From: Treponema sp.
GTDB lineage: Bacteria > Spirochaetota > Spirochaetia > Treponematales > Breznakiellaceae
Assembly: GCA_031266875.1 (NCBI GenBank)
Contig: JAISAE010000056.1
Coordinates: forward strand, 3,630-67,629
Direction: 5' to 3'
DNA length: 64,000 nucleotides
Below the pieces are notes generated by a model. The model had not been told where the DNA came from. It was given only the letters and a program-made list of their open reading frames with translations, and searched no databases. Shown here one piece after another: positions 1 to 64,000 of the stretch. The number at the start of each line of letters is the position of its first letter. Position 1 is the first letter of the stretch. The translations under genes and the position numbers were made by a program.

Positions 1-543
1 CCGGGGTTACAAATGTTGAGGTAATCAAAGCCCTTAATCACTGGAGAGATAGCTGAGGAGTCGTTCCCGTAGTGCCGACTCCTGACCCTGCGCGAACACA
101 CCCGCGCCCGCCATTATCGACAGTACCAGTCCCGCCACTGCCCTATTACCTGTTTTCATCATGGCCGTTCCTCCGTTGGCGGAGAATACGGCCTCAAAAC
201 TTATTGGTAATCCCCTGAGCGCCGGAGCGTATAAGGTGAAAATCATAATCCAGTTTACTGGTTCGGACAGCACCCACCTCAAAACCCGCGAACCATATGG
301 AATATCATGGAGATTTCTGCCCCACACAGTCAGAAAGTTCGGCTTTGCCCATTTTAAGGATATCTTTCCCGTTGAAAATTATCTCCCCGCTCTTGATCTT
401 GGCCTGCCGTACCAGGATGCGGAGGCTCACCTTTACCCCAGACTCATCTCCACCCGCAGGGCATGGACAATTTCCTCCGACACAAACATAGAGAAACCAA
501 CGAGAACCAAGATATATGTTAGAAATTTTCTGATAATACGCAT
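1..543 (-). pseudogene. Decayed Opp/Dpp-type ABC transporter ATP-binding protein remnant. It has multiple frame breaks and runs off the left edge.
   Basis: Hand translation of the minus strand gives collinear ATPase-like pieces in different frames. The pieces are FVSEEIVHALRVEMSLG* (Walker A region), VKVSLRILVRQAKIKSGEIIFNGKDILKMGKAELSDCVGQKSP*, WGRNLHDIPYGSRVLRWVLSEPV (compare MIFQDPYGSLNPR..EPL), GRILRQRRNGHDE (signature/Walker B region) and LRERLLSYLSSD*GL (compare LGLSYLFISHGLG in the intact paralog at 24146). No single frame stays open. Confidence 0.5.
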
Positions 544-793
544 CAATTATAAACTAACACACACACTATGCGATTGATACGAGGGCGTTACGGGGGAAGA
601 AACGCTTAACCGAGGCTCTTCTTTCCATGCTTAATGGCGGCTTTGCAGACTTTGCAGACTTTGACCTTTGCCTCGCCCTGTTCATGCAGAATCTTTACAT
701 TAGTTCGTTTACAGACTGGACATTCACCCCTTCCGTGCGCTGGAAGTTCCCTGATTCCCTTACCCCTATGCGCTTTTGACATTGGCTTGCTCC

Positions 794-1213
794 TTATTTT
801 TTTTCGTTATCCTGCTTTGCAGTTTTCTTTGCCCTCCGGTCTATTTCAGCCTCAAGGCTGTAATCAACCAGCTCAAGCACAACCATTTCCGCCGCATCCC
901 CAAACCGCTCGCCCAGCTTCAGAATCCGCGTATAGCCACCGGGGCGTTCTTTCATACGCACCGCGATGTCGATAAACAACTTCGCCACGATACCTTCATC
1001 AAATAGGCGGCTTGACACAATACGCCTGTTATGGACTGAGTCAATCTTTGCTCGTGTTATGAGCTTTTCAGCGCTCCGGCGAACCTCAAGCGCCTTTGCC
1101 TTTGTGGTCTTGATACGTCCATACCTGAACAATGACGTTACCATGTTACGATGCAACGCTTTACGGTGAGCTGCCATACGTTCAAGTGGGTTAAAGCCTC
1201 TTTTATGTTTCAT
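794..1213 (-). CDS. rplQ: 50S ribosomal protein L17
   Basis: 139-aa [28 protein letters not shown].. is typical of L17, and the gene is the last one after rpoA. Confidence 0.95.
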
Positions 1214-2267
1214 GTGTTTCTGCTTCCTTTTCCTTTTGCGAGGAAAGTTTTACCATATTTCTCAGAGCGCTCAGATCGCTTATTCCAAGACCCAAGCCGG
1301 ACTCCTTCAGTTTTTCTTTTATCTCCTGCAACGACTTTTTGCCAAAGTTACGAGTCTTGGTAAGCTCGTCCTCAGTTTTTCTGATAAGTTCCCCGATGGT
1401 TCTGATACTCGCATTTTTCAGGCAATTTGATGAGCGAACCGATAATTCCAGTTCCTCAACCGGCCTATTCAAAAGCTGTTGAATCCAGCCACCAGCCTCA
1501 CCATCTGCATCATCGGCAATAAAGGCGTTTTCATCAAAGTTAATAAACGCCATGAAATAATCCTTGATGATCTTCGCGGCCTCACCCAGTGCGTCTTCTG
1601 GCTTAATGGTTCCATCGGTCCAAAGCTCAAGCGACAGTTTTTCAAAGTCAGCTCGCTGACCAACCCGTACCGGATCCACAGAATACTTTACCTTCTTCAC
1701 TGGTGAAAAGATCGCGTCCAGCGGAATCGTATTAACTTCTTCGATATATAAATCGTTTTCTTCCGCCGGCACATAGCCACGCGCCAGATCGATCTGAACC
1801 TCAAAATCAAGACGAGCATCATTCATCAGCGTCATAATATGCTGATCTTTACTCAAGACCTCAACCTGACCAGTTCGCTCTAAATCGTCGCTTTTGATCT
1901 CCCGCTGACCTGACCATTCATACAGAATAATATCCTGTTCCGTGTCTTCAAGAAGTCTCAAACGCACCTGCTTAAGATTGTTTATGACTTCAAGAGTGTC
2001 CTCCACAATGTTCGGAACCGCCTCGAATTCACTGGAAACTGCGTGAGCAACACCATCAGCGTTATACGAACTGATCTTCACCGCAGTAATCGCATATCCC
2101 TTGATCGAGGAAAGGAGAACCCGCCGCAATGTATTGCCAACAGTTGTCCCAAACCCAGGTTCAAAAGGAGACGCGACAAACTTACCATAATCAGAACACA
2201 GCTCACCATGCTCGAAACTAATACCTTTTGGACGTTTAAATCCTTTAAGGAGATTTTTACGGGCCAT
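1203..2267 (-). CDS. rpoA: DNA-directed RNA polymerase alpha subunit
   Basis: 354-aa ORF with RpoA N- and C-terminal domain sequence (..[22 protein letters not shown]..). Its position between rpsD and rplQ is as expected. Confidence 0.95.
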
Positions 2268-2276
2268 TAAAACTCC

Positions 2277-2912
2277 TTACTTGGAATAGAATTCAACGAT
2301 CATCTGCTCTTTAATATCCGCGAGATCGGTTATATCACTCCTGCGCGGCACGGCAAGGAACCTGCCTTTCATGGCGTCAGGATCAACAGAAAGCCACGGC
2401 ATAACCCCAGCCCTCCCAAATTCTTTCAAAGCATCTTTTATGATTACAAGATTCTTACCAGACTCCCCAATTTCAACGATGTCATTAGGGCTAACCAGGT
2501 AAGAGGGAATATTCACTCGCTCATCATTCACCAGCACATGGCCGTGAAGCACGAACTGCCGTGCCTGCTGTCTACTCACCGCGAAACGCAGACGGTATAT
2601 CACATTATCTAGTCTACGTTCAAGGAGTGCGAACAAGTTCTCACCGGTGATACCAGTCATACGCAATGCTCGCTCAAAGAAAAGACGGAACTGCTTTTCC
2701 TGTATACCGTATATTCTCTTCAGCTTCTGTTTTTCACGGAGCTGAGTTCCATAATTCGACCGTTTTCCAGGCCGTACCTTGGGGTCTTTGCCCGGAGCTG
2801 GTCGTTTTTTATTGATCGGACACTTATCACTTTTGCAACGCGCCCCTTTGAGCATGAGCTTCTTCTGGTCAACGCGGCATAACCGACAAACTGGTCCCGT
2901 ATATCTTGCCAT
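2277..2912 (-). CDS. rpsD: 30S ribosomal protein S4
   Basis: The ORF reads MARYTGPVCRLCR.. from the ATG at 2912. The longer ORF to 2957 overlaps rpsK. AAGGAG lies 11 nt upstream of 2912. Confidence 0.92.
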   Translation of the reverse strand: MARYTGPVCRLCRVDQKKLMLKGARCKSDKCPINKKRPAPGKDPKVRPGKRSNYGTQLREKQKLKRIYGIQEKQFRLFFERALRMTGITGENLFALLERRLDNVIYRLRFAVSRQQARQFVLHGHVLVNDERVNIPSYLVSPNDIVEIGESGKNLVIIKDALKEFGRAGVMPWLSVDPDAMKGRFLAVPRRSDITDLADIKEQMIVEFYSK

Positions 2913-2926
2913 CTTCTTCCTTCTCC

Positions 2927-3310
2927 TTAGATACGCCTTGTTTTCCGAGGCCGACACCCATTATGAGGAATCGGGGTAACATCATTGATTGATTTCACCT
3001 TGATTCCTAGTGCGCCAAGCTGTCTGATGGCGGACTCCCGGCCAAGGCCGGGGCCTTTGACATATACATGAACTTCCCGCAACCCAACTTGCATCGCCTT
3101 TTGAGCCGCAGTCTCAGTTACAGTTTGCGCTGCGAATGGGGTGGATTTCTTCGCGCCCCTGAATCCAAGCCCGCCAGAACTAGCCCACGAAATAGCATTA
3201 CCCATAATATCAGTTATGGTAACAATCGTGTTATTAAACGTTGCCTGTATATACACATTACCTTCGTATACGGACTTTTTTTCTTTCCGTCGTTTCGTCG
3301 TATTAGCCAC
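2927..3310 (-). CDS. rpsK: 30S ribosomal protein S11
   Basis: 127-aa ORF. ..[18 protein letters not shown].. is typical of S11. Confidence 0.95.
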
Positions 3311-3334
3311 CGCTATCCTCCATATAAATACGCG

Positions 3335-3700
3335 CTATTTCTTCTTACCCGCGACAGTCTTCTTCTTACCCTTGCGAGTTCGTGCATTGGTACGCGTCCG
3401 TTGTCCCCTCAGCGGCAACCCCTTCCGATGTCTCAGCCCCCGATAACACCCGATATCCATAAGTCGCTTGATGTTTAGGGCTATCTCAGTACGTAAACGT
3501 CCCTCAACTTTATAGTCATTTTCAATGATCTGACGAAGCTCGTTAAGTTCTTCGACTGAAAGATCGTTAATCAGCCGCAAAGGATCGAATTTCGCCTTAA
3601 CACAAATCTCATCTGCACTCGACCTACCAATCCCATAGATATAGGTTAACGCGATGTTCGTGTGCTTGTTAGGAAGGTCAATTCCCGCTATACGTGCCAT
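3335..3700 (-). CDS. rpsM: 30S ribosomal protein S13
   Basis: 121-aa ORF beginning [13 protein letters not shown].. Confidence 0.95.
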
Positions 3701-3708
3701 AGTCGCTC

Positions 3709-3822
3709 CTACCCCTGCTTCTGCTTATGCTTTGGGTTTTGGCAAATGATCCGTATGATCCCATTCCGCTTGATTACCTTGCATTTGTCACAAATAGGCT
3801 TAACGCTTGTTCGGACTTTCAT
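3709..3822 (-). CDS. rpmJ: 50S ribosomal protein L36
   Basis: This ORF is not in the ORF track because it is under 60 aa. Hand translation gives [37 protein letters not shown]. It lies between secY and rpsM. Confidence 0.9.
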
Positions 3823-3910
3823 TATTTCTCCACCTCTTTCTTTATGCCCTTCAAGAGCAGTTTTTCATATTAAAGCAAATCCCGACCACTTCGTCAATGC
3901 ACCCCAGACA

Positions 3911-5239
3911 CTACAGATTGCGCCCATGAAGCCGTCCTTTCTTCGTAAGCCCTTCATGATGATGCATCTTGAGAAGACCCTCAACCTGACTCATGGTATC
4001 AAGATCAACGCCAACCAATATCAGCAACGATGTACCGCCCATCAGATACGAAATCGACGATGGAAAGTTAAAGCCCCACTGAATGAGTGTAGGGATAATC
4101 GCAATAAGCGCGAGATACAATGAACCGGGTAACACAATCCGATTCAGTATCTTGGTCAGGTATTCCTCTATGCGTTCCGCCCGAATCCCCGGTATGGAAC
4201 CACCGTTCTCACGGATGTTCTTGGCAATCTCAATCGGGTTCAGGCTTACCTGAGTGTAAAAGTACGCGAAGAAGATGATCAACACCACATACAATATATT
4301 ATAAAGTGGACCTGTGGGACGCAAGGTCTGAGACACCGCCGCCAGCCACGCCACATTACCGCCAATGGTCGAGGCAATTTGGAGCGGAAAGGTCAGAATC
4401 GACGAGGCAAAAATAACCGGAATCACGCCAGAAGGGTTGATCTTGAAAGGAATGTATGTGTTGGAAGCGCCATACATGCGCCGTCCCACAACCCGTTTCG
4501 CGTAATTAACCGGAATCTTACGTTGTCCCTGCTGTTCAAACACCACAAGAGCCACAACACCAACAAAGATCACTAACACCACAATAACAAACACGAGGTT
4601 AAGATCGCCATTTCGCACCTGCCCCAGTAGTTCCCATAACGCCTGCGGAAGTCGCGCCACAATGCCGGCGAAAATCAACAGCGATATGCCATTGCCAATA
4701 CCGCACTTTGTGATCTGCTCGCCTATCCACATGAGAAACATCGTTCCCACTGTTACAGTGAGCATGGCCAATATACTGAACGGAACTATGTTCATAGTCA
4801 GAAGGTTTTCCACACTCCGAGAAATGCTCTGTGCGTACTGCGTAACCGCAAACGCCTGAATAAGACATACCACCACGGTTCCAACACGCTGGTATGTGTG
4901 TATTTTCTTCTTGCCGCCTTCCTCCTGCGAAATCTTTTTCAGACGGGGAAATACAATCAGTAACAATTGCATGATGATCGACATGGAGATATACGGCATG
5001 ATCCCCAACATGAACACTGAAAAGTTTGAGAATGCGCCACCAGCGAAGAAGTCAAGATAATCAACAATGGCATTACCGGAATTTTGCTGGGAGAGAAAAT
5101 AAGCGTTCAGTTCCTGAACATTGATCCCGGGTACAGGAAGCACCGCGCCAATGCGAAACACAACCAGCATAAGCACAGTAAAGATGATACGTTCCCGAAG
5201 TTCTTTAACCCTGAAAATACCAACTAATGGATTAGCCAT
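3911..5239 (-). CDS. secY: Preprotein translocase subunit SecY
   Basis: 442-aa polytopic membrane ORF with SecY sequence, located after rplO. Confidence 0.95.
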   Translation of the reverse strand: MANPLVGIFRVKELRERIIFTVLMLVVFRIGAVLPVPGINVQELNAYFLSQQNSGNAIVDYLDFFAGGAFSNFSVFMLGIMPYISMSIIMQLLLIVFPRLKKISQEEGGKKKIHTYQRVGTVVVCLIQAFAVTQYAQSISRSVENLLTMNIVPFSILAMLTVTVGTMFLMWIGEQITKCGIGNGISLLIFAGIVARLPQALWELLGQVRNGDLNLVFVIVVLVIFVGVVALVVFEQQGQRKIPVNYAKRVVGRRMYGASNTYIPFKINPSGVIPVIFASSILTFPLQIASTIGGNVAWLAAVSQTLRPTGPLYNILYVVLIIFFAYFYTQVSLNPIEIAKNIRENGGSIPGIRAERIEEYLTKILNRIVLPGSLYLALIAIIPTLIQWGFNFPSSISYLMGGTSLLILVGVDLDTMSQVEGLLKMHHHEGLTKKGRLHGRNL

Positions 5240-5290
5240 GTAATATTTCCTATTGTTATTATTTTAAAATCAAAATCAATCAAAATCGAG

Positions 5291-5734
5291 TTACAAAACA
5301 TCGACAACGCCACCAGCTTTCTCGATCTTTTCTTTGGCAACCTTAGATACTGCTCCAACCTTAAAACTAAGTTTCTTAGAGATATCCCCATTCGCCAGAA
5401 TTTTAACCAGCGTTTTTCTCTTAATCAAGCGCTTCGCGGTCAGGCTCGCTACATCAACGAGTTCTCCCTCGTTATACACCTTTTCTATCATTTCCAAGTT
5501 TACTATCTGGACTTCCCTTTTAAAGGGATAGTTAGAAAAACCGCGCTGCGCGAGTCGCCGGTACAGCGGCATCTGTCCACCCTCAAAGCCAACATAGGTT
5601 TTCCCACCAGAACGCGCCTTCTGTCCCTTATTGCCCTTGCTGGCGGTTGTACCATGTCCCGAACCCTGTCCACGACCAACAATCCGTTTGCGTTTGTGCG
5701 CCCCTGCAGGTGCATGCAAGTCAAAATCATGCAT
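5291..5734 (-). CDS. rplO: 50S ribosomal protein L15
   Basis: 147-aa ORF. ..RIVGRGQGSGHGTTASKGNKGQKARSGG.. is typical of L15. Confidence 0.95.
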   Translation of the reverse strand: MHDFDLHAPAGAHKRKRIVGRGQGSGHGTTASKGNKGQKARSGGKTYVGFEGGQMPLYRRLAQRGFSNYPFKREVQIVNLEMIEKVYNEGELVDVASLTAKRLIKRKTLVKILANGDISKKLSFKVGAVSKVAKEKIEKAGGVVDVL

Positions 5735-5919
5735 TATTTCACTTCCTCCACCGCAACCAGATGTGAAACAATCCTTACCATACCCAGTATGGCAGGACTT
5801 GCTTCCTGTTCACTTGATGATCCGATTTTCCTCAAACCAAGCGAGCGAACCGTAGCCCGTTGTTTGGGAAGAGCTCCTATTGTACTACGTATAAGCCGGA
5901 TCCTAATCTTCTGCACCAT
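5734..5919 (-). CDS. rpmD: 50S ribosomal protein L30
   Basis: 61-aa ORF reading MVQKIRIRLIRSTIGALPKQRATVRSLGLRKIG.., located between rpsE and rplO. Confidence 0.9.
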   Translation of the reverse strand: MVQKIRIRLIRSTIGALPKQRATVRSLGLRKIGSSSEQEASPAILGMVRIVSHLVAVEEVK

Positions 5920-5922
5920 TGC

Positions 5923-6450
5923 TTAACCCCATACATCTTTGAGGGCTTTCCCTCGGTTCTTGGCCACTGCCTTCGCATCCATCATCTTATTGATACAATT
6001 AAATGTAGCCTTCACCACATTATACTGACTCGATGCTCCAATGGACTTACTCAGCACATCGGTAACACCACCAGCCTCCATGATCGCACGCACCGGCCCA
6101 CCCGCAATAATCCCTGTACCGGAACACGCGGGCTTCAGCAAAACCCGCGAGGCCTTGAAGTTTCCCTCAATTTCGTGAGGAATGGTTCCACTCTTAATTG
6201 GGAACGGCACAAGGCTACGCTTCGCCTTTTCAACGCTTTTACGAATAGCCTCGGAAACATCGTTAGCCTTACCAAAACCAAAGCCCACGTTTCCCTTACG
6301 ATCTCCGACTACCGTTAAAGCAGAAAAAGAAAACCGGCGTCCACCTTTCACCACCTTAGCAGTTCTGTTGAGCTTCACCAGCTTTTCAACAAATTCTTTG
6401 TCTTTCTCCGGCGAATTCCGATCTCTGTCTCTATCGCGTGAATATTCCAT
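5923..6450 (-). CDS. rpsE: 30S ribosomal protein S5
   Basis: 175-aa ORF containing ..[24 protein letters not shown].. Confidence 0.95.
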
Positions 6451-6468
6451 GCTTTTTCCGCTCTCCTC

Positions 6469-6831
6469 TTAAAACTGTATTCCGGCTTTACGCACACCAT
6501 CAGCCATTGCTTTTACCACTCCATGATAGAGATACCCATTTCGATCAAAGACAACCGTCTTGATATTCTTCTCAAGGAGACGTTTCCCCATGATCTCGCC
6601 CAACTGAGCGCCACCTTCCACTGTTGGCTTAATGGCCTTCAACTCCGCTTCAAGCGTTGAAGCTGAAGCCAGCGTATGTCCCTTTGAGTCATCAATGACC
6701 TGCATATACAAGGCGCGATTACTCCGCGTAACCGTCATGCGTGGCCGTTCCGCAGTACCGGATATAAGTTTGCGTATATGCGTCTTTCTTTTAAACCGTT
6801 TCCGGTCTTTCTCAATCATCTTTCGCAACAT
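6469..6831 (-). CDS. rplR: 50S ribosomal protein L18
   Basis: 120-aa ORF with L18-like sequence in the expected operon position. Confidence 0.93.
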
Positions 6832-6840
6832 AGTTTAAAC

Positions 6841-7380
6841 CTACTTCACGCCGGATTTACCGACTTTCCTTTTGATTTGCTCATCTTCATAACGAATACC
6901 CTTGCCTTTGTACGGTTCAGGTAGACGGAGTTTGCGAATTTCGGAAGCAAATTCCCCGACCTGTTGTTTATCAATCCCGCTTATCACGACCCGTCCATTC
7001 GCCTCAATCACCACTGACAACCCCTCGGGAATCCCGACTAGGATATCGTTAGAATAACCGAGGCTCATGGACATGACTCTGCCCTGTACTTCAGCCCGAT
7101 ACCCAACACCCGTTATCACAAGCGCTCTGGTGAAACCGGTAGAAACTCCGATCACCATATTGTTAAGCAGATTGCGATACAGACCATGAAAAGCCTTTGT
7201 CTGCTTTTCCTCATTGGCCCTACTTATCACAATCAGATCCTCCTCCGGCTTAAAACTGATAACCGGATGGTATTTTTGTATCAGCTTCCCTTTAGGGCCT
7301 TCCACAGTGATGACTTCATTATGGAAGCTCACCTTCACCCCAGCCGGGACCCTGACCGGAATTTTTCCGATACGCGACAT
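6841..7380 (-). CDS. rplF: 50S ribosomal protein L6
   Basis: 179-aa ORF beginning [17 protein letters not shown].. Confidence 0.95.
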
Positions 7381-7389
7381 ATACGCCCC

Positions 7390-7791
7390 TTACCAAACCG
7401 TACAGATGACTTCGCCGCCGATTTTCTTCTCAGCCGCTTTTTTCCCAGTGGTAACACCAACCGATGTTGAGACAATCAATGTACCATATCCATTAAAAAC
7501 CCGTGGCATATCCTTATAACCAGCATACACACGGCGACCAGGCTTAGAAACCTTTTCAAGTCCGTGAATAATCGAGATAGACTGGTCATCATACTTAAGA
7601 AACACCCGTATGATATTACCGCCGTCATCCTGATTTACCTTTTTAAAATTTTTGATATACCCTTCGGTCTTCAGAATCTTTATAACCTCAAGCTTCAGTT
7701 TAGAGGCGGGGATATCAACTTTTTCGTGCTTTGCCATACCGGCATTCCGAATCTTGGTCAGCATATCCGCAATGGGATCAGAAACACTCAT
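7390..7791 (-). CDS. rpsH: 30S ribosomal protein S8
   Basis: 133-aa ORF beginning [17 protein letters not shown].. Confidence 0.95.
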
Positions 7792-7802
7792 ATCCTTTTC
7801 TC

Positions 7803-7988
7803 CTACCAGCTTGATTTAGTAATGCCAGGGATCAGACCTTCACTCGCCAGCTTGCGGAAACAAAGACGACACATCTCAAATTTCCGCAGATAACCCCTTG
7901 CCCGCCCGCAGATACGACACCGATTTACCTTTCTCGTTTTATATTTAGGTGCCCTGAGCGCCTTTATGATCATCGCCTTTCTTGCCAT
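7803..7988 (-). CDS. rpsN: 30S ribosomal protein S14, short zinc-binding type
   Basis: 61-aa ORF with [22 protein letters not shown] (a C-x2-C...C-x2-C pattern). Confidence 0.93.
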
Positions 7989-8023
7989 GCTACCTCCAGT
8001 TTGCGCGTCAAAATGGCGCGTGT

Positions 8024-8680
8024 TTATTTCTTGAACGGCATTCCGAACTTCGTGAGAAAGGCTTTTGCCTCCGCGTCAGTTCGCGCCGTTGTTACAATTA
8101 CGATATTAAGCCCTGATACCCGCTCGATCTTGTCAAAGTCAATCTCTGGAAAAATAATCTGCTCGACAATGCCAAGCGAATAGTTCCCGTGACCGTCAAA
8201 AGCGTTCTGGTTCACACCACGAAAGTCCTTAACACGCGGCAACGCGACGTTGACTAGCCGGTCAAGAAACTCATACATCCTCGCTCCCCGTAGAGTAACT
8301 TTCACGCCAATCTCCTGACCTGCACGAATCTTGAAGTTTGCTATGCTCTTCCGCGCCTTAGTCTTGACCGCTTTTTGCCCAGTGATAAGCGTGAGATCGT
8401 CAACAGCCGCATCCAGCAACTTTTTGTTCTGCAAGGCCTCGCCCACACCCATATTCATTACAATCTTCTCAAGCCGTGGGATCTGCATCTTGGAAGAGTA
8501 CCCAAACTCCTTAAAAAGCTCCGGAAGAATCTGTTCGCGATATATCTTTTTAAGACGAGGCTCCACGACTACTACCAGTGCTTTCTTCGCCTCACCCTTT
8601 TCTTTCTTTACTTCCGCACTCTTCGCTACGTTTGTAACTCCAGCCTTCTTTTCGCTTTTTTTCCCTTCACCCTTTGTCAT
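8024..8680 (-). CDS. rplE: 50S ribosomal protein L5 with a lysine-rich N-terminal extension
   Basis: The L5 core begins around ..[15 protein letters not shown].. I prefer the ATG at 8680 (MTKGEGKK..) because it directly follows the rplX stop. The ORF is open up to 8695. Confidence 0.9.
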
Positions 8681-8994
8681 AGTGCCTCTCCACATTTCCG
8701 GCAGACACGAACCTTGGCATTTCCATCCTGCTTAAAACCTATCCGCGTCGGCCCGCATTTTTTGCACAGGATCATCACATTGGAACTGTGAATCGCCGCT
8801 TCTATCTCAACAATTCCACCTCGATCCTGCTGATTTCGACGTTTTTTTGCTTTTTTGACAATATTAATGCCCTCAATCACTAGCCTGTCTTTATCCCGTA
8901 GGATTTTAAGAATCTGTCCCCGTTTTCCCTTGTCCTTGCCAGTGATAACTTCTACCATATCTTCTTTTTTCAGCTTAAACTTGTGCTGTATCAT
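8677..8994 (-). CDS. rplX: 50S ribosomal protein L24
   Basis: L24 sequence (..[23 protein letters not shown]..). The ATG at 8994 sits 8 nt after a GGAG. ATG 9000 and GTG 9003 are alternative starts. Confidence 0.9.
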
Positions 8995-9009
8995 GCTCAT
9001 CACTCCTTT

Positions 9010-9378
9010 TTACAGGACCTCTGGGGCAAGGGAAACAATTTTCATATAATCTTTTTCCCGCAATTCCCTCGCAACCGGCCCGAAAATACGTTTTCCTTTG
9101 GGATTCAGCGTCGCATCAATGATCACGCACGCATTATCATCAAAGCGGATATAAGTGCCGTCAGGTCTCCGATACTCCTTGTGGGTTCTCACCACAACCG
9201 CCTTTTCAACCGTTCCCTTCTTTATATTCGATGTGGGAAGTGCGTCCTTAACCGCCACCACAATAATGTCGCCGATACTAGCATACTTCCGTTTAGAACC
9301 GCCAAGTACCTTTATACACTGAACCAATTTAGCCCCTGAATTGTCAGCAACATTCAGGAACGTTTCCACCTGAATCAT
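9010..9378 (-). CDS. rplN: 50S ribosomal protein L14
   Basis: [17 protein letters not shown].. starts at the ATG at 9378. The longer ORF to 9471 overlaps rpsQ and is not L14-like. Confidence 0.93.
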
Positions 9379-9400
9379 TTTTTTTCTTCTCCCCGCACCG

Positions 9401-9664
9401 CTATCGCGCACGTTCCATAATGGTCGCGAGCTTCCAGCATTTCTCTTTACTGATGGGACGACACTCCACAACTCGTACCCGATCCCCTATCTTCGCCTCA
9501 TTAGTCTCATCATGCACCTTTACCTTCTTGATACGAGTAACATATTTTTTATAAAGCGAATGCAGAGTCATAGTTTCAACTGCGACTACAATAGTTTTAT
9601 CCATCTTGTCACTTTTCACTATCCCCACAAACTCTTTCTTCCTTTTTACACTCTCTTCAGCCAC
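9401..9664 (-). CDS. rpsQ: 30S ribosomal protein S17
   Basis: 87-aa ORF with S17-like sequence in the expected position. Confidence 0.92.
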
Positions 9665-9675
9665 GATACTGCTCC

Positions 9676-9888
9676 TTATTTCCCACCGCTCTGCGCGTTC
9701 TGCGGTTTTTCCTGCTGCCGGATCAGAGTATTGAGCCGGGCAATCTGTCGCCTCATAATCCGTTTTTGTAGAGGGTTCTCCACATGACCGATAACCATAT
9801 GAAAGCGGAATTCCATATACTTTCTATTCAACTCATCACGTTTTGCCTTAAGCTCGGATAACGACAAGTTCTTAAACGAGTTCTTCAT
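9676..9888 (-). CDS. rpmC: 50S ribosomal protein L29
   Basis: ATG at 9888 (MKNSFKNLSLSELKAKRDEL..). The track start at 9906 is a TTG inside the rplP end. Confidence 0.9.
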   Translation of the reverse strand: MKNSFKNLSLSELKAKRDELNRKYMEFRFHMVIGHVENPLQKRIMRRQIARLNTLIRQQEKPQNAQSGGK

Positions 9889-9902
9889 GCTTACAACCTT
9901 CC

Positions 9903-10331
9903 TCAACCCAACTCAAAATCAGCGCGAGCCACGAACTTTGTTTTGATAGGCAACTTAGCTCCAGCAAGAACCATAGCTTCCTCGGCAATTGCTTTTTCAA
10001 TACCGCCAATCTCAAACATCACGGTTCCCGGCTTTACCACCGCCACCCAGTATTCAGGAGCGCCCTTACCTTTACCCATGCGGGTTTCAGCCGGCTTCTT
10101 TGAAAAAGGTTTGTCCGGAAAAATTCGTATCCATATCTGCCCGCCGCGCTTCACATGCCGGTTCAGAGCAATACGAGCGGCCTCCATCTGCCGGTTCGTA
10201 ATCCACATTGGCTCCAGAGCGACCAAAGCGTAATCGCCAAAAACAACAGTATTCCCCCGCGTGGCGCTTCCTCTCATAGCGCTAACTCCACGCTGTACCT
10301 TACGATGTTTAACCCGTTTGGGACTTAGCAT
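9903..10331 (-). CDS. rplP: 50S ribosomal protein L16
   Basis: 142-aa ORF beginning [15 protein letters not shown].. Confidence 0.95.
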
Positions 10332-10333
10332 TT

Positions 10334-11038
10334 TTAACTCCTTGCCAAGACCCGTTCACGCCGTTTCCGAACCAGCACTCCCGCGTCTTCCTTCTGTTCT
10401 TTACCGTACTTCATGCCATTATATACCCACACCTTAACGCCAATAACGCCAAAGGTAGTATGCGCTTCCGCAAACCCATAATCAATATCTGCCCGCAAAG
10501 TATGGAGCGGGATGCGCCCTTCTTTGGCTTCCTCAGTACGCGACATTTCAGCGCCACCCAGCCGACCAGAAAGCCGCACCTTAACGCCCTGTGCGTTTCC
10601 CTTCTTAACTGCGTTTGTTATTGCCTGCTTCATCGTTCTCCTGAACGATGAACGGTTCAAAAGCTGGCGAGCAATACCCTGCGCAATGATCTGCGCGTTG
10701 CTATCCGCGTTACGAATCTCTTTAATCTTTATCTGAATCTTTTTGGCAACGTACTTTTGCAGTTCAGCGCCAATCTTCTCAATATTCGCACCCTTTGTCC
10801 CGATAATAACACCCGGACGAGCCGTATGAATCGTAACCGTGATACGCTGGGGATGTCGGATGATCTCAAACTCAGCAACATCCGCACCTTTGGTTTCCGG
10901 CATGGCCATGATGAGTTTACGTAATTTCAAATCCTCATGAAGTGTATCCGCGTATTCTCTGGGATCCACATACCACCGCGATCCCCACGTCTTGTTGATA
11001 CCCAGCCGCAACCCAACGGGGTTAACTTTTTGTCCCAC
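10334..11038 (-). CDS. rpsC: 30S ribosomal protein S3
   Basis: S3 begins at [14 protein letters not shown] checked a GTG at 11036-11038. The upstream part of the ORF overlaps rplV. Confidence 0.92.
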
Positions 11039-11402
11039 TTTCCTTTTCCACCTTTTTAATTTCGTCGATAACAACGCTAATGTGACACATTCGTTTCAAA
11101 AGCATATCCGCTCGTCCGCGAGCGCGAAACCATACCCGTTTCATACGCGCACTTTCGTCGATCAACACTTCCCTGACATACAGCATATCTTCCTCAAGCC
11201 GCCTATTTTGCACCAACGCATTAGAAGCCGCTGATTTCAGCGTTTTTCTGATAAGCCGAGCGCCCTTGTGAGGCATATTCTCAAGCATCGCCATAACCTC
11301 AGGATACGTTTTTGACCGTATCAGGTTCGCCACCGGCCTGAGCTTAAACGGGGATGCGATAAGGTACTTGCTCACCGCCCGATAACCACTTTTTGTCTTC
11401 AT
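11022..11402 (-). CDS. rplV: 50S ribosomal protein L22
   Basis: 126-aa ORF with L22-like sequence in the expected position. Confidence 0.92.
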
Positions 11403-11414
11403 TCCCTTACCCCG

Positions 11415-11690
11415 TTATTTAGCCTTCTTGTCGGAACCCGCATGTCCCCGGAAAATCCGCGTAGGAGAAAACTCGCCGAGCTTGTGCCCCACCAGGTTTT
11501 CTGTGATATACACCGGAATCCAGCTCTTTCCATTATGAACAGAAATAGTTCCACCCACCATTTCAGGAATAATCGTCGAACACCGGGAATACGTTTTTAT
11601 CATCCTCCGTTCCCCACTCTTGCTCATGTCCAGCACTTTCTTATAAAGGCTCTTTTCTATAAAGGGGCCTTTTTTAACAGACCTTGACAT
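11415..11690 (-). CDS. rpsS: 30S ribosomal protein S19
   Basis: 91-aa ORF beginning [15 protein letters not shown].. Confidence 0.95.
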
Positions 11691-11699
11691 TATGCACTC

Positions 11700-12530
11700 C
11701 TATTTCTTTTTACTACGACTCACGATAAACCGCGATGAAGGCTTATGCTTACTGCGGGTTTTATACCCTTTGGCCGGCTGACCCCACGGAGTAACAGGAT
11801 GGATACCCTTGTTTTTGCCCTCGCCTCCACCGTGCGGGTGATCTACCGGATTCATCACCATACCACGCACCGTAGGCCGTACTCCCAACCAGCGCTTACG
11901 TCCAGCCTTGCCCAGCTGGGTATTCATGTGGTCTTCGTTTCCCACAACGCCAATACTGGCAATACATTTCTTAAACACCATTCTCATCTCACCGGAAGGC
12001 AGTTTCAAAGTAACATAATCCCCTTCCTTAGCGACAAGCAACGCGCTTTCTCCAGCAGAACGAACCATCTGTCCGCCCTTTCCTAAAGCCAGCTCAACAT
12101 TATGAACCGCAAAACCCAATGGAATCTGTTCCAGCGGCAAGGCGTTGCCTGTTTCAATAGGAACCTCTGACCCGCTTAACACCCGCATGTTAACCACCAG
12201 ACCTTTTGGCGCGAGGATATAACGCTTTTCGCCATCAATATAATTCACCAGCGCGATATTAGCGCTCCGGTTAGGATCATATTCGATACTGACAACCTTC
12301 CCAGGAATCCCGATCTTATCCCGCCTGAAATCTATGTCACGGTAAAGCCGTTTATGTCCACCACCTTTATGCCGGACGCTGATGCGACCATTATTGTCAC
12401 GTCCTGCCCGTTCCTTTCGCCCGCTCGTCAGACTTTTTTCAGGCTGTGTATTCCGTGTTAAATCTGAAAAATCCAGACTTATTAGTTGCCGCATACCCGC
12501 TGTGATCGGCTTATATGTTTTAATCCCCAT
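11700..12530 (-). CDS. rplB: 50S ribosomal protein L2
   Basis: 276-aa ORF containing ..[16 protein letters not shown].. Confidence 0.95.
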
Positions 12531-12541
12531 ACAACGTTCCC

Positions 12542-12829
12542 TTATACACCTTCAAATATACCTATTTTTTCATTTTTTGGCAGACGAACTATCGCCTTTT
12601 TCCAAGTCGCGGTATACCCCAACCGATAGCGTTGACGCTTGGGCTTACCACTTACCACCATCACCGTACAAGAAATCGGATGCACCTTAAACAGCTTCCA
12701 CACCGCTTCCTTTATCTGTATCTTTGTCGCGGAAAGCTCAACACGAAACACATACTTCCCTTCCTCCCGCATAATATTCGCTTTTTCCGAAAGCACCGGT
12801 TCAATCAATACTTGTTCCAACGCTACCAT
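12542..12829 (-). CDS. rplW: 50S ribosomal protein L23
   Basis: 95-aa ORF with L23-like sequence, between rplD and rplB. Confidence 0.9.
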
Positions 12830-13519
12830 TTACTCATCCTCACTCTTAACACCATAAAAAGCGTTCAGACTTTTCACCGCTGTTTCGGTCAGAATAACCC
12901 GCCGCCCATAAAACAACTCGTGCGCGGAAAGTCGGTCATACCCCAGAAAACTGAGCCACGGGATATTCGCACCGCTACGCCGCACCAGTGTTGATGTCGC
13001 TTTCAGCACCACATTCTCGGTGTCGTCCGGCAATTTCGACGGCTCATGGTCCTTAAATATAAGCACCGTACGCTGCTGTTCACCGAAATTCTTGAGTATT
13101 TTCACTATATCCTTAGTTTTACCCGAATCTACTGAAAAATCTTCAACGATTTTTATCATATCGTTCTGAGCTTTCAGACTCAGTATCGTTTTCAACGCCA
13201 GCCGCTTTACCTTTCTTGGTATCGAATAGGAAAAATCCCTCGGCTTGGGGCCGAATACCGTCCCACCACCAACCAGCACCGGCGATTTCTTGTCGCCACG
13301 CCGCGCCCGGCCCGTACCCTTCTGCTTATACGGCTTGGCGTTAGACCCATGGATTTCTCCACGGTCTTTAGTACTTGCCGTCCCCAATCGCCGATTGGCA
13401 AGCTCGTTATTTATCGCGTCCCAGATGACCGCCTCGTTTTGTGGAAGACCGAATACCGTATCGTCCAATTCGATATCACGAAGCTCTTTGTTGTCAATGG
13501 AATATACTTTCTGCTTCAT
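12830..13519 (-). CDS. rplD: 50S ribosomal protein L4
   Basis: L4 sequence. I prefer the ATG at 13519 (MKQKVYSI..). The track start at 13531 is a TTG. Confidence 0.9.
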   Translation of the reverse strand: MKQKVYSIDNKELRDIELDDTVFGLPQNEAVIWDAINNELANRRLGTASTKDRGEIHGSNAKPYKQKGTGRARRGDKKSPVLVGGGTVFGPKPRDFSYSIPRKVKRLALKTILSLKAQNDMIKIVEDFSVDSGKTKDIVKILKNFGEQQRTVLIFKDHEPSKLPDDTENVVLKATSTLVRRSGANIPWLSFLGYDRLSAHELFYGRRVILTETAVKSLNAFYGVKSEDE

Positions 13520-13531
13520 CACATCCCCCAA

Positions 13532-14155
13532 TTACGATTTCTTAACCGCAGCCCTGACAACCACAAGCCCTTTGTTTATGCCCGGAACAGCCCCATGAAC
13601 CATGAGAAGCTGTTTCTCCGTGTCAACACGGACAATCCTGAGACTCAAAACCGTTACCCGCTCATGCCCCATACGTCCAGGCAGTTTCACGTTTTTGAAC
13701 GTACGTCCCGGATAGGTTGACTGTCCCGTAGAACCAGGCTCGCGATGGAATTTAGAACCGTGGGTATGACGGCCACCGGCAAAGCCCCATCGCTTCACAA
13801 CACCCTGAAACCCCTTGCCTTTGGAAACACCAATCACGTCAACATAGCGAATCCTATCAAACACCTCCACACCCAGAAAATCACCAACCACGACTTCTTT
13901 TTCAAAATTACGAAATTCTTTCAGATATTTCTTTGGCGCAATATTTTGTGGAAATTGCCCCACGTAAGGTTTTGTAACAAGATTTTTTTTCTTGTCGTCA
14001 ACGCCAAGAACTACAGCGGTATAGCCATCTTTTCTTTCATTCTTCTGAGCAACCACCACATTCGGATCAATCCGCAACACCGTTACCGGCAAGACATTAC
14101 CCACTTCATCAAAAACCTGCGTCATACCAATTTTCTTAGCCATCAGTCCCAACAT
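13532..14155 (-). CDS. rplC: 50S ribosomal protein L3
   Basis: 207-aa ORF beginning MLGLMAKKIGMTQVFDE.. Confidence 0.95.
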   Translation of the reverse strand: MLGLMAKKIGMTQVFDEVGNVLPVTVLRIDPNVVVAQKNERKDGYTAVVLGVDDKKKNLVTKPYVGQFPQNIAPKKYLKEFRNFEKEVVVGDFLGVEVFDRIRYVDVIGVSKGKGFQGVVKRWGFAGGRHTHGSKFHREPGSTGQSTYPGRTFKNVKLPGRMGHERVTVLSLRIVRVDTEKQLLMVHGAVPGINKGLVVVRAAVKKS

Positions 14156-14174
14156 ATTTTCTCCAAACCGCCTA

Positions 14175-14483
14175 TCATTGTTTTATCTCAACGTCAACGC
14201 CAGCGGGAAGCTCCAGCTTCATAAGCGAATCCATCACTTCGGGTGAAGGATTGATAATATCAATCAAACGTTTATGAGTCCGCATCTCAAACTGCTCACG
14301 CGCCTTTTTGTTTACATGAGGTGAACGAAGCACCGTTATCTTATTGATACGAGTCGGAAGTGGAATCGGACCAGTTACTTTCGCTCCTGACTTCTGCACC
14401 GTCTGTACAATAGATTTTGCACTCTGATCAATCAACTCAACATCGAAACCGCGTAATCGTACGCGAATTCGTTCCTTAGCCAT
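14175..14483 (-). CDS. rpsJ: 30S ribosomal protein S10
   Basis: 102-aa ORF beginning [14 protein letters not shown].. Confidence 0.95.
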
Positions 14484-14490
14484 TATTCCT

Positions 14491-14527
14491 CCAAAAAGGC
14501 GTATACCGATAAATCAGTATACGCCTT
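14491..14527 (-). terminator. Perfect 11-bp stem-loop plus T-run between the tuf stop and the rpsJ ribosome-binding site; an intrinsic terminator or attenuator
   Basis: aaggcgtatac (14496-14506) pairs with gtatacgcctt (14517-14527) around a 10-nt loop. On the transcribed minus strand the stem is followed by TTTTT, then GGAGG, then the rpsJ ATG at 14483. Confidence 0.5.
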
Positions 14528-14539
14528 CCCCTTAGCGTT

Positions 14540-15739
14540 TTACTGTATAATCTCCACAACCTGCCCGGACGCAACCGTTTTGCCCCCCTCGCGAATAGCA
14601 AAGCGAAGTGTCTTTTCCATAGCAATCGGGTGAATAAGCTCGCCGATGATCTCGGTATTATCCCCCGGCATAATCATCTCCTTTCCTTCAGGAAGCGTTA
14701 CCGTTCCCGTAATATCGGTCGTGCGGAAATAGAACTGAGGCCGATAACCGGTGAAGAACGGACTATGGCGTCCACCTTCTTCCTTGGAAAGGCAATAAAT
14801 CTGCCCCTTGAACTTACTGTGCGGGGTAATCGAACCCGGCTTGGCAAGCACCTGTCCGCGTTCAACCTCTTTCTTATCGATACCCCGCAGAAGTGCGCCG
14901 ATGTTATCGCCAGCCCGCCCTTCTTCCAACAACTTGTTAAACATCTCAATGCCGGTAATCGTGGTTTTCCTGGTCGGCTTGATGCCAACGATTTCCACTT
15001 CCTCGTTCAGCTTGACCACACCTCGCTCAACCTTGCCCGTTACCACTGTACCACGGCCAGAGATCGTAAACACGTCCTCAATTGGCATAAGGAATGGCTT
15101 ATCGGCATCACGTACCGGATCAGGGAAATAAGAATCCATCGCGTCAAGCAGTTCTTGAATACACTTGGAGTTCTCGGTCTCCTGCCCCTCGTTCAGCTCC
15201 TCCATAGCCTTAAACGCAGACCCCTTGACAATGGGAATCTCGTCACCGGGAAAGCCGTTAGCCGTGAGCACATCTTTGATTTCTTCCTCGACAAGCTCAA
15301 TGAGCTCTGGATCATCAACAAGATCAATCTTATTGAGAAACACGATGATATTCGGAACCCCCACCTGACGGGCGAGAATGATATGTTCCCGCGTTTGGGG
15401 CATAACCGAATCTGGCGCGGAAACAACCAACACCGCACCATCCATCTGAGCCGCGCCAGTAATCATGTTCTTGATGTAGTCGGCATGTCCAGGGCAATCT
15501 ATGTGGGCATAGTGCCGCTTCTCAGACTGATACTCAAGGTGCCGCGTGTTAATGGTAATACCACGCGCTTTTTCTTCCGGCGCGTTATCAATATCATCAA
15601 ATTTCATTACCTTATCGCCGTACTTTTTGCCACAATACATAGTAATCGCGGCAGAAAGCGTCGTCTTGCCGTGGTCCACATGGCCGATGGTTCCCACATT
15701 CATGTGGATTTTACTTCGATTAAATTTGTCCTTCGCCAT
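14540..15739 (-). CDS. tuf: Elongation factor Tu
   Basis: [27 protein letters not shown].. starts at the ATG at 15739, with GGAGG upstream. The ORF extension to 15847 is non-homologous. Confidence 0.97.
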
Positions 15740-15771
15740 TCTCTCCTCCTTAACATTTACCAAGTTTCGAG

Positions 15772-15800
15772 AGTATACACTAACGCTCACAGAAGCGCAA
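15772..15800 (-). promoter_or_regulatory. Candidate sigma70-type promoter for tuf
   Basis: On the minus strand, TTGCGC (15795-15800) is followed by 17 nt and then TATACT (15772-15777). This lies about 35 nt upstream of the tuf start and downstream of a weak hairpin plus T-run at about 15818-15837. Confidence 0.35.
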
Positions 15801-16040
15801 GACACTCCCTCTAAAATAAACCGCTTTTCGCGGATTTTATATAACATTATAAAAGAAATAGTAAAAAACGAGCAGAAAATGAAGATAAATCTATCTATCC
15901 CGCTCCACCTATCTCATTTCTATCAAATTTACCAAAATGTATTTTACCATTCTCGTAAATTTTATAATGATCGGTTTGGATAACCGAGACCTCCACGCCA
16001 GAACATACCCTAAATTCTTAGGCGCGTCAATCCTTAGCAA

Positions 16041-16511
16041 TTACCAGCGATAATGTGCGAAAGCCTTGTTTGCCTCCGCCATCTTATGGGTGTCTTCTTT
16101 CTTCTTGAACGCGGTACCCGTATTGTTATAGGCATCAAGAAGTTCCGCCGCAAGACGATCTCCCATACCATGACCAGAACGTACACGTGCGGCATTAATA
16201 ATCCACCGCATACCCAGCGATTCACGCCGTGATTCCCGGATTCCCATTGGTACCTGATACGTCGCACCACCAACCCTTCGTGATTTCACCTCAATCATCG
16301 GTTTCACATTATCTATGGCTTTTAAAAAAACTTCAAGAGGTTCTTTCTCAACTTTTGTACGAAGCACACCCAGCGCGTCATGTACAATCCTAAGCCCTAT
16401 CGAGCGCTTACCAGCCCACATCATACGATTCACAAATTTGGAGATCACAACACTGTTGTATTTAGAATCCGGAACAATACCCCGATCCACAGTCTTTTTC
16501 TTTCTTCCCAT
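16041..16511 (-). CDS. rpsG: 30S ribosomal protein S7
   Basis: 156-aa ORF with typical S7 sequence. Confidence 0.95.
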   Translation of the reverse strand: MGRKKKTVDRGIVPDSKYNSVVISKFVNRMMWAGKRSIGLRIVHDALGVLRTKVEKEPLEVFLKAIDNVKPMIEVKSRRVGGATYQVPMGIRESRRESLGMRWIINAARVRSGHGMGDRLAAELLDAYNNTGTAFKKKEDTHKMAEANKAFAHYRW

Positions 16512-16523
16512 ACTATCTCTACC

Positions 16524-16898
16524 TTATGCCTTTGGCCGTTTGACGCCATACTTTGACCGGCCACGCTTTCGACTTTCCACACCCAAGGTATCTTTCGCAC
16601 CTCGAATAATGTGATAACGCACACCGGGGAGGTCTTTTACACGGCCACCACGAACTAGAACCACCGAATGTTCCTGCAAGTTATGTCCAATACCCGGAAT
16701 ATACGCCGTAACTTCCGTTCCATGAGAAAGACGCACACGAGCGATCTTCCGCAACGCCGAGTTCGGCTTCTTAGGCGTCATCGTCATCACGCGGGTACAA
16801 GTTCCGCGTTTCTGAGGACAGGATTGAAGAGCCGGAGACTTTGTCTTGGCCGTAATCTGTTGCCGTCCAAAACGAACCAATTGATTGATAGTAGGCAT
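16524..16898 (-). CDS. rpsL: 30S ribosomal protein S12
   Basis: [13 protein letters not shown].. starts at the ATG at 16898. Confidence 0.95.
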
Positions 16899-16955
16899 GA
16901 ACCAAAAACTCCCTTTTATAAATGCTTGCTTCACCGTAAGGCCACAAGTAATAAT

Positions 16956-16984
16956 ACCTTATCTGAAAGATAAAAAAAGGTCAA
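16956..16984 (-). promoter_or_regulatory. Candidate promoter for rpsL-rpsG
   Basis: On the minus strand, TTGACC (16979-16984) is followed by 17 nt and then TAAGGT (16956-16961), in an AT-rich spacer upstream of rpsL. Confidence 0.25.
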
Positions 16985-17023
16985 TAGGGTTATAAAAAAT
17001 TCTTGCTTTTTTACACGAATTTT

Positions 17024-17842
17024 TTACCCCAGCTCCTTTGCCCGCCGGAATGTCGCTTCCACCGCGTTCATCACGACGCCACGAAACGCGCCATTCTCCA
17101 GCGCCGCGATACCAGCTATGGTGGTGCCCGCCGGTGAACTTACCATGTCTTTGAGTTCTCCCGGATGCTTCCTTGTTTCCAGCATCATCGCGGCAGAACC
17201 CGCAACCGTTTTGCCAGCATAGCACAAGGCCCTGTCCCGTGGCAAGCCCGCCCGAACAGCGCCGTCGGCAAGCGCCTCAATGAACATGCAGACAAAGGCC
17301 GGTCCTGATCCCGAAAGTGCGGTTACCGCGTCAAGGTAGCCTTCGCTAAGGCGATCCACCATGCCCGCGCCAGCCAGTATGATCTCCAGCTCAGCGAGCG
17401 TTTCTTCGGCGACATTTTCCGCCGCGAGCGCGATCACTCCCTGACCGATGAGCGCGGGCGTGTTGGGCATAATCCGCACGATGGGCTGACCCACAGTATC
17501 AAACAGTGCGGCGCGTAACTTTCCAATAGACCAGCCTGCGGCCATTGAAACAAGCGTTACCGGCAAACGCGCCGTCAGGCGCTGCTCCACAAGCGGCGCA
17601 AGCTCTACGAGTATGCTTACCATAACCTGCGGCTTCACGGCCAGAAAGACAAAGTCCGCGTCTGCCGCTGCCTCGCTGTTTGAGGCATACACCTTCGCGC
17701 CAAGCTGCCTCGCCACCATCTCCGCCTTACCGCGCTCCACATCACTGAACCCAATGTTCGCGCCGCCCACAACCTTCGCGGCAACCTTCATCAGAGCCGT
17801 ACCCATATTCCCACTGCCTATGCAGGCTATCGTTTTTTGCAT
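17024..17842 (-). CDS. proC: Pyrroline-5-carboxylate reductase
   Basis: MQKTIACIGSGNMGTAL.. starts at the ATG at 17842. ProC motifs are present (..IMPNTPALIGQG.., ..SSPAGTTIAG..). Confidence 0.93.
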   Translation of the reverse strand: MQKTIACIGSGNMGTALMKVAAKVVGGANIGFSDVERGKAEMVARQLGAKVYASNSEAAADADFVFLAVKPQVMVSILVELAPLVEQRLTARLPVTLVSMAAGWSIGKLRAALFDTVGQPIVRIMPNTPALIGQGVIALAAENVAEETLAELEIILAGAGMVDRLSEGYLDAVTALSGSGPAFVCMFIEALADGAVRAGLPRDRALCYAGKTVAGSAAMMLETRKHPGELKDMVSSPAGTTIAGIAALENGAFRGVVMNAVEATFRRAKELG

Positions 17843-17924
17843 GGCATAAGTTTCTTCTATTATATAGGCCAATGTCAACAAGCTAAAAAAACATTAGACA
17901 CATCAAAGCCTGCCTTTTGTATCC

Positions 17925-17952
17925 TTGACTTTTCCCTTCAATCTGCTATCAT
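17925..17952 (+). promoter_or_regulatory. Candidate promoter of the fab operon
   Basis: TTGACT (17925-17930) is followed by 16 nt and then TATCAT (17947-17952), about 60 nt upstream of fabD. Confidence 0.35.
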
Positions 17953-17961
17953 TACTCTGTT

Positions 17962-17988
17962 TATGACAAATTATCATATTTTGTCATA
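17962..17988. promoter_or_regulatory. Perfect 9-bp inverted repeat (tatgacaaa N9 tttgtcata); a putative operator
   Basis: The arms are at 17962-17970 and 17980-17988. The repeat lies between the candidate -10 box and the fabD start. Confidence 0.35.
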
Positions 17989-18009
17989 GAAAATCGATAA
18001 GGTAGACTT

Positions 18010-18960
18010 ATGACGTATCAACACATTGTTTTTTTGTTCCCAGGACAGGGGGCACAGTATCAGGGCATGGGTATAGACCTGTTGGCAGCATCACCGGCGG
18101 TAGGGGCGTTGTTCGCGCTGGCATCGGACATTGTTGGCAGAGATATGCGGACGCTTTTGGCTGAGGCTGATGAGATGACGCTGAAACGTACCGATATTTC
18201 CCAGCCCACGATTACGCTGGTGAATCTTGCCGCATCCACTGTGCTTGCCGAGCGCGGCGTAACGCCAGCGGCGACTGCAGGCTTCAGTCTCGGCGAATAC
18301 GCGGCACTGGCGACTGCGGGCGTGATCAGTGCCGAAGACTGCTTCCGGCTGGTGAAGACGCGGGGGGAAACCATGCAGGCAGCATCAGACGCGCTCATGC
18401 TTGGACAGAATCCGCCCGGCATGGCGGCGGTGATTGGGCTTGCGCCGGAACGGGTCGAGACGCTAATCGCCGAGTGGCAGATAAAAGACCTGTTTATCGC
18501 CAACATCAATTCACCGAAGCAAGTGGCGGTGTCAGGCACAGCGGAGGCCCTGGCGCTTGCTGAGTCGCGCTTCAAGGAAGCCGGTGCGCGGCGGGTCTTA
18601 CGGCTGGCCGTTGCCGGGCCGTTTCATTCGCCGCTCATGGCGCACGCGGCAGAACAGTTCCAGCCCTCGCTCGAAGCAGTCGTGTTTAATGATCCCTCGC
18701 TTCCACTCTACTCCAATGTGTCTGGAACACGGGTCAGTAGCGGAGCGGAGGCAAAGGCGCTGGCGTTACGGCAGATAAGTCAGCCGGTGCGCTGGACTGA
18801 CGAGGAAGCCGCTATTGGCACGGCGGGCGTTGATGCGGCAGTAGAAGCTGGTCCGGGTAAGGTTCTTCAAGGGTTGTGGCGGGATGCAGGTGTCAACGCC
18901 CCATGCTTTGGGGTAGGGACGCTCGCTGACATCAATAAGTTTCAAAGTGAACATTCTTAA
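18010..18960 (+). CDS. fabD: Malonyl-CoA:ACP transacylase
   Basis: 316-aa ORF with ..FLFPGQGAQYQGMG.. and ..GFSLGEYAALA.. Confidence 0.95.
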   Translation: MTYQHIVFLFPGQGAQYQGMGIDLLAASPAVGALFALASDIVGRDMRTLLAEADEMTLKRTDISQPTITLVNLAASTVLAERGVTPAATAGFSLGEYAALATAGVISAEDCFRLVKTRGETMQAASDALMLGQNPPGMAAVIGLAPERVETLIAEWQIKDLFIANINSPKQVAVSGTAEALALAESRFKEAGARRVLRLAVAGPFHSPLMAHAAEQFQPSLEAVVFNDPSLPLYSNVSGTRVSSGAEAKALALRQISQPVRWTDEEAAIGTAGVDAAVEAGPGKVLQGLWRDAGVNAPCFGVGTLADINKFQSEHS

Positions 18961-18976
18961 CACTGGGAGGAAAAAA

Positions 18977-19711
18977 ATGCGCTTGGAGAACAAGAAGGCG
19001 CTCGTTACTGGAGCGTCACGGGGCATCGGCAGGGCTATCGCCGACAAATTTATCGCCGAGGGCGCCAATGTTTGGGGTGTCAGTACCCGGCCGCCCGAAG
19101 ATATAGCGGCACGAATAGCAGCGGCAAACGGTAAACTGCGCTGGATCAGCGCCGACTTAGGCGCACTTGCCAGCATTGAGGCTATGGTGGAGGCGGCAAC
19201 CAAGGAGGCCGAAGGCTTTGACATCGTGGTTAACAACGCCGGTATCACGCGGGACAATCTCGCGTTCCGTATGAGCCTCGAAGACTGGCAAAAGGTGCTG
19301 GACGTGAACCTAAGTGCCGCGTTTCTGATAGCGCGTACCGTTGGTAGGGATATGATTCGTCGTCGTGCTGGCGTCATCATCAACATGGCAAGCGTCGTGG
19401 GTATACACGGCAATGGCGGGCAGGCAAACTACGCGGCAAGTAAGGCTGGGCTGATCGGGCTGACAAAGAGCCTTGCATTGGAGGTAGCAAGCCGCGGCGT
19501 CCGCGTGAACGCTATCGCGCCCGGTTTCGTGGTCTCGGACATGACCAACGCGATGAGCGATGCCGCTAAGACCACTATACTCGACCATATCCCCCTCAAA
19601 CGGCTCGGTACGCCCGACGACATCGCCGAAACCGCGCTCTTTCTGGCGTCCGACAGCGCCGCTTATATCACCGGACAGGTTTTGTCCGTAGACGGAGGTA
19701 TGTTTTTATGA
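18977..19711 (+). CDS. fabG: 3-oxoacyl-ACP reductase (short-chain dehydrogenase family)
   Basis: ATG at 18977 preceded by GGGAGG. Sequence includes ..KKALVTGASRGIG.. and ..NYAASKAG.. Confidence 0.9.
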   Translation: MRLENKKALVTGASRGIGRAIADKFIAEGANVWGVSTRPPEDIAARIAAANGKLRWISADLGALASIEAMVEAATKEAEGFDIVVNNAGITRDNLAFRMSLEDWQKVLDVNLSAAFLIARTVGRDMIRRRAGVIINMASVVGIHGNGGQANYAASKAGLIGLTKSLALEVASRGVRVNAIAPGFVVSDMTNAMSDAAKTTILDHIPLKRLGTPDDIAETALFLASDSAAYITGQVLSVDGGMFL

Positions 19712-20970
19712 AAAAGAAGGTTGTTATTACTGGTATGGGGGTGATTTCACCAATAGGTAACTCTCTGGAGGCGTTTAACAACGCCCTTAAAGCTGGGAAA
19801 AGCGGCGTCGCTCCTATTACCCAGTTCAATACCACTGGTTTCGATGTTACTATCGCTGGCGAAGCGCGTGATTTCGACCCTACACTCTGGATTGACAAGA
19901 AAGAGGCGCGGAAAATGGCGCGTTTCACGCAGTTCGCGGTAGCAGCGGCGGCGCAGGCGCTCTCGCAGGCGGGTCTACTCACCGGCACCGGCGACGCCCA
20001 ACGTATCGCCTGTGATCCGCTGAGAACCGGCGTTGTGCTGGGTAACGGCATCGGCGGTTTCGAGATCGTTACTGAATCCTTCCATAAACTATTCGATAAC
20101 GGCCCCAAGCGTATGCTGCCGCTGACCGTACCCTTGATGATTAACAATGAGGCAGCCGGCAACGTTTCGATAGTTTACGGAATATGCGGGCCGTCCTTAA
20201 CCCAGGTAACCGCCTGCGCGTCTGGCACCGACGCCCTGGGACAGGCGTTTGACCTGATTCGAGCCGGACGCTGTGATGTCGTCGTTAGCGGCGGAACTGA
20301 GGCATGTATTGTCCCGTTTGCAATAGGAGGCTTTCAAATGCTCAAGGCATTGTCAACCAAGCGCTGTAACGATCCGGCTAAGGCGTCGCGTCCATTTGAC
20401 ACTGACCGCGATGGCTTTGTGCTCGGCGAAGGCGCAGGCGTACTGGTGCTGGAAAGCGAGGAACACGCAAAGGCGCGTAACGCCACGATTATCGCCGAAT
20501 TCGCTGGTTACGCCGCCACTAATGATGCCTACCACATTACATCGCCAGAGCTGTCAGGTGAAAGTGGTGGTAAAACCATGCAGTTGGCGCTTGCGGACGC
20601 GGATTTGCCGCCCGAAGCCGTGCAGTATTACAACGCACACGGCACTTCCACCGAGATAAATGACCGTACCGAGACCAAGATGCTGAAGTATGCCTTTGGC
20701 GACCATGCCTATAAGCTCAAAGTCTCCAGTATCAAGAGCATGACCGGTCATTGTGTCGCGGGGAGCGGCGGGCTTGAAGCCATTGCCTGCATACTGGCAA
20801 TTCGTGACGGCTTTTTCCCGCCGACGATCAATCTTGATAACCCTGATCCAGACTGCGACCTCGACTACGTGCCGAATGTCGCGCAGTACGGCGCGATTGA
20901 CGTAGCCATGTCCGGCTCATTCGGCTTTGGCGGCCATAATGGTGTCGTCATCTTCCAGCGCTATCAGTAG
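19708..20970 (+). CDS. fabF: 3-oxoacyl-ACP synthase II
   Basis: 420-aa ORF of the KAS II type (..ACASGTDALG.., ..HGTSTEINDRTE.., ..SFGFGGHNG..). Its start overlaps the fabG stop as ATGA. Confidence 0.93.
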   Translation: MKKKVVITGMGVISPIGNSLEAFNNALKAGKSGVAPITQFNTTGFDVTIAGEARDFDPTLWIDKKEARKMARFTQFAVAAAAQALSQAGLLTGTGDAQRIACDPLRTGVVLGNGIGGFEIVTESFHKLFDNGPKRMLPLTVPLMINNEAAGNVSIVYGICGPSLTQVTACASGTDALGQAFDLIRAGRCDVVVSGGTEACIVPFAIGGFQMLKALSTKRCNDPAKASRPFDTDRDGFVLGEGAGVLVLESEEHAKARNATIIAEFAGYAATNDAYHITSPELSGESGGKTMQLALADADLPPEAVQYYNAHGTSTEINDRTETKMLKYAFGDHAYKLKVSSIKSMTGHCVAGSGGLEAIACILAIRDGFFPPTINLDNPDPDCDLDYVPNVAQYGAIDVAMSGSFGFGGHNGVVIFQRYQ

Positions 20971-21190
20971 GGTTTATCAAAAGCGCCGTAAAACCACCGG
21001 CTTTAGGTATGGGCTTACTGACGTTTAAGCCCTCCTGAGTAAGCGCCCCCACTCCGTGTCAGACACAGCCGTCTCAGGCTAGAGCAATGTAGGCTTTGAG
21101 CTTTGCCAGTTCTAATGGGTTACTGACCACGCCAGCACCCCGCTAATAAGCGGGGTTACTTTTGATCAATCCAGTCTCGATCCGGCCCCG

Positions 21191-22735
21191 CTAACGCTCC
21201 CGCGTATCGTAGGCTCGTAAGCTGCGGGAGAGGGTGTAAAAGCGCGAGAGGTTTTCGCGGGGAGCTATGCTTGTTCGTATGTCGGAGAGACTAACGGGGT
21301 ATGGCTCAAGATAGAGCAGGCGGTTTCCCCAGAAGCCAAGCGTGATGAAAAGCCCGTCTTCGCCCCCCAGTTCATGGGTATCCCACATATCGCCGAACAC
21401 ATAGTCGCCCAAGGACCAAAAAACCGGCTTGCCCTGTATCCACTCAAAACCTTGCACAACGTGAGGATGTGAGCCAATGAGCAGGTCGGCCCCGCCATCA
21501 ATGAGGCTGGTATAAATCGCTCTAGTCGCTTCGTCCGGCTCATCCGCCCATTCTTCCCCGCCATGAAACAGTACGATGTCAAGAACCGAGTCGTCTGTTG
21601 AAAACTGAGCCTTGAGCTTTGCTGCTCCGTCCTTTCCCGCGTGAAGCAGTCCTGCCTTGTCCTCAGTGGCGGCAACGCTCAATCCATCCCAGCCGTTTTT
21701 TTCCTGGGGAAACGACGCGATGCCAAAGACCCGCGCCGCGCCCTCAAACACAAATGGTGCTGCCGCCGCCGTCTCATTCAGCCCCACGCCCAGAACCCCG
21801 ATTCCAGCCTCTTTGAGATACCTGAGTGAATCAAGCAGCCCCTCGTCCCCATAATCAAAGGCGTGGTTATTGGCAAGTAGCACTGCGTCTATACCAGAGG
21901 CACGTAACGCCGGCATTGAAAGCGGCGTACAGCGGAAGGTATACGTCTTGGGAACCGCTGTCCCTTGATCCGTTACCGCGCACTCAAGGTTGATGAGCGC
22001 GAGATCCGCAGCAGCGAGAAATTCAGCAGTTCCACCAAAAATGCTCTGCGGCCCCTCAGCCATAAGCAGCTTATCCGCGCCGCGATCCAGCAGTACATCG
22101 CCGCCAGACGCGACCCAGAACAGTGTTGGACGCTCTGCCCCCAGTGCTTTCGGCACGTTTTCGCCCAGTACCGCTGCGTTCAACGCCGCTTGCAGCGCCG
22201 CGTCAAGCTCGCTGATGAGCGCCGGCGGCGCTTCGCCCTGGGCGTTCCGTATTGTAACGCCGGTCTTCCTGACAAGCGGGTAATCCTCATCCGCGACGCT
22301 GAGCTCATCCACCCGCAGGGCGACAAAGGGAGGCTGCAGTTCTGTGATGGGAACAAGGTCTTCTTGACCGGCCAAGCAGCGGATGTAACTCGTATTGGTA
22401 CGGCCATTCAGCGGGTCTTCACGCGGCGCAAACCATGTGCGCGAAAGAACAACGCCCTCCTCAATCCGCTCATGTTCCCATGCTGAAAAAAAACTAACGC
22501 GAAGATCAGCCGTCTCGTGAGACGCAATGTCTGACCCCGCTGCAAACAGCCGTATACCCAGCGCCTCAAGCCGTTCCGTGTCATTCAGAAAACCGCGCAC
22601 AAAGGCTTCCTCAGCCTCATAGCGATTCGGATAATCAACAGCCACATACCAAAAGGGGTCAGCTATATTCGCGTTTCTGGCGCAGGCAGCCATCAGCATC
22701 GTCATACCGAGTAGCAACAAGTATACTTTTTTCAT
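21191..22735 (-). CDS. Lipoprotein with a CapA/PGA_cap-like metallophosphatase domain
   Basis: The signal peptide ends in a lipobox (LLLGMTMLMAAC). The C-terminal half carries CapA-family motifs (..NLECAVT.., ..LANNHAFDYG.., ..VLFHGGEEW.., ..IGSHPHVVQG..). Confidence 0.8.
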   Translation of the reverse strand: MKKVYLLLLGMTMLMAACARNANIADPFWYVAVDYPNRYEAEEAFVRGFLNDTERLEALGIRLFAAGSDIASHETADLRVSFFSAWEHERIEEGVVLSRTWFAPREDPLNGRTNTSYIRCLAGQEDLVPITELQPPFVALRVDELSVADEDYPLVRKTGVTIRNAQGEAPPALISELDAALQAALNAAVLGENVPKALGAERPTLFWVASGGDVLLDRGADKLLMAEGPQSIFGGTAEFLAAADLALINLECAVTDQGTAVPKTYTFRCTPLSMPALRASGIDAVLLANNHAFDYGDEGLLDSLRYLKEAGIGVLGVGLNETAAAAPFVFEGAARVFGIASFPQEKNGWDGLSVAATEDKAGLLHAGKDGAAKLKAQFSTDDSVLDIVLFHGGEEWADEPDEATRAIYTSLIDGGADLLIGSHPHVVQGFEWIQGKPVFWSLGDYVFGDMWDTHELGGEDGLFITLGFWGNRLLYLEPYPVSLSDIRTSIAPRENLSRFYTLSRSLRAYDTRER

Positions 22736-22850
22736 ACTAAGCTGATTATAGACTACTCACGCACGTTAGTACGACGCTCAGAGCAGCCTGTCTCCGGCAA
22801 GAGCTTGTCAATTGATCAAAGCCTTCTACCAGCGTACAATAATACTTATT

Positions 22851-23183
22851 ATGAAAGAACAACGAAAACATGCCCGATATAAGACAATGGCACAGGTCAG
22901 AGTCCCCGCGCTTTTTGAGGGAGATTCCTTGCTCAAAGATATCAGCGTTACTGGTTGTTGTATTGAATGTACAATGCAGGTTGAGGTTCACCCTGATACC
23001 AAGTATGCCATCGTGGTTGAACCTGAAGCTGTTTCCCAAATCAAGCCATTTGAGCTAGTAGCTGAATATCGCTGGGACAGTTCCGGCTCAGACGCTTGTA
23101 TCATCGGGTTCTTCATCGTGGAATTTCCCAAGAGTAAGCAGTTCCAACGGTACGTTGATTACCTCGCCTATCATTCCAGCTAA
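22851..23183 (+). CDS. PilZ domain protein
   Basis: RKHAR (RxxxR motif) and DISVTG (DxSxxG motif) are present. The ATG is at 22851; the track start at 22812 is a TTG. Confidence 0.75.
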   Translation: MKEQRKHARYKTMAQVRVPALFEGDSLLKDISVTGCCIECTMQVEVHPDTKYAIVVEPEAVSQIKPFELVAEYRWDSSGSDACIIGFFIVEFPKSKQFQRYVDYLAYHSS

Positions 23184-24153
23184 GACAGTCCCGCTTCTTG
23201 GGCGCGTGTACGAGGCAGTGTCCAGTGGACATGGTGTTTCCAGTGTGTACGCTGACAACTACGCGGAACTGTGTCTGCGGGCGGAACTGGAACGTGCCGA
23301 GTCTGATAACCCATGGGGGCCGCTTTTCTACAGTGAGACGCGGGAACCGGTCTTCTGGGCGCGGAACATCTGGCTCAATCCCTTCCTACTTGAGTTTGAT
23401 TCAATAGGGTCTGCCGCAACCGCGCTGCGCGGCATACAGCGCAACTGGCATCCCACCTTGTTTACCCACTGGCGCAGAGCCGCGCTCATCCAAAGCCGCC
23501 TGCCGCCGATGTCGCTCAAGCCGCGTCCGTTTCCGTGGCTGCTTCCTGATACTGCCATTGGCGCGTGGACCTTGCTGGATGAGCATACCCTGCTTGCCTC
23601 GGCGAACTGTTCCAGTCCCTTCCCCGGTGGTGTCATTGAATTTGAGGAAGACAAAAGCGGCCCCCCAAGCCGCGCCTATCTCAAGCTCTGGGAGGCGCTT
23701 GTCCGGTGTCGCGTATGGCCTCATGCGGGAGAGCGTTGCCTTGACGCGGGCGCGAGTCCGGGCGGCTGGACATGGGCGCTTGCTCGTTTAGGGGCAAATG
23801 TGATCGCGGTGGATCGTGCGCCGCTTGCTGAGCAGGTGGCGCGTATGCCCGGCGTGTGTTTCACGCAGCACAATGCTTTCAGCCTGCAACCAAAAGACAT
23901 TGGCCCCATTGACTGGCTCTTCTGCGACGTGATCTGCTACCCCGACCGCTTGTACGAATGGCTGGAAAAATGGCTCGCCGTTGGTCTCTGCGAGAACTTT
24001 GTTTGTACGATAAAAACCCAGGGCGCGAACACAAGGCAGAACTTAAACGATACACTCCGCCGTTTCATTGCCCTTGGTGGACAAGTGGTACATCTCTATC
24101 ATAACAAGCATGAGCTAACCTGGTTAAAAGTGAGGCAGCGCCCCGATGAATGA
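23155..24153 (+). CDS. rlmM: RlmM-like 23S rRNA 2'-O-ribose methyltransferase
   Basis: ..PPSRAYLKLWEAL.. and ..LDAGASPGGWTWALARLGANVIAVD.. match the RlmM/FtsJ-like fold. The start is uncertain: it is a TTG at 23155 that overlaps the PilZ gene end. Confidence 0.75.
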   Translation: MITSPIIPAKTVPLLGRVYEAVSSGHGVSSVYADNYAELCLRAELERAESDNPWGPLFYSETREPVFWARNIWLNPFLLEFDSIGSAATALRGIQRNWHPTLFTHWRRAALIQSRLPPMSLKPRPFPWLLPDTAIGAWTLLDEHTLLASANCSSPFPGGVIEFEEDKSGPPSRAYLKLWEALVRCRVWPHAGERCLDAGASPGGWTWALARLGANVIAVDRAPLAEQVARMPGVCFTQHNAFSLQPKDIGPIDWLFCDVICYPDRLYEWLEKWLAVGLCENFVCTIKTQGANTRQNLNDTLRRFIALGGQVVHLYHNKHELTWLKVRQRPDE

Positions 24154-25135
24154 ACTCTTATCACTTGAAAACGTAAGCGTCTCGTATTCCTTACGCAGAA
24201 GCGCGAACAGCAGCGTGTTTTCCCAAAGCGTGAGTGAGCTGCGGGCTGTTGACGACGTGTCCTTTACCATTGCCCCACAGGAAACACTGGGGCTGGTTGG
24301 GGAATCAGGCTGCGGGAAGTCGTCACTGGCAAGGGCAATTATTGGGCTGGAACCAATAGCGGGTGGGCGGATCGTGTTTGAAGGCGTGGACTGTGCGCGG
24401 CAGCCCAGCACGTTAAAACGCGGTAGAAAGCTCCATGCGACCTATAAACGGATGCAGATGGTGTTTCAAGACCCGTCTTCATCGCTGAACCCGCGCATGA
24501 GCGTGGAAGCCATGATACAAGAAGTGCTATGGGTATACCGCATTGTGGCGCGTGAAGAACTCAGTGACGAGATTGACCGCTTGCTGGCGCTGGTTGGACT
24601 TGCGCCGGATACGCGCCGGCGTCTTCCTCACGAATTTTCCGGCGGTCAGCGGCAGCGCCTCAGTATAGCGCGTGCGCTTGCCATACGCCCGTCCCTGCTC
24701 ATTTGCGATGAGGCTACTTCATCGCTGGATGCCTCGACGCAGGCGCAGATACTCAGCCTCCTGTGCGAACTGCGCGATACGCTTGGCTTGAGCTATCTTT
24801 TTATATCACACGGGCTTGGCGCGGTAAGGCATATAAGCGACCGTGTTGCCGTGATGTATCTGGGCAAGCTTGTGGAGATTGCGCCGAGCGCCGAGCTTTT
24901 TGCCACGCCCCGCCATCCTTACACGCAGGCGCTCATTGCCGCGAATCCCACACCTGATCCGCGGCAACGGCGTGCGCGGCGGCTTCTTAAAGGTATCGCG
25001 CCCGGTTTCCTTGACCTACCCGCTGGCTGCCGTTTTCACCCCCGTTGTCCCTTTGCGCAAGAGCTTTGCCGCACGGTCGCGCCCCAGTTCCGCGACGAGG
25101 CCGGACACGCGACTGCTTGCCATTTCAACACGTAG
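24146..25135 (+). CDS. Oligopeptide/dipeptide-type ABC transporter ATP-binding protein (OppF/DppF-like)
   Basis: Walker A is GESGCGKSS, the signature is FSGGQRQR, and Walker B is LLICDEATSSLD. A C-terminal oligopeptide-type Cys motif is present (..PAGCRFHPRCPFAQELC..). Confidence 0.92.
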   Translation: MNELLSLENVSVSYSLRRSANSSVFSQSVSELRAVDDVSFTIAPQETLGLVGESGCGKSSLARAIIGLEPIAGGRIVFEGVDCARQPSTLKRGRKLHATYKRMQMVFQDPSSSLNPRMSVEAMIQEVLWVYRIVAREELSDEIDRLLALVGLAPDTRRRLPHEFSGGQRQRLSIARALAIRPSLLICDEATSSLDASTQAQILSLLCELRDTLGLSYLFISHGLGAVRHISDRVAVMYLGKLVEIAPSAELFATPRHPYTQALIAANPTPDPRQRRARRLLKGIAPGFLDLPAGCRFHPRCPFAQELCRTVAPQFRDEAGHATACHFNT

Positions 25136-26390
25136 AACAACCGCTAAGCTGCGTAGAACAACCGCCAAGCCGCGCAGGATAACCGCTAAGCCACGCAGGA
25201 CAACCGCCAAGCCGCGCAGGATAACCGCCAAGCCACGCAGGATAACCGCCAAGCCGCGCAGAACAACCGCCAAGCCGCGCAGGATAACCGCCAATCCGCG
25301 GAGAACAACCGCCAAGCCACGTCGGAAAACCGCAACGCCGCGCAGGAGAACCGCCAAGCCGCGAAGTACAACCGCCCAGCCACGCCCCAAATCCCCCTAG
25401 CCTCCCTGGCAACCCGCCCAGCCTCGCCGGCTAACCGCTACGCCTCGCAGTACAACCGCTAAGCCGCGCAGGATAACCGCCAAGCCGCGCATAACAACCG
25501 CCAAGCCGCGTAGGATAACCGCCAAGCCACGCAGGATAACCGCTAAGCCGCGCAGGATAACCGCTAAGCCGCGTAGAACAACCGCCAAGCCTCGCAGAAC
25601 AACCGCCAAGCCTCGTAGAACAACCGCCAAGCGACGCAGGATAACCGCTAAGCAGCGCAGGATAACCGCTAAGCCACGCAGAACAACCGCTAAGCCGCGC
25701 AGGATAACCGCCAAGCCACGCAGAACAACCGCCAAGCCGCGCAGGATAACCGCCAAGCCGCGCAGAACAACCGCCAAGCAACGCAGGATAACCGCCAAGC
25801 CGCGCAGAACAACCGCTAAGCCGCGCAGGATAACCGCCAAGCCGCGCAGAAAAATCGCCAAGCGACAGACAAAAACCGCCAAGCGACGCAGAACAACCGC
25901 CAAGCCGCGTAGGATAACCGCCAAGCCGCATAGAACAACCGCCAAGCAACGCAGGATAACCGCCAAGCGGTAAACAAGAACCGGCAAGGCGTAAGTAACA
26001 ACCAGCAAGGTGTAGACAACAACCAGCAAGGTGTAGACAAGAACCAGCAATCGGTAAACAACAACCGGTAAGGTGTAAACAAGAACCGCCAAGCGGTAAA
26101 CAAGAACCAGCAAGGCGTAAACAAGAACCGACAAGGCGTAGATAAGAACTAGCAAGGTGTAGACAAGAACCAGCAATCGGTAAACAACAACCGGCAAGGC
26201 GTAGACAAGAACCAGCAAGGCGTAAACAAGAATCAGCAAGCGGTAAACAAGAACCGCCAAGGTGTAAACAACAATCAGCAAGGTGTAAGTAACAACCAGC
26301 AAGGCGTAAACAAGAACCAGCAAGGCGTAAACAACAACCGCCAAGGTGTAAGCAACAACCAGCAAGGTGTAGACAACAACCAGCAATCGG
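25131..26390. repeat. Tandem array of 60 units of exactly 21 bp. Block A has 40 units (consensus cgcagGATaaccgccaagccg, alternating with ..gAACaa..). Block B has 20 units (taaacaagaaccagcaaggcg type).
   Basis: I read the units directly in register at 25131+21k. Three degenerate units at 25383-25445 keep the period. The first unit contains the TAG stop of the ABC ATPase gene. Confidence 0.95.
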
Positions 26391-26565
26391 TAAAAGCGCG
26401 GGTTTGCAGCCGCGCAAGGGTTTGGAGAGGCGCGGAATAGTTTCGGCACAAAGCACTGAAAATGAAGTCAAATTTAAAAAAATTTCGTACTATTACATAG
26501 CGGAGAAAAACCGCTGAGTGACGGACAAGAACCGCCACGCGGAAAAATTAGACTAGGAGTACGTT

Positions 26566-27240
26566 ATGGCGCATACGCAGGACTCTGTCCCCTCAAGGGA
26601 CGCGGAATTTGACGGCTGGCTGGAGAATTTAACCAGTTATGTAAACACAAAAACCTCAAGCGGGGCATGGACGCACATTCCGCCCGCCAAGGTAACAGCC
26701 TTAAGCCAGCATAACACGGACTGGCACACGGCTTACGCCAAGACATTGGGAGCGCATACCACTGTGGATACCGAGGAAAAAAAAGATCAGCGGAAGGCGG
26801 TGGAAGGTTTCGTCCGCCCCTTTATCCAGCAGTATCTCAAGTTTGATCCGGTAACCAATGAAGACCGGACAGCCATGAACCTGCATAACCGGGACGCTAC
26901 CCATTCGCCTATTGAAAAACCAACGACTAGAGCCTTGATTACCAGCCTCAAGGCGTTAGGCGGCTTTCAGGTGGAAGTCCGGTTTCAGGATGAGGCCACG
27001 CCGGACAGCCACGCTATTCCCTACGGCTGTAACGGTTGTCTTTTGCATTTTGTATGGGGGCCGGAAAAGGTAACGGATTACGCGGCCTTTTCGCACACCC
27101 AGCTGATGACCCGCACCCCTTTTGTTATTGATCTGCCGCCGGAAGCGGAAGGGAAGTTTTTATCCTGCGCTACCCATTGGCAAAACGGGCGCGGGGAATT
27201 GGGACCGTGGGGAGAGATACAACATGTTGTGATTGCGTAA
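26566..27240 (+). CDS. Hypothetical protein with no family I can recognise
   Basis: 224-aa ORF with an ATG preceded by AGGAG. It has no transmembrane segment or signal peptide. A perfect 8-bp hairpin follows at 27259-27279. Confidence 0.6.
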   Translation: MAHTQDSVPSRDAEFDGWLENLTSYVNTKTSSGAWTHIPPAKVTALSQHNTDWHTAYAKTLGAHTTVDTEEKKDQRKAVEGFVRPFIQQYLKFDPVTNEDRTAMNLHNRDATHSPIEKPTTRALITSLKALGGFQVEVRFQDEATPDSHAIPYGCNGCLLHFVWGPEKVTDYAAFSHTQLMTRTPFVIDLPPEAEGKFLSCATHWQNGRGELGPWGEIQHVVIA

Positions 27241-27442
27241 CGGCTTTGGGTAAGGCGGGGTCAGGGATTTGCCCTGACCTCTCCGGGCAAAGTAGATAGT
27301 ACGAACATGAAGGACGTATACTACGGCGCGGGGGAACATGGCGGTATTCCGGGATTCGGGTTTTGTCTCCAGTCCGGCAAAGATTAATGGTTTTGAGCTT
27401 TTCAAACTCCACGCTCCTGATGCCAAGGTAAAGGTGATATAA

Positions 27443-27658
27443 ATGTATAAACCGATAGAAGTAGACAAACAGAATCTAACGATTATGGGAATAAAATTCT
27501 CCAGTATCGAAGCCCTGGACAGCGCGGCAAACGCAATCGGCTCGAATATGTTTGAAGGCTTTGAACCAACTCCCGCATTGATCAAACTGTACCGGGATTA
27601 TACCAGCGGGAGTATAAAGGAGTATCAGCTTGTAGAGAGGCTCAGGGCCGCTCTATGA
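27443..27658 (+). CDS. VbhA-like antitoxin (Fic inhibitor)
   Basis: 71-aa ORF with the inhibitory motif [S/T]xxxE[G/N] present as SNMFEG. Its stop overlaps the Fic gene start as ATGA. Confidence 0.8.
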   Translation: MYKPIEVDKQNLTIMGIKFSSIEALDSAANAIGSNMFEGFEPTPALIKLYRDYTSGSIKEYQLVERLRAAL

Positions 27659-28260
27659 ACGATTATACATATATCGATCCTGATTATACCTACTCTAATC
27701 CTAAAACCGGTATTTTACGGAATAAAGAAAACGTTGAACGCGGCGATCTCCTTCTCGCTTTTGAAAGCTTTAAATGTTCCCAGCGTCTTGAGGAATTAAG
27801 AAAGAAACCTATCCATATTAAAGATTCAACTTCACTGCTTGATATACACAGGCATTTATTCCAGGATGTTTATGCATGGGCGGGCAAGAGACGAACCGTA
27901 GAGATTAGCAAGGACGGAAAACAATTTTTTCCGGTAAGCCATTTTGATACGGCCTTTGTTTATATTGATAATCTTGTTTCTGAATATAACGCCATCAATA
28001 AAAAAGATAAGGCTGGATTGGCCGCGAAACTTGCGGAAATTCTGGATAGAGTCAACTATCTCCACCCGTTCAGGGAAGGCAACGGTAGAACCCAGCGGGA
28101 ATTTATTCGGACTTTGGCTCTGGAAAAGGGCTATACCCTTAACCTTAACCCGCCCGACAATCAGGAAGTATATTCCCGCTATATGACCGGGACGATTGAA
28201 TCTGACGCGGAAAAACTAACGGCTTTAATATTTGAATTGCTGGTGGACTATCCTAAATGA
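27655..28260 (+). CDS. Fic family protein (class I Fic toxin, probable AMP transferase)
   Basis: 201-aa ORF with the canonical Fic motif HPFREGNGRTQR (HxFx[D/E]GNGRxxR). Confidence 0.9.
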   Translation: MNDYTYIDPDYTYSNPKTGILRNKENVERGDLLLAFESFKCSQRLEELRKKPIHIKDSTSLLDIHRHLFQDVYAWAGKRRTVEISKDGKQFFPVSHFDTAFVYIDNLVSEYNAINKKDKAGLAAKLAEILDRVNYLHPFREGNGRTQREFIRTLALEKGYTLNLNPPDNQEVYSRYMTGTIESDAEKLTALIFELLVDYPK

Positions 28261-28357
28261 AGCTCCAATTTAAGTACCAACAGTTCCGTGCTGATACCGC
28301 CTGTCTGATATTAAAGAATGTGGTAGGTTTATTGACATTTCAGACTGGAGAGACCCT

Positions 28358-29311
28358 GTGAAAAACTTCCTTATACGCAGAACCTTAGTTATGCTGCCCT
28401 TGCTTTTCGGGGTTTCCATCGTGAACTTCGCGCTGATTCGGCTTGCGCCCGGCAGCCCGCTTGACCTGATGGTGAGTCCCACCATGACGCCAGCGGCGCA
28501 CGCGGCCATGGAACGCAACCTGGGGCTGGACGCGCCGCTGTTCCGGCAGTACACGACGTGGCTGTTCAACGCGCTCAAGGGCAACTGGGGCTATTCATAC
28601 GCTTCTTACCGGCCAGTAAGCGCGCTGATCGCGGAACGCATTCCGGCTACGGTACTGCTTATGGGAAGCGCGCTTATGCTTGGCCTTCTCGTGGCCGTGC
28701 CGCTGGGGGTCTTGAGCGCGGTTAAGCGGGATACGCTCGTTGACCGTGTTGTCGCCTTGAGTGGTTTTGTGGGCGTTTCAGCCCCGAACTTTTTTCTGGG
28801 ACTGGGGCTTGTATATGTGTTCAGCGTGAAACTCAAGCTGCTCCCCTCAAGCGGGATGTTTACCCTGGGCGCTGAACGCGCTCCCCTTGATACGCTCCGC
28901 CACCTCGCGCTTCCCTGCATAACACTGGCGATACATATTGCCGGACGCTTTACCCGCTACGTCCGCTCGGCCATGCTGGATGTGTTACGGGAAGAGTACC
29001 TGCGAACAGCCGCAGCCAAAGGCGCGTCGCTGTTCAGGCGGCTCAGCGTTCACGCCTTTCGTAACGCGCTGATCCCGCTTATCACCCTCGTAGGCCTTGA
29101 ACTCCCCGGACTCTTTGGCGGCGCGATTGTTACTGAGCAAATCTTTTCATGGCCTGGCATTGGCCGGCTCACGATTGACTCCATCCTCAGCCGCGACTAT
29201 CCGGTGCTGATGGGCATCACCCTCATGGCCGCGCTGCTTACGCTTCTCGCCAGCCTCCTCACAGACATACTCTACGCTGTCGCTGATCCGCGAATCACCT
29301 TCTACCAATAA
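28358..29311 (+). CDS. Opp/Dpp-type ABC transporter permease (OppB/DppB-like)
   Basis: 317-aa polytopic ORF with a GTG start after GGAG. N-terminus is ..LIRRTLVMLPLLFGVSIVNFALIRLAPGSP.. and the C-terminus ends ..AVADPRI.. Confidence 0.9.
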   Translation: MKNFLIRRTLVMLPLLFGVSIVNFALIRLAPGSPLDLMVSPTMTPAAHAAMERNLGLDAPLFRQYTTWLFNALKGNWGYSYASYRPVSALIAERIPATVLLMGSALMLGLLVAVPLGVLSAVKRDTLVDRVVALSGFVGVSAPNFFLGLGLVYVFSVKLKLLPSSGMFTLGAERAPLDTLRHLALPCITLAIHIAGRFTRYVRSAMLDVLREEYLRTAAAKGASLFRRLSVHAFRNALIPLITLVGLELPGLFGGAIVTEQIFSWPGIGRLTIDSILSRDYPVLMGITLMAALLTLLASLLTDILYAVADPRITFYQ

Positions 29312-29378
29312 GTTTTCTTAATCACCATGAGGTAGTGTGGCGCTTGACAGTGGTTTTCCAACATGAGAATCTTCTTCC

Positions 29379-29705
29379 ATGAAAATTGAAGATTTGCGGG
29401 AAACAGCCGCGCTTGCCCATCTTAACCTTGATGACAAGGCGCTTGCTGCCTCATTCCCTGCTTTTGAACAGATGCTCGGGTTTTTTGCTGCCATGCAGTC
29501 GGCTGACGAGGATACGGCGGCCTTTGCCGCGCCCATCGCCACGCTTTCCGGTTCAGGCCGGACCGTTCCCGCAGCCTACTTCCGGCCTGACGCGCCTGAT
29601 GATGACATCAATCACGTTTTGGGCAGTTCTAACCTGAATGAAACCATGCTTAACAGCGCGGGTGAACAAGACGGCCAGTTTGTCGTTGTTCCCAATGTGC
29701 TTTAA
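29379..29705 (+). CDS. gatC: Glu/Asp-tRNA amidotransferase subunit C
   Basis: 108-aa ORF with ..AALAHLNLDDKAL.. It precedes gatA. Confidence 0.85.
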   Translation: MKIEDLRETAALAHLNLDDKALAASFPAFEQMLGFFAAMQSADEDTAAFAAPIATLSGSGRTVPAAYFRPDAPDDDINHVLGSSNLNETMLNSAGEQDGQFVVVPNVL

Positions 29706-29716
29706 CCGGAGTAAAT

Positions 29717-31189
29717 ATGACATCACCTGAAGAATTTTTATCCTACTGCAAGGAGTGGGAAGCGAAGATCGGCGCTTTTACTGAACTAAAAGCCGACGCT
29801 GTAATCGCGGCTGAACTCAAACAGGCTGATACTGGCGTGTTGCGCCAGCTTCCCTTTGCCGTCAAAGACAATATCGCCGTGAAAGACCTGAGCCTGACCT
29901 GCGGCTCGAAGCTGCTCGCGGCGTTCCGCTCGCCCTATACAGCCACAGCAGTGCGGAAACTGGAAGACCAGGGCGCATGGGTAATCGGCAAAACCAACCT
30001 CGACGAGTTCGGCATGGGCTCCTCAACAGACAATTCCGGTATACAGCGCACGAACAACCCCTGGGACCAGAGCCGTGTATCCGGCGGTTCCTCTGGTGGT
30101 TCAGCAGCCGCAGTTGCGGCGGGGCTTGTTCCCTTTGCGCTCGGTTCAGACACGGGCGGTTCCATACGTCAGCCAGCCGCGTTCTGCGGGGTTGTGGGCT
30201 TGAAACCCACCTATGGCGCGGTGTCCCGCTTCGGTCTTGTGGCCTACGCTTCAAGCCTTGAGGGAATCGGTGTGCTTGCTGACACGACCGAGCGTTGCCG
30301 GCAGGTGTTTGACACGATTCGGGGCAAAGACCCGATGGACGAAACCACGCTCGCCGCGCCGCCCGCCGCGCCGCCGCTCTATGGCAAAGCTGGTCATGCA
30401 GTGATTGGCGTGCTTTCGGCGGAATCTATCGCTAAAGCCATTGCTGCCGCTGCCCACGACGAGGGCGACGCTAACCTTGAGGTCGCCGCGCAAGCTGCCC
30501 TGCTTGAAGACGAGGTTCGCTGTGGCTTTGAGACCGCGAAGAAAAACCTCGCTGCCCTGGGATATACGCTTGCTGATGTAGAAATCCCCAGCCTCAAGTA
30601 CGGCGTTCCGGCCTATTATACGATAGCGACCGCTGAAGCAAGCGCAAATCTTGCGCGTTTTGACAGCATCCGCTATGGCAAGCGCCCGGATTGGGCTGAA
30701 AACCCCGACGACCTTATCGACAAGGCGCGTTCAGCCGGACTTGGGGATGAAGTAAAGCTCCGTATCCTCTTGGGAACCTTTGTGTTACGCGCTGGTTTTC
30801 AGGATCGTTACTACCTCCGCGCCCAACGCATCCGCGCTGGCATACGCCGTAACTTTGAGGCGCTCCTGGGCGACGCCGGTTACAGCGACACAGCCCCGCA
30901 GTGCAACGCAATCCTGCTTCCTGTATTCCCTACCCGCGCCTTTGATCGCAGCCCAAGCTCGCTGTCGCCCTTTGCTCAAAAAGCCGCTGACCTCTACACC
31001 TGTTGCGCAAACCTCGCCGGTCTCCCTGCCCTGGCCTTCCCCGTGAGCGTCGAAGGCGGCCTGCCGGTGGGAATGCAGGTGATCGGACGCGCTTTTGCCG
31101 AAGGAACACTTTTCGACATTGTGAACGCTTACGAAAAGGCGCATCCTTTCCCACATCCCAGGGGCTATTGTTCCTTCTGGCCTGCATAA
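29717..31189 (+). CDS. gatA: Glu/Asp-tRNA amidotransferase subunit A
   Basis: 490-aa ORF with the amidase signature (..GGSSGGSAAAVAAG..GSDTGGSIRQPA..). Confidence 0.95.
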   Translation: MTSPEEFLSYCKEWEAKIGAFTELKADAVIAAELKQADTGVLRQLPFAVKDNIAVKDLSLTCGSKLLAAFRSPYTATAVRKLEDQGAWVIGKTNLDEFGMGSSTDNSGIQRTNNPWDQSRVSGGSSGGSAAAVAAGLVPFALGSDTGGSIRQPAAFCGVVGLKPTYGAVSRFGLVAYASSLEGIGVLADTTERCRQVFDTIRGKDPMDETTLAAPPAAPPLYGKAGHAVIGVLSAESIAKAIAAAAHDEGDANLEVAAQAALLEDEVRCGFETAKKNLAALGYTLADVEIPSLKYGVPAYYTIATAEASANLARFDSIRYGKRPDWAENPDDLIDKARSAGLGDEVKLRILLGTFVLRAGFQDRYYLRAQRIRAGIRRNFEALLGDAGYSDTAPQCNAILLPVFPTRAFDRSPSSLSPFAQKAADLYTCCANLAGLPALAFPVSVEGGLPVGMQVIGRAFAEGTLFDIVNAYEKAHPFPHPRGYCSFWPA

Positions 31190-31215
31190 ATTTATAGTAA
31201 AGGAGTTAGTAAAGA

Positions 31216-32703
31216 ATGTATCAATCGTTTATTGGGCTTGAAGTTCATATTCACCTTTTAACCAAAACTAAAGTGTTCTGCGGCTGCCGCTCGGCGTTTG
31301 GCGATGAGCCGAACACCAACGTGTGTCCAGTCTGCATGGGCTATCCGGGCGTACTTCCCGCCCTCAACATTGAAGCCATGCGTATGGGTTGCACGGTGGC
31401 GCGGGCGCTCAACTGCCATATCCCTGAAAAGACATGGTTTGATCGCAAGCAGTATTTCTATCCCGATATGCCCAAGAACTATCAGATTTCCCAGTTCACC
31501 GCTCCCCTAGGGCAGGAAGGTTACATTGACCTTAACGGCGAGAATATGGGTAAAAAGATACAGAAGCGTGTGCGGATCAAGGAGTGCCACCTTGAGGAAG
31601 ACGCGGGCAAGATGATACATACCGGCACGGTTTCGCTCCTTGACTATAACCGCGCAGGCGTTTCGCTCCTTGAAATCGTAAGCGAGCCTGATATGGAGAC
31701 AGGCGAAGAGGCTGAGCTGTTTATCCAGCAACTGCGCCGTCTAGTACGCTACCTCGGGGTCTGCGACGGTAACATGGAAGAAGGCTCCTTACGCGCCGAC
31801 GCCAATGTTTCGATTAACCTTCCCGGTAAAGGTCTGGGGCGTAAGGTCGAGATAAAGAACCTGAACTCCTCCCGCTTTGTGCGCCTTGGTCTCAACTACG
31901 AGATTGCGCGGCAGGGCGAAATCCTTGACAAGGGCAGACAGGTAACGCAGGAGACCCGCTTATGGAACCAGAACCGCGATCAAACCGAACCCATGCGTAC
32001 CAAGGAAAACGCCCAGGACTACCGCTACTTCCCAGAGCCTGACCTCCCTGTGTTTTCCCCGGACCCTGCTTTTCTTGAATCAGTAGAAGCTGCTCTGGTG
32101 GAACTGCCTGTTCCGCGCCGTCAGCGTTTTGAGACCGAGTACGCGCTTTCCTATAATCAGGCCGACGTTCTCTGTGAAGAACGCGCCTTTGCCGACTATT
32201 TTGAAGCTGCGGTTAAAGCTGTGCCTCTTCCCAGACAGGACGCCGCCGCTCGCGTGGCAAACTGGCTGCTCACCGGCATCAAGCACATACTCCAGCGTGA
32301 AAACATCCCGCTCTCCGGCATAGCCGCCTTTAAGCTGAGTCCGGCGCGGCTTGCGTCTCTCGTGCTTATGACTGCTACAGGCCGCGTCTCGACAAAGAAC
32401 GCAAAGCAGGCTATGGAAACCGCCATTGCTGAAGACCGGGACCCGGACATCATCATCAAAGAAAAAGACCTTGAGCAGCTCACTGATCCTGAAAAAATCG
32501 CCGAAGTGCTTCGCGCTGTTCATGCTGAGGAAGCAGCGACCTTTGCCGAAGCCCGCGCTCTGGCCAACAACGCTAAGCGCCGGCGCAGCCTCTTCGCGTA
32601 TCTGGTGGGCAAGGCGCTGGCAAAGACCGGAGGCCGCGCTGACCCGCGCATTGTGGGAGAGCAGGTGGAAGCATTGATTGGAGGCGCGTCATGCGTGTTT
32701 TAG
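31216..32703 (+). CDS. gatB: Glu/Asp-tRNA amidotransferase subunit B
   Basis: 495-aa ORF containing ..IGLEVHIHLLTKTKVFCGC.. Confidence 0.95.
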   Translation: MYQSFIGLEVHIHLLTKTKVFCGCRSAFGDEPNTNVCPVCMGYPGVLPALNIEAMRMGCTVARALNCHIPEKTWFDRKQYFYPDMPKNYQISQFTAPLGQEGYIDLNGENMGKKIQKRVRIKECHLEEDAGKMIHTGTVSLLDYNRAGVSLLEIVSEPDMETGEEAELFIQQLRRLVRYLGVCDGNMEEGSLRADANVSINLPGKGLGRKVEIKNLNSSRFVRLGLNYEIARQGEILDKGRQVTQETRLWNQNRDQTEPMRTKENAQDYRYFPEPDLPVFSPDPAFLESVEAALVELPVPRRQRFETEYALSYNQADVLCEERAFADYFEAAVKAVPLPRQDAAARVANWLLTGIKHILQRENIPLSGIAAFKLSPARLASLVLMTATGRVSTKNAKQAMETAIAEDRDPDIIIKEKDLEQLTDPEKIAEVLRAVHAEEAATFAEARALANNAKRRRSLFAYLVGKALAKTGGRADPRIVGEQVEALIGGASCVF

Positions 32704-34004
32704 CAAAAGATATGTTACAGGCCGCTAAACACAACCCTGAAATCACTGTGCAGGGCTGGGTACACCGCATCCGCGAGCTTGGTGGAATTAGCTTTGTGAT
32801 ACTCCGCGACCGCTCAGGTCTGGTTCAGCTTGTGTTTGAGGAAAAGCCAGACCTTACGCTCGAATCGGTCATCAAGGTTCAGGGGATAGTGGCCCTGAAC
32901 GAAAAAGCTCCGGGTGGGGCTGAAGTCAGGGTGAAGACGCTCGTCTGCCTGTCAAAGGCCGCGCCAGACCTGCCCTATCAGGTAAACGGCGATCCAGCAA
33001 AGGTCGGGCTTGAGACCATACTCGATCACCGAGGGCTTTCCGTGCGCCACCCCAGATTGCAGGCCATTTTCAGAATACAGGCCACGATTATCGAGGCGTT
33101 TGGCGCGTACCTGCGCTCACAGGATTTCATTGAGATAAAAACGAGCAAGCTCGTCGGAAGCGGCACCGAAGGCGGCACCGAGCTTTTCGAGGTTGATTAC
33201 TTTGACCGCAAGGTCTGTCTTGCCCAGTCGCCGCAGTTTTATAAGGAGACGATGGTTGCAAGCGGCATGGAGCGGGTATTTGAGATAGCGCCCGCATACC
33301 GCGCCGAAAAGCACGACACGCCCCGGCATCTCAACGAGTATGTGTCGCTGGACGTGGAGATGGGCTTTATCGAGTCAGAACTAGACCTCATCGAACTGGA
33401 ACGCGGAGCGCTCGCCCATATCTTCGAGGAAGTGGCGCGAAAAAACAGCGCGGAACTCGCCCTACATGGCGCAAGTGTTCCCAGCCCAGACATCGTTGCA
33501 AAGGCTCCCATTGTACCGTATGAGGAAGCTGTGAAGATCGCGTCGGCAGAAGCAGTCAAGGGCAAAGGACAAGCCGCACGCATCTTTGACATCAACCCGG
33601 AAGCCGAGCGTTTTATCTGCAACTGGGCAATGCGCGAACACGGCAGCGATCTCGTGTTTGTCAACGAATTCCCCCGCCGCTACCGGCCCTTTTACACGTA
33701 CCCCAAGGACACTGGCGACGGCAAAGCCTCTTCCACCATGAGCTTTGACGCCCTGTTCCGCGGCCTCGAAATCACCACCGGCGGCAGACGCCAGCACGAC
33801 TACAGCGCCTTTCTTGAAACACTCCCACGCTTCGGCCTCAAGCCAGAGGACTTTAGCGGCTACCTGAAGCTCCTGAAGTACGGCTGCCCGCCCCACGGCG
33901 GTTTTGCCATTGGTTGCGAGCGCCTTACCCAAAAAATCCTCGGCCTCGCCAATGTAAAAGAAGCCAGTCTCTTTCCCCGCGACCGGAAACGGGTAGAACC
34001 CTAA
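32691..34004 (+). CDS. aspS: Aspartate-tRNA ligase, short archaeal-type form
   Basis: 437-aa class IIb aaRS (..QSPQFYKE.., ..FEIAPAYRAEKHDTPRHLNEY.., ..GGFAIGCERL..). It lacks the bacterial insertion domain and overlaps the gatB end by 13 nt. Confidence 0.9.
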   Translation: MRVLAKDMLQAAKHNPEITVQGWVHRIRELGGISFVILRDRSGLVQLVFEEKPDLTLESVIKVQGIVALNEKAPGGAEVRVKTLVCLSKAAPDLPYQVNGDPAKVGLETILDHRGLSVRHPRLQAIFRIQATIIEAFGAYLRSQDFIEIKTSKLVGSGTEGGTELFEVDYFDRKVCLAQSPQFYKETMVASGMERVFEIAPAYRAEKHDTPRHLNEYVSLDVEMGFIESELDLIELERGALAHIFEEVARKNSAELALHGASVPSPDIVAKAPIVPYEEAVKIASAEAVKGKGQAARIFDINPEAERFICNWAMREHGSDLVFVNEFPRRYRPFYTYPKDTGDGKASSTMSFDALFRGLEITTGGRRQHDYSAFLETLPRFGLKPEDFSGYLKLLKYGCPPHGGFAIGCERLTQKILGLANVKEASLFPRDRKRVEP

Positions 34005-34095
34005 AGCAACCGTGTCTGGCGCTAATGTTAATGGTGCCAGACACTATACCGAAAGTCCCTATTCATAACGCGCTGTTTCGCGCTACATTGTGCCT

Positions 34096-34908
34096 ATGAC
34101 ACCCATTTGGCAAGAAAGCATCACCGTGCGTTTCGCTGATGTTGACCATTCCGAGCGCCTAACACTGGCGGCGGCTTTTGACTACTTTCAGGAAGCGTCG
34201 ATTAAGCACGCGGGAGACCTGGGCGTTGGCATTGAGACCATGAAGCAAACCGGTGTAGCGTGGATACTGTCGCGGATCACTGTGCGTATAGAGCGCCGTC
34301 CTCGCTATGGAGACACGCTTACCGTGCAAACATGGCCACGCGGCGCGGAAAAGCTCTTTGCCGTGAGAGACTGCGCCATCCTTGACGAAACCGGCGCGAT
34401 TCTGGCACGGGCGCGAAGCAACTGGCTTATCGTGGACTTAGAAAAACGCCGGCCCCTGCGCCCTCACTTGACAATGGAACGCCTCCCGCTGAACGAGGGC
34501 ATTGATATGGTCAGCGAGCGTATCATAAGCCTTGAACCGCGTGAGGGGATGACAAAAACAGGTGAACGCCGCGCCTTGTATTCGGATATTGACTACTATG
34601 GCCATGTTAACAACGCCCGTTATGCCCAGTGGATTCAGGACAACGTTGATCCTGAGCTGCTTGATCACGCTGAAACGCTCAGGCTTGACATCGCGTACCT
34701 GCAAGAGATCAAGCTCGGCGAAACCATTGAGCTGTGGCAGTTGCCGCTACAAACGCCTCTGGCACCAATGTCAACGACAGAAGCGCCGGCGAGTAACGCG
34801 CCGGTCTTTGCGTTTGAGGGGCGGCGCAAGGGGTCTGACACCACAAGCCTTAAACAAGAGGCAGTGTTTCGTGCGGAACTGTCCCTGCGCTCCAACGCGG
34901 CGGACTAA
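34096..34908 (+). CDS. Acyl-ACP thioesterase
   Basis: This is a double hot-dog thioesterase family member (..VRFADVDHSERLTLAAAFDYFQEA..WILSRITVRIER..). ATG at 34096, with an in-frame GTG at 34090. Confidence 0.8.
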   Translation: MTPIWQESITVRFADVDHSERLTLAAAFDYFQEASIKHAGDLGVGIETMKQTGVAWILSRITVRIERRPRYGDTLTVQTWPRGAEKLFAVRDCAILDETGAILARARSNWLIVDLEKRRPLRPHLTMERLPLNEGIDMVSERIISLEPREGMTKTGERRALYSDIDYYGHVNNARYAQWIQDNVDPELLDHAETLRLDIAYLQEIKLGETIELWQLPLQTPLAPMSTTEAPASNAPVFAFEGRRKGSDTTSLKQEAVFRAELSLRSNAAD

Positions 34909-34977
34909 GAGCGCATTGCCGCTACAGCTCCGCCGCACAATCCTTCGCATGATTCCAGACCAGTCGCTATGCGGGCG

Positions 34978-35334
34978 TCAAACCTTGTTGGACTCGTGTT
35001 CCTGTAAAAGCCCCGATAAAGTGATCGCACTCTTGAGTACGATCTTCCGGTGTTCGTCGCTCAGGCGCTGAAGGGTCTGCGTTAATAAACGCATCTCAGC
35101 ACTCAAAGGTTGTAATGGCTGCGGCAGCACGGTTTCACAGCCAGTAACCAGGAATTCAACCGATACTCCCAAGACCCGCGCTATCTTGACCGCCGCGTCA
35201 GCGGAAGGCGTGCAGTTGTGTGTACTGAGATAACTATCAATCGTCTGTTTCTTCACACCAGAGAGCGCGGCAAGCTCTTTAACATACATATCCGCAAATT
35301 CTAACTGCGCCTTCAAATTTTCTCTGAACCCCAT
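34978..35334 (-). CDS. XRE-family helix-turn-helix regulator
   Basis: MGFRENLKAQLEFADMYVKELAALSGVKKQTIDSYL.. starts at the ATG at 35334. The gene is divergent from the MBOAT gene. Confidence 0.75.
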   Translation of the reverse strand: MGFRENLKAQLEFADMYVKELAALSGVKKQTIDSYLSTHNCTPSADAAVKIARVLGVSVEFLVTGCETVLPQPLQPLSAEMRLLTQTLQRLSDEHRKIVLKSAITLSGLLQEHESNKV

Positions 35335-35462
35335 AGGGCTATGGTATGAAAAAAAGCATAAGATACCCCTTGACAATATGGATATATACATTGTATCTAA
35401 AAATAGGCTATGGGAATAAGCATAGTCCATTGATCAATGTTGATAAGAGATAAGGGTAAAAT

Positions 35463-36881
35463 ATGATCTTCTCGTCCTATGGCTTCATCTTTCTGTTCCT
35501 TCCCATAGTGTTCGCAGGGTACTTCCTGCTCAATCAGTTGCGATACCGTTATATAGCGAAGCTCTTGCTCGTCGTGGCCTCGTTTCTGTTCTACGCGCAG
35601 GGAAGCGCCGCGTTTTTCCCGTTCTTTCTGGCGAGCGTTGTGGGGAACTATGTCATGGGAACGCTGCTGTCGGCGATTCGGGAGGCCGGAACGACGACCC
35701 GCGCTCAAAGTAAAGCGGCGCTCGCCATAGGCGTCGCGGCCAACGTCGCGCTCCTCGGCTACTACAAATACACGGACTTTTTCATAACGAATCTTAACGC
35801 GATCGCGCATACGGACGTCGCGCTCAGGTACATCGTGCTGCCCATCGGCATATCGTTTTTCACGTTTCAACTGATCGCCTTTCTCGTCGACTCATACCAC
35901 GGCCTGACCAAATCGTATTCCATCATTGATTACCTTTTGTTCATCACCTTTTTTCCCCAGCTTATCGTGGGACCGATAGTACATCATGGCGAAATGACGC
36001 CGCAGTTTGAGGATGAGGCGAATGGCCGCCTCAACTGGGATAATGTCGCGGCTGGCCTGTTTCTCTTTTCCATAGGGTGTGCGAAGAAAATCCTGCTGGC
36101 CGATCCGCTTACCATTGACGCGCAAAGGTTTTTTGACGCGGTTCCCGCACAACCTGGGTTTATTGAGGCGTGGTGGTGCGCGATTGAGTACACGGTCTCG
36201 TATTATTTTGACTTATCGGGCTATGCGGATATGGCGATAGGTCTTGGGAAGATGTTTAACATTGCCATTCCGCATAATTTTAATTCACCGTATAAGGCGC
36301 GTAATTTTCAGGATTACTGGCAGCGCTGGCATATCACGCTTTCCCGTTTTTTGGGAGACTATATTTTCCGCGCAGTGTACCGTAAGGGCGACGCTTACCG
36401 CAATTTCTACGTTGCATCTATGACGACTTTTTTCGTGAGCGGTTTCTGGCACGGCGCGGGCTGGACCTTTATCGCGTGGGGCGTGTTGAACGGCGTTTTT
36501 GTGTGCGCCGCCAGTTGGATGAAACGGCATAACAAACGGTTTCCGTTTATTGCCGCTTTTTGCCTTACCACGTTGGGGGTAACGGCGTTGCGCGTATTGT
36601 TTGTTTCAGCGACATTTTCTGATGCGTGGCGCGTGTATCGGGGCATGGTAAACATTGCTTCGTTGGCGCAGACGAGTTTTGCCCTGCCGAGTGTTACGGG
36701 ATTAAGCGCGAAAGTTTTTTTTCCGCTTGGTTTAGTGATTTGTTGGTTCGCGCCTAATTCGCAAACACTGGCGCGTCAATTTAAATCCTCATGGCTCACG
36801 CTGCTCTGTTCCGCAGCGCTTATCGGCTTGAGTTTGCTACGCATGAATAACGGCGCGGCGTTTCTGTACTTTCAATTTTAA
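35463..36881 (+). CDS. MBOAT family O-acyltransferase (AlgI/DltB-like)
   Basis: 472-aa polytopic ORF with typical MBOAT sequence (..ISFFTFQ.., ..NFQDYWQRWHITLSRFL.., ..FFVSGFWHGAGW..). Confidence 0.9.
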   Translation: MIFSSYGFIFLFLPIVFAGYFLLNQLRYRYIAKLLLVVASFLFYAQGSAAFFPFFLASVVGNYVMGTLLSAIREAGTTTRAQSKAALAIGVAANVALLGYYKYTDFFITNLNAIAHTDVALRYIVLPIGISFFTFQLIAFLVDSYHGLTKSYSIIDYLLFITFFPQLIVGPIVHHGEMTPQFEDEANGRLNWDNVAAGLFLFSIGCAKKILLADPLTIDAQRFFDAVPAQPGFIEAWWCAIEYTVSYYFDLSGYADMAIGLGKMFNIAIPHNFNSPYKARNFQDYWQRWHITLSRFLGDYIFRAVYRKGDAYRNFYVASMTTFFVSGFWHGAGWTFIAWGVLNGVFVCAASWMKRHNKRFPFIAAFCLTTLGVTALRVLFVSATFSDAWRVYRGMVNIASLAQTSFALPSVTGLSAKVFFPLGLVICWFAPNSQTLARQFKSSWLTLLCSAALIGLSLLRMNNGAAFLYFQF

Positions 36882-36889
36882 AGGTATAT

Positions 36890-38047
36890 ATGAATATCAC
36901 GGCAAAGGTTTGGTGTGCGCTTTTCGTCGCGGCTTGTTTATTGGCAATGGCAATCATTATTGGGACAAATTACATCCTTGATCCCTATGGTTATTTTCTA
37001 AACACTCATTATGGTCAATCTGGTCAAGAGCCAATCAGTGTACGCAACGCGAAAATACGCTATATAAAAGAGAATCCTGATGTATATACTGGTTTTATTA
37101 TTGGCGGCTCGCGTACCGGCGCACTTGATCCCGCGCTGGCATCGGAATATACGGGCTTATCCTTTTATAATTTTTGTTTTCCCTTTGGGTATCAGGAAGA
37201 TTATGAGATGCTTGTTGATCTTATCATAGCGCATACCCAGGCGCGGCATATTATTTTGCAGCTTAATGGACAGGAAATACAGGAGAGAGGGCGAGAAAGC
37301 AAAGGTGTGGAGCATTTGTACGCGCTTGATGGAAAAGCGTCGTCGAAAGTAGCGGAGCTTACAACCGTATTGCTATATGCTCCTATAAGAAAGCTGTTAA
37401 ACTTTATTTTGAAGAAGCCGGAGTATATTCCCCGAGTGCAAAGTAATGGAATGATAGAATATATTGGGCAGTATAATCCCACAGAAGCGGCCAGTCTTGG
37501 TTTCGTAGAAAAGACAATTACGCCGGTCTTTCAATCTTTGTATCAGCGTATCTTTTTAGAAAAAACCGCTGCTGATTTTCCTATGAGGGAATTCTTTTTT
37601 GAGTCGTTATTGAGAGTCAGAGAAAAATGCGCAATGAACGATATTAAACTTACTGTTTTGCTCGCGCCAAGTTCAGTCTATGTGCTTGCGGAAACCGAAT
37701 CTCCGCTCTATTGGGATTATCTCCGTAACATGGCCGCAATTACCGGCTTTTATAACTTTAACGGCTATAGTCCCTATAATTTTAACCCCTATAATTTTGT
37801 TGATAGCGCACACTACCGCAAAGAGATGGGCGATAAAATACTCCGCGTCATATTTAATCAAGAAGAGGCCATTGATGATTGGGGCGTATTGGCGTCAAAA
37901 AGCACTATCGACGCATACCTTGAGCGCCGTAAATCGCGCTATTTCACGCTGAAGAAAAGCTATGAAGAAACCGGCGCCATTCCGCTGGGAACAATGAACG
38001 ACGCCAGTTTTATTCCGCTAAAAATAACGCGCTCTGACGCTTTATGA
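36890..38047 (+). CDS. Membrane-anchored hypothetical protein; by position the extracytoplasmic partner of the MBOAT enzyme
   Basis: 385-aa ORF with a single N-terminal transmembrane segment, lying 9 nt after the MBOAT gene. The partner role (AlgJ/DltD analogy) is inferred from synteny only. Confidence 0.6.
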   Translation: MNITAKVWCALFVAACLLAMAIIIGTNYILDPYGYFLNTHYGQSGQEPISVRNAKIRYIKENPDVYTGFIIGGSRTGALDPALASEYTGLSFYNFCFPFGYQEDYEMLVDLIIAHTQARHIILQLNGQEIQERGRESKGVEHLYALDGKASSKVAELTTVLLYAPIRKLLNFILKKPEYIPRVQSNGMIEYIGQYNPTEAASLGFVEKTITPVFQSLYQRIFLEKTAADFPMREFFFESLLRVREKCAMNDIKLTVLLAPSSVYVLAETESPLYWDYLRNMAAITGFYNFNGYSPYNFNPYNFVDSAHYRKEMGDKILRVIFNQEEAIDDWGVLASKSTIDAYLERRKSRYFTLKKSYEETGAIPLGTMNDASFIPLKITRSDAL

Positions 38048-38456
38048 TTTCATGTATAGCACCAAGCCAGCACAGATTAAACTCATTTATGCGGACGTTC
38101 CTGAACAACAGCAACTCAACATTCATCAATCTGTCTATAGCGACTTCCCCAGACGCGATTAAGCATTGAAGTTCTAAACTAGGGTTTGGAACTTTGAAAA
38201 ATGGGTTTAGAAGTTCTAATCAGCAGCAGTAATTTAATATTTATGATTTTGTCTGTAGCAATACTTCTCAGACAGGTGATACGTTGGATTGTTGTCTGAA
38301 TAGGTGTAAGCCTTTATAAAGCAGGGATACGTCGCTAAGATAGTGAAAAAGGAGCAAGCAACTCCTGAAGCGTGGCAATGATGAATGAGGCGTGTGTTAA
38401 GTTATCCCACCACAATAGGCGTGGTTATGGCGGCATACAGACTTAGCACCGCGCTG

Positions 38457-38918
38457 AGCGCAGAGTCCGCCGCCCCTAGCGCAGTCTTCGCCGCCCTTAG
38501 CGCAGCCTCCGCCGCACGTAGCGCAGAGTCCGCCGCCCTCAGCGCAGTCTTCGCCGCCCTTAGCGCAGCCTCCGCCGCCCTTAGCGCAGCCTCCGCCGCA
38601 CGTAGCGCAGTCTTCGCCGCCCTTAGCGCAGCCTCCGCCGCACGTAGCGCAGAGTCCGCCGCCCTCAGCGCAGTCTTCGCCGCCCTTAGCGTAGAGTACA
38701 CCGACTGTAGCACAGGCTCGACAGACCGTAGCGCAGGCTTAGCTGCCTGTAGTGCTGAGTTCGCCGACTGTAGCATAGGCTCGGCTGCCCTGAGCGCGGA
38801 GTACACCGGCTGTAGCGTAGGCTTGGCTGCCCTCAGCGCGGAGTCCGCTGACTGTAGCGCATACTTGGCTGCCCTCAGCGCGGAGTACACCGACTGTAGC
38901 GCGGAGTCCGCCGACATC
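38457..38918. repeat. Tandem array of 22 units of exactly 21 bp (agcgcagNNtNcgccgcNcNt type). The first half is nearly identical units and the second half is diverged.
   Basis: I read the units in register at 38457+21k. The array is followed by about 1.6 copies of a 22-bp unit, aggtatggtggcgaataggctt. Confidence 0.93.
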
Positions 38919-39140
38919 AGGTATGGTGGCGAATAGGCTTAGGTATGGTGGCGCAACAGGGGTATAAAGTAGGGATAGGTTGGTAAGACAGCGAAGAAGG
39001 AATAGGCGAGTCATGAAGCGCGGTGGCTGGGAATTGGGCGGGCGGTATAGCGATTGGCGTGGAACTTGCCAGCTTGTGAAGTATCTGGGATAACTATACT
39101 AAAGCTACTATTCAGCTTAGGGCTGAACCAAAGGGGAAAC

Positions 39141-40943
39141 ATGAAATCGCTGTTAATGGGGAATGAGGCTATTGCTTTAGGCGCGGTCCGCGCCGGTGTA
39201 CGGGTCGTAAGCGGCTATCCGGGTACTCCTTCCACCGAGATACTGGAAGTTATCGCCAGAGAAGCGCGTCAACGGCCTGAAATCTATGTGGAATGGTCGG
39301 TGAATGAAAAATCCGCGCTGGAAGTCGCGGCAGGAGCTGCCTGCGCTGGTGCGCGGGCCTTGGTAACAATGAAGCAGGTGGGGCTTAATGTTGCCTCTGA
39401 CCCGCTTATGAGCCTTAACTACATTGGCGTGAAAGGCGGTCTTGTGGTCGCGGTCGCCGATGACCCTGGGCCGGTTTCTTCCCAGACCGAGCAGGATACA
39501 CGGCACTTCGGCAAGTACGCCAAGCTCGCGGTCTTTGACCCCGCCTCGCCGGAAGAGGCCTATACTATGGTTGCGGACGCCTTTGCCTACTCGGAACACT
39601 ACGGGCATCCAGTTATTCTGCGGCCTACCACGCGCATCTGCCACAGCTACGCTTCGGTGGAACTGCTGGAACAAGCTCCGCCGCCTAAGCAGGAGGCTGG
39701 CTTTAAGCGCGACAACGGGCGCTGGGTCATCTTTCCAAGTCTCGCTTACCGTAACCATATCAAGATTGAGGATGACCTTGTTCACTTGGCTGAGGAGTTT
39801 TCGTCATATTCGGGGAATGTGCTGATCGGTTCTGGCGTGAAAGGCATTGCTTGCGGCGGCGTCAGTTACGCCTATACGCGAGAAGCGCTGCTGGATATTG
39901 AGGCGGAGTATAAACTGCTCAAGGTCGGGACAGTTCCGTTCCCCTCGAATCTAGGGCTGGACTTTCTTGATGGGCTTGAGGAGGTTCTGGTTATTGAGGA
40001 GTTGGACCCGGTGATTGAGATGGAGCTTATCGCCCTGTGCGGTCAGCGTCATGTACCGGTGAAGGTACAGGGCAAGCGTTCCGGCGATATGCCGCTTGCT
40101 GGTGAGAACACGGTTGCGCTGATTGCTGAACGGGTGCGTGCGTTTCTGGGCGTCGCGGCAAAGGCGCTGCTGCCGGATCGCGGGATCGACCTGCCGGCGC
40201 TTTTGGCTCGCCCGCCGGTACTGTGCGCGGGCTGTCCCCATCGCGGCTCATTTTTCGCGGTTAAGGCCGTAATCGCTGAACAGAAGCGGAAAGCCGTGTT
40301 TTCTGGGGACATTGGCTGTTATACCCTGGGCAATGCTCCGCCGCTGGACATGGTGGATACCTGCCTCTGCATGGGCGCGGGCATTACCATGGCACAGGGC
40401 ATCAACCGCGTGGAGCCGGATACGCTTAACTTTGCCTTTATCGGGGACTCCACCTTTTTCCATACCGGCATACCGGGTCTGATCAACGCCGTGTATAACC
40501 AAGCCAACGTCATTGTGGTTATTCTGGACAACTTCACGACCGCCATGACCGGTAATCAGGCGCACCCGGGCATGGGCAGGAGCGCGACCGGCGCGGCTGT
40601 GAAGAAGGTGAGCATTGTTGATATGGTGAAGGCCATTGGCGTGGGGGAGCTCGTGCGGGCAAGTCCCTTTGAGCTGCCTTCCGCGAAAGAGGCTGTAAAA
40701 CAGATGCTTGATAAGACGGGCGTGCGTGTCATCATCTTTGAGGGGCCGTGTATCATGGTTCAGCGGGGCGCAAAGCAGCGCCACGAAATCAGCCGCCAGC
40801 GCTGTACTGCTTGCGGTCTCTGCGTTAAAAAACTTGGGTGTCCGGCGCTTTCGCTCTCCACCGCTGGCGCGGTGATTGATCCTGTGCTGTGTACTGGCTG
40901 TGGTCTCTGTAAAGCGTTTTGCGTGTTTAACGCTATTGATTAG
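39141..40943 (+). CDS. iorA: Indolepyruvate:ferredoxin oxidoreductase alpha subunit
   Basis: MKSLLMGNEAIALGAVRAGVRVVSGYPGTPSTEI.. starts at the ATG at 39141. A TPP-binding region and a C-terminal 2x[4Fe-4S] motif are present (CTACGLC..GCPA.., CTGCGLC). Confidence 0.9.
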   Translation: MKSLLMGNEAIALGAVRAGVRVVSGYPGTPSTEILEVIAREARQRPEIYVEWSVNEKSALEVAAGAACAGARALVTMKQVGLNVASDPLMSLNYIGVKGGLVVAVADDPGPVSSQTEQDTRHFGKYAKLAVFDPASPEEAYTMVADAFAYSEHYGHPVILRPTTRICHSYASVELLEQAPPPKQEAGFKRDNGRWVIFPSLAYRNHIKIEDDLVHLAEEFSSYSGNVLIGSGVKGIACGGVSYAYTREALLDIEAEYKLLKVGTVPFPSNLGLDFLDGLEEVLVIEELDPVIEMELIALCGQRHVPVKVQGKRSGDMPLAGENTVALIAERVRAFLGVAAKALLPDRGIDLPALLARPPVLCAGCPHRGSFFAVKAVIAEQKRKAVFSGDIGCYTLGNAPPLDMVDTCLCMGAGITMAQGINRVEPDTLNFAFIGDSTFFHTGIPGLINAVYNQANVIVVILDNFTTAMTGNQAHPGMGRSATGAAVKKVSIVDMVKAIGVGELVRASPFELPSAKEAVKQMLDKTGVRVIIFEGPCIMVQRGAKQRHEISRQRCTACGLCVKKLGCPALSLSTAGAVIDPVLCTGCGLCKAFCVFNAID

Positions 40944-40954
40944 TGTTAATCACT

Positions 40955-41108
40955 CAGGTTACGCATGATTACAAAGTGAAGAAAAATGTCCCCAGATTAC
41001 CCGGATTTTCACAGATGAATAGGGGATGTACCTATTCATTTCTTCTTCATCTGTGTTAATCCGTGAACATCTGGGGACAGATTCTTAGCTATCCCTGTGC
41101 GTAACCTG
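40955..41108. repeat. 154-bp nested imperfect palindrome between convergent genes
   Basis: The pairing segments are caggttacgca (40955) with tgcgtaacctg (41098), tgtccccagat (40987) with atctggggaca (41069), and cacagatgaa (41010) with ttcatctgtg (41046). The central hairpin pairs atgaatagg (41015) with cctattcat (41031). Confidence 0.8.
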
Positions 41109-41122
41109 CTAAGTTCCTAAGC

Positions 41123-42097
41123 TCAGATACTCACTATCCGGCCTTCTTTATGTGAGATATAGGCGTTTTCGAGCAGTTCAGTGAGTGCGATGCCCTTAGC
41201 GGTATCAAAGGGAATGGGTTTGCCGTCAATGATGCCGTCGAGCCACATACGCAGGGCAGGCGGCAGCGGACTGGGGAGCTTATCAGGGGTGAACCAGCCG
41301 TCCTTAAACTGGTTGGAACGCACCTTGACTCTGCCCTCAACCTGCACAATAGCGCCTTCGGTACCCAGCAATTCAAAACAGCCGGCCTGATACTTTGAGG
41401 TAAAGCCGGTTTCCAGCACCGCAATTACGCTGTTCTCGAACTCGACCACTGATACCGCGTGATCGTCAGCTGGCAGCGGGCAGTAGGAGGTGGTGAAGAT
41501 CGAGGCGACGCGCTTCGGCTTGCCCAAAAGATAGGCGGCGGTGTACATAGGATGGCAGCCCAGGTCCATCATGGCCCCGCCGCCGGCTTTTTCCACATCG
41601 TACCAGTACGGAGGAAGCCAGCCGGCTAAGGAACCATCGTGGGCATTCCGCATACGCATATAGTTCACTCTGCCCAATATGCCCTCATCAATCGCCTGCT
41701 TGCAATACTGCGTAAACGATGAGGTAAGGTTCGGGTGGCTGATGCAGAACTTGATGTTGTTTTGCGCGATAGCCTCGGCAATGAGCTTGCAGTCGGCAAC
41801 AGTCGTTGCCAGCGCTTTTTCCGTGAAGATGTGCTTTTTCGCGTTTGCCGCCGCGAGCATCACCTTGGGGTGTTCGCTCGTTGCTGTTGTTACGACTACG
41901 GCGTCTACATCCTGACGCGCCAGAGCCGTGTTGAGATCAGGCTCGAAATCCACGCCAAGTTCCTTGGCCCAGGGCCCGCCCCGCGCCGCGTCCTCGTCCC
42001 AGACACAGGTAACTTTGGCGTCCGGCTGTTCGCCAATAAACTTCGCGTAGTCCTGCGCGTGTACATGCCACTTTGAAAGCATTAGTACGTTAACCAC
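41123..42097 (-). CDS. Gfo/Idh/MocA family oxidoreductase
   Basis: 324-aa ORF with an N-terminal Rossmann-like region and family-typical sequence. It is adjacent to a paralog. Confidence 0.85.
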   Translation of the reverse strand: MVNVLMLSKWHVHAQDYAKFIGEQPDAKVTCVWDEDAARGGPWAKELGVDFEPDLNTALARQDVDAVVVTTATSEHPKVMLAAANAKKHIFTEKALATTVADCKLIAEAIAQNNIKFCISHPNLTSSFTQYCKQAIDEGILGRVNYMRMRNAHDGSLAGWLPPYWYDVEKAGGGAMMDLGCHPMYTAAYLLGKPKRVASIFTTSYCPLPADDHAVSVVEFENSVIAVLETGFTSKYQAGCFELLGTEGAIVQVEGRVKVRSNQFKDGWFTPDKLPSPLPPALRMWLDGIIDGKPIPFDTAKGIALTELLENAYISHKEGRIVSI

Positions 42098-42106
42098 TCT
42101 CTTCTC

Positions 42107-43213
42107 CTATATTTCGATGGACGGAATAACGATCTCGATCTCTTTCTTGAGCTTCGATGAACGATAGATGCCGTCACAGATCGCCTGATTGTAAAGAATC
42201 TCCTCGCCGGGGATCGGCGCGGGACCGTTTGTTATGATCGCGTCCACAAAGCCGCGAATCTTTGCCGCGAAGGAGTCTTTGACCGGCTTTTCACCATAGG
42301 TGGAAAAAGGAATCGACGGCTCAATAACCGAGTCAATCTGCATACCGTTGACATCGGTATAGTACATATAACGCGACGGCATGTTGTGTTCACCATGCCC
42401 GTGGACGATTTTTATAGCGCCTTCAGTGCCAAGCCAGAGCGTGTCGCCGAGAGAGTCGGCGTGCATAGCCCATGACTGCTTGAAGATGAAGGTAAGGTCG
42501 CCTTCCATACGGACAAGCGCCACTGAGAAATCGTCAACATTGAAGGTGTTGAATTCAGGCCAATACTTCGCGTTTTTGCCGAAGTAGTCTGTAGCAATGG
42601 CTGACACCGTGAGCGGCTTAGGATAGCCGACAGCGTGCAGACATTCGTCGATTGAGTAACAGCCAATGTCGCCCAGACAGCCGTAGCCAGCCTTTGCCTC
42701 GTCAACAAACGTGCCGCCGGGGATACCGCGCCGGCGACCGCCGCCGGACTGGATATAGTAGACCTTCCCCAGCGCGCCGCTCTGGATGATCTCATCAACC
42801 CGCCGCCGCATATAATCGTAGCGCGGCTGGAAACCAATGGTGAGCATCTTCTTTGCCTTACGCGAAGCCTTAACCATATCCGCCGCTTCCTGAATAGTGA
42901 AGGACATGGGCTTTTCGCAGAGTACATGAACCCCAGCTTCCAGCGCCTCAATAGCACATTCCGCGTGTGTGGTGTTATAGGTACAGACGCTTACGCCGTC
43001 CAACTGGACATTTTTCAGCAGGTCTGTCGCCTTCTCAAATGCCGGAGCGTCTTTCAGGCCGTACTTGTCCAGAAACTCGCGTGCTTTCCCCGGAACTATG
43101 TCGCAAGCCCCGACCACTTCCACGTCCTCAAATGAGGTATATGGGATCATGTGCGCATGTGCGATGCCCCCAGTACCGATAAAACCGATCCGTATTTTCT
43201 TTTCCATAAACAT
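42107..43213 (-). CDS. Gfo/Idh/MocA family oxidoreductase
   Basis: 368-aa ORF with ..IRIGFIGTGGIAHAH.. and ..VLCEKPM.. ATG 43207 is an alternative start. Confidence 0.88.
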   Translation of the reverse strand: MFMEKKIRIGFIGTGGIAHAHMIPYTSFEDVEVVGACDIVPGKAREFLDKYGLKDAPAFEKATDLLKNVQLDGVSVCTYNTTHAECAIEALEAGVHVLCEKPMSFTIQEAADMVKASRKAKKMLTIGFQPRYDYMRRRVDEIIQSGALGKVYYIQSGGGRRRGIPGGTFVDEAKAGYGCLGDIGCYSIDECLHAVGYPKPLTVSAIATDYFGKNAKYWPEFNTFNVDDFSVALVRMEGDLTFIFKQSWAMHADSLGDTLWLGTEGAIKIVHGHGEHNMPSRYMYYTDVNGMQIDSVIEPSIPFSTYGEKPVKDSFAAKIRGFVDAIITNGPAPIPGEEILYNQAICDGIYRSSKLKKEIEIVIPSIEI

Positions 43214-43615
43214 TGAGCCTCCCAGCTCACAAGCTATTATAACACAACTTACGGGTATGGAAAGAAATATCTGAGTCGCTGAAGTGTGATGGTTTCAACA
43301 AGCACAACCCCGGCTTTAGTCGCTGAATGTGATAGCTCCACTCCCATTGCGGCTGTCGACGTGCGGTCTTTGAGCATTATGAGCAACATACAGCTAAGCA
43401 CCTAAAGCCTCATGGCAGACCAATGTCTCAGATGTAGCTACAGCTAACTCACTTCTGGTACCGGCGTATGGGTCTCTGGCATTGGCATTTTGTCTGTAGC
43501 TACTTTTTGTGATGCGCAGATAATCTTTACCGGCGAGCATTGGCCAGCAAAGATTATGGTAATGAGTTTGCGTTATTGGTAGACAACAAGGTAAGCAATT
43601 CCTAAACGATTGGCG

Positions 43616-45436
43616 CTAATCTGATTTTTCCACCAATAGGTTGCCAGAGAATGCTCTGTTGCTAATAGTGGCCGCGCTGTTGGGAATCGCTACACTCGTG
43701 AGGCGATTGTACGCGAAGGCCCAGTCTCCAATAAGGCTCACGCTGTTGGGAATCGCTACGTTTGTCAGGGCATTATACGCGAAGGCCCGCGCCCCAATGT
43801 TGGTAACACCGTTGGAGAATGTTACGCTCGTGAGGCTACTGTCGTAAAACGCGGCTGCGCCAATCGTTACAACACTGTCTGGTATTGTTATGCTCGTCAG
43901 GCGGTTGAAAGCAAACGCGCTTGCGCCAATGGTTCTCAGCTTGGAACCCAGCGTTACGCTGTTGAGGCGGTTATGCTGAAACGCCCAGTCGCCGATTTCG
44001 GTAACGCTGTTAGGGATGCTTACGTGCGTCAGGCGATTGTTGGCAAACGCGCTTGCGCCAATGCTTACGACGCTGGTCGGTATCGTTATCTCTGTGAGGG
44101 CATTGTCGCAAAACGCGGACGCGCCAATGGTAGTAACACTGTTGGGTATGCTTACGCTCGTCAGGCCCTTGTGAGAAAAGGCCTGTGCGCCAATGACAGC
44201 AACAGGAAGCCCGCTGATCTTTGCGGGAATACGGAGGTCTTTCGCCGCGCCAGTATACCCGATGATGCTTATCGCCCTGTTCTCAACCCGTATCTGAAAA
44301 ATATCGCTATTCTCCTCAGCCTGAACACGTTGGCTCACGACCGGAGTCGCCGCCACATTCCCCGCGATTGGTTCGCTACGGGTTATGGCAACATTGCTAT
44401 CAAATACCTCCATCCCCATATAGCTAACACTGTTGGGTATCGTTACGCTCGTCATGCGGTTGTTGGCAAACGCTTCTGCCCCAATGTAGGTAACACTGTC
44501 GGGTATCGTTATACTCGCCAGACGGTTGTCGAAGAATGCGTTCCGTCCAATGTAGGTAACACTGTCGGGTATCGTTACTTCTATGAGCTGTTTGAAAGCA
44601 AACGCATCAGCGCTGATGCTGGTAACAGGATGCCCGTTTATCTGGGCGGGAATGTGAAGGACTTTCTCGAATCCGGTATAACCGATAATGCTACCCATAT
44701 TATCCTTATCCACAATCCACGTCTGGAACTCTATGTTGTCTATTGATTGCGCAGCAGAGGCATTGGTCTGAGAAGCGGAATTCACCGGCATATCCACTGT
44801 TTGCTCACTGTAGCTTATGGCAACACTGGTATCAAAGGCTCTCGCTCCGATAACGCTTGCTCTATTGAGCGTTACGCGCTCAAGGGCATTGTTGGCGAAG
44901 GCCCTGAACCCGATGGAAGTAACGCTGCTGGGAATCGTTATGCTCGTGAGGTTGTTGTACTGAAACGCCCAATCTCCAATGGAAGTAACGCCATTGGGTA
45001 TGGTTACGCTGCTGAGCCTATTGTCAGAAAACGCCTCAGCTTCAATGGTGATGAGGCTGTCGGGCATCGCTACGTTTGTCAGGCGGTTATTGGCAAACGC
45101 GCCTTGTCCAATGGAAGTAACGCCATTAGGTATGGTTACGCTGCTAAGGCCCTTGCCGAAAAAGGCCCGCGCTTCGATTCTGGTAACAGGAAGCCCGTGT
45201 ATCTGCTCAGGGATACGAAGATCGTCTTCCACCGTTCCTGTGTAGCCCTTAATGCTTACCGCGTTGTCTACAGTCTCTGTCTCAAAACCTTCGCTGACCG
45301 TGCCTGTTGTGCTATAGGCTATGGCAACAGCATCATCGCCGTTTTCAGCCAGTATCTCAAAATCACTCGCATCCTGCCCAAACAACACAACAGTCAAAAC
45401 CATGAAACACATCAAAAACAGCCATATCTTTTTCAT
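43616..45436 (-). CDS. Secreted BspA-like leucine-rich repeat protein
   Basis: Signal peptide MKKIWLFLMCFMVLTVVLFGQ starts at the ATG at 45436. There are three modules of roughly 23-aa LRR units (..IPNSVTSIGDWAFAYNRLTSV..). Confidence 0.88.
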   Translation of the reverse strand: MKKIWLFLMCFMVLTVVLFGQDASDFEILAENGDDAVAIAYSTTGTVSEGFETETVDNAVSIKGYTGTVEDDLRIPEQIHGLPVTRIEARAFFGKGLSSVTIPNGVTSIGQGAFANNRLTNVAMPDSLITIEAEAFSDNRLSSVTIPNGVTSIGDWAFQYNNLTSITIPSSVTSIGFRAFANNALERVTLNRASVIGARAFDTSVAISYSEQTVDMPVNSASQTNASAAQSIDNIEFQTWIVDKDNMGSIIGYTGFEKVLHIPAQINGHPVTSISADAFAFKQLIEVTIPDSVTYIGRNAFFDNRLASITIPDSVTYIGAEAFANNRMTSVTIPNSVSYMGMEVFDSNVAITRSEPIAGNVAATPVVSQRVQAEENSDIFQIRVENRAISIIGYTGAAKDLRIPAKISGLPVAVIGAQAFSHKGLTSVSIPNSVTTIGASAFCDNALTEITIPTSVVSIGASAFANNRLTHVSIPNSVTEIGDWAFQHNRLNSVTLGSKLRTIGASAFAFNRLTSITIPDSVVTIGAAAFYDSSLTSVTFSNGVTNIGARAFAYNALTNVAIPNSVSLIGDWAFAYNRLTSVAIPNSAATISNRAFSGNLLVEKSD

Positions 45437-45804
45437 ACCATACTCCTGCAAAGACACAAGGGAAGTGTCAATTGACAAGTCCCCGCCTTTAGGCGGGGGA
45501 TTCTTGATTCATTGTCCATTGCCAAGGGGTATACCTTGGTTTTCGCAAAAACTCCCTATCAAAGAGAGTTTTCCACGTGCTCAAACCCGATACTCCCCCG
45601 GCCTTACTTGGACTCACCAAACGTAGATTCCCGTGTGTCCCACGGTATAACTATCATATCTTACCATAGTATGCAAGCTCACAGATAAAAATTCTTCGGA
45701 TTTTTTGCGCCTTCCCATGCCAAAGGCTTTACGGCGCTTAACAATAAGTATCATCTTAAAAAGAAAGAAGCACTAACAACAACACAACAATGTACCATGC
45801 AATC

Positions 45805-45877
45805 TGCCGCCAGAGGGAATTGAACCCTCGACACAAGGATTTTCAGTCCTTTGCTCTACCGACTGAGCTACAGCGGC
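45805..45877 (-). tRNA. tRNA-Phe (anticodon GAA)
   Basis: The reverse complement, GCCGCTGTAGCTCAGTCGGTAGAGCAAAGGACTGAAAATCCTTGTGTCGAGGGTTCAATTCCCTCTGGCGGCA, folds as a cloverleaf. The anticodon loop is CTGAAAA and the T-loop is GGTTCAATTCC. Confidence 0.92.
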
Positions 45878-46011
45878 AAGTACGTTTCTATGTATACCTT
45901 AGACAAAAAAAAGTGTCAAGAGCTTACTCACCATTTCTGTGAAGAATTTTTAACTTTTATACTTGATTCAATTTGATGTATACCCTACAATCTAACTAGG
46001 ATAAATTAGCT

Positions 46012-46443
46012 ATGAGAATCTCTACCAAAGGCCGTTACTCATTGGAAGCTTTACTCTATATGGCTCTTTTGCCTGAAGGCGAGTCCGCGAGCGCCAGAGT
46101 CATTTCTCAAAATACCAGTATATCGGAGGGCTACCTTGAACAACTCTTTATCCCCCTGCGGAAGGCTGGCATCATCCAGGCTATTAGAGGCCCGCTGGGA
46201 GGCTATATTCCGGGCAGAGCGCTTGAACGCATAAGCGCGGGTCAAATCCTGCGTGCGGTTGAGGGGGCGCTTGAGCCAGTTGACTGCGTTACCTTAAAGC
46301 CCTGTCCAGCTCAAAGTTACTGCATGTCCAGACATACATGGAGCGAACTCTATAAGGAAATAAACGCCTGCGTTGATTCCATCTCCCTTGCTGATCTGGT
46401 TAAAGCCTATCACGCTATGGATAAGGTGGATTACACAATATGA
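46012..46443 (+). CDS. Rrf2 family transcriptional regulator with a C-x5-C-x5-C cluster motif
   Basis: MRISTKGRYSLEALLYM.. with the Cys triad DCVTLKPCPAQSYC, spaced as in IscR/NsrR. Confidence 0.88.
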   Translation: MRISTKGRYSLEALLYMALLPEGESASARVISQNTSISEGYLEQLFIPLRKAGIIQAIRGPLGGYIPGRALERISAGQILRAVEGALEPVDCVTLKPCPAQSYCMSRHTWSELYKEINACVDSISLADLVKAYHAMDKVDYTI

Positions 46444-46874
46444 AGATTTCTACACGAGGACGCTATGGTATCCGGCTTCTGATTGATCTGGCCGAGCATC
46501 TGAACGAAGCCCCTGTTTCCCTTCCCAGCATGGCTGAGCGTCAGGGCATCTCAACCCGTTACTTTGAACAGATCGCGGTGATCCTGCGAAACGCTGGCTT
46601 TATACGCTCGGTGAAAGGCGCTTTAGGCGGCTATACATTGTCCCGGCGGCCTGAAGAGCTTACCGTAGGCGAGGTGCTGAGAAAACTTGAAGGGGATATG
46701 CTGGTGCTTGACCCGCCGCTCTCCACTGTACAGGAAAGCAGGTTACAACGCTGTATCAGGCTTACTGTCTTTGACCGCATGAACGAGTGCGTCGCCGGAG
46801 TCATTGACCACACAACGCTGGCTTCAATGATCGGTACTATCGATCCCGATGACTCGTATATGTACTTTATCTGA
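46440..46874 (+). CDS. Rrf2 family transcriptional regulator lacking the Cys triad
   Basis: MKISTRGRYGIRLLIDLAEH.. Its start overlaps the upstream Rrf2 stop as ATGA. Confidence 0.88.
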   Translation: MKISTRGRYGIRLLIDLAEHLNEAPVSLPSMAERQGISTRYFEQIAVILRNAGFIRSVKGALGGYTLSRRPEELTVGEVLRKLEGDMLVLDPPLSTVQESRLQRCIRLTVFDRMNECVAGVIDHTTLASMIGTIDPDDSYMYFI

Positions 46875-46924
46875 ACCGCTTAACAATCCCTACAACAAGA
46901 ACGCTAACAAGAGTATACTCAGCC

Positions 46925-47866
46925 ATGCGTTTTATTGATTTACACTGCGATACCCTTTTGCTGTCGTTCAAACAGCATCTGGAGGATATCTACGACATAC
47001 CGGACGCCATGCTTGATGTCAAACGGGCGCACCGGTCCGGGGACGTGGCTCAGGTTTTCGCTATCTTCATGCCGCCGCTGGAACGCGAGGCGTTTAACGA
47101 TAGCGAGTATCTGGAACATTGCTTTCGAGTCTTTAACGCGACCATAGCGCGGCATCCTGACGCCATTGTTATGGCGGATTCCGGTAAACTGGAGGCGGGC
47201 AAGCTGAACGCCTTTCTCAGTTTTGAAGACGGCAGGCCAATTGATGGCAAACTGGAACATCTTGAGCAGTATTACCAAAAAGGAATCAGGCTTATCACCC
47301 TCACATGGAATGGAGAAAACTGCTTTGGCTTCCCCCAGTCTGCGAATCCTGAGAACATGGCGCGGGGGTTAAAGCCGTTTGGCAAAGACGCGCTGCGCCG
47401 CATGAACGAGCTGGGCATCATCGTTGATGTGTCGCACCTTTCCGACGGCGGCTTTTCCGATGTAGCGACACTCAGTACAAAGCCGTTTGTGGCGTCGCAC
47501 TCAAACTGCCGCGCCCTTTCTCCACACTGGCGCAATCTCACTGACGACATGATCCGCGCATTGGCAGAGGCGGGCGGCGTGGCCGGTCTTAACTTCTGCC
47601 CTACGTTCCTTAATGAGGATATCGAGTGTGAGGACAGCACTGCCGCGCTCATCAGCGCGCACGCGCAGCACCTCATCAAGGTTGGCGGTGTTGAGTGCGT
47701 GGCGCTGGGCAGTGATTTTGACGGCATAAGCGGCAAGCTGGAGATTGGCAGGGTGGAAACCGTATCCCGCCTCTTTGAGCAATTCCACCATGATGGCCTG
47801 AGCGATGATGTTATTGAAAAAATCGCGTGGAAAAATGCCCAGAGAGTCTTAAACGATGTCTTGTAA
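46925..47866 (+). CDS. Membrane (renal-type) dipeptidase family protein, peptidase M19
   Basis: 313-aa ORF with MRFIDLHCDTLL.., ..GIRLITLTWNGEN.. and ..DVSHLSD.. Confidence 0.88.
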   Translation: MRFIDLHCDTLLLSFKQHLEDIYDIPDAMLDVKRAHRSGDVAQVFAIFMPPLEREAFNDSEYLEHCFRVFNATIARHPDAIVMADSGKLEAGKLNAFLSFEDGRPIDGKLEHLEQYYQKGIRLITLTWNGENCFGFPQSANPENMARGLKPFGKDALRRMNELGIIVDVSHLSDGGFSDVATLSTKPFVASHSNCRALSPHWRNLTDDMIRALAEAGGVAGLNFCPTFLNEDIECEDSTAALISAHAQHLIKVGGVECVALGSDFDGISGKLEIGRVETVSRLFEQFHHDGLSDDVIEKIAWKNAQRVLNDVL

Positions 47867-47966
47867 GGCGGCGCAACAGCACAAGAGGGGACAACCTCCT
47901 CTTGCCGGCATAGAGATAAAGATGCCTTAGTATACAAGGCGGAAAGTCTGGTAGGAGAAGGGTAAA

Positions 47967-48169
47967 ATGAATATAGTTCCGATAGTGGCGATATTATGCT
48001 TGTTTATTGGCTTGCCGGGTGCTATATGCTTCTTTGCGATAAGGGCAAAAAGCTAAAGCAACAGAAGAAGGTGTTAGAACTAAAACTGGAACGGGAACGG
48101 ATTCGCCTGCAACTATTAGAAGAAGAAAACAGAAAGTATGACCGCATAATCGACAAGCACCGGAGATAA
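47967..48169 (+). CDS. Small single-pass membrane plus coiled-coil protein, split by a frame change at an A5 run
   Basis: The ATG at 47967 follows AGGAGAAGGG. MNIVPIVAILCLFIGLPGAICFFAIRAKS* stops at 48054-48056. The -1 frame continues from 48050 as KLKQQKKVLELKLERERIRLQLLEEENRKYDRIIDKHRR* and ends at 48169. Neither piece is in the ORF track because both are under 60 aa. Confidence 0.35.
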
Positions 48170-48216
48170 AGCATTAAGCCTCAGAAAGCCTGCCCGGAGT
48201 TCAAAAACGTCTGACG

Positions 48217-48699
48217 CAACTCCACCTTAGTCAAGGTGAAGTCCACCTGGGGTAGATTGAAGTCCACCTGGGGTAGATTGAAGTCCACCTGGGGTAGATT
48301 GAAGTCCACCTGGGGTAGATTGAACTCCACCTGGGGTAGATTGAAGTCCACCTGGGGTAGATTGAAGTCCACCTGGGGCAAGGTGAACTCCACCTGGAGT
48401 AGATTGAACTCCACCTGGGGCAAGGTGAACTCCACCTGGAGTAGATTGAACTCCACCTGGGGTAGATTGAACTCCACCTGGGGTAGATTGAACTCCACCT
48501 GGAGTAGATTGAACTCCACCTGGCGTAGATTGAAGTCCACCTGGAGTAGATTGAAGTCCACCTGGGGTAGATTGAAGTCCACCTGGGGTAGATTGAAGTC
48601 CACCTGGGGCAAGGTGAACTCCACCTGGAGTAGATTGAACTCCACCTGGGGCAAGGTGAACTCTACCTGGAGTAGATTGAAGTGGATAGTGAATAGGTT
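48217..48699. repeat. Tandem array of 23 units of exactly 21 bp (gaagtccacctggggtagatt, with gaactcc, ggagtagatt and ggggcaaggt variants)
   Basis: I read the units in register at 48217+21k. The first and last units are degenerate. Confidence 0.95.
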
Positions 48700-48813
48700 A
48701 TTGAGACACCAATGTTTCGCTGATCACTATCACTGCTCACTAGTAGATTGGACAGAGGATAGTGAGTAGGTTATTCGTGAAACACCAATGTTTCGCTGAT
48801 CATTACTCACTAA
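48684..48813. repeat. Direct duplication of two copies, 73 bp apart (ggatagtgaRtaggttatt..acaccaatgtttcgctgatca..ctcacta)
   Basis: The copies start at 48684 and 48757. Each copy is preceded by an ..agtagattg.. fragment of the neighbouring 21-bp unit. Confidence 0.8.
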
Positions 48814-48831
48814 TACATATTGGAATAGAAC

Positions 48832-50385
48832 ATGACTGATAAAGAGACAGACGGCGATTTCACGCGGCTGCGGGCGATCCTTGAAATTGGTTCCACCAGT
48901 ATCAGGTTGCTCATTGCGGAGATCGCGGTGGATAGAACATGGCGGGAACTGGATCGTGCGGAAAAGCCCGTGAGCTTGGGGCGGGACGTGTTTACCTCCG
49001 GCAAGGTTTCGAGGGAGTCGTTTCTGGAATGTCTGTCGGTCTTACAGCTTTACCGTGAACTGCTGGTGGGCTGGGGCATTGGCAACATGGATGCGCGGGT
49101 GATCGCCACCAGCGCGTTCCGTGCGGCGCGAAACCGCGACATCATCGTGGATCGTGTGCAGCGGGAAACCGGTTTTCTTATCAACATCGTTGAGGGCATC
49201 GAAGAAAACCGGCTCATGTACCTCGCGGCGCGCTTTGCCCTTAAACATGACCTGCCAAAGTTCTGGCAGTCAAACACTATGATTATTGACATTGGCGGCG
49301 GGTCCACGGAGATTATGCTCCTGCGGCACGGTAACATGGTCGCGGCGCACAGTCTGCATGTTGGCACGATCATCCTTGACGAGCAGGCGCGCCATGTCGG
49401 TGATTTCGAGCGAAACGGCAACCGGTATCTGAACGAGCAGATACGGCACACCGCGTTTTTCTTTGAGATGGATATTACCCATGTCAAAACCCTGATTATG
49501 ACCGGATCAGACGCCCGCGTAGCAGCTGGTTTCATCGGCAGGTGCCTCAATGAGCGGTGCCGGCTCATTGAGCGGGAAGAGTTTGCCGGTTTTGTTGAGA
49601 AGGTGAGGAATTCTTCAATAGAAGAAATCGTCAGGAATCTGCATATCTCGTATACCGATGCCGAAGGCTTTGTACCCGGACTGCTCATGTACCGCCAGTT
49701 CCTCGAACAGACCACAGCAACACAGGTCGTGGTGCCAGACGTGTCTATCCGTGAGGGGCTGCTTATTGATATCGCGCTTGGCGTTGACTCTGAGCTGCAG
49801 GAGGAATTCTACTCCCAGATCATTGCGTCAGCGGCCACACTCGGCAAGAAGTACCGCTGCGATGAGGCGCACAGCCGTGAGGTAACTGACATCAGCCTAT
49901 GGCTCTTTGACGCCCTGTCGCTTGAGCATGGCATGAAGAAACGGGAACGCCGGCTCCTTGAGGTAGCGGCCATGCTCCACGACATTGGTATGTTCATCAC
50001 CGCTGCCGACCATCACAAGCACGGGGCATACATTGTGGCTCATTCCGAAATTTTCGGGCTTCAACGTGATGAACTCGATATTATAGCCGGCGTGATCCGT
50101 TATCATCGGGGGAAAATACCGTCAGACATTGAGGATATTGTGTACCGTATGCTCCCGCGTGGGGATCAGATGCTGGTACTCAAGATGGCAGCCCTGCTCC
50201 GCGTTGCCGACGCCCTTGATCGCGGCCATTCCCAGCAGGTTAAGCTCCTTACGATTGAACGCGCAAATTCGCGTATCGTGCTGCACGTCCAGGGCAATCT
50301 TGACCTGAGCCTTGAGCTTATCGGACTGGAAGAAAAAGCCGATTTGTTTCAGGATGTGTTCGGGTATAAAGTGGTACTCGTGTAA
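48832..50385 (+). CDS. ppx: Ppx/GppA family phosphatase (exopolyphosphatase) with a C-terminal HD domain
   Basis: 517-aa ORF with ..AILEIGSTSIRLLIAE.., ..IIDIGGGSTEI.. and ..AAMLHDIGMF.. Confidence 0.88.
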   Translation: MTDKETDGDFTRLRAILEIGSTSIRLLIAEIAVDRTWRELDRAEKPVSLGRDVFTSGKVSRESFLECLSVLQLYRELLVGWGIGNMDARVIATSAFRAARNRDIIVDRVQRETGFLINIVEGIEENRLMYLAARFALKHDLPKFWQSNTMIIDIGGGSTEIMLLRHGNMVAAHSLHVGTIILDEQARHVGDFERNGNRYLNEQIRHTAFFFEMDITHVKTLIMTGSDARVAAGFIGRCLNERCRLIEREEFAGFVEKVRNSSIEEIVRNLHISYTDAEGFVPGLLMYRQFLEQTTATQVVVPDVSIREGLLIDIALGVDSELQEEFYSQIIASAATLGKKYRCDEAHSREVTDISLWLFDALSLEHGMKKRERRLLEVAAMLHDIGMFITAADHHKHGAYIVAHSEIFGLQRDELDIIAGVIRYHRGKIPSDIEDIVYRMLPRGDQMLVLKMAALLRVADALDRGHSQQVKLLTIERANSRIVLHVQGNLDLSLELIGLEEKADLFQDVFGYKVVLV

Positions 50386-50392
50386 ACAAACC

Positions 50393-52489
50393 ATGAAAAC
50401 AACAAGGCATTTTAACCGGGATTTGTCCTGGATCGATTTTAATGAGCGGGTTCTAGCGGAAGGCTTGCGGCGTGAGCTGCCGCCGATGGAGCGCTTCAGA
50501 TACCTCTCGATAGCTTTTTCTAACTTTGACGAATTCTTCATGATCCGCGTTGCCGGAGTGAAAGCGGCGCGTAACGCGGCGTGGAAAAACAGTGCGCCTG
50601 CGTCTGAACTCCGGGCTACCAATGGGCAGATTCACCGGGGCGCGGAAAAAATACGCTTGATCTTTCATCAGGGGTATGAATGTCTTCAACGCGAAGTGTT
50701 CCCGGCGCTGGCTCTGGGGGGACTTGAGCTTGCGCGGCCTGATTCGTACACAGACGCGGAAAAAGCGCATCTTGAATCGTTTTTTACACGGGACATCTAC
50801 TCGATACTCACGCCTCTGAGAATTGAGGGCGAGCGTTTTCCTCCCATTCAAAGCTATGACTTATACGCGGCGTTTTTACTTACGCGAAAAGGCGAAGACG
50901 CTGAATTCATTTCTGTTATGCAGATTCCCGCGTCTCTGGAGCGGATACTCTGGCTTCCAGCCGCGGGGAAGACGCGCTGGGCATTGTTGGAAGACGTGGT
51001 GATCACGTGGGGAGCGCTCTGCCATCCTGGGTATGAGGCGAAGGAGCGCATGTTGTTCAAGATTAACCGCGACGCGGATGTTTCGGTGGATGAACAGCGC
51101 GACGAGGACTTTATCGAAGCCATGGAAGAGGCGCTGGAACACCGGGGCAGGTCGCGGGTGGTACGCATGGTCTACTCGCCGGGAAGCGTCCGTCTGCGCG
51201 ATGGGCTTGCGCGACGCTTTGAGCTTGGCGAGGATGACCTGTATGAGGTATCCGGCCCGCTTAACTTGGGTGGAATCCGCCTTGCCAACATAAAAGGCTT
51301 TGACAAGATGAAGGAAGCGCCGTGGAAGATATACACGAACCCGGCCTTTGTTGAGGGTGAAAACTTTTGGCAGCGGATAAATCTCTCTGATGTGCTGCTG
51401 CACTTCCCGTATGAATCGTTTGATCCGGTGCTGCGCTTTTTCCGGGAGGCTGCCACTGATCCGGCGGTCATAGCGATTAAGGCGACGCTCTACCGCACCA
51501 GCGGCGATTCGCCTATAGTCCGTGCGCTTGAAGAGGCCGCGCTCAATGGAAAGCAGGTAACGGTGGTTGTGGAACTCAAGGCGCGTTTTGACGAGGTGCG
51601 GAACATTTCATGGGCAAAGGGTCTTGAAAAGGCCGGCGTGATTGTGGTTTACGGCCTGGCGAGGCTCAAGGTACACGCCAAAGTTGCTATAGTCATCCGC
51701 CGTGAGCGCGAGCAGGTCAAACGCTACGTCCATCTCTCCACCGGCAACTACAACGATGGCACGGCGCGTCTGTATGAGGACATCGGTCTCTTCACGGCGC
51801 GGGAGGAGATCGCCTTTGACGCCGGCCTTTTGTTTAACATGATCACCGGCTATTCGGTGATTCAGTCCACACGCTACCTGATTATAGCGCCGTCAGCACT
51901 CAAGCGACGGCTCATTGAGCTTATTGAGCGGGAAGCGCAGCGATCAAGTCAGGAATATCCAGGCCGAATCATGGCGAAGATGAACGCGCTAGCAGACCCA
52001 GACATCATTGACGCGCTGTATTGCGCTTCCGAGTCTGGCGTTAAGATTGACCTCTGTGTTCGGGGCATTTGTATGCTTGTGCCTGGGGTCGCGGGTATGT
52101 CAGAGCATATCCGCGTGGTGAGCGTCATTGACCATTACCTTGAACACTCGCGCATCTGTTATTTTGCTAATGGCGGCGCGGACGAATTGTTTCTTGCCAG
52201 CGCGGACTGGATGCCCCGCAACCTTGAGCGGCGTGTGGAACTGATGTTTCCTATTTTACAGGACGATCTCAAGCGGCGGATTCGCGCAATACTCTCCGCT
52301 TACTTTGAGGACAACACTCATACCCATGAGCTTATGAGCGACGGCACATGGGTATCACGCTCAAGCCAGCGAGGGACTGATGAGAAGCCCTTTCGGGTGC
52401 AGGCTGCTCTGCTTTCCCGCGCACGGGAAAACGCCGAGCGGCCCCTTGCGGCGCGTGAGGAATTCATCGTGCGTCGCGGGCAGATTTAG
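50393..52489 (+). CDS. ppk: Polyphosphate kinase 1
   Basis: MKTTRHFNRDLSWIDFNERVL.. starts at the ATG at 50393. PPK1 sequence is present throughout (..VVVELKARFDE.., ..KVHAKVAIV..). Confidence 0.95.
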   Translation: MKTTRHFNRDLSWIDFNERVLAEGLRRELPPMERFRYLSIAFSNFDEFFMIRVAGVKAARNAAWKNSAPASELRATNGQIHRGAEKIRLIFHQGYECLQREVFPALALGGLELARPDSYTDAEKAHLESFFTRDIYSILTPLRIEGERFPPIQSYDLYAAFLLTRKGEDAEFISVMQIPASLERILWLPAAGKTRWALLEDVVITWGALCHPGYEAKERMLFKINRDADVSVDEQRDEDFIEAMEEALEHRGRSRVVRMVYSPGSVRLRDGLARRFELGEDDLYEVSGPLNLGGIRLANIKGFDKMKEAPWKIYTNPAFVEGENFWQRINLSDVLLHFPYESFDPVLRFFREAATDPAVIAIKATLYRTSGDSPIVRALEEAALNGKQVTVVVELKARFDEVRNISWAKGLEKAGVIVVYGLARLKVHAKVAIVIRREREQVKRYVHLSTGNYNDGTARLYEDIGLFTAREEIAFDAGLLFNMITGYSVIQSTRYLIIAPSALKRRLIELIEREAQRSSQEYPGRIMAKMNALADPDIIDALYCASESGVKIDLCVRGICMLVPGVAGMSEHIRVVSVIDHYLEHSRICYFANGGADELFLASADWMPRNLERRVELMFPILQDDLKRRIRAILSAYFEDNTHTHELMSDGTWVSRSSQRGTDEKPFRVQAALLSRARENAERPLAAREEFIVRRGQI

Positions 52490-53310
52490 CAGTAGTGCTG
52501 CCGAATGCCTTCGCCAATGGCGTGAAAGGCAATGACGGTGAGCATGATCATCAGGCCGGGAAAAAGGGCGCACCACGGCGCGTTAAAGAGAAAGTTCTGC
52601 GACTCCGACAGCATACGCCCCCAGCTTGGCAAGGGCGGCTGTATGCCCAGCCCCAGGTAGCTCATGGTTGCTTCCGCAAGTATGGCGTTGGATAGCCCCA
52701 GCACTGTCGCCGACAGCAGGGATGGAGTGAGGTTTGGCAGAATGTGGACGAAAATGACGCGGAAGTGGGACGCGCCCATCAGCGTTACCATCAGCGCAAA
52801 ATCAGCGTTCTTGTACTGCAGCATACCGGTTCGCATGACGCGGGCGTAACTAGGAATAAACAGAATCAGCAGGGCGATGATGAGAGCGCCCTGGCTCTGC
52901 TGACTATTGCCGCCAAAGGCGTTCATCAGCGAAACCATCACCAGCGCCAGCAAGATGCTCGGAAAGGCGCTCAGCGCGTCCATCAGCCGCATCAGCGCCT
53001 CGTCCCACGCTTTGCCCATGTAGCCGCTCAACAAGCCCAGCGTAGAACCGATGATGGCGCTTCCCAGCACGGTCAACAGAGATACCAGCAAGGTATAGCG
53101 TCCGCCAATCATAACACGGGAAAATATATCCCGGCCAAAGTTGTCAGTACCCATGAGATGAGCCGCCTCCGGTGGCGCAAAACGCCCGGCAGCATTCATG
53201 GCGTTGTAGTCGTAAGGCGTGTAAACAAAGCTGGCGAGGGACAGCGCCACAATGCAGCCTGCCAGCGCCACGCCGAACTTGAAATCAGCGCTCCACCGTT
53301 GTTGTCTCAT
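52486..53310 (-). CDS. Opp/Dpp-type ABC transporter permease (OppC/DppC-like)
   Basis: 274-aa polytopic ORF with ..HLMGTDNFGRDIFSRV.. Its stop codon overlaps the ppk stop. Confidence 0.9.
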   Translation of the reverse strand: MRQQRWSADFKFGVALAGCIVALSLASFVYTPYDYNAMNAAGRFAPPEAAHLMGTDNFGRDIFSRVMIGGRYTLLVSLLTVLGSAIIGSTLGLLSGYMGKAWDEALMRLMDALSAFPSILLALVMVSLMNAFGGNSQQSQGALIIALLILFIPSYARVMRTGMLQYKNADFALMVTLMGASHFRVIFVHILPNLTPSLLSATVLGLSNAILAEATMSYLGLGIQPPLPSWGRMLSESQNFLFNAPWCALFPGLMIMLTVIAFHAIGEGIRQHYC

Positions 53311-54248
53311 TTGACACGGATCCGTGGGTCAATGATCTGGATGGCGATGTCCACAAGGGTATTCGCCAGTACCACGATACACGCAATGTATACAACGAGG
53401 GTCTGGATAAGCGGATAATCACGAGAGGTGATGGACGCGATGAGTAGGCGCCCCAGTCCGGGTATTGTAAACACCTGCTCAATGACAATGCTGCCTGAAA
53501 AAACATCGCCAATGATCATACCCATCAGCGTCAGCGCCGGAATCACGGCGTTTTTCAGCACATGCCGGTACAGCACCAATCGTGGGGTCGCTCCCTTACT
53601 GTATGCCGTGCGAACATAGTCGTTGCGAAGCTGTTGAAAAATTGAACCGCGCAGGAACTTGATCACAATGGCCGCGTTGGGCAAGGCAATCGCCAGCGCC
53701 GGAAACACGAGATAGCCAAGAAACGCGCCTAAATCTTCCTTATAAGAGACATAGTTGCCGGGGACAAAACAACGCAGAATGAGACCAAAGACCCAGATAA
53801 ACAGCACCCCCAGAAAAAAGCCCGGCGCTGAAATGCTGATGGTCGTTAACGTGTTTACCATACGGTCAATGGGCGAATGTTCCTTCACGCTCAGGAGAGC
53901 GACCGGTGTTGCTATCAGAAAAATGGCTATGAGAGACAGGGCTGCCAGCGTAAATGTTACCGGCAGGCGCTCAAGCACAAGGCTAGTGATACTAGTACCG
54001 CGAAAGCGCATTGAATTACCCAGCGAGCCACTCAGGAAACGCCCCAACCACACGACGTACTGTTCAGGCAGGCTCCGGTCAAGCCCCAGCTCCTTCTGTA
54101 GAGCCGCGAGCTGTTCATCAGTCGCCTCAGTACCCAGCATCAGCGACGCAGGGTCTCCGGGAATAACAGCAAAGGCGGCAAAGGTAAGCGCCGACACCAG
54201 AAACAGAGTCAATACCGCAATTACCAGCCGCCTGCCGATAAAGTCCAT
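53307..54248 (-). CDS. Opp/Dpp-type ABC transporter permease (OppB/DppB-like)
   Basis: 313-aa polytopic ORF with ..FAAFAVIPGDP.. and ..DYVRTAYSKGA.. Confidence 0.9.
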   Translation of the reverse strand: MDFIGRRLVIAVLTLFLVSALTFAAFAVIPGDPASLMLGTEATDEQLAALQKELGLDRSLPEQYVVWLGRFLSGSLGNSMRFRGTSITSLVLERLPVTFTLAALSLIAIFLIATPVALLSVKEHSPIDRMVNTLTTISISAPGFFLGVLFIWVFGLILRCFVPGNYVSYKEDLGAFLGYLVFPALAIALPNAAIVIKFLRGSIFQQLRNDYVRTAYSKGATPRLVLYRHVLKNAVIPALTLMGMIIGDVFSGSIVIEQVFTIPGLGRLLIASITSRDYPLIQTLVVYIACIVVLANTLVDIAIQIIDPRIRVK

Positions 54249-54260
54249 GTTTAACGAAAG

Positions 54261-55823
54261 CTACCGTGTCCGATAAATGGTGGAAACGTCAAAGACGTAC
54301 AGTGGATAACTTACAAAACCCGCAAAGCCCTTACGAAAAGCCTTAAACTCAACAATGTCCTGAATGTAAACACTGACAGCGTTATCCGAAATGATCCGTT
54401 GCGACTCTTTATACAGCGCGATTCGCTTCGCCTCATCTACTTCATTTATGGCCTCGCCATAAATCTGGTCAAACATCACATCCTGAAAACTGACGAAGTT
54501 ACTGCTGGCGCTGGAACGGTAGCGGTCCAAGAATCCACGCGGCGACATCACCGAAGCGTCAAGCGAAATCACCGTAGCCTGATACTGCCGCCCCCGATAG
54601 ACATCTGTCAGCCATGTCGCCCAGTCAACCTGCCGGATCGTGGCTTTGACGCCAATTTTAGCAAACTGGTTTATCAGCACCTGCGCGGTGTCAACGTGCA
54701 TCGTGTAGTTGGACGGAACCGTTATTTCCAGCGGGAAGCCATCAGGGTATCCGGCCTCGGCGAGCAGAGACTTTGCGGTATCAATATTGACCGGATACGG
54801 GTTAATCAGACTGGTCTCGTAATACCGTGAGAGTCCAGGAATGATCGGGCTGCCGGACGGCGTTCCTCTGCCGTAAAAGGCAATGTCGATGATTTCCTGC
54901 ACATCAACTGCGTAGTTAAGCGCCTTCCGTACCCGCACATCGTTCAACGGCTCAAGCGCGTTATTCAGCGCCAGCATCTGTACGGCATTCGACGGGCTTT
55001 GCACCAGATCAAACTGCGATGGATTAAGCTGATCAATCAATGCGCCGGTAACAACAGCACCATCAATGTTCCCGCCTTGAAGCGCCGTCAAGAGGGCGTC
55101 AGAATCAGCGGCAAAAATGTACGTTATCTTATCGAGATGCGGAACCCCAGCCTGCCAGTAATAGGGATTCTTCTCCAGTATCAGCGATTGTTGAGTGGTG
55201 TAGCTGGCAATGGAGTAGGGGCCAGTACCAAGAGGCTTGGCCTCACGGTCAGGATTGTTGCGCGGCACAATGCCAAGCGTCAGATAAGGCAGAAACTCAA
55301 CATTCGGCTCATTCAGGGTAACAATAACCCTCTCAGCGCCGCCGTCGCTAAACGTTTCCACCTTTACGATTTGGGTAAAACCGTTGAAGCGAGCCTCAAC
55401 CGCCTTGTTCAGCGTGAATACAACATCCTCGGCGGTGAGCGTAGTACCGTCGTGGAACTTCACACCAGCGCGTAACGTAAAGTTATACACCAGCCCCGCC
55501 TGCTCAACCGCGTAGCTTTCAGCGACTGCCAGCTGGAACCCACCATCGGTACTGGGCTTCACCAGCCCCTCATACACATTAAACAAGATGCTTCGCCCGT
55601 CAGCGGTATTGGCGGAACTGAGCGGATCGAGGGTTGCTGGCTCGGAAGTAACACCGATACGCAGTTCACTACCTGTTGTTGAGACTGCGCCACTTGCGCC
55701 CCGCCCCGACTGAGAGCCTCTCGCATAGCTAACCATAGCGCAACTTACGAGTAACATGAGAATGAGTCCGATGCGTACATACATAGCGTGTGCGTCGAAA
55801 CCTGTCTGTTTCTTCTTTTCCAT
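54261..55823 (-). CDS. ABC transporter substrate-binding lipoprotein, family 5 (peptide/nickel type)
   Basis: The ATG at 55823 follows AAGGAG. A lipobox-like LLVSC is present, with family-5 SBP sequence (..LRIGVTSEPATLDP..). Confidence 0.88.
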   Translation of the reverse strand: MEKKKQTGFDAHAMYVRIGLILMLLVSCAMVSYARGSQSGRGASGAVSTTGSELRIGVTSEPATLDPLSSANTADGRSILFNVYEGLVKPSTDGGFQLAVAESYAVEQAGLVYNFTLRAGVKFHDGTTLTAEDVVFTLNKAVEARFNGFTQIVKVETFSDGGAERVIVTLNEPNVEFLPYLTLGIVPRNNPDREAKPLGTGPYSIASYTTQQSLILEKNPYYWQAGVPHLDKITYIFAADSDALLTALQGGNIDGAVVTGALIDQLNPSQFDLVQSPSNAVQMLALNNALEPLNDVRVRKALNYAVDVQEIIDIAFYGRGTPSGSPIIPGLSRYYETSLINPYPVNIDTAKSLLAEAGYPDGFPLEITVPSNYTMHVDTAQVLINQFAKIGVKATIRQVDWATWLTDVYRGRQYQATVISLDASVMSPRGFLDRYRSSASSNFVSFQDVMFDQIYGEAINEVDEAKRIALYKESQRIISDNAVSVYIQDIVEFKAFRKGFAGFVSYPLYVFDVSTIYRTR

Positions 55824-55974
55824 AAAAAACTCCTTCACAAGTATATTTAGCATAACTGCTGAGGGGACTATAGTGATCCGGGAGGGTTTCTGTCAACGAT
55901 GTTCGTTCATCGTTTAGCGATTTAACATTGATTTAACACATACCTGTCATCTTCATCATTCAACGTCGTGCCTT

Positions 55975-56053
55975 CTGACATTGCCTTAGTCAGCCCGCTG
56001 ACCCTGCCTTAGCCAGCTCTCTGACATTGCCTTAGTCAGCCCGCTGACATTGT
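55975..56053. repeat. 3.4 tandem copies of a 23-bp unit (ctgacattgccttagtcagcccg)
   Basis: Units start at 55975, 55998, 56021 and 56044. Each unit contains a 5-bp inverted repeat, ctgac N9 gtcag. Confidence 0.9.
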
Positions 56054-56111
56054 CAAGGAAGCGTCCGCCTGATACAACGTGTCTATTGTTGGACCCTGCG
56101 CCGCGCAATGC

Positions 56112-56894
56112 TTAGAAGCTGCGGATCGGGCGGACGCAGAAGGTGTAATTTTTACTGCCATAACCCTGAGCGCCATCCTGAAACAACTGACACCACACGT
56201 AGCCATCGTTGTACTGGGATGAACTCCAGTAGTAGTTGTCGGTTAAGGTAACATAACCGTCGGTGTGCAGGTTGCGGTATATAAGGTCAAGCTCATTTTT
56301 ACTGGGCAGGAACCAGTCGGTAAAGCCGCCTTCGTTATATGTTGCGCAGTGCTGGACAGCGCGATTCCGCTCGCCGGCCTGATACATACGATCAAGCAGA
56401 AGCCTACTGTTCTGCTTACCTGTACCAAGTTGAGTACCCGTTCCACTTACATCGGCCCCGTTAAGGCCCCACTGGGTTGACCCCACATCGTAGGAAGCAC
56501 ATTCCAGATAGCGCCAGCCTTCAGAATACTGTTCTTTCACATAGAAGATACGACCACCGCCCGGGCCATAGTCACCTATGGCATACCCAAAGCCCGCGCT
56601 TACCGGCGTGTCAGTCTGGACATCGACCTTGAGCGTTTCCTGCGCCCCGGCATCAAAGTACATCGTAAGCTCATACGTACCAGCGGTATTGACATATACG
56701 ATAGCGCTCCCATTGGCCCGAAGCCGTGTAGCCTCATAGCCATCAATGGAGAGCGTCCCACTCTGTCCCGCATATACCATAATTGCTCCAGCTACAGCTT
56801 TAGGTATAACCTCAATAACGCGAGGATTCGTCTGAGCGAAAGAGAGAACCGATAGCTCTGCCATGAACAGACTTATCGTAACGTATCGTCGCAT
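56112..56894 (-). CDS. Secreted DUF1566 (Lcl C-terminal-like) domain protein
   Basis: It has an N-terminal signal peptide. The C-terminal half has DUF1566-typical sequence (..GWRYLECA.., ..GFTDWFLPSKNELDLIY.., ..YWSSS..). Confidence 0.75.
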   Translation of the reverse strand: MRRYVTISLFMAELSVLSFAQTNPRVIEVIPKAVAGAIMVYAGQSGTLSIDGYEATRLRANGSAIVYVNTAGTYELTMYFDAGAQETLKVDVQTDTPVSAGFGYAIGDYGPGGGRIFYVKEQYSEGWRYLECASYDVGSTQWGLNGADVSGTGTQLGTGKQNSRLLLDRMYQAGERNRAVQHCATYNEGGFTDWFLPSKNELDLIYRNLHTDGYVTLTDNYYWSSSQYNDGYVWCQLFQDGAQGYGSKNYTFCVRPIRSF

Positions 56895-56908
56895 AAGGCG
56901 CTCCGGAT

Positions 56909-57271
56909 TTACCGGTTCCGGCGTTCTTCCGCAGTTTTACACTCAACGCACATAAGCGCGTAGGGCATAACCTCAAGTCGCTCCTGGGGAATACGCTTGC
57001 CGCATTTCATACATAGTCCGTATTTCCCCTGCTGAATCCGCGAAAGGGCTGAATCTATCAGTTTCAGACGCTTGAGTTCCTGAGACCCGATAGCCTCGAT
57101 CATCTTCCGGTCAATATCGTCAGACGCGGCGTCAACCACATCCTTAGGGTCCATCCCCTCCATACTCTCTTTGAAGTCCGCGTTACTGATTATCAGCTTT
57201 GAGATGATGTCCTGTTTCAACTCGTTCAGAGACTTGCTCATTCGTTCCAGAAATTCCTGTTCCATCGGCAT
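56909..57271 (-). CDS. dksA: DksA/TraR family C4-type zinc finger protein
   Basis: 120-aa ORF with a coiled-coil N-terminus and CMKCGKRIPQERLEVMPYALMCVECK. Confidence 0.85.
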   Translation of the reverse strand: MPMEQEFLERMSKSLNELKQDIISKLIISNADFKESMEGMDPKDVVDAASDDIDRKMIEAIGSQELKRLKLIDSALSRIQQGKYGLCMKCGKRIPQERLEVMPYALMCVECKTAEERRNR

Positions 57272-57518
57272 CTGCTCCTTTTAAGGCATGTAAAATAATT
57301 GGCAAACATTGTCGCAACTAGCTACTTTCGTCAAGCCTCTCAAGCAGGTTGTGTGAAAGAGAATCCTCCGCAAAGGGCAGGGTATTAGACCCATCAGTAC
57401 GAATAAGCATTGTATGGAAAAGTCCTCGTATTCTGTATGAAAAGTCGTGGACTTGCACGGAAACAACATATATTCTTACATAGATGTGTATAAACACATA
57501 CCTAACAAGGAGCGTACT

Positions 57519-59525
57519 ATGAGGTATCCACCGATAGTAAAAAAAATGCCCCATATTTTGCATGGGGGCGATTATAATCCTGACCAATGGATCAAGTGGA
57601 AGGATACGATTTGGAAGGAGGACATGCGCCTCGCAAAACTGGCCGGGATCAATACCCTGACGGTGGGGATGTTCTCCTGGGCCGCCCTGGAGCCGGAGGA
57701 AGGGTGGTACGACTTTGCGTGGCTCGATGAGCTGATGGACCTGCTGGCCGAAAACGGCATTGCCGCGGTCCTGGGGACGCCTTCCGGGGCGCGGCCCGCC
57801 TGGATGAGCCGGAAGTATCCCGAAGTGCTGCGGGTAAGCGCGTCCCGGGTGCGGAACATCCACGGGGAGCGGCACAACCACTGCCTTTCCTCCCCGGTCT
57901 ACCGGGAGAAAACCAGGGCGATTAACGAGAGGCTGGCGCGTCGGTATAAGGATCATCCCGCCCTGGCGGTTTGGCACATCTCCAACGAATATTCCGGGGA
58001 GTGCCATTGCCCCCTCTGCCAGGCCAAATTCCGGGAGTACCTGAAAAACCGCTACAAGACCCTGGACGCCCTGAACGAGGCATGGTGGACAACTTTCTGG
58101 AGCGCGGCGGTCGGCGATTGGGAGCAGATTGAAAGTCCCGGCAGCCCCGGCAACGGGGGCCACAACGGACTCAAGCTGGATTGGCGGCGCTTTACCACCG
58201 AGCAGTTTGTGGATTTTTACCTGAACGAGGCGGCGCCCCTCAAGGAGATTACCCCGGATGTTCCCTGCACCACCAACCTTATGGCTTCTTATACGGGGAT
58301 AGACTACGCCCGCTTTGCCGAGGTCCTTGACGTGGCTTCCTGGGATTCCTACCCCCGGTGGACCAGCGCGGAGGGCAACGGCGAAATTGGGCTGCTGACT
58401 TCCTATCACCACGATCTGATGCGGGGCCTTAAACTCAGGCCATTCATGCTGCTGGAATCCTGCCCCTCCGCCACGAACTGGCGCACTGTGGCCAAGCTGC
58501 ACCGGCCAGGACTCCACAAGCTCCAGTCCCTGCAAGCCCTGGCCCACGGCGCGGACACGGTTCAGTATTTCCAGTTCCGCAAGAGCCGTGGAGGGCCGGA
58601 GCAGCACCACGGCGCGGTGGTCGATCACCGGGGGGACGAGCACACCCGGGTGTTCCGGGATGTCGCCGAGCTGGGGGACTGTCTCAAGGGCCTTGACGAT
58701 CTGGTGGGGACGGACACGCCGGCACAAGCGGCGTTAATCCACGATTATCAGGTGCGCTGGGCATTGGAAGACGCAAAGGGCTTTTTGCAAGAAAAAACCG
58801 GCTACGGGGAAACCCTGCTTGCGCACTACCGGGCGTTCTGGAAACGGGGCATTCCCCTGGATATTATTGATTCCCGGCAAAGCCTTGAAAAATACCGTCT
58901 GGTGATTGCCCCCATGCTCTACCTGCTGCGGGAAGGCACGGCGGAACGGATTGACCAGTTTGTCCAAAACGGTGGCGTTTTCGTTGCCACCTACGCGACC
59001 GGCTATGTAAACGAGAGCGCCCTAGCCTTCCTGGGCGGTTTTCCCGGCCCCCTTAAAGAGCCCTTGGGCGTCTGGTGCGAGGAAATTGACGCCCTGTACC
59101 CCGGAGAAAGCAACTCCATCGAATGGGAGGGCAGGATTTACCGGGCCTTCGACTTGTGCGAGCTTGTCCACGCGGAAGGGGCAGAGGTTCTTGGGACTTA
59201 CGGCAGCGATTTTTATGCCGGAACTCCCGCGTTGACGGTTCACCGCCGGGGGAAGGGGCGGGCTTACTTTGTCGCGGCACGGACCGAGGGAGACTTTCTG
59301 GATGCGTTTTACCGCCGGCTGACAGCGGAGGCGGGCATCCGTCCCCGGTTTGAGGAACTGCCGGAAGGGGTTACCGCCCAAGTCCGCAGCGACGGCACGA
59401 CGGATTTCGTCTTTCTGATGAATTTTACCAACGAGAAAAAGACGGTTCCGCCGGATCCCGGCAAAACCGGAATCGGACTTGAGCCTTTTGAGGTAAAAAT
59501 TCTGCGCTCAGAAACAAATTTGTAA
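57519..59525 (+). CDS. Beta-galactosidase, glycoside hydrolase family 42
   Basis: The ATG at 57519 follows AAGGAG. Sequence includes ..HGGDYNPDQW.., ..LAGINTLTVGMFSWAALEPEEGWYDF.. and ..WHISNEY.. Confidence 0.9.
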   Translation: MRYPPIVKKMPHILHGGDYNPDQWIKWKDTIWKEDMRLAKLAGINTLTVGMFSWAALEPEEGWYDFAWLDELMDLLAENGIAAVLGTPSGARPAWMSRKYPEVLRVSASRVRNIHGERHNHCLSSPVYREKTRAINERLARRYKDHPALAVWHISNEYSGECHCPLCQAKFREYLKNRYKTLDALNEAWWTTFWSAAVGDWEQIESPGSPGNGGHNGLKLDWRRFTTEQFVDFYLNEAAPLKEITPDVPCTTNLMASYTGIDYARFAEVLDVASWDSYPRWTSAEGNGEIGLLTSYHHDLMRGLKLRPFMLLESCPSATNWRTVAKLHRPGLHKLQSLQALAHGADTVQYFQFRKSRGGPEQHHGAVVDHRGDEHTRVFRDVAELGDCLKGLDDLVGTDTPAQAALIHDYQVRWALEDAKGFLQEKTGYGETLLAHYRAFWKRGIPLDIIDSRQSLEKYRLVIAPMLYLLREGTAERIDQFVQNGGVFVATYATGYVNESALAFLGGFPGPLKEPLGVWCEEIDALYPGESNSIEWEGRIYRAFDLCELVHAEGAEVLGTYGSDFYAGTPALTVHRRGKGRAYFVAARTEGDFLDAFYRRLTAEAGIRPRFEELPEGVTAQVRSDGTTDFVFLMNFTNEKKTVPPDPGKTGIGLEPFEVKILRSETNL

Positions 59526-59706
59526 AAGAGGAAGAGTGGCAGCCCATGAAGTAAAGCGCGACGTCTACATGGGCACCACATCGTTGCCGCCGTAACAATG
59601 TTTCCATGCTTAAAGACAGGGGTGTTACGGCGCTTTTGATAGACGTCCGTCAAACTCGCGCATAACGCCTTGTGGACTCTTTCAGATTAGCTATACTAGA
59701 TAACCC

Positions 59707-62700
59707 ATGAACATTACCTTTGATGAAGATCAGTATGCGGCGTATCGCGCCGATAACAATGTGGCGGTGTCGGCGGGCGCGGGATCAGGGAAGACGACAG
59801 TGCTTGCCGAGCGTTATGTGCGGCTTGTTACTGAAGGCGGGCTTGCGATTAGTGAGGTACTGACACTCACGTTCACGCGCAAGGCTGCGGCGCAGATGTA
59901 TAGCCGAATCTTCACGCGGCTGTCGGAATCTACGCACCCGCTGGCAAAAGAACGACTCGCCCAGTTCGACCAAGCGCGGATTTCAACACTGGACGCCTTT
60001 TGTTCCACCATCACCCGCGGCGTGTCGTACCGCTACGGTATCTCCGGCGACTTCCGTATTGATGACCGCTCGCTCGTGCTGGCGGCTGAGGACACGGCGG
60101 TGGAGATAATTATGCGCCACCGCCACGATACGGCTATCGGAACACTCGTGGCGGCGCGTAACTTCGAGGCCATTGTTAAAGACCTGTTTGCGGGATTGGC
60201 GCTTTCGGTGTTCAGTTTTGTGGATTCCGACCTCGCCCTGCCGGTATTTGCCGAGGGCGAGGAGAGAACTTATGCAGCCCTGGGGAAGAAGCAGGCTGAC
60301 TGTATTGAGAAAGAAGCTGGTGTGCATATCGAGAAACTGAACGCGAGCCGGAACTATATCCTCAGCCTCACGGCGGAGAACGGCAAGGAGCCTGAGTCGC
60401 TCAAAAAGATAAAGGAGGCGCTGCGGAGCAGAGCGCCGCTGGAGCCGCTGTTCGATAAGGAGCATATTGAGGCGCTGCCTGACGTGGCTGAGCATTACCT
60501 TGATGGTATTGTCCTGCGTGGAAAAATCCCAGATGAAGTTAAAGAAGCGATCATTGATATGCGGGAGCAGTTCAAGGTCTTAAAAATTCTCGCCGTAAGC
60601 CTCCTGTTCCGCGAGGACATACCCGCGCTGGGGGCAATACTGGACGAGTATCGTCAGCTTTTTCTGGATCGCAAGCGACAAACCGGCCTGCTGTCATTTG
60701 GCGACACGGCGGAGCTGGCGGTGGACGCGCTCAAGACTGATATAGACCTGCGTTCTTATTATAAAGAATACATCAAGGCCATTATGATCGATGAGTTTCA
60801 GGATAATAACCGGCTCCAGAAAGACCTGCTTTACCTCATTGCCGAGCGCGACGATCGGGGCGCCCCCGGTATCATGCCGTCAGTACAAGACCTTGCCGCG
60901 AACAAGCTCTTCTTTGTTGGCGATGAAAAGCAGTCCATCTACCGTTTCCGGGGGGCTGATGTTTCAGTGTTTAACGGGCTGTCCGAAGAGTTGGCCAAAG
61001 TTCCGGCGACAGAGGTGTCAGAGGCAGGACTGAGCATACGAAGCGCGTCTCTGACACTCAGCACGAACTACCGTTCCACAGCGGAACTCGTTGGTTTCTT
61101 CAACGCCCTGTTCCCCGGCGTGTTTGGCGAGGCGAAAAAGCTCTTTGAGGCAAAGTTCTCCCCCATGCTAACCAGAAAGGAAAAGCAGGACAGCGTTTTG
61201 CCTGTAGAGGTGTATATCCAGGAACTGCGCCGTTCCGTTGTTGCGCCAGAGGATGAGATGAATAGCGAAGAGGAAAGCGCAAAGGAGGCTGGTGAAGCGC
61301 TGGCTGCGGCAAGGCGAATCATTGCGGGGGTGAAAGATAAGGAGTTCGCGTTTGGTGACATCGCGGTACTATTTAAGTCAACCTCGCACCAGAACGAGTA
61401 TGAAAAAACCTTCCGTCAGGCCGGAATTCCCTTTAGCGCGGCAGACCCGCGTGGGCTTTTTTCCGAAGGCCCAGCTAATGACTTCTACGCCATACTGCGC
61501 CTCAGCCTTTTCCCCCTGGATCGGAACGCATACGCTACGGTACTTCGCTCGCCTTTTGTAAAGCTGGATGATGAAAGCGTATTTCGTATCATGCTGGAAA
61601 AGCCGGATACGCCTCCCTTTCCAGCTGACCTGAATGAGAAGTGGTTTGCCGCCCCGGCTGAAAAGGCGCGTTATCTCCACGGTGCTGAAGTATTTCACAC
61701 CCTAGGCGCGATGCTTGATCTGCGCGGCATAGCCGCCGCTTTCGCGTATCTGTGGTATGAGAGCGGCTATCGCACCTATCTTTTGTATAACGAAGCAGCC
61801 AGAGATCTGCTTGAGCATTTTGAGTACCTGTACGCCCTGGCTTTGGACGCGGACAAGCGCCAGCTTTCCATGAGCGCGTTTCTTGACGAGCTTGCCCCGT
61901 TTATGGGAACCACGCAGAAGGCCGAGACCAGCGACATACCAGAACAGAGCGACAAGGCGCTGTTTCTCACGGTACACAAGAGCAAGGGACTTGAGTTCCC
62001 GGTGGTGATCATTGCCAATGCCGGAGTTGAGGACACGACCGTACAGAAGGAAAAGCAGAAGCCGTATTACCTTGACCCGCAATGGGGCGTAACCCTTAAT
62101 CTCAAACGGGACACTAAGCCTCGTGATGAGAACGCGGTGTTTAACTACTTTTTTGACTTGGGTGAAACTGGCAAGAAGCTGGTGCAGGAGCAAAGCGAGG
62201 CGGAACTCAAGCGGCTTTTCTATGTGGCCGCGACCAGGGCTGAGAAACGGCTGTTTATCTTTGGCAGCCGCGCCACAACCAAAGACGAGGAGCTTGCGCT
62301 TGACAACATGGAAGCCCAGGACCGGCTGGAGGCGCTTATCCGCATGAGGCGCGTGACGGGTAAAAGCGGCGAAGACCCGCATTTCAGGCAGAAATCATTT
62401 CTTGATCTTTTTACCTCTGGCGCAGCCGCCGCTACGTTGCCTCCCTACAGACTGGTGCCTATTAGGGTCCCAACAATAGACGAATATAAGGAAGAAACGC
62501 GGCGCTTGCATGATGAGGCATCGGCTCTTCTTGCCAGAGACAAGCCACCATCGCCTGAAACGGAAAAACTCACGCCGGCCCGCTTTTACAATACGCCAGC
62601 GCGGAACGAACCGCCTTCCCCGCGCCGCGCCGCAAGCCCTACCCGCATGGAGGAGCGTAACCGCGAACTGCACTCGGAAGACTATCGCCGGGGCGAGGAC

Positions 62701-63492
62701 CTGCAAGACTTTGACTGCCAGCGTTTTTTAGACCGTGCAGGCGATCCTGAGCAAACGCCGTTTGAAAGCGCGGATACCGCGCCTTCCCATGCCAATGAAG
62801 CCACGCGCCTTGCCTTTGGCACGCCGTTTGAAAGCGCGGATACCGCGCCTTCCCGTGCCAATGAAGCCACGCGCCTTGCCTTTGGCACGCCGTTTGAAAG
62901 CGCGGATACCGCGCCTTCCCGTGCCAATGAAGCCACGCGCCTTGCCTTTGGCACACTCTGCCACCGCGTAATAGAACACCTGCTTTCCGGTGATATATCC
63001 GATGAGTCGTGGCTAGAAGACGCGGCGCTTGAAGAGGCGCGGACGCTTTTCCCCGAAGCCCCGTTTGCCGATAAGCGCGACACTGGTCAGGCGCGGCTTG
63101 CCTTTGCACAAGAAGCTCTGCGCATAGCGCGACGCTTTATGGTGAGTGACCTGGGCAAGGAAGCCCTTGCCGCGAAAAACCGCCGAAGTGAGTTTCCCTT
63201 TATCCTGCCATTGGGAAGCGAAGCCAGCCGTGTGCTTGTACGTGGTTCCATTGACCTTATCTACGAACATAACGGCCGCTGTACAATCATTGATTTCAAG
63301 ACCGACAAGCACCTCAACATTGCGTCGCATCAGGTTCAACTTGCCTGTTACGCGCTTGCCGCTGAAGCCTTCTCCGGTCTACCCACGCGAACCGTGCTGG
63401 TCTACCTGCGCGAGTCAGATATGCCGGCGCGTGAGCTTGCGAGCAATATTGACGAGGCGCAGTTGATAGAACTTGCGCGTAGCCTGACGTAA
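59707..63492 (+). CDS. UvrD/PcrA-type helicase fused to a PD-(D/E)XK nuclease (AddA/RecB-like)
   Basis: 1261-aa ORF with Walker A AGAGSGKTT, helicase motifs (..IMIDEFQDNN.., ..TVHKSKGLEF..) and a C-terminal nuclease motif (..GSIDLIYEHNGRCTIIDFKTDK..). Confidence 0.88.
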   Translation: MNITFDEDQYAAYRADNNVAVSAGAGSGKTTVLAERYVRLVTEGGLAISEVLTLTFTRKAAAQMYSRIFTRLSESTHPLAKERLAQFDQARISTLDAFCSTITRGVSYRYGISGDFRIDDRSLVLAAEDTAVEIIMRHRHDTAIGTLVAARNFEAIVKDLFAGLALSVFSFVDSDLALPVFAEGEERTYAALGKKQADCIEKEAGVHIEKLNASRNYILSLTAENGKEPESLKKIKEALRSRAPLEPLFDKEHIEALPDVAEHYLDGIVLRGKIPDEVKEAIIDMREQFKVLKILAVSLLFREDIPALGAILDEYRQLFLDRKRQTGLLSFGDTAELAVDALKTDIDLRSYYKEYIKAIMIDEFQDNNRLQKDLLYLIAERDDRGAPGIMPSVQDLAANKLFFVGDEKQSIYRFRGADVSVFNGLSEELAKVPATEVSEAGLSIRSASLTLSTNYRSTAELVGFFNALFPGVFGEAKKLFEAKFSPMLTRKEKQDSVLPVEVYIQELRRSVVAPEDEMNSEEESAKEAGEALAAARRIIAGVKDKEFAFGDIAVLFKSTSHQNEYEKTFRQAGIPFSAADPRGLFSEGPANDFYAILRLSLFPLDRNAYATVLRSPFVKLDDESVFRIMLEKPDTPPFPADLNEKWFAAPAEKARYLHGAEVFHTLGAMLDLRGIAAAFAYLWYESGYRTYLLYNEAARDLLEHFEYLYALALDADKRQLSMSAFLDELAPFMGTTQKAETSDIPEQSDKALFLTVHKSKGLEFPVVIIANAGVEDTTVQKEKQKPYYLDPQWGVTLNLKRDTKPRDENAVFNYFFDLGETGKKLVQEQSEAELKRLFYVAATRAEKRLFIFGSRATTKDEELALDNMEAQDRLEALIRMRRVTGKSGEDPHFRQKSFLDLFTSGAAAATLPPYRLVPIRVPTIDEYKEETRRLHDEASALLARDKPPSPETEKLTPARFYNTPARNEPPSPRRAASPTRMEERNRELHSEDYRRGEDLQDFDCQRFLDRAGDPEQTPFESADTAPSHANEATRLAFGTPFESADTAPSRANEATRLAFGTPFESADTAPSRANEATRLAFGTLCHRVIEHLLSGDISDESWLEDAALEEARTLFPEAPFADKRDTGQARLAFAQEALRIARRFMVSDLGKEALAAKNRRSEFPFILPLGSEASRVLVRGSIDLIYEHNGRCTIIDFKTDKHLNIASHQVQLACYALAAEAFSGLPTRTVLVYLRESDMPARELASNIDEAQLIELARSLT
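62755..62952 (+). repeat. Three in-frame tandem copies of a 66-bp (22-aa) unit inside the helicase-nuclease gene
   Basis: The unit TPFESADTAPS[H/R]ANEATRLAFG occurs three times. Copies 2 and 3 are identical and copy 1 differs by one nucleotide. Confidence 0.95.
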
Positions 63493-63519
63493 CAGCAATT
63501 ACCAAAAGCGCCGTAAACC

Positions 63520-64000
63520 CCCGCACTCCAGCCTATAGTGGTCGACGCCTCCAGCTTAGAGTGGCCGACCACTCCAGCCTATAGTGGTCGACGCCTCCAG
63601 CCTATAGTGGTCGACGCCTCCAGCTTAGAGTGGCCGACCACTCCAGCCTATAGTGGTCGACGCCTCCAGCTTAGAGTGGCCGACCACTCCAACCTATAGT
63701 GGTCGACGCCTCCAGCTTAGAGTGGTCGACGCCTCCAGCTTAGATCACGACCACGCTCCAGCTTAGAGTGGCCGACGCCTCCAGCTTAGAGTGGTCGACG
63801 CCTCCAGCCTATAGTGGCCGACCACTCCAGCTTAGAGTGGCCGACCACTCCAGCCTATAGTGGCCGACCACTCCAGCCTATAGTGGCCGACCACTCCAGC
63901 CTATAGTGGTCGACGCCTCCAGCCTATAATGGCCGACCACTCCAGCCTATAATGGTCGACGCCTCCAGCTTAGAGTGGCTGACCACTTCAGCCTATAGTG
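63520..64000. repeat. Tandem array of at least 21 units of 23 bp (cgacCACtccagcCTATagtggY alternating with cgacGCCtccagcTTAGagtggY), truncated by the window end
   Basis: Units are in register at 63520+23k, with one indel-bearing unit near 63730-63770. The array starts 28 nt after the stop of the helicase-nuclease gene. Confidence 0.93.

Follow-up and report, generated by a model that had tools for sequence, protein, structure and literature searches.

What produces intergenic tandem arrays whose units keep the same length and differ in sequence from one array to the next? The question is raised by a window of 64,000 nucleotides (the whole stretch of DNA analysed here), which is part of a 93-kb contig from a Treponema sp. 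MAG whose relatives are termite-gut Treponema. A preliminary description had counted five such arrays, with a period locked to 21 or 23 bp, and repeat detection with TRF recovered all five of them where they had been placed. The arrays and the features around them are as follows:

25131..25970: array 1a, 40 units of 21 bp, CGCAGGATAACCGCCAAGCCG / CGCAGAACAACCGCC...
25971..26390: array 1b, 20 units of 21 bp, TAAACAAGAACCAGCAAGGCG
26501..26542: two degenerate array-1-like units of 21 bp, cggagaaaaaccgctgagtga and cggacaagaaccgccacgcgg, from reading of the sequence
25136..28357, plus strand: 3.2-kb segment with array 1, a gene for a 224-aa hypothetical protein, a putative VbhA-like antitoxin ORF and a Fic gene
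38315..38375: left copy of the duplication bracketing array 2, native intergenic sequence
38457..38708: array 2a, 12 units of 21 bp, AGCGCAG[AGT/TCT/CCT]CCGCCGCC..., with a 63-bp higher-order repeat
38709..38918: array 2b, 10-11 units of 21 bp, with a 42/84-bp higher-order repeat
38919..38960: third unit type, two units of 21 bp, AGGTATGGTGGCGAATAGGCT, in register with array 2
38963..39023: right copy of the duplication bracketing array 2
47870..48826: indel segment with a frameshifted gene for a 67-aa small protein, array 3 and the 76-bp repeat
48217..48699: array 3, about 23 units of 21 bp, GAAGTCCACCTGGGGTAGATT and variants
48671..48811: 76-bp direct repeat, 1.9 copies, between array 3 and the ppx start
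55975..56053: array 4, 3.4 units of 23 bp, CTGACATTGCCTTAGTCAGCCCG, with 5-bp stems CTGAC/GTCAG
63526..64000: array 5, at least 20.7 units of 23 bp, CTCCAGCCTATAGTGGTCGACGC / CTCCAGCTTAGAGTGGCCGACCA

Composition, authenticity and coding potential

The first unit of array 1 overlaps the stop codon of an oppF-like ATPase gene (24146-25135), and TRF returns the array as two rows, at 25137-25968 (21 bp, 39.6 copies) and 25970-26386 (21 bp, 19.9 copies). Since both parts have the same register and a common core, A.AACC...AAG, array 1b represents a diverged subfamily, and array 1 is a single 60-unit array with subfamilies of 40 and 20 units. About 110 bp of unique sequence separate it from the degenerate units. 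Array 2 gives a row at 38449-38902, with a period of 21 bp and super-periods of 63, 42 and 84 bp; on inspection, a copy related to the third unit type also lies to its left, at about 38410-38430. The remaining rows are at 48237-48681 (21 bp, 21.2 copies) for array 3; at 55975-56052 (23 bp, 3.4 copies) for array 4, which is flanked on one side by an Lcl_C-domain gene and on the other by an opp-type binding-protein gene, each on the minus strand; and at 63526-64000 (23 bp, 20.7 copies, super-period 69 bp) for array 5, which starts 33 bp past the addA stop and continues past the window end. Indels amount to 0% across the rows, except in weak alternative rows (array 2, second block). As first described, each array is built from few unit variants, which differ at fixed positions and recombine when listed in register; all four combinations of CCTAT or CTTAG with TCGACGC or CCGACCA are present in array 5. 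The units are likewise unrelated between arrays: k-mers common to arrays are no more frequent than in shuffled units, and unit identity between arrays, at the best rotation and strand, falls within the null, save for orthologous arrays and the pair L162/L166.

Repeats are generally hard to assemble, and nothing further favours the possibility that the assembler made the arrays by collapsing or expanding repeats. Contig L001, an independent assembly of short reads (sample SRR14710922), matches with 100% identity across 3595 bp; it begins within the last units of array 3, entering from the array's 3' side. Equivalent arrays occur in NCBI MAGs and JGI contigs that were assembled independently, and arrays of up to 400 bp are found in several independent assemblies. 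The internal variant pattern is moreover non-random and without indels. The independent contig and the equivalents elsewhere confirm that the arrays are real, and an artefact is next to inconceivable.

It is also hardly tenable that the 21-bp arrays encode proteins made of seven-residue repeats, such as SAESAAL/SAVFAAL in the ORF at 38385-38936. Although 21 is divisible by 3, two to four of the six frames of each 21-bp array are open or have a single stop, and ORFs of 157-350 aa are listed across arrays 1-3, open frames are present on both strands, which any stop-free 21-mer would give. Stop codons interrupt all six frames of the 23-bp arrays, which are instances of the same phenomenon; this agrees with the initial view that the arrays are intergenic. 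In array 2, variation peaks at second codon positions of the open frame, and an excess of third-position variation is not consistent across the 21-bp arrays. Close relatives lack the arrays, and a suitably spaced ribosome-binding site was not seen in the sequence inspected. The arrays are non-coding, which is demonstrated outright only for the 23-bp class.

Period, position and turnover within the clade

Across 1.05 Mb from 80 relatives, with periods of 16-56 bp considered, we found eight arrays of 21 bp, three of 23 bp, two of 18 bp and one, coding, of 24 bp. The closest relatives (approximately 90 kb) contributed 10 further arrays with periods of 21, 23, 42 or 24 bp; in these and in the window, array density is about 1 per 9 kb. 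None of the arrays surveyed has a period of 20 or 22 bp, and no array of 21 or 23 bp occurs in the control, 1.0 Mb of more distant relatives. Overall, 21 of the 22 tallied non-coding arrays have a period of 21 or 23 bp (P ~1e-17, compared to a uniform distribution over 16-30 bp). The preliminary description had staked its claim on such an enrichment, which is found within the approximately 2.3 Mb of related sequence surveyed in total and is genuine and clade-wide. The period is not strictly locked, as one non-coding array has 24 bp (L180 13745-14005). The arrays are genuine non-coding minisatellites typical of one termite-gut Treponema clade.

Each array with a visible downstream gene had also been described as ending about 110-230 bp upstream of the next gene start. 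The distances in the window are indeed 175, 225, 132 and 121 bp (225 bp being measured to the true iorA start at 39144, fixed by homologues of 596-599 aa), but the rule does not extend further: among the 16-17 arrays with known neighbours, seven have convergent neighbours, so that the array is not followed by a start, and one or two (L181 1250-1657, for example) have divergent ones. The apparent upstream placement arises because genes are in co-directional order. Most arrays start between a 5-bp overlap with the stop codon and approximately 130 bp past the stop, and they mostly favour sites after gene 3' ends, not specifically upstream of starts.

The arrays are often missing from orthologous sites. 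The 3.2-kb segment with array 1 parts the oppF-like gene from a permease gene; in relatives the two are adjacent (4 bp apart in L162/L163, 148 bp in L164), and array 1 is missing at the orthologous site in L162-L164, as is array 2 in L165-L170. Array 3 is missing in two of three relatives, L002 and L003, together with the indel segment, and the M19 dipeptidase gene and ppx are 21-30 bp apart there; L004 has a shorter version of the segment, with a short ortholog of array 3 (4.7 copies, diverged unit GTAGATTGAAGTTCGCCGGGA). Synteny between the window and L004 stops at 55963, before array 4. At the site downstream of addA, L180 carries an unrelated 24-bp array, and L181 and L182 carry none. Phased binding platforms, contingency spacers and products of site-specific amplification, the three functions first put forward, keep the standing of candidates, but if the arrays regulated their neighbouring genes in a conserved way, such absences in close relatives would not be expected. 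Array persistence is hinted at by L059 and L061, where related 23-bp units follow the same gene and the proteins of the flanking genes are just 68% identical. The addA gene itself contains a 66-bp in-frame triplication, with copies 99% identical and a single copy in relatives, which is active tandem duplication in this genome.

Alternative origins and functions

The preliminary statement that no described system explains the arrays was too strong. The closest known analogue is BrickBuilt of Porphyromonas gingivalis, a spacer-less intergenic minisatellite of 23 nt with up to 22.8 copies, whose copy number differs between strains and whose SNPs are interval-patterned (PMC4596501); REP/BIME elements resemble the Treponema arrays in their preference for co-directional and convergent spacers (PMC3733652). 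The likeness to BrickBuilt, the presence or absence of arrays among relatives and the occurrence of one unit type at two loci might suggest that a mobile element carried the arrays in by transposition. By BrickBuilt's criteria, however, the Treponema arrays are not MITEs: no common motif was found, nor any leader, tail or terminal inverted repeats common to the flanks of 19 arrays. Each unit is private to its own locus in 2.2 Mb, except in L162 and L166, whose arrays have no flanks in common, and the units of array 2 and L004 look like local native sequence. Transposition is largely refuted and very improbable. A period that is conserved while the sequence is not would also be expected of a length-measuring enzyme. 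Staggered cuts of 21/23 bp by an integrase-, transposase- or Cas1-like protein, or hairpin-templated copying, would repeatedly duplicate a fixed length of any sequence landed on and form arrays de novo at insertion junctions. A case in which arbitrary sequence is duplicated at a fixed length is known from off-target CRISPR adaptation. Inserted genes do adjoin array 1 (the Fic module) and array 3 (a small ORF), synteny breaks at array 4 and at L003b, and the site downstream of addA gained unrelated arrays twice. Such an enzyme is nonetheless decidedly unlikely, as target-site duplication of unit length is not consistent (the flanking duplication is at least 61 bp at array 2, 13 bp at L004 and not significant at arrays 1, 3 and 4), no candidate gene was found next to the arrays, and higher-order repeats suggest ordinary multi-unit slippage or recombination. 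TRF detected no two-copy 'newborn' duplication of 21 or 23 bp within the window.

Two functional readings are both unlikely. The units may be sites for a DNA-binding protein, often a dimer, forming phased iteron-, operator- or centromere-like platforms in which repetition every two turns on one helix face would allow cooperative binding, DNA wrapping or protein titration. Consistent with this, 21 bp equal two turns of B-DNA, many units contain perfect or near-perfect palindromes of 10-14 bp that resemble the sites of dimeric repressors (CCGACATGTCGG, AAGCGTCGACGCTT, TCAGTATACTGA, TTCCGCGGAA), and one of these, which other relatives have as a single copy, has been amplified at two unrelated loci. 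Plasmid iterons, with family-specific sequences and a common spacing of about 22 bp, follow the same logic. However, units unrelated between arrays would require dozens to hundreds of different proteins, and no candidate binder gene consistently adjoins the arrays. Arrays 1 and 2 lack a dyad, periods of 23 and 24 bp fall outside helical phase, known sets of iterons or operators are far smaller than 40-60 copies, and the empty orthologous sites of close relatives count here as well. The arrays might otherwise act in RNA, as REP/BIME-like 3'-UTR elements, rows of small hairpins on the transcript of the upstream gene, with roles in mRNA 3'-end stabilisation, transcription termination or insulation, or binding of RNA-binding proteins. 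Their position after stop codons and their REP-like choice of spacers agree with this, as do the 36% of unit/strand tests, about one third, that fold significantly better than shuffles (z < -1), the compensatory changes and G-T intermediate pairs in the stems of L029 and L165a, which could reflect selection on structure, and the weak pairs of arrays 3 and 5, which are T-G on the sense strand. Hairpin potential is absent from the largest arrays (1 and 2), though, and the commoner variants of array 5, array 3 and L003b are the less palindromic ones, with broken stems. In L072b the sense strand has A-C mismatches, sites resembling terminators or promoters occur near arrays no more often than in shuffles, a search of the arrays against Rfam matched no family, and the L181 array sits between divergent genes.

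Proposed local seeding and amplification

The explanation that we tentatively favour, with a probability of about 0.45, is that the arrays are locally seeded minisatellites amplified by slippage or recombination, whose length preference partly tracks a geometry of a dyad plus 9 nt. Array 2 bears a local sequence signature: its units contain AGCGCAGAG(T)CCG, where the unduplicated site of L167 reads AGCGCAGAGCCG, and 61 bp or more of native sequence are directly duplicated around it (score 52, compared to a null maximum of 26) and single-copy in L167-L170. The L004 unit, ...CGGACGGGGGTAGATTGAA, resembles native GCGGACGTGTGGATGAA on both flanks of that array, with borderline significance. Higher-order repeats again point towards multi-unit slippage or recombination: the 63-bp match in array 2a is 90%, compared to 80% at 21 bp (TRF), the 46-bp match in L165 is 98%, compared to 67% at 23 bp, and L162 and L166 have a higher-order period of 42 bp.

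Periods of 21 and 23 bp without any of 20 or 22 bp form too sharp a rule for plain slippage, which is not known to favour such lengths. As read from the units, about half of the dyad-symmetric ones combine a dyad of 12, 14 or 15 bp with a 9-nt spacer, which gives 21 bp (array 3 variant b, L029, L162, L165b, L166b), 23 bp (array 4, array 5 variant b, L165a) or 24 bp (L180b). The 13-nt dyad that a 22-bp period would need is not among the dyads seen. The non-symmetric arrays (arrays 1 and 2, L072a, L064 and L180a), the longest array among them, all fall outside this geometry; dyad symmetry is enriched, not universal. The core unit CCGACATGTCGGCAAAA, amplified at two non-orthologous loci with no flanks in common, fits either a common binding site or mobility.

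We infer slippage or recombination as the engine, neutrality of the arrays and the reason for the length rule. Under local seeding and amplification, a short piece of resident intergenic DNA would seed an array, which would grow and homogenise by out-of-register replication slippage, unequal sister-strand recombination or gene conversion, often in steps of two or three units. Arrays could be lost within the divergence time of species at approximately 80-92% protein identity, and would persist at sites that tolerate extra DNA, just past gene 3' ends and where inserted or rearranged DNA joins its surroundings. The preference for 21 and 23 bp may then be a property of the amplification process of this lineage, or of which seeds amplify. 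A dedicated function would not be required, and any influence on termination, insulation or the local structure of the DNA may be a by-product.

Array periods in the window and in related genomes

Tandem Repeats Finder (TRF) recovered all five intergenic arrays at the coordinates of the preliminary description, with 0% indels:

Array 1a, 25137-25968: 21 bp, 39.6 copies
Array 1b, 25970-26386: 21 bp, 19.9 copies
Array 2, 38449-38902: 21 bp, with super-periods of 63, 42 and 84 bp
Array 3, 48237-48681: 21 bp, 21.2 copies
Array 4, 55975-56052: 23 bp, 3.4 copies
Array 5, 63526-64000 and past the window end: 23 bp, 20.7 copies, with a super-period of 69 bp

Together these arrays account for about 4% of the window. 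Array 1, with a length of 1.26 kb, is one 60-unit array whose two subfamilies (1a and 1b) have the core A.AACC...AAG in common, and array 2 is composed of two blocks (2a and 2b), after which come two units of yet another type. When the arrays are written out in register, all units keep phase throughout and each array contains a few unit variants, with differences confined to fixed positions. Array 5 combines CCTAT or CTTAG with TCGACGC or CCGACCA, and 4/4 combinations occur, which indicates that the modules recombine. The genes of the window are those of an ordinary chromosome and comprise a ribosomal-protein cluster, fabD/G/F, gatCAB, asnS, iorA, ppx-ppk, an opp-type transporter, addA and a GH42 galactosidase gene. 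The region of the ribosomal-protein/secY cluster (1-17500, minus strand) has a GC content of 46-50% and a GC skew of -0.16 to -0.28; outside it, GC is 52-59% and the skew is near 0. Two adjoining paralogous genes for Rrf2-family regulators (143 and 144 aa) lie at 46012-46874, upstream of an M19 dipeptidase gene.

Arrays of 2.8 or more copies were counted by TRF in three sets of relatives (loci and contigs of relatives are designated L001 to L183, with suffixes a, b and c for separate arrays on one contig). The first set, composed of 80 ppx-centred loci (1.05 Mb), contains eight arrays of 21 bp, three of 23 bp, two of 18 bp and a single 24-bp array, which lies within an ORF; there are zero arrays at 16, 17, 19, 20, 22 or 25-56 bp in the same 1.05 Mb. 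Longer periods in this set (57-144 bp) are mostly multiples of 3 and lie in ORFs, for example in BspA-type LRR genes. A BspA-type leucine-rich-repeat protein with 66-bp (22-aa) repeats is also encoded on the minus strand of the window, at 43616-45478; L003 has a gene like it, and L059, L068 and L020 contain far longer genes with 66/69-bp repeats. The second set, a control of 80 iorA-centred metagenome loci from more distant relatives (at most 66% identity, 1.0 Mb), holds no 21- or 23-bp arrays. The third set consists of about 90 kb from contigs of the closest relatives, found via flanking proteins (L162-L170 and L180-L183). It adds ten further arrays, with periods of 21 bp (L162, L164, L165, L166, L181), 42 bp (L166), 23 bp with up to 17.5 copies (L165, L180, L181) and, in one non-coding array, 24 bp (L180, 13745-14005).

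Overall, the period is 21 or 23 bp in 21 of the 22 arrays tallied (P about 1e-17, against uniform periods of 16-30 bp), and no 20- or 22-bp array was found in the window or the three surveyed sets. The enrichment at 21 and 23 bp that had been described from the window thus holds in related loci. In the window and its closest relatives, arrays occur about once every 9 kb. Arrays of this kind are missing from the 20 ppx loci whose accessions start with WQ or WR, so that only a part of the group seems to have the trait. The best relatives of the ppx protein are termite-gut Treponema MAGs, the top three being 94-95% identical, and the oppF-like protein of the window is a 100% match to MDR1325658.1 ('MAG: Treponema sp.'). 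The addA protein likewise has a 100% match with this annotation, and the two entries are on one contig of 93,221 bp.

Because arrays are often at or near the ends of short-read contigs (L001, L003, L164, L165 and L180 all begin or end in or near one), public MAGs under-report them. The 7-bp repeat AAACAGC at the contig end of L167 (6867-6921; 7.9 copies, 100% identical) is another repeat-induced assembly break.

Turnover of the arrays, and their proposed local origin and growth

At the site of array 1, relatives have the permease gene directly after the oppF-like gene, with a gap of 4 bp in L162 and L163 (81% OppF identity) and of 148 bp in L164 (82%). In the window, this operon is split by a 3.2-kb insertion (25136-28357), in which GC falls to about 48% and which contains the following:

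Array 1
A 224-aa hypothetical gene without family match
About 27443-27658: small VbhA-like ORF, putative antitoxin
27655-28260: Fic-domain gene

Array 2 is absent in L165 (90% IorA identity), where the same neighbour genes are separated by a spacer of just 132 bp, and also in L166 to L170 (87-92% IorA identity). It is bracketed by a duplication of native sequence (38315-38375 and 38963-39023; score 52, null maximum 26) that is single-copy in L167, and its unit includes AGCGCAGAG(T)CCG, corresponding to native AGCGCAGAGCCG. Given this duplication and the match of the unit to native sequence, array 2 looks home-grown rather than imported.

The segment with array 3 (47870-48826) is missing in L002 and L003 (about 90% DNA identity). 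The array has about 22 copies in the window and 4.7 copies of a diverged unit in L004, a comparison that, like all those of copy number and presence reported here, is between species-level genomes (some of them short-read assemblies) and not between strains of one species. In L004, a copy of native GCGGACGTGTGGA flanks the array on either side, and the array unit is similar to this sequence, at borderline significance. Array 4 is located exactly at the end of synteny with L004. At the site of array 5, downstream of addA, there is an unrelated 24-bp array in L180 and no array in L181 and L182. Flanking duplications measure at least 61 bp (array 2) and 13 bp (L004), and those at arrays 1, 3 and 4 are not significant; as they have no constant length, a unit-length target-site duplication is unsupported.

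Two further features lie around array 3. A gene for a small transmembrane and coiled-coil protein (47968-48170) is frameshifted by a 1-nt deletion; it is intact in L004 (67 aa, 128-331), whereas L002 and L003 lack it. A 76-bp direct repeat (48671-48811, 1.9 copies), which L002-L004 do not have, follows array 3 and lies immediately upstream of the ppx start codon.

Higher-order periods are widespread among the arrays. In array 2a the 63-bp match is 90%, compared with 80% for the 21-bp match, array 2b has periods of 42 and 84 bp and array 5 one of 69 bp (all by TRF). The 46-bp match in L165 is 98%, compared with 67% at 23 bp, and a 42-bp period occurs in L162 and L166. Higher-order periods and recombinant variants are the classical signature of multi-unit slippage and of unequal exchange or conversion. 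These processes would explain the alternation of variants, likened to a binary code in the preliminary description, which is confirmed here. Tandem growth has also occurred within a gene. addA (59707-63492) contains a 66-bp in-frame tandem triplication (62755-62954; copies 99% identical), whose product has TPFESADTAPSRANEATRLAFG in three copies immediately ahead of the conserved GTLCHRVIEHLL motif. The element is single-copy in four relatives (70-86% identity), and the triplication represents a coding minisatellite that expanded recently in the gene of a DNA-repair helicase-nuclease.

Unit sequence, dyad geometry and placement

We found no motif common to the units, as 4-6-mers on both strands are not above shuffled units. 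An all-against-all blastn-short comparison of the 300-bp flanks of 19 arrays returned no common leader, tail or terminal inverted repeats; only orthologous gene flanks matched. Dispersed copies of the units, sought as 17-mers with at most 2 mismatches in 2.2 Mb, are limited to chance-level single matches apart from L162/L166, and unit identity across arrays is within the null except for array 3/L004 and L059/L061 (orthologous), and L162/L166. In this last case (L162, 8548-8683; L166, 1481-1697), two genomes amplify CCGACATGTCGGCAAAA as 21/42-bp arrays at unrelated loci with no flanks in common. The amplified unit is the palindrome CCGACATGTCGG followed by CAAAA, which also occurs singly in L074, L140 and L142, and the palindrome may represent an operator-like site that is conserved. 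A homology of array 5 with L165a was rejected: their stem-loop-spacer geometry looks alike, but their identity (13/23) is within the null. Promoter and terminator consensus sequences near the arrays are at chance level, and CsrA-type GGA, Chi-like, DdeI-like CTNAG and GTAG tags were dropped as post-hoc and not general. At the gathering threshold of Rfam 15 no array was matched, the sole match in the window being tRNA-Phe (45805-45877).

Other repeats were observed in the relatives. In L059 (4404-5111) and L061 (5379-6086), the gene of a 235-aa protein is followed by related 23-bp arrays, and the downstream ORF in L061 resembles a truncated cytosine-5 DNA methyltransferase. These loci suggest that arrays occur also in accessory or defence-type DNA. 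T. primitia ZAS-10 and another MAG contain a dispersed palindromic element with GTCCGTGAGGTCCGTGG and its complement CCACGGACC...ACGGACAAAG (L021, 15200-15420; L079, 13260-13380). The L021 copy forms a large hairpin around a 23-bp x 3 repeat with a T-run at the end, and the element looks like a REP/MITE-like terminator element, separate from the arrays.

A lead on the length rule comes from the many units that are composed of a dyad and a 9-nt spacer:

Dyad of 12 nt (4-bp stem, 4-nt loop), period 21 bp: unit variant b of array 3, L029, L162, L165b, L166b
Dyad of 14 nt (5-bp stem, 4-nt loop), period 23 bp: array 4, unit variant b of array 5, L165a
Dyad of 15 nt (5-bp stem, 5-nt loop), period 24 bp: L180b

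Since each added stem pair contributes 2 nt, 22 bp is skipped with 4-nt loops. This scheme fits only about half of the dyad-symmetric units (L072b, L003b, L003c, L061 and L181a have other geometries) and none of the asymmetric arrays, the 60-unit array 1 included. Units fold better than shuffles (z < -1) in 36% of the unit/strand tests, and not in arrays 1 and 2, L072a and L064; a universal hairpin was set aside, as arrays 1, 2 and several others fold no better than shuffles. In L029, compensatory pair changes with G-T intermediates affect two positions of the stem, and L165a has compensatory pair changes too. Such changes may arise without selection, via quasi-palindrome template switching. 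The less palindromic variant is in the majority in array 5, array 3 and L003b.

Arrays were also classified by the orientation of the adjacent genes:

Convergent (7): L003b, L059, L064, L072b, L162, L180a, L181b
Co-directional (7-8): arrays 1-4 of the window, L072a, L079, L166, probably L165a
Divergent (1-2): L181a; L023 is ambiguous

Seven convergent contexts and one divergent give a one-sided P of about 0.035, where the chromosome expectation is equal numbers of the two kinds of spacer. Arrays usually start soon after a stop codon, with offsets that include -5, 4, 7, 33, 47, 58, 66, 84 and 114-134 bp. REP elements are reported to be distributed in this way (PMC3733652), and the pattern argues against a promoter-proximal role. 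The proposal that arrays end 110-230 bp before the next gene start is numerically right in the window, where array 2 ends 225 bp upstream of the true start of iorA (39144), but is not general across the relatives.

Known systems and interpretation

Literature searches found no description of such repeats in Treponema and, on a 21/23-bp rule in bacteria, only BrickBuilt and a REP survey. The closest analogue of the arrays is BrickBuilt of Porphyromonas gingivalis, so the earlier remark that no described system known to its author explains the arrays is too strong. BrickBuilt (Klein et al. 2015, PMC4596501) is a spacer-less 23-nt tandem repeat, always intergenic and in 1-22.8 copies. The same unit sequence recurs at its 19 loci, leader and tail are conserved, and the element has terminal inverted repeats of IS5 type as well as short target-site duplications; tandem repeats of 22, 23 and 41 nt have been noted in the same species. 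Both BrickBuilt and the Treponema arrays are spacer-less and intergenic, gain and lose whole units (between strains in BrickBuilt), carry interval-patterned SNPs and frequent stop codons, have units able to form stem-loops (in Treponema, those of some arrays) and genes acquired beside the element, and lack an Rfam match. Unlike BrickBuilt, each Treponema array has its own unit, private to it in 2.2 Mb, with no common leader, tail or inverted repeats, and the commoner period is 21 bp rather than 23.

REP/BIME elements (Di Nocera et al. 2013, PMC3733652) are 20-40 bp long, often palindromic, extragenic and sometimes clustered, are enriched between co-directional and convergent genes, and show alternative complementary pairs and G-T pairs in their stems. 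They form genome-wide dispersed one-sequence families with a GTAG/CGTC tetranucleotide tag, mostly as inverted dimers and rarely head-to-tail, and the GTAG types are linked to RAYT transposases (PMC3733652). The arrays resemble them in co-directional and convergent placement and in partial palindromy, but are locus-private and strictly head-to-tail, with no enriched tag and several units that are not palindromic. The iterons of plasmids and phages and the type II partition centromeres are direct repeats of family-specific sequence spaced at about 20-23 bp, iterons occurring in sets of about 3-14 beside a rep gene and an AT-rich unwinding region. The arrays likewise combine their own sequence with a common spacing near two helical turns, but are chromosomal and reach 60 copies. 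No rep or par gene lies beside them and no Rep family was matched, the neighbours being an ABC-transporter gene, a Fic gene, iorA, ppx, addA and others. Three units compared with IMG/VR revealed no viral counterpart, and a phage origin or decoy was set aside: one unit had no match and two had 4-5 isolated matches, none of them an array, roughly the number that we estimate for chance with a 17-18-mer. With CRISPR, the arrays have in common short, partly palindromic direct repeats of fixed length whose sequence differs between arrays; this class was rejected as the units abut without spacers, and no Cas family was found among roughly 40 window ORFs screened.

VNTR loci used in MLVA are head-to-tail repeats of 10-100 bp with locus-specific units, whose copy number changes by slippage or recombination, and a typical genome has a handful of them, with assorted periods and few copies. 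The arrays also consist of spacer-less head-to-tail units, are non-coding and differ in copy number or presence among relatives, and we therefore file them as minisatellites. Compared with ordinary VNTRs, they occur about once per 9 kb, extend up to 1.26 kb and have periods concentrated at 21 and 23 bp; density, array length and a sequence-independent period rule across a clade are the new features. The best reading, to which we assign a probability of roughly 45%, is that the arrays are locally seeded minisatellites with fast turnover, driven by slippage or recombination and under a lineage-specific length filter. They would be tolerated at gene 3' ends and insertion junctions, and the filter would act on their length in this lineage.

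That the arrays are an assembly artefact is extremely improbable: the independent contig L001, 100% identical over 3595 bp, begins inside array 3. Hardly more credible are coding heptads. The frames of the 21-bp arrays are trivially open on both strands, and they show no consistent excess of variation at the third codon position (array 2 varies most at the second); the 23-bp arrays are interrupted by stop codons in each of the six frames. Carriage by MITEs is very improbable too, as the arrays have no leader, tail or inverted repeats in common and their units are private to loci.

The sharp, sequence-independent 21/23-bp rule is not accounted for by textbook slippage, and implies a molecular ruler or a structural filter. 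It is unlikely that one clade of termite-gut Treponema has a lineage-specific length-measuring process, by which arbitrary local sequence is turned into hundreds of 21-/23-bp arrays per genome, and these are maintained, at the 3' ends of genes and at junctions of insertions. Such a process might rest on an enzyme or on copying templated by a hairpin; it might also consist in selection for units of dyad and 9-nt spacer that a structure-specific protein reads. A length-measuring enzyme in particular is less likely still. The chance is small also for phased protein-binding platforms, where spacing near two helical turns speaks for the idea and units of unrelated sequence against it. Hairpin arrays acting at the RNA level in 3'-UTRs are comparably doubtful: array starts just past stop codons and compensatory changes speak for them, long arrays that fold no better than shuffles against them.

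If a length-measuring process or selection for dyad units were true, the arrays would be a new class of genome-structuring element and not passive junk, with possible roles as hot spots of recombination and gene acquisition, insulators of supercoiling or transcription, or phased chromatin platforms. If the density of the window holds genome-wide, each genome would carry hundreds of minisatellites, which would rank with the heaviest satellite loads known from bacterial chromosomes, and this load would be largely hidden as short-read assemblies break at arrays. Satellites limit the contiguity of MAGs in termite-gut Treponema, and the arrays could serve as strain-typing markers for these treponemes. 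They are found at indels, at synteny breaks and together with inserted toxin-antitoxin genes, and may therefore mark the places where the genomes of these uncultivated symbionts are rearranged, or promote rearrangement there.
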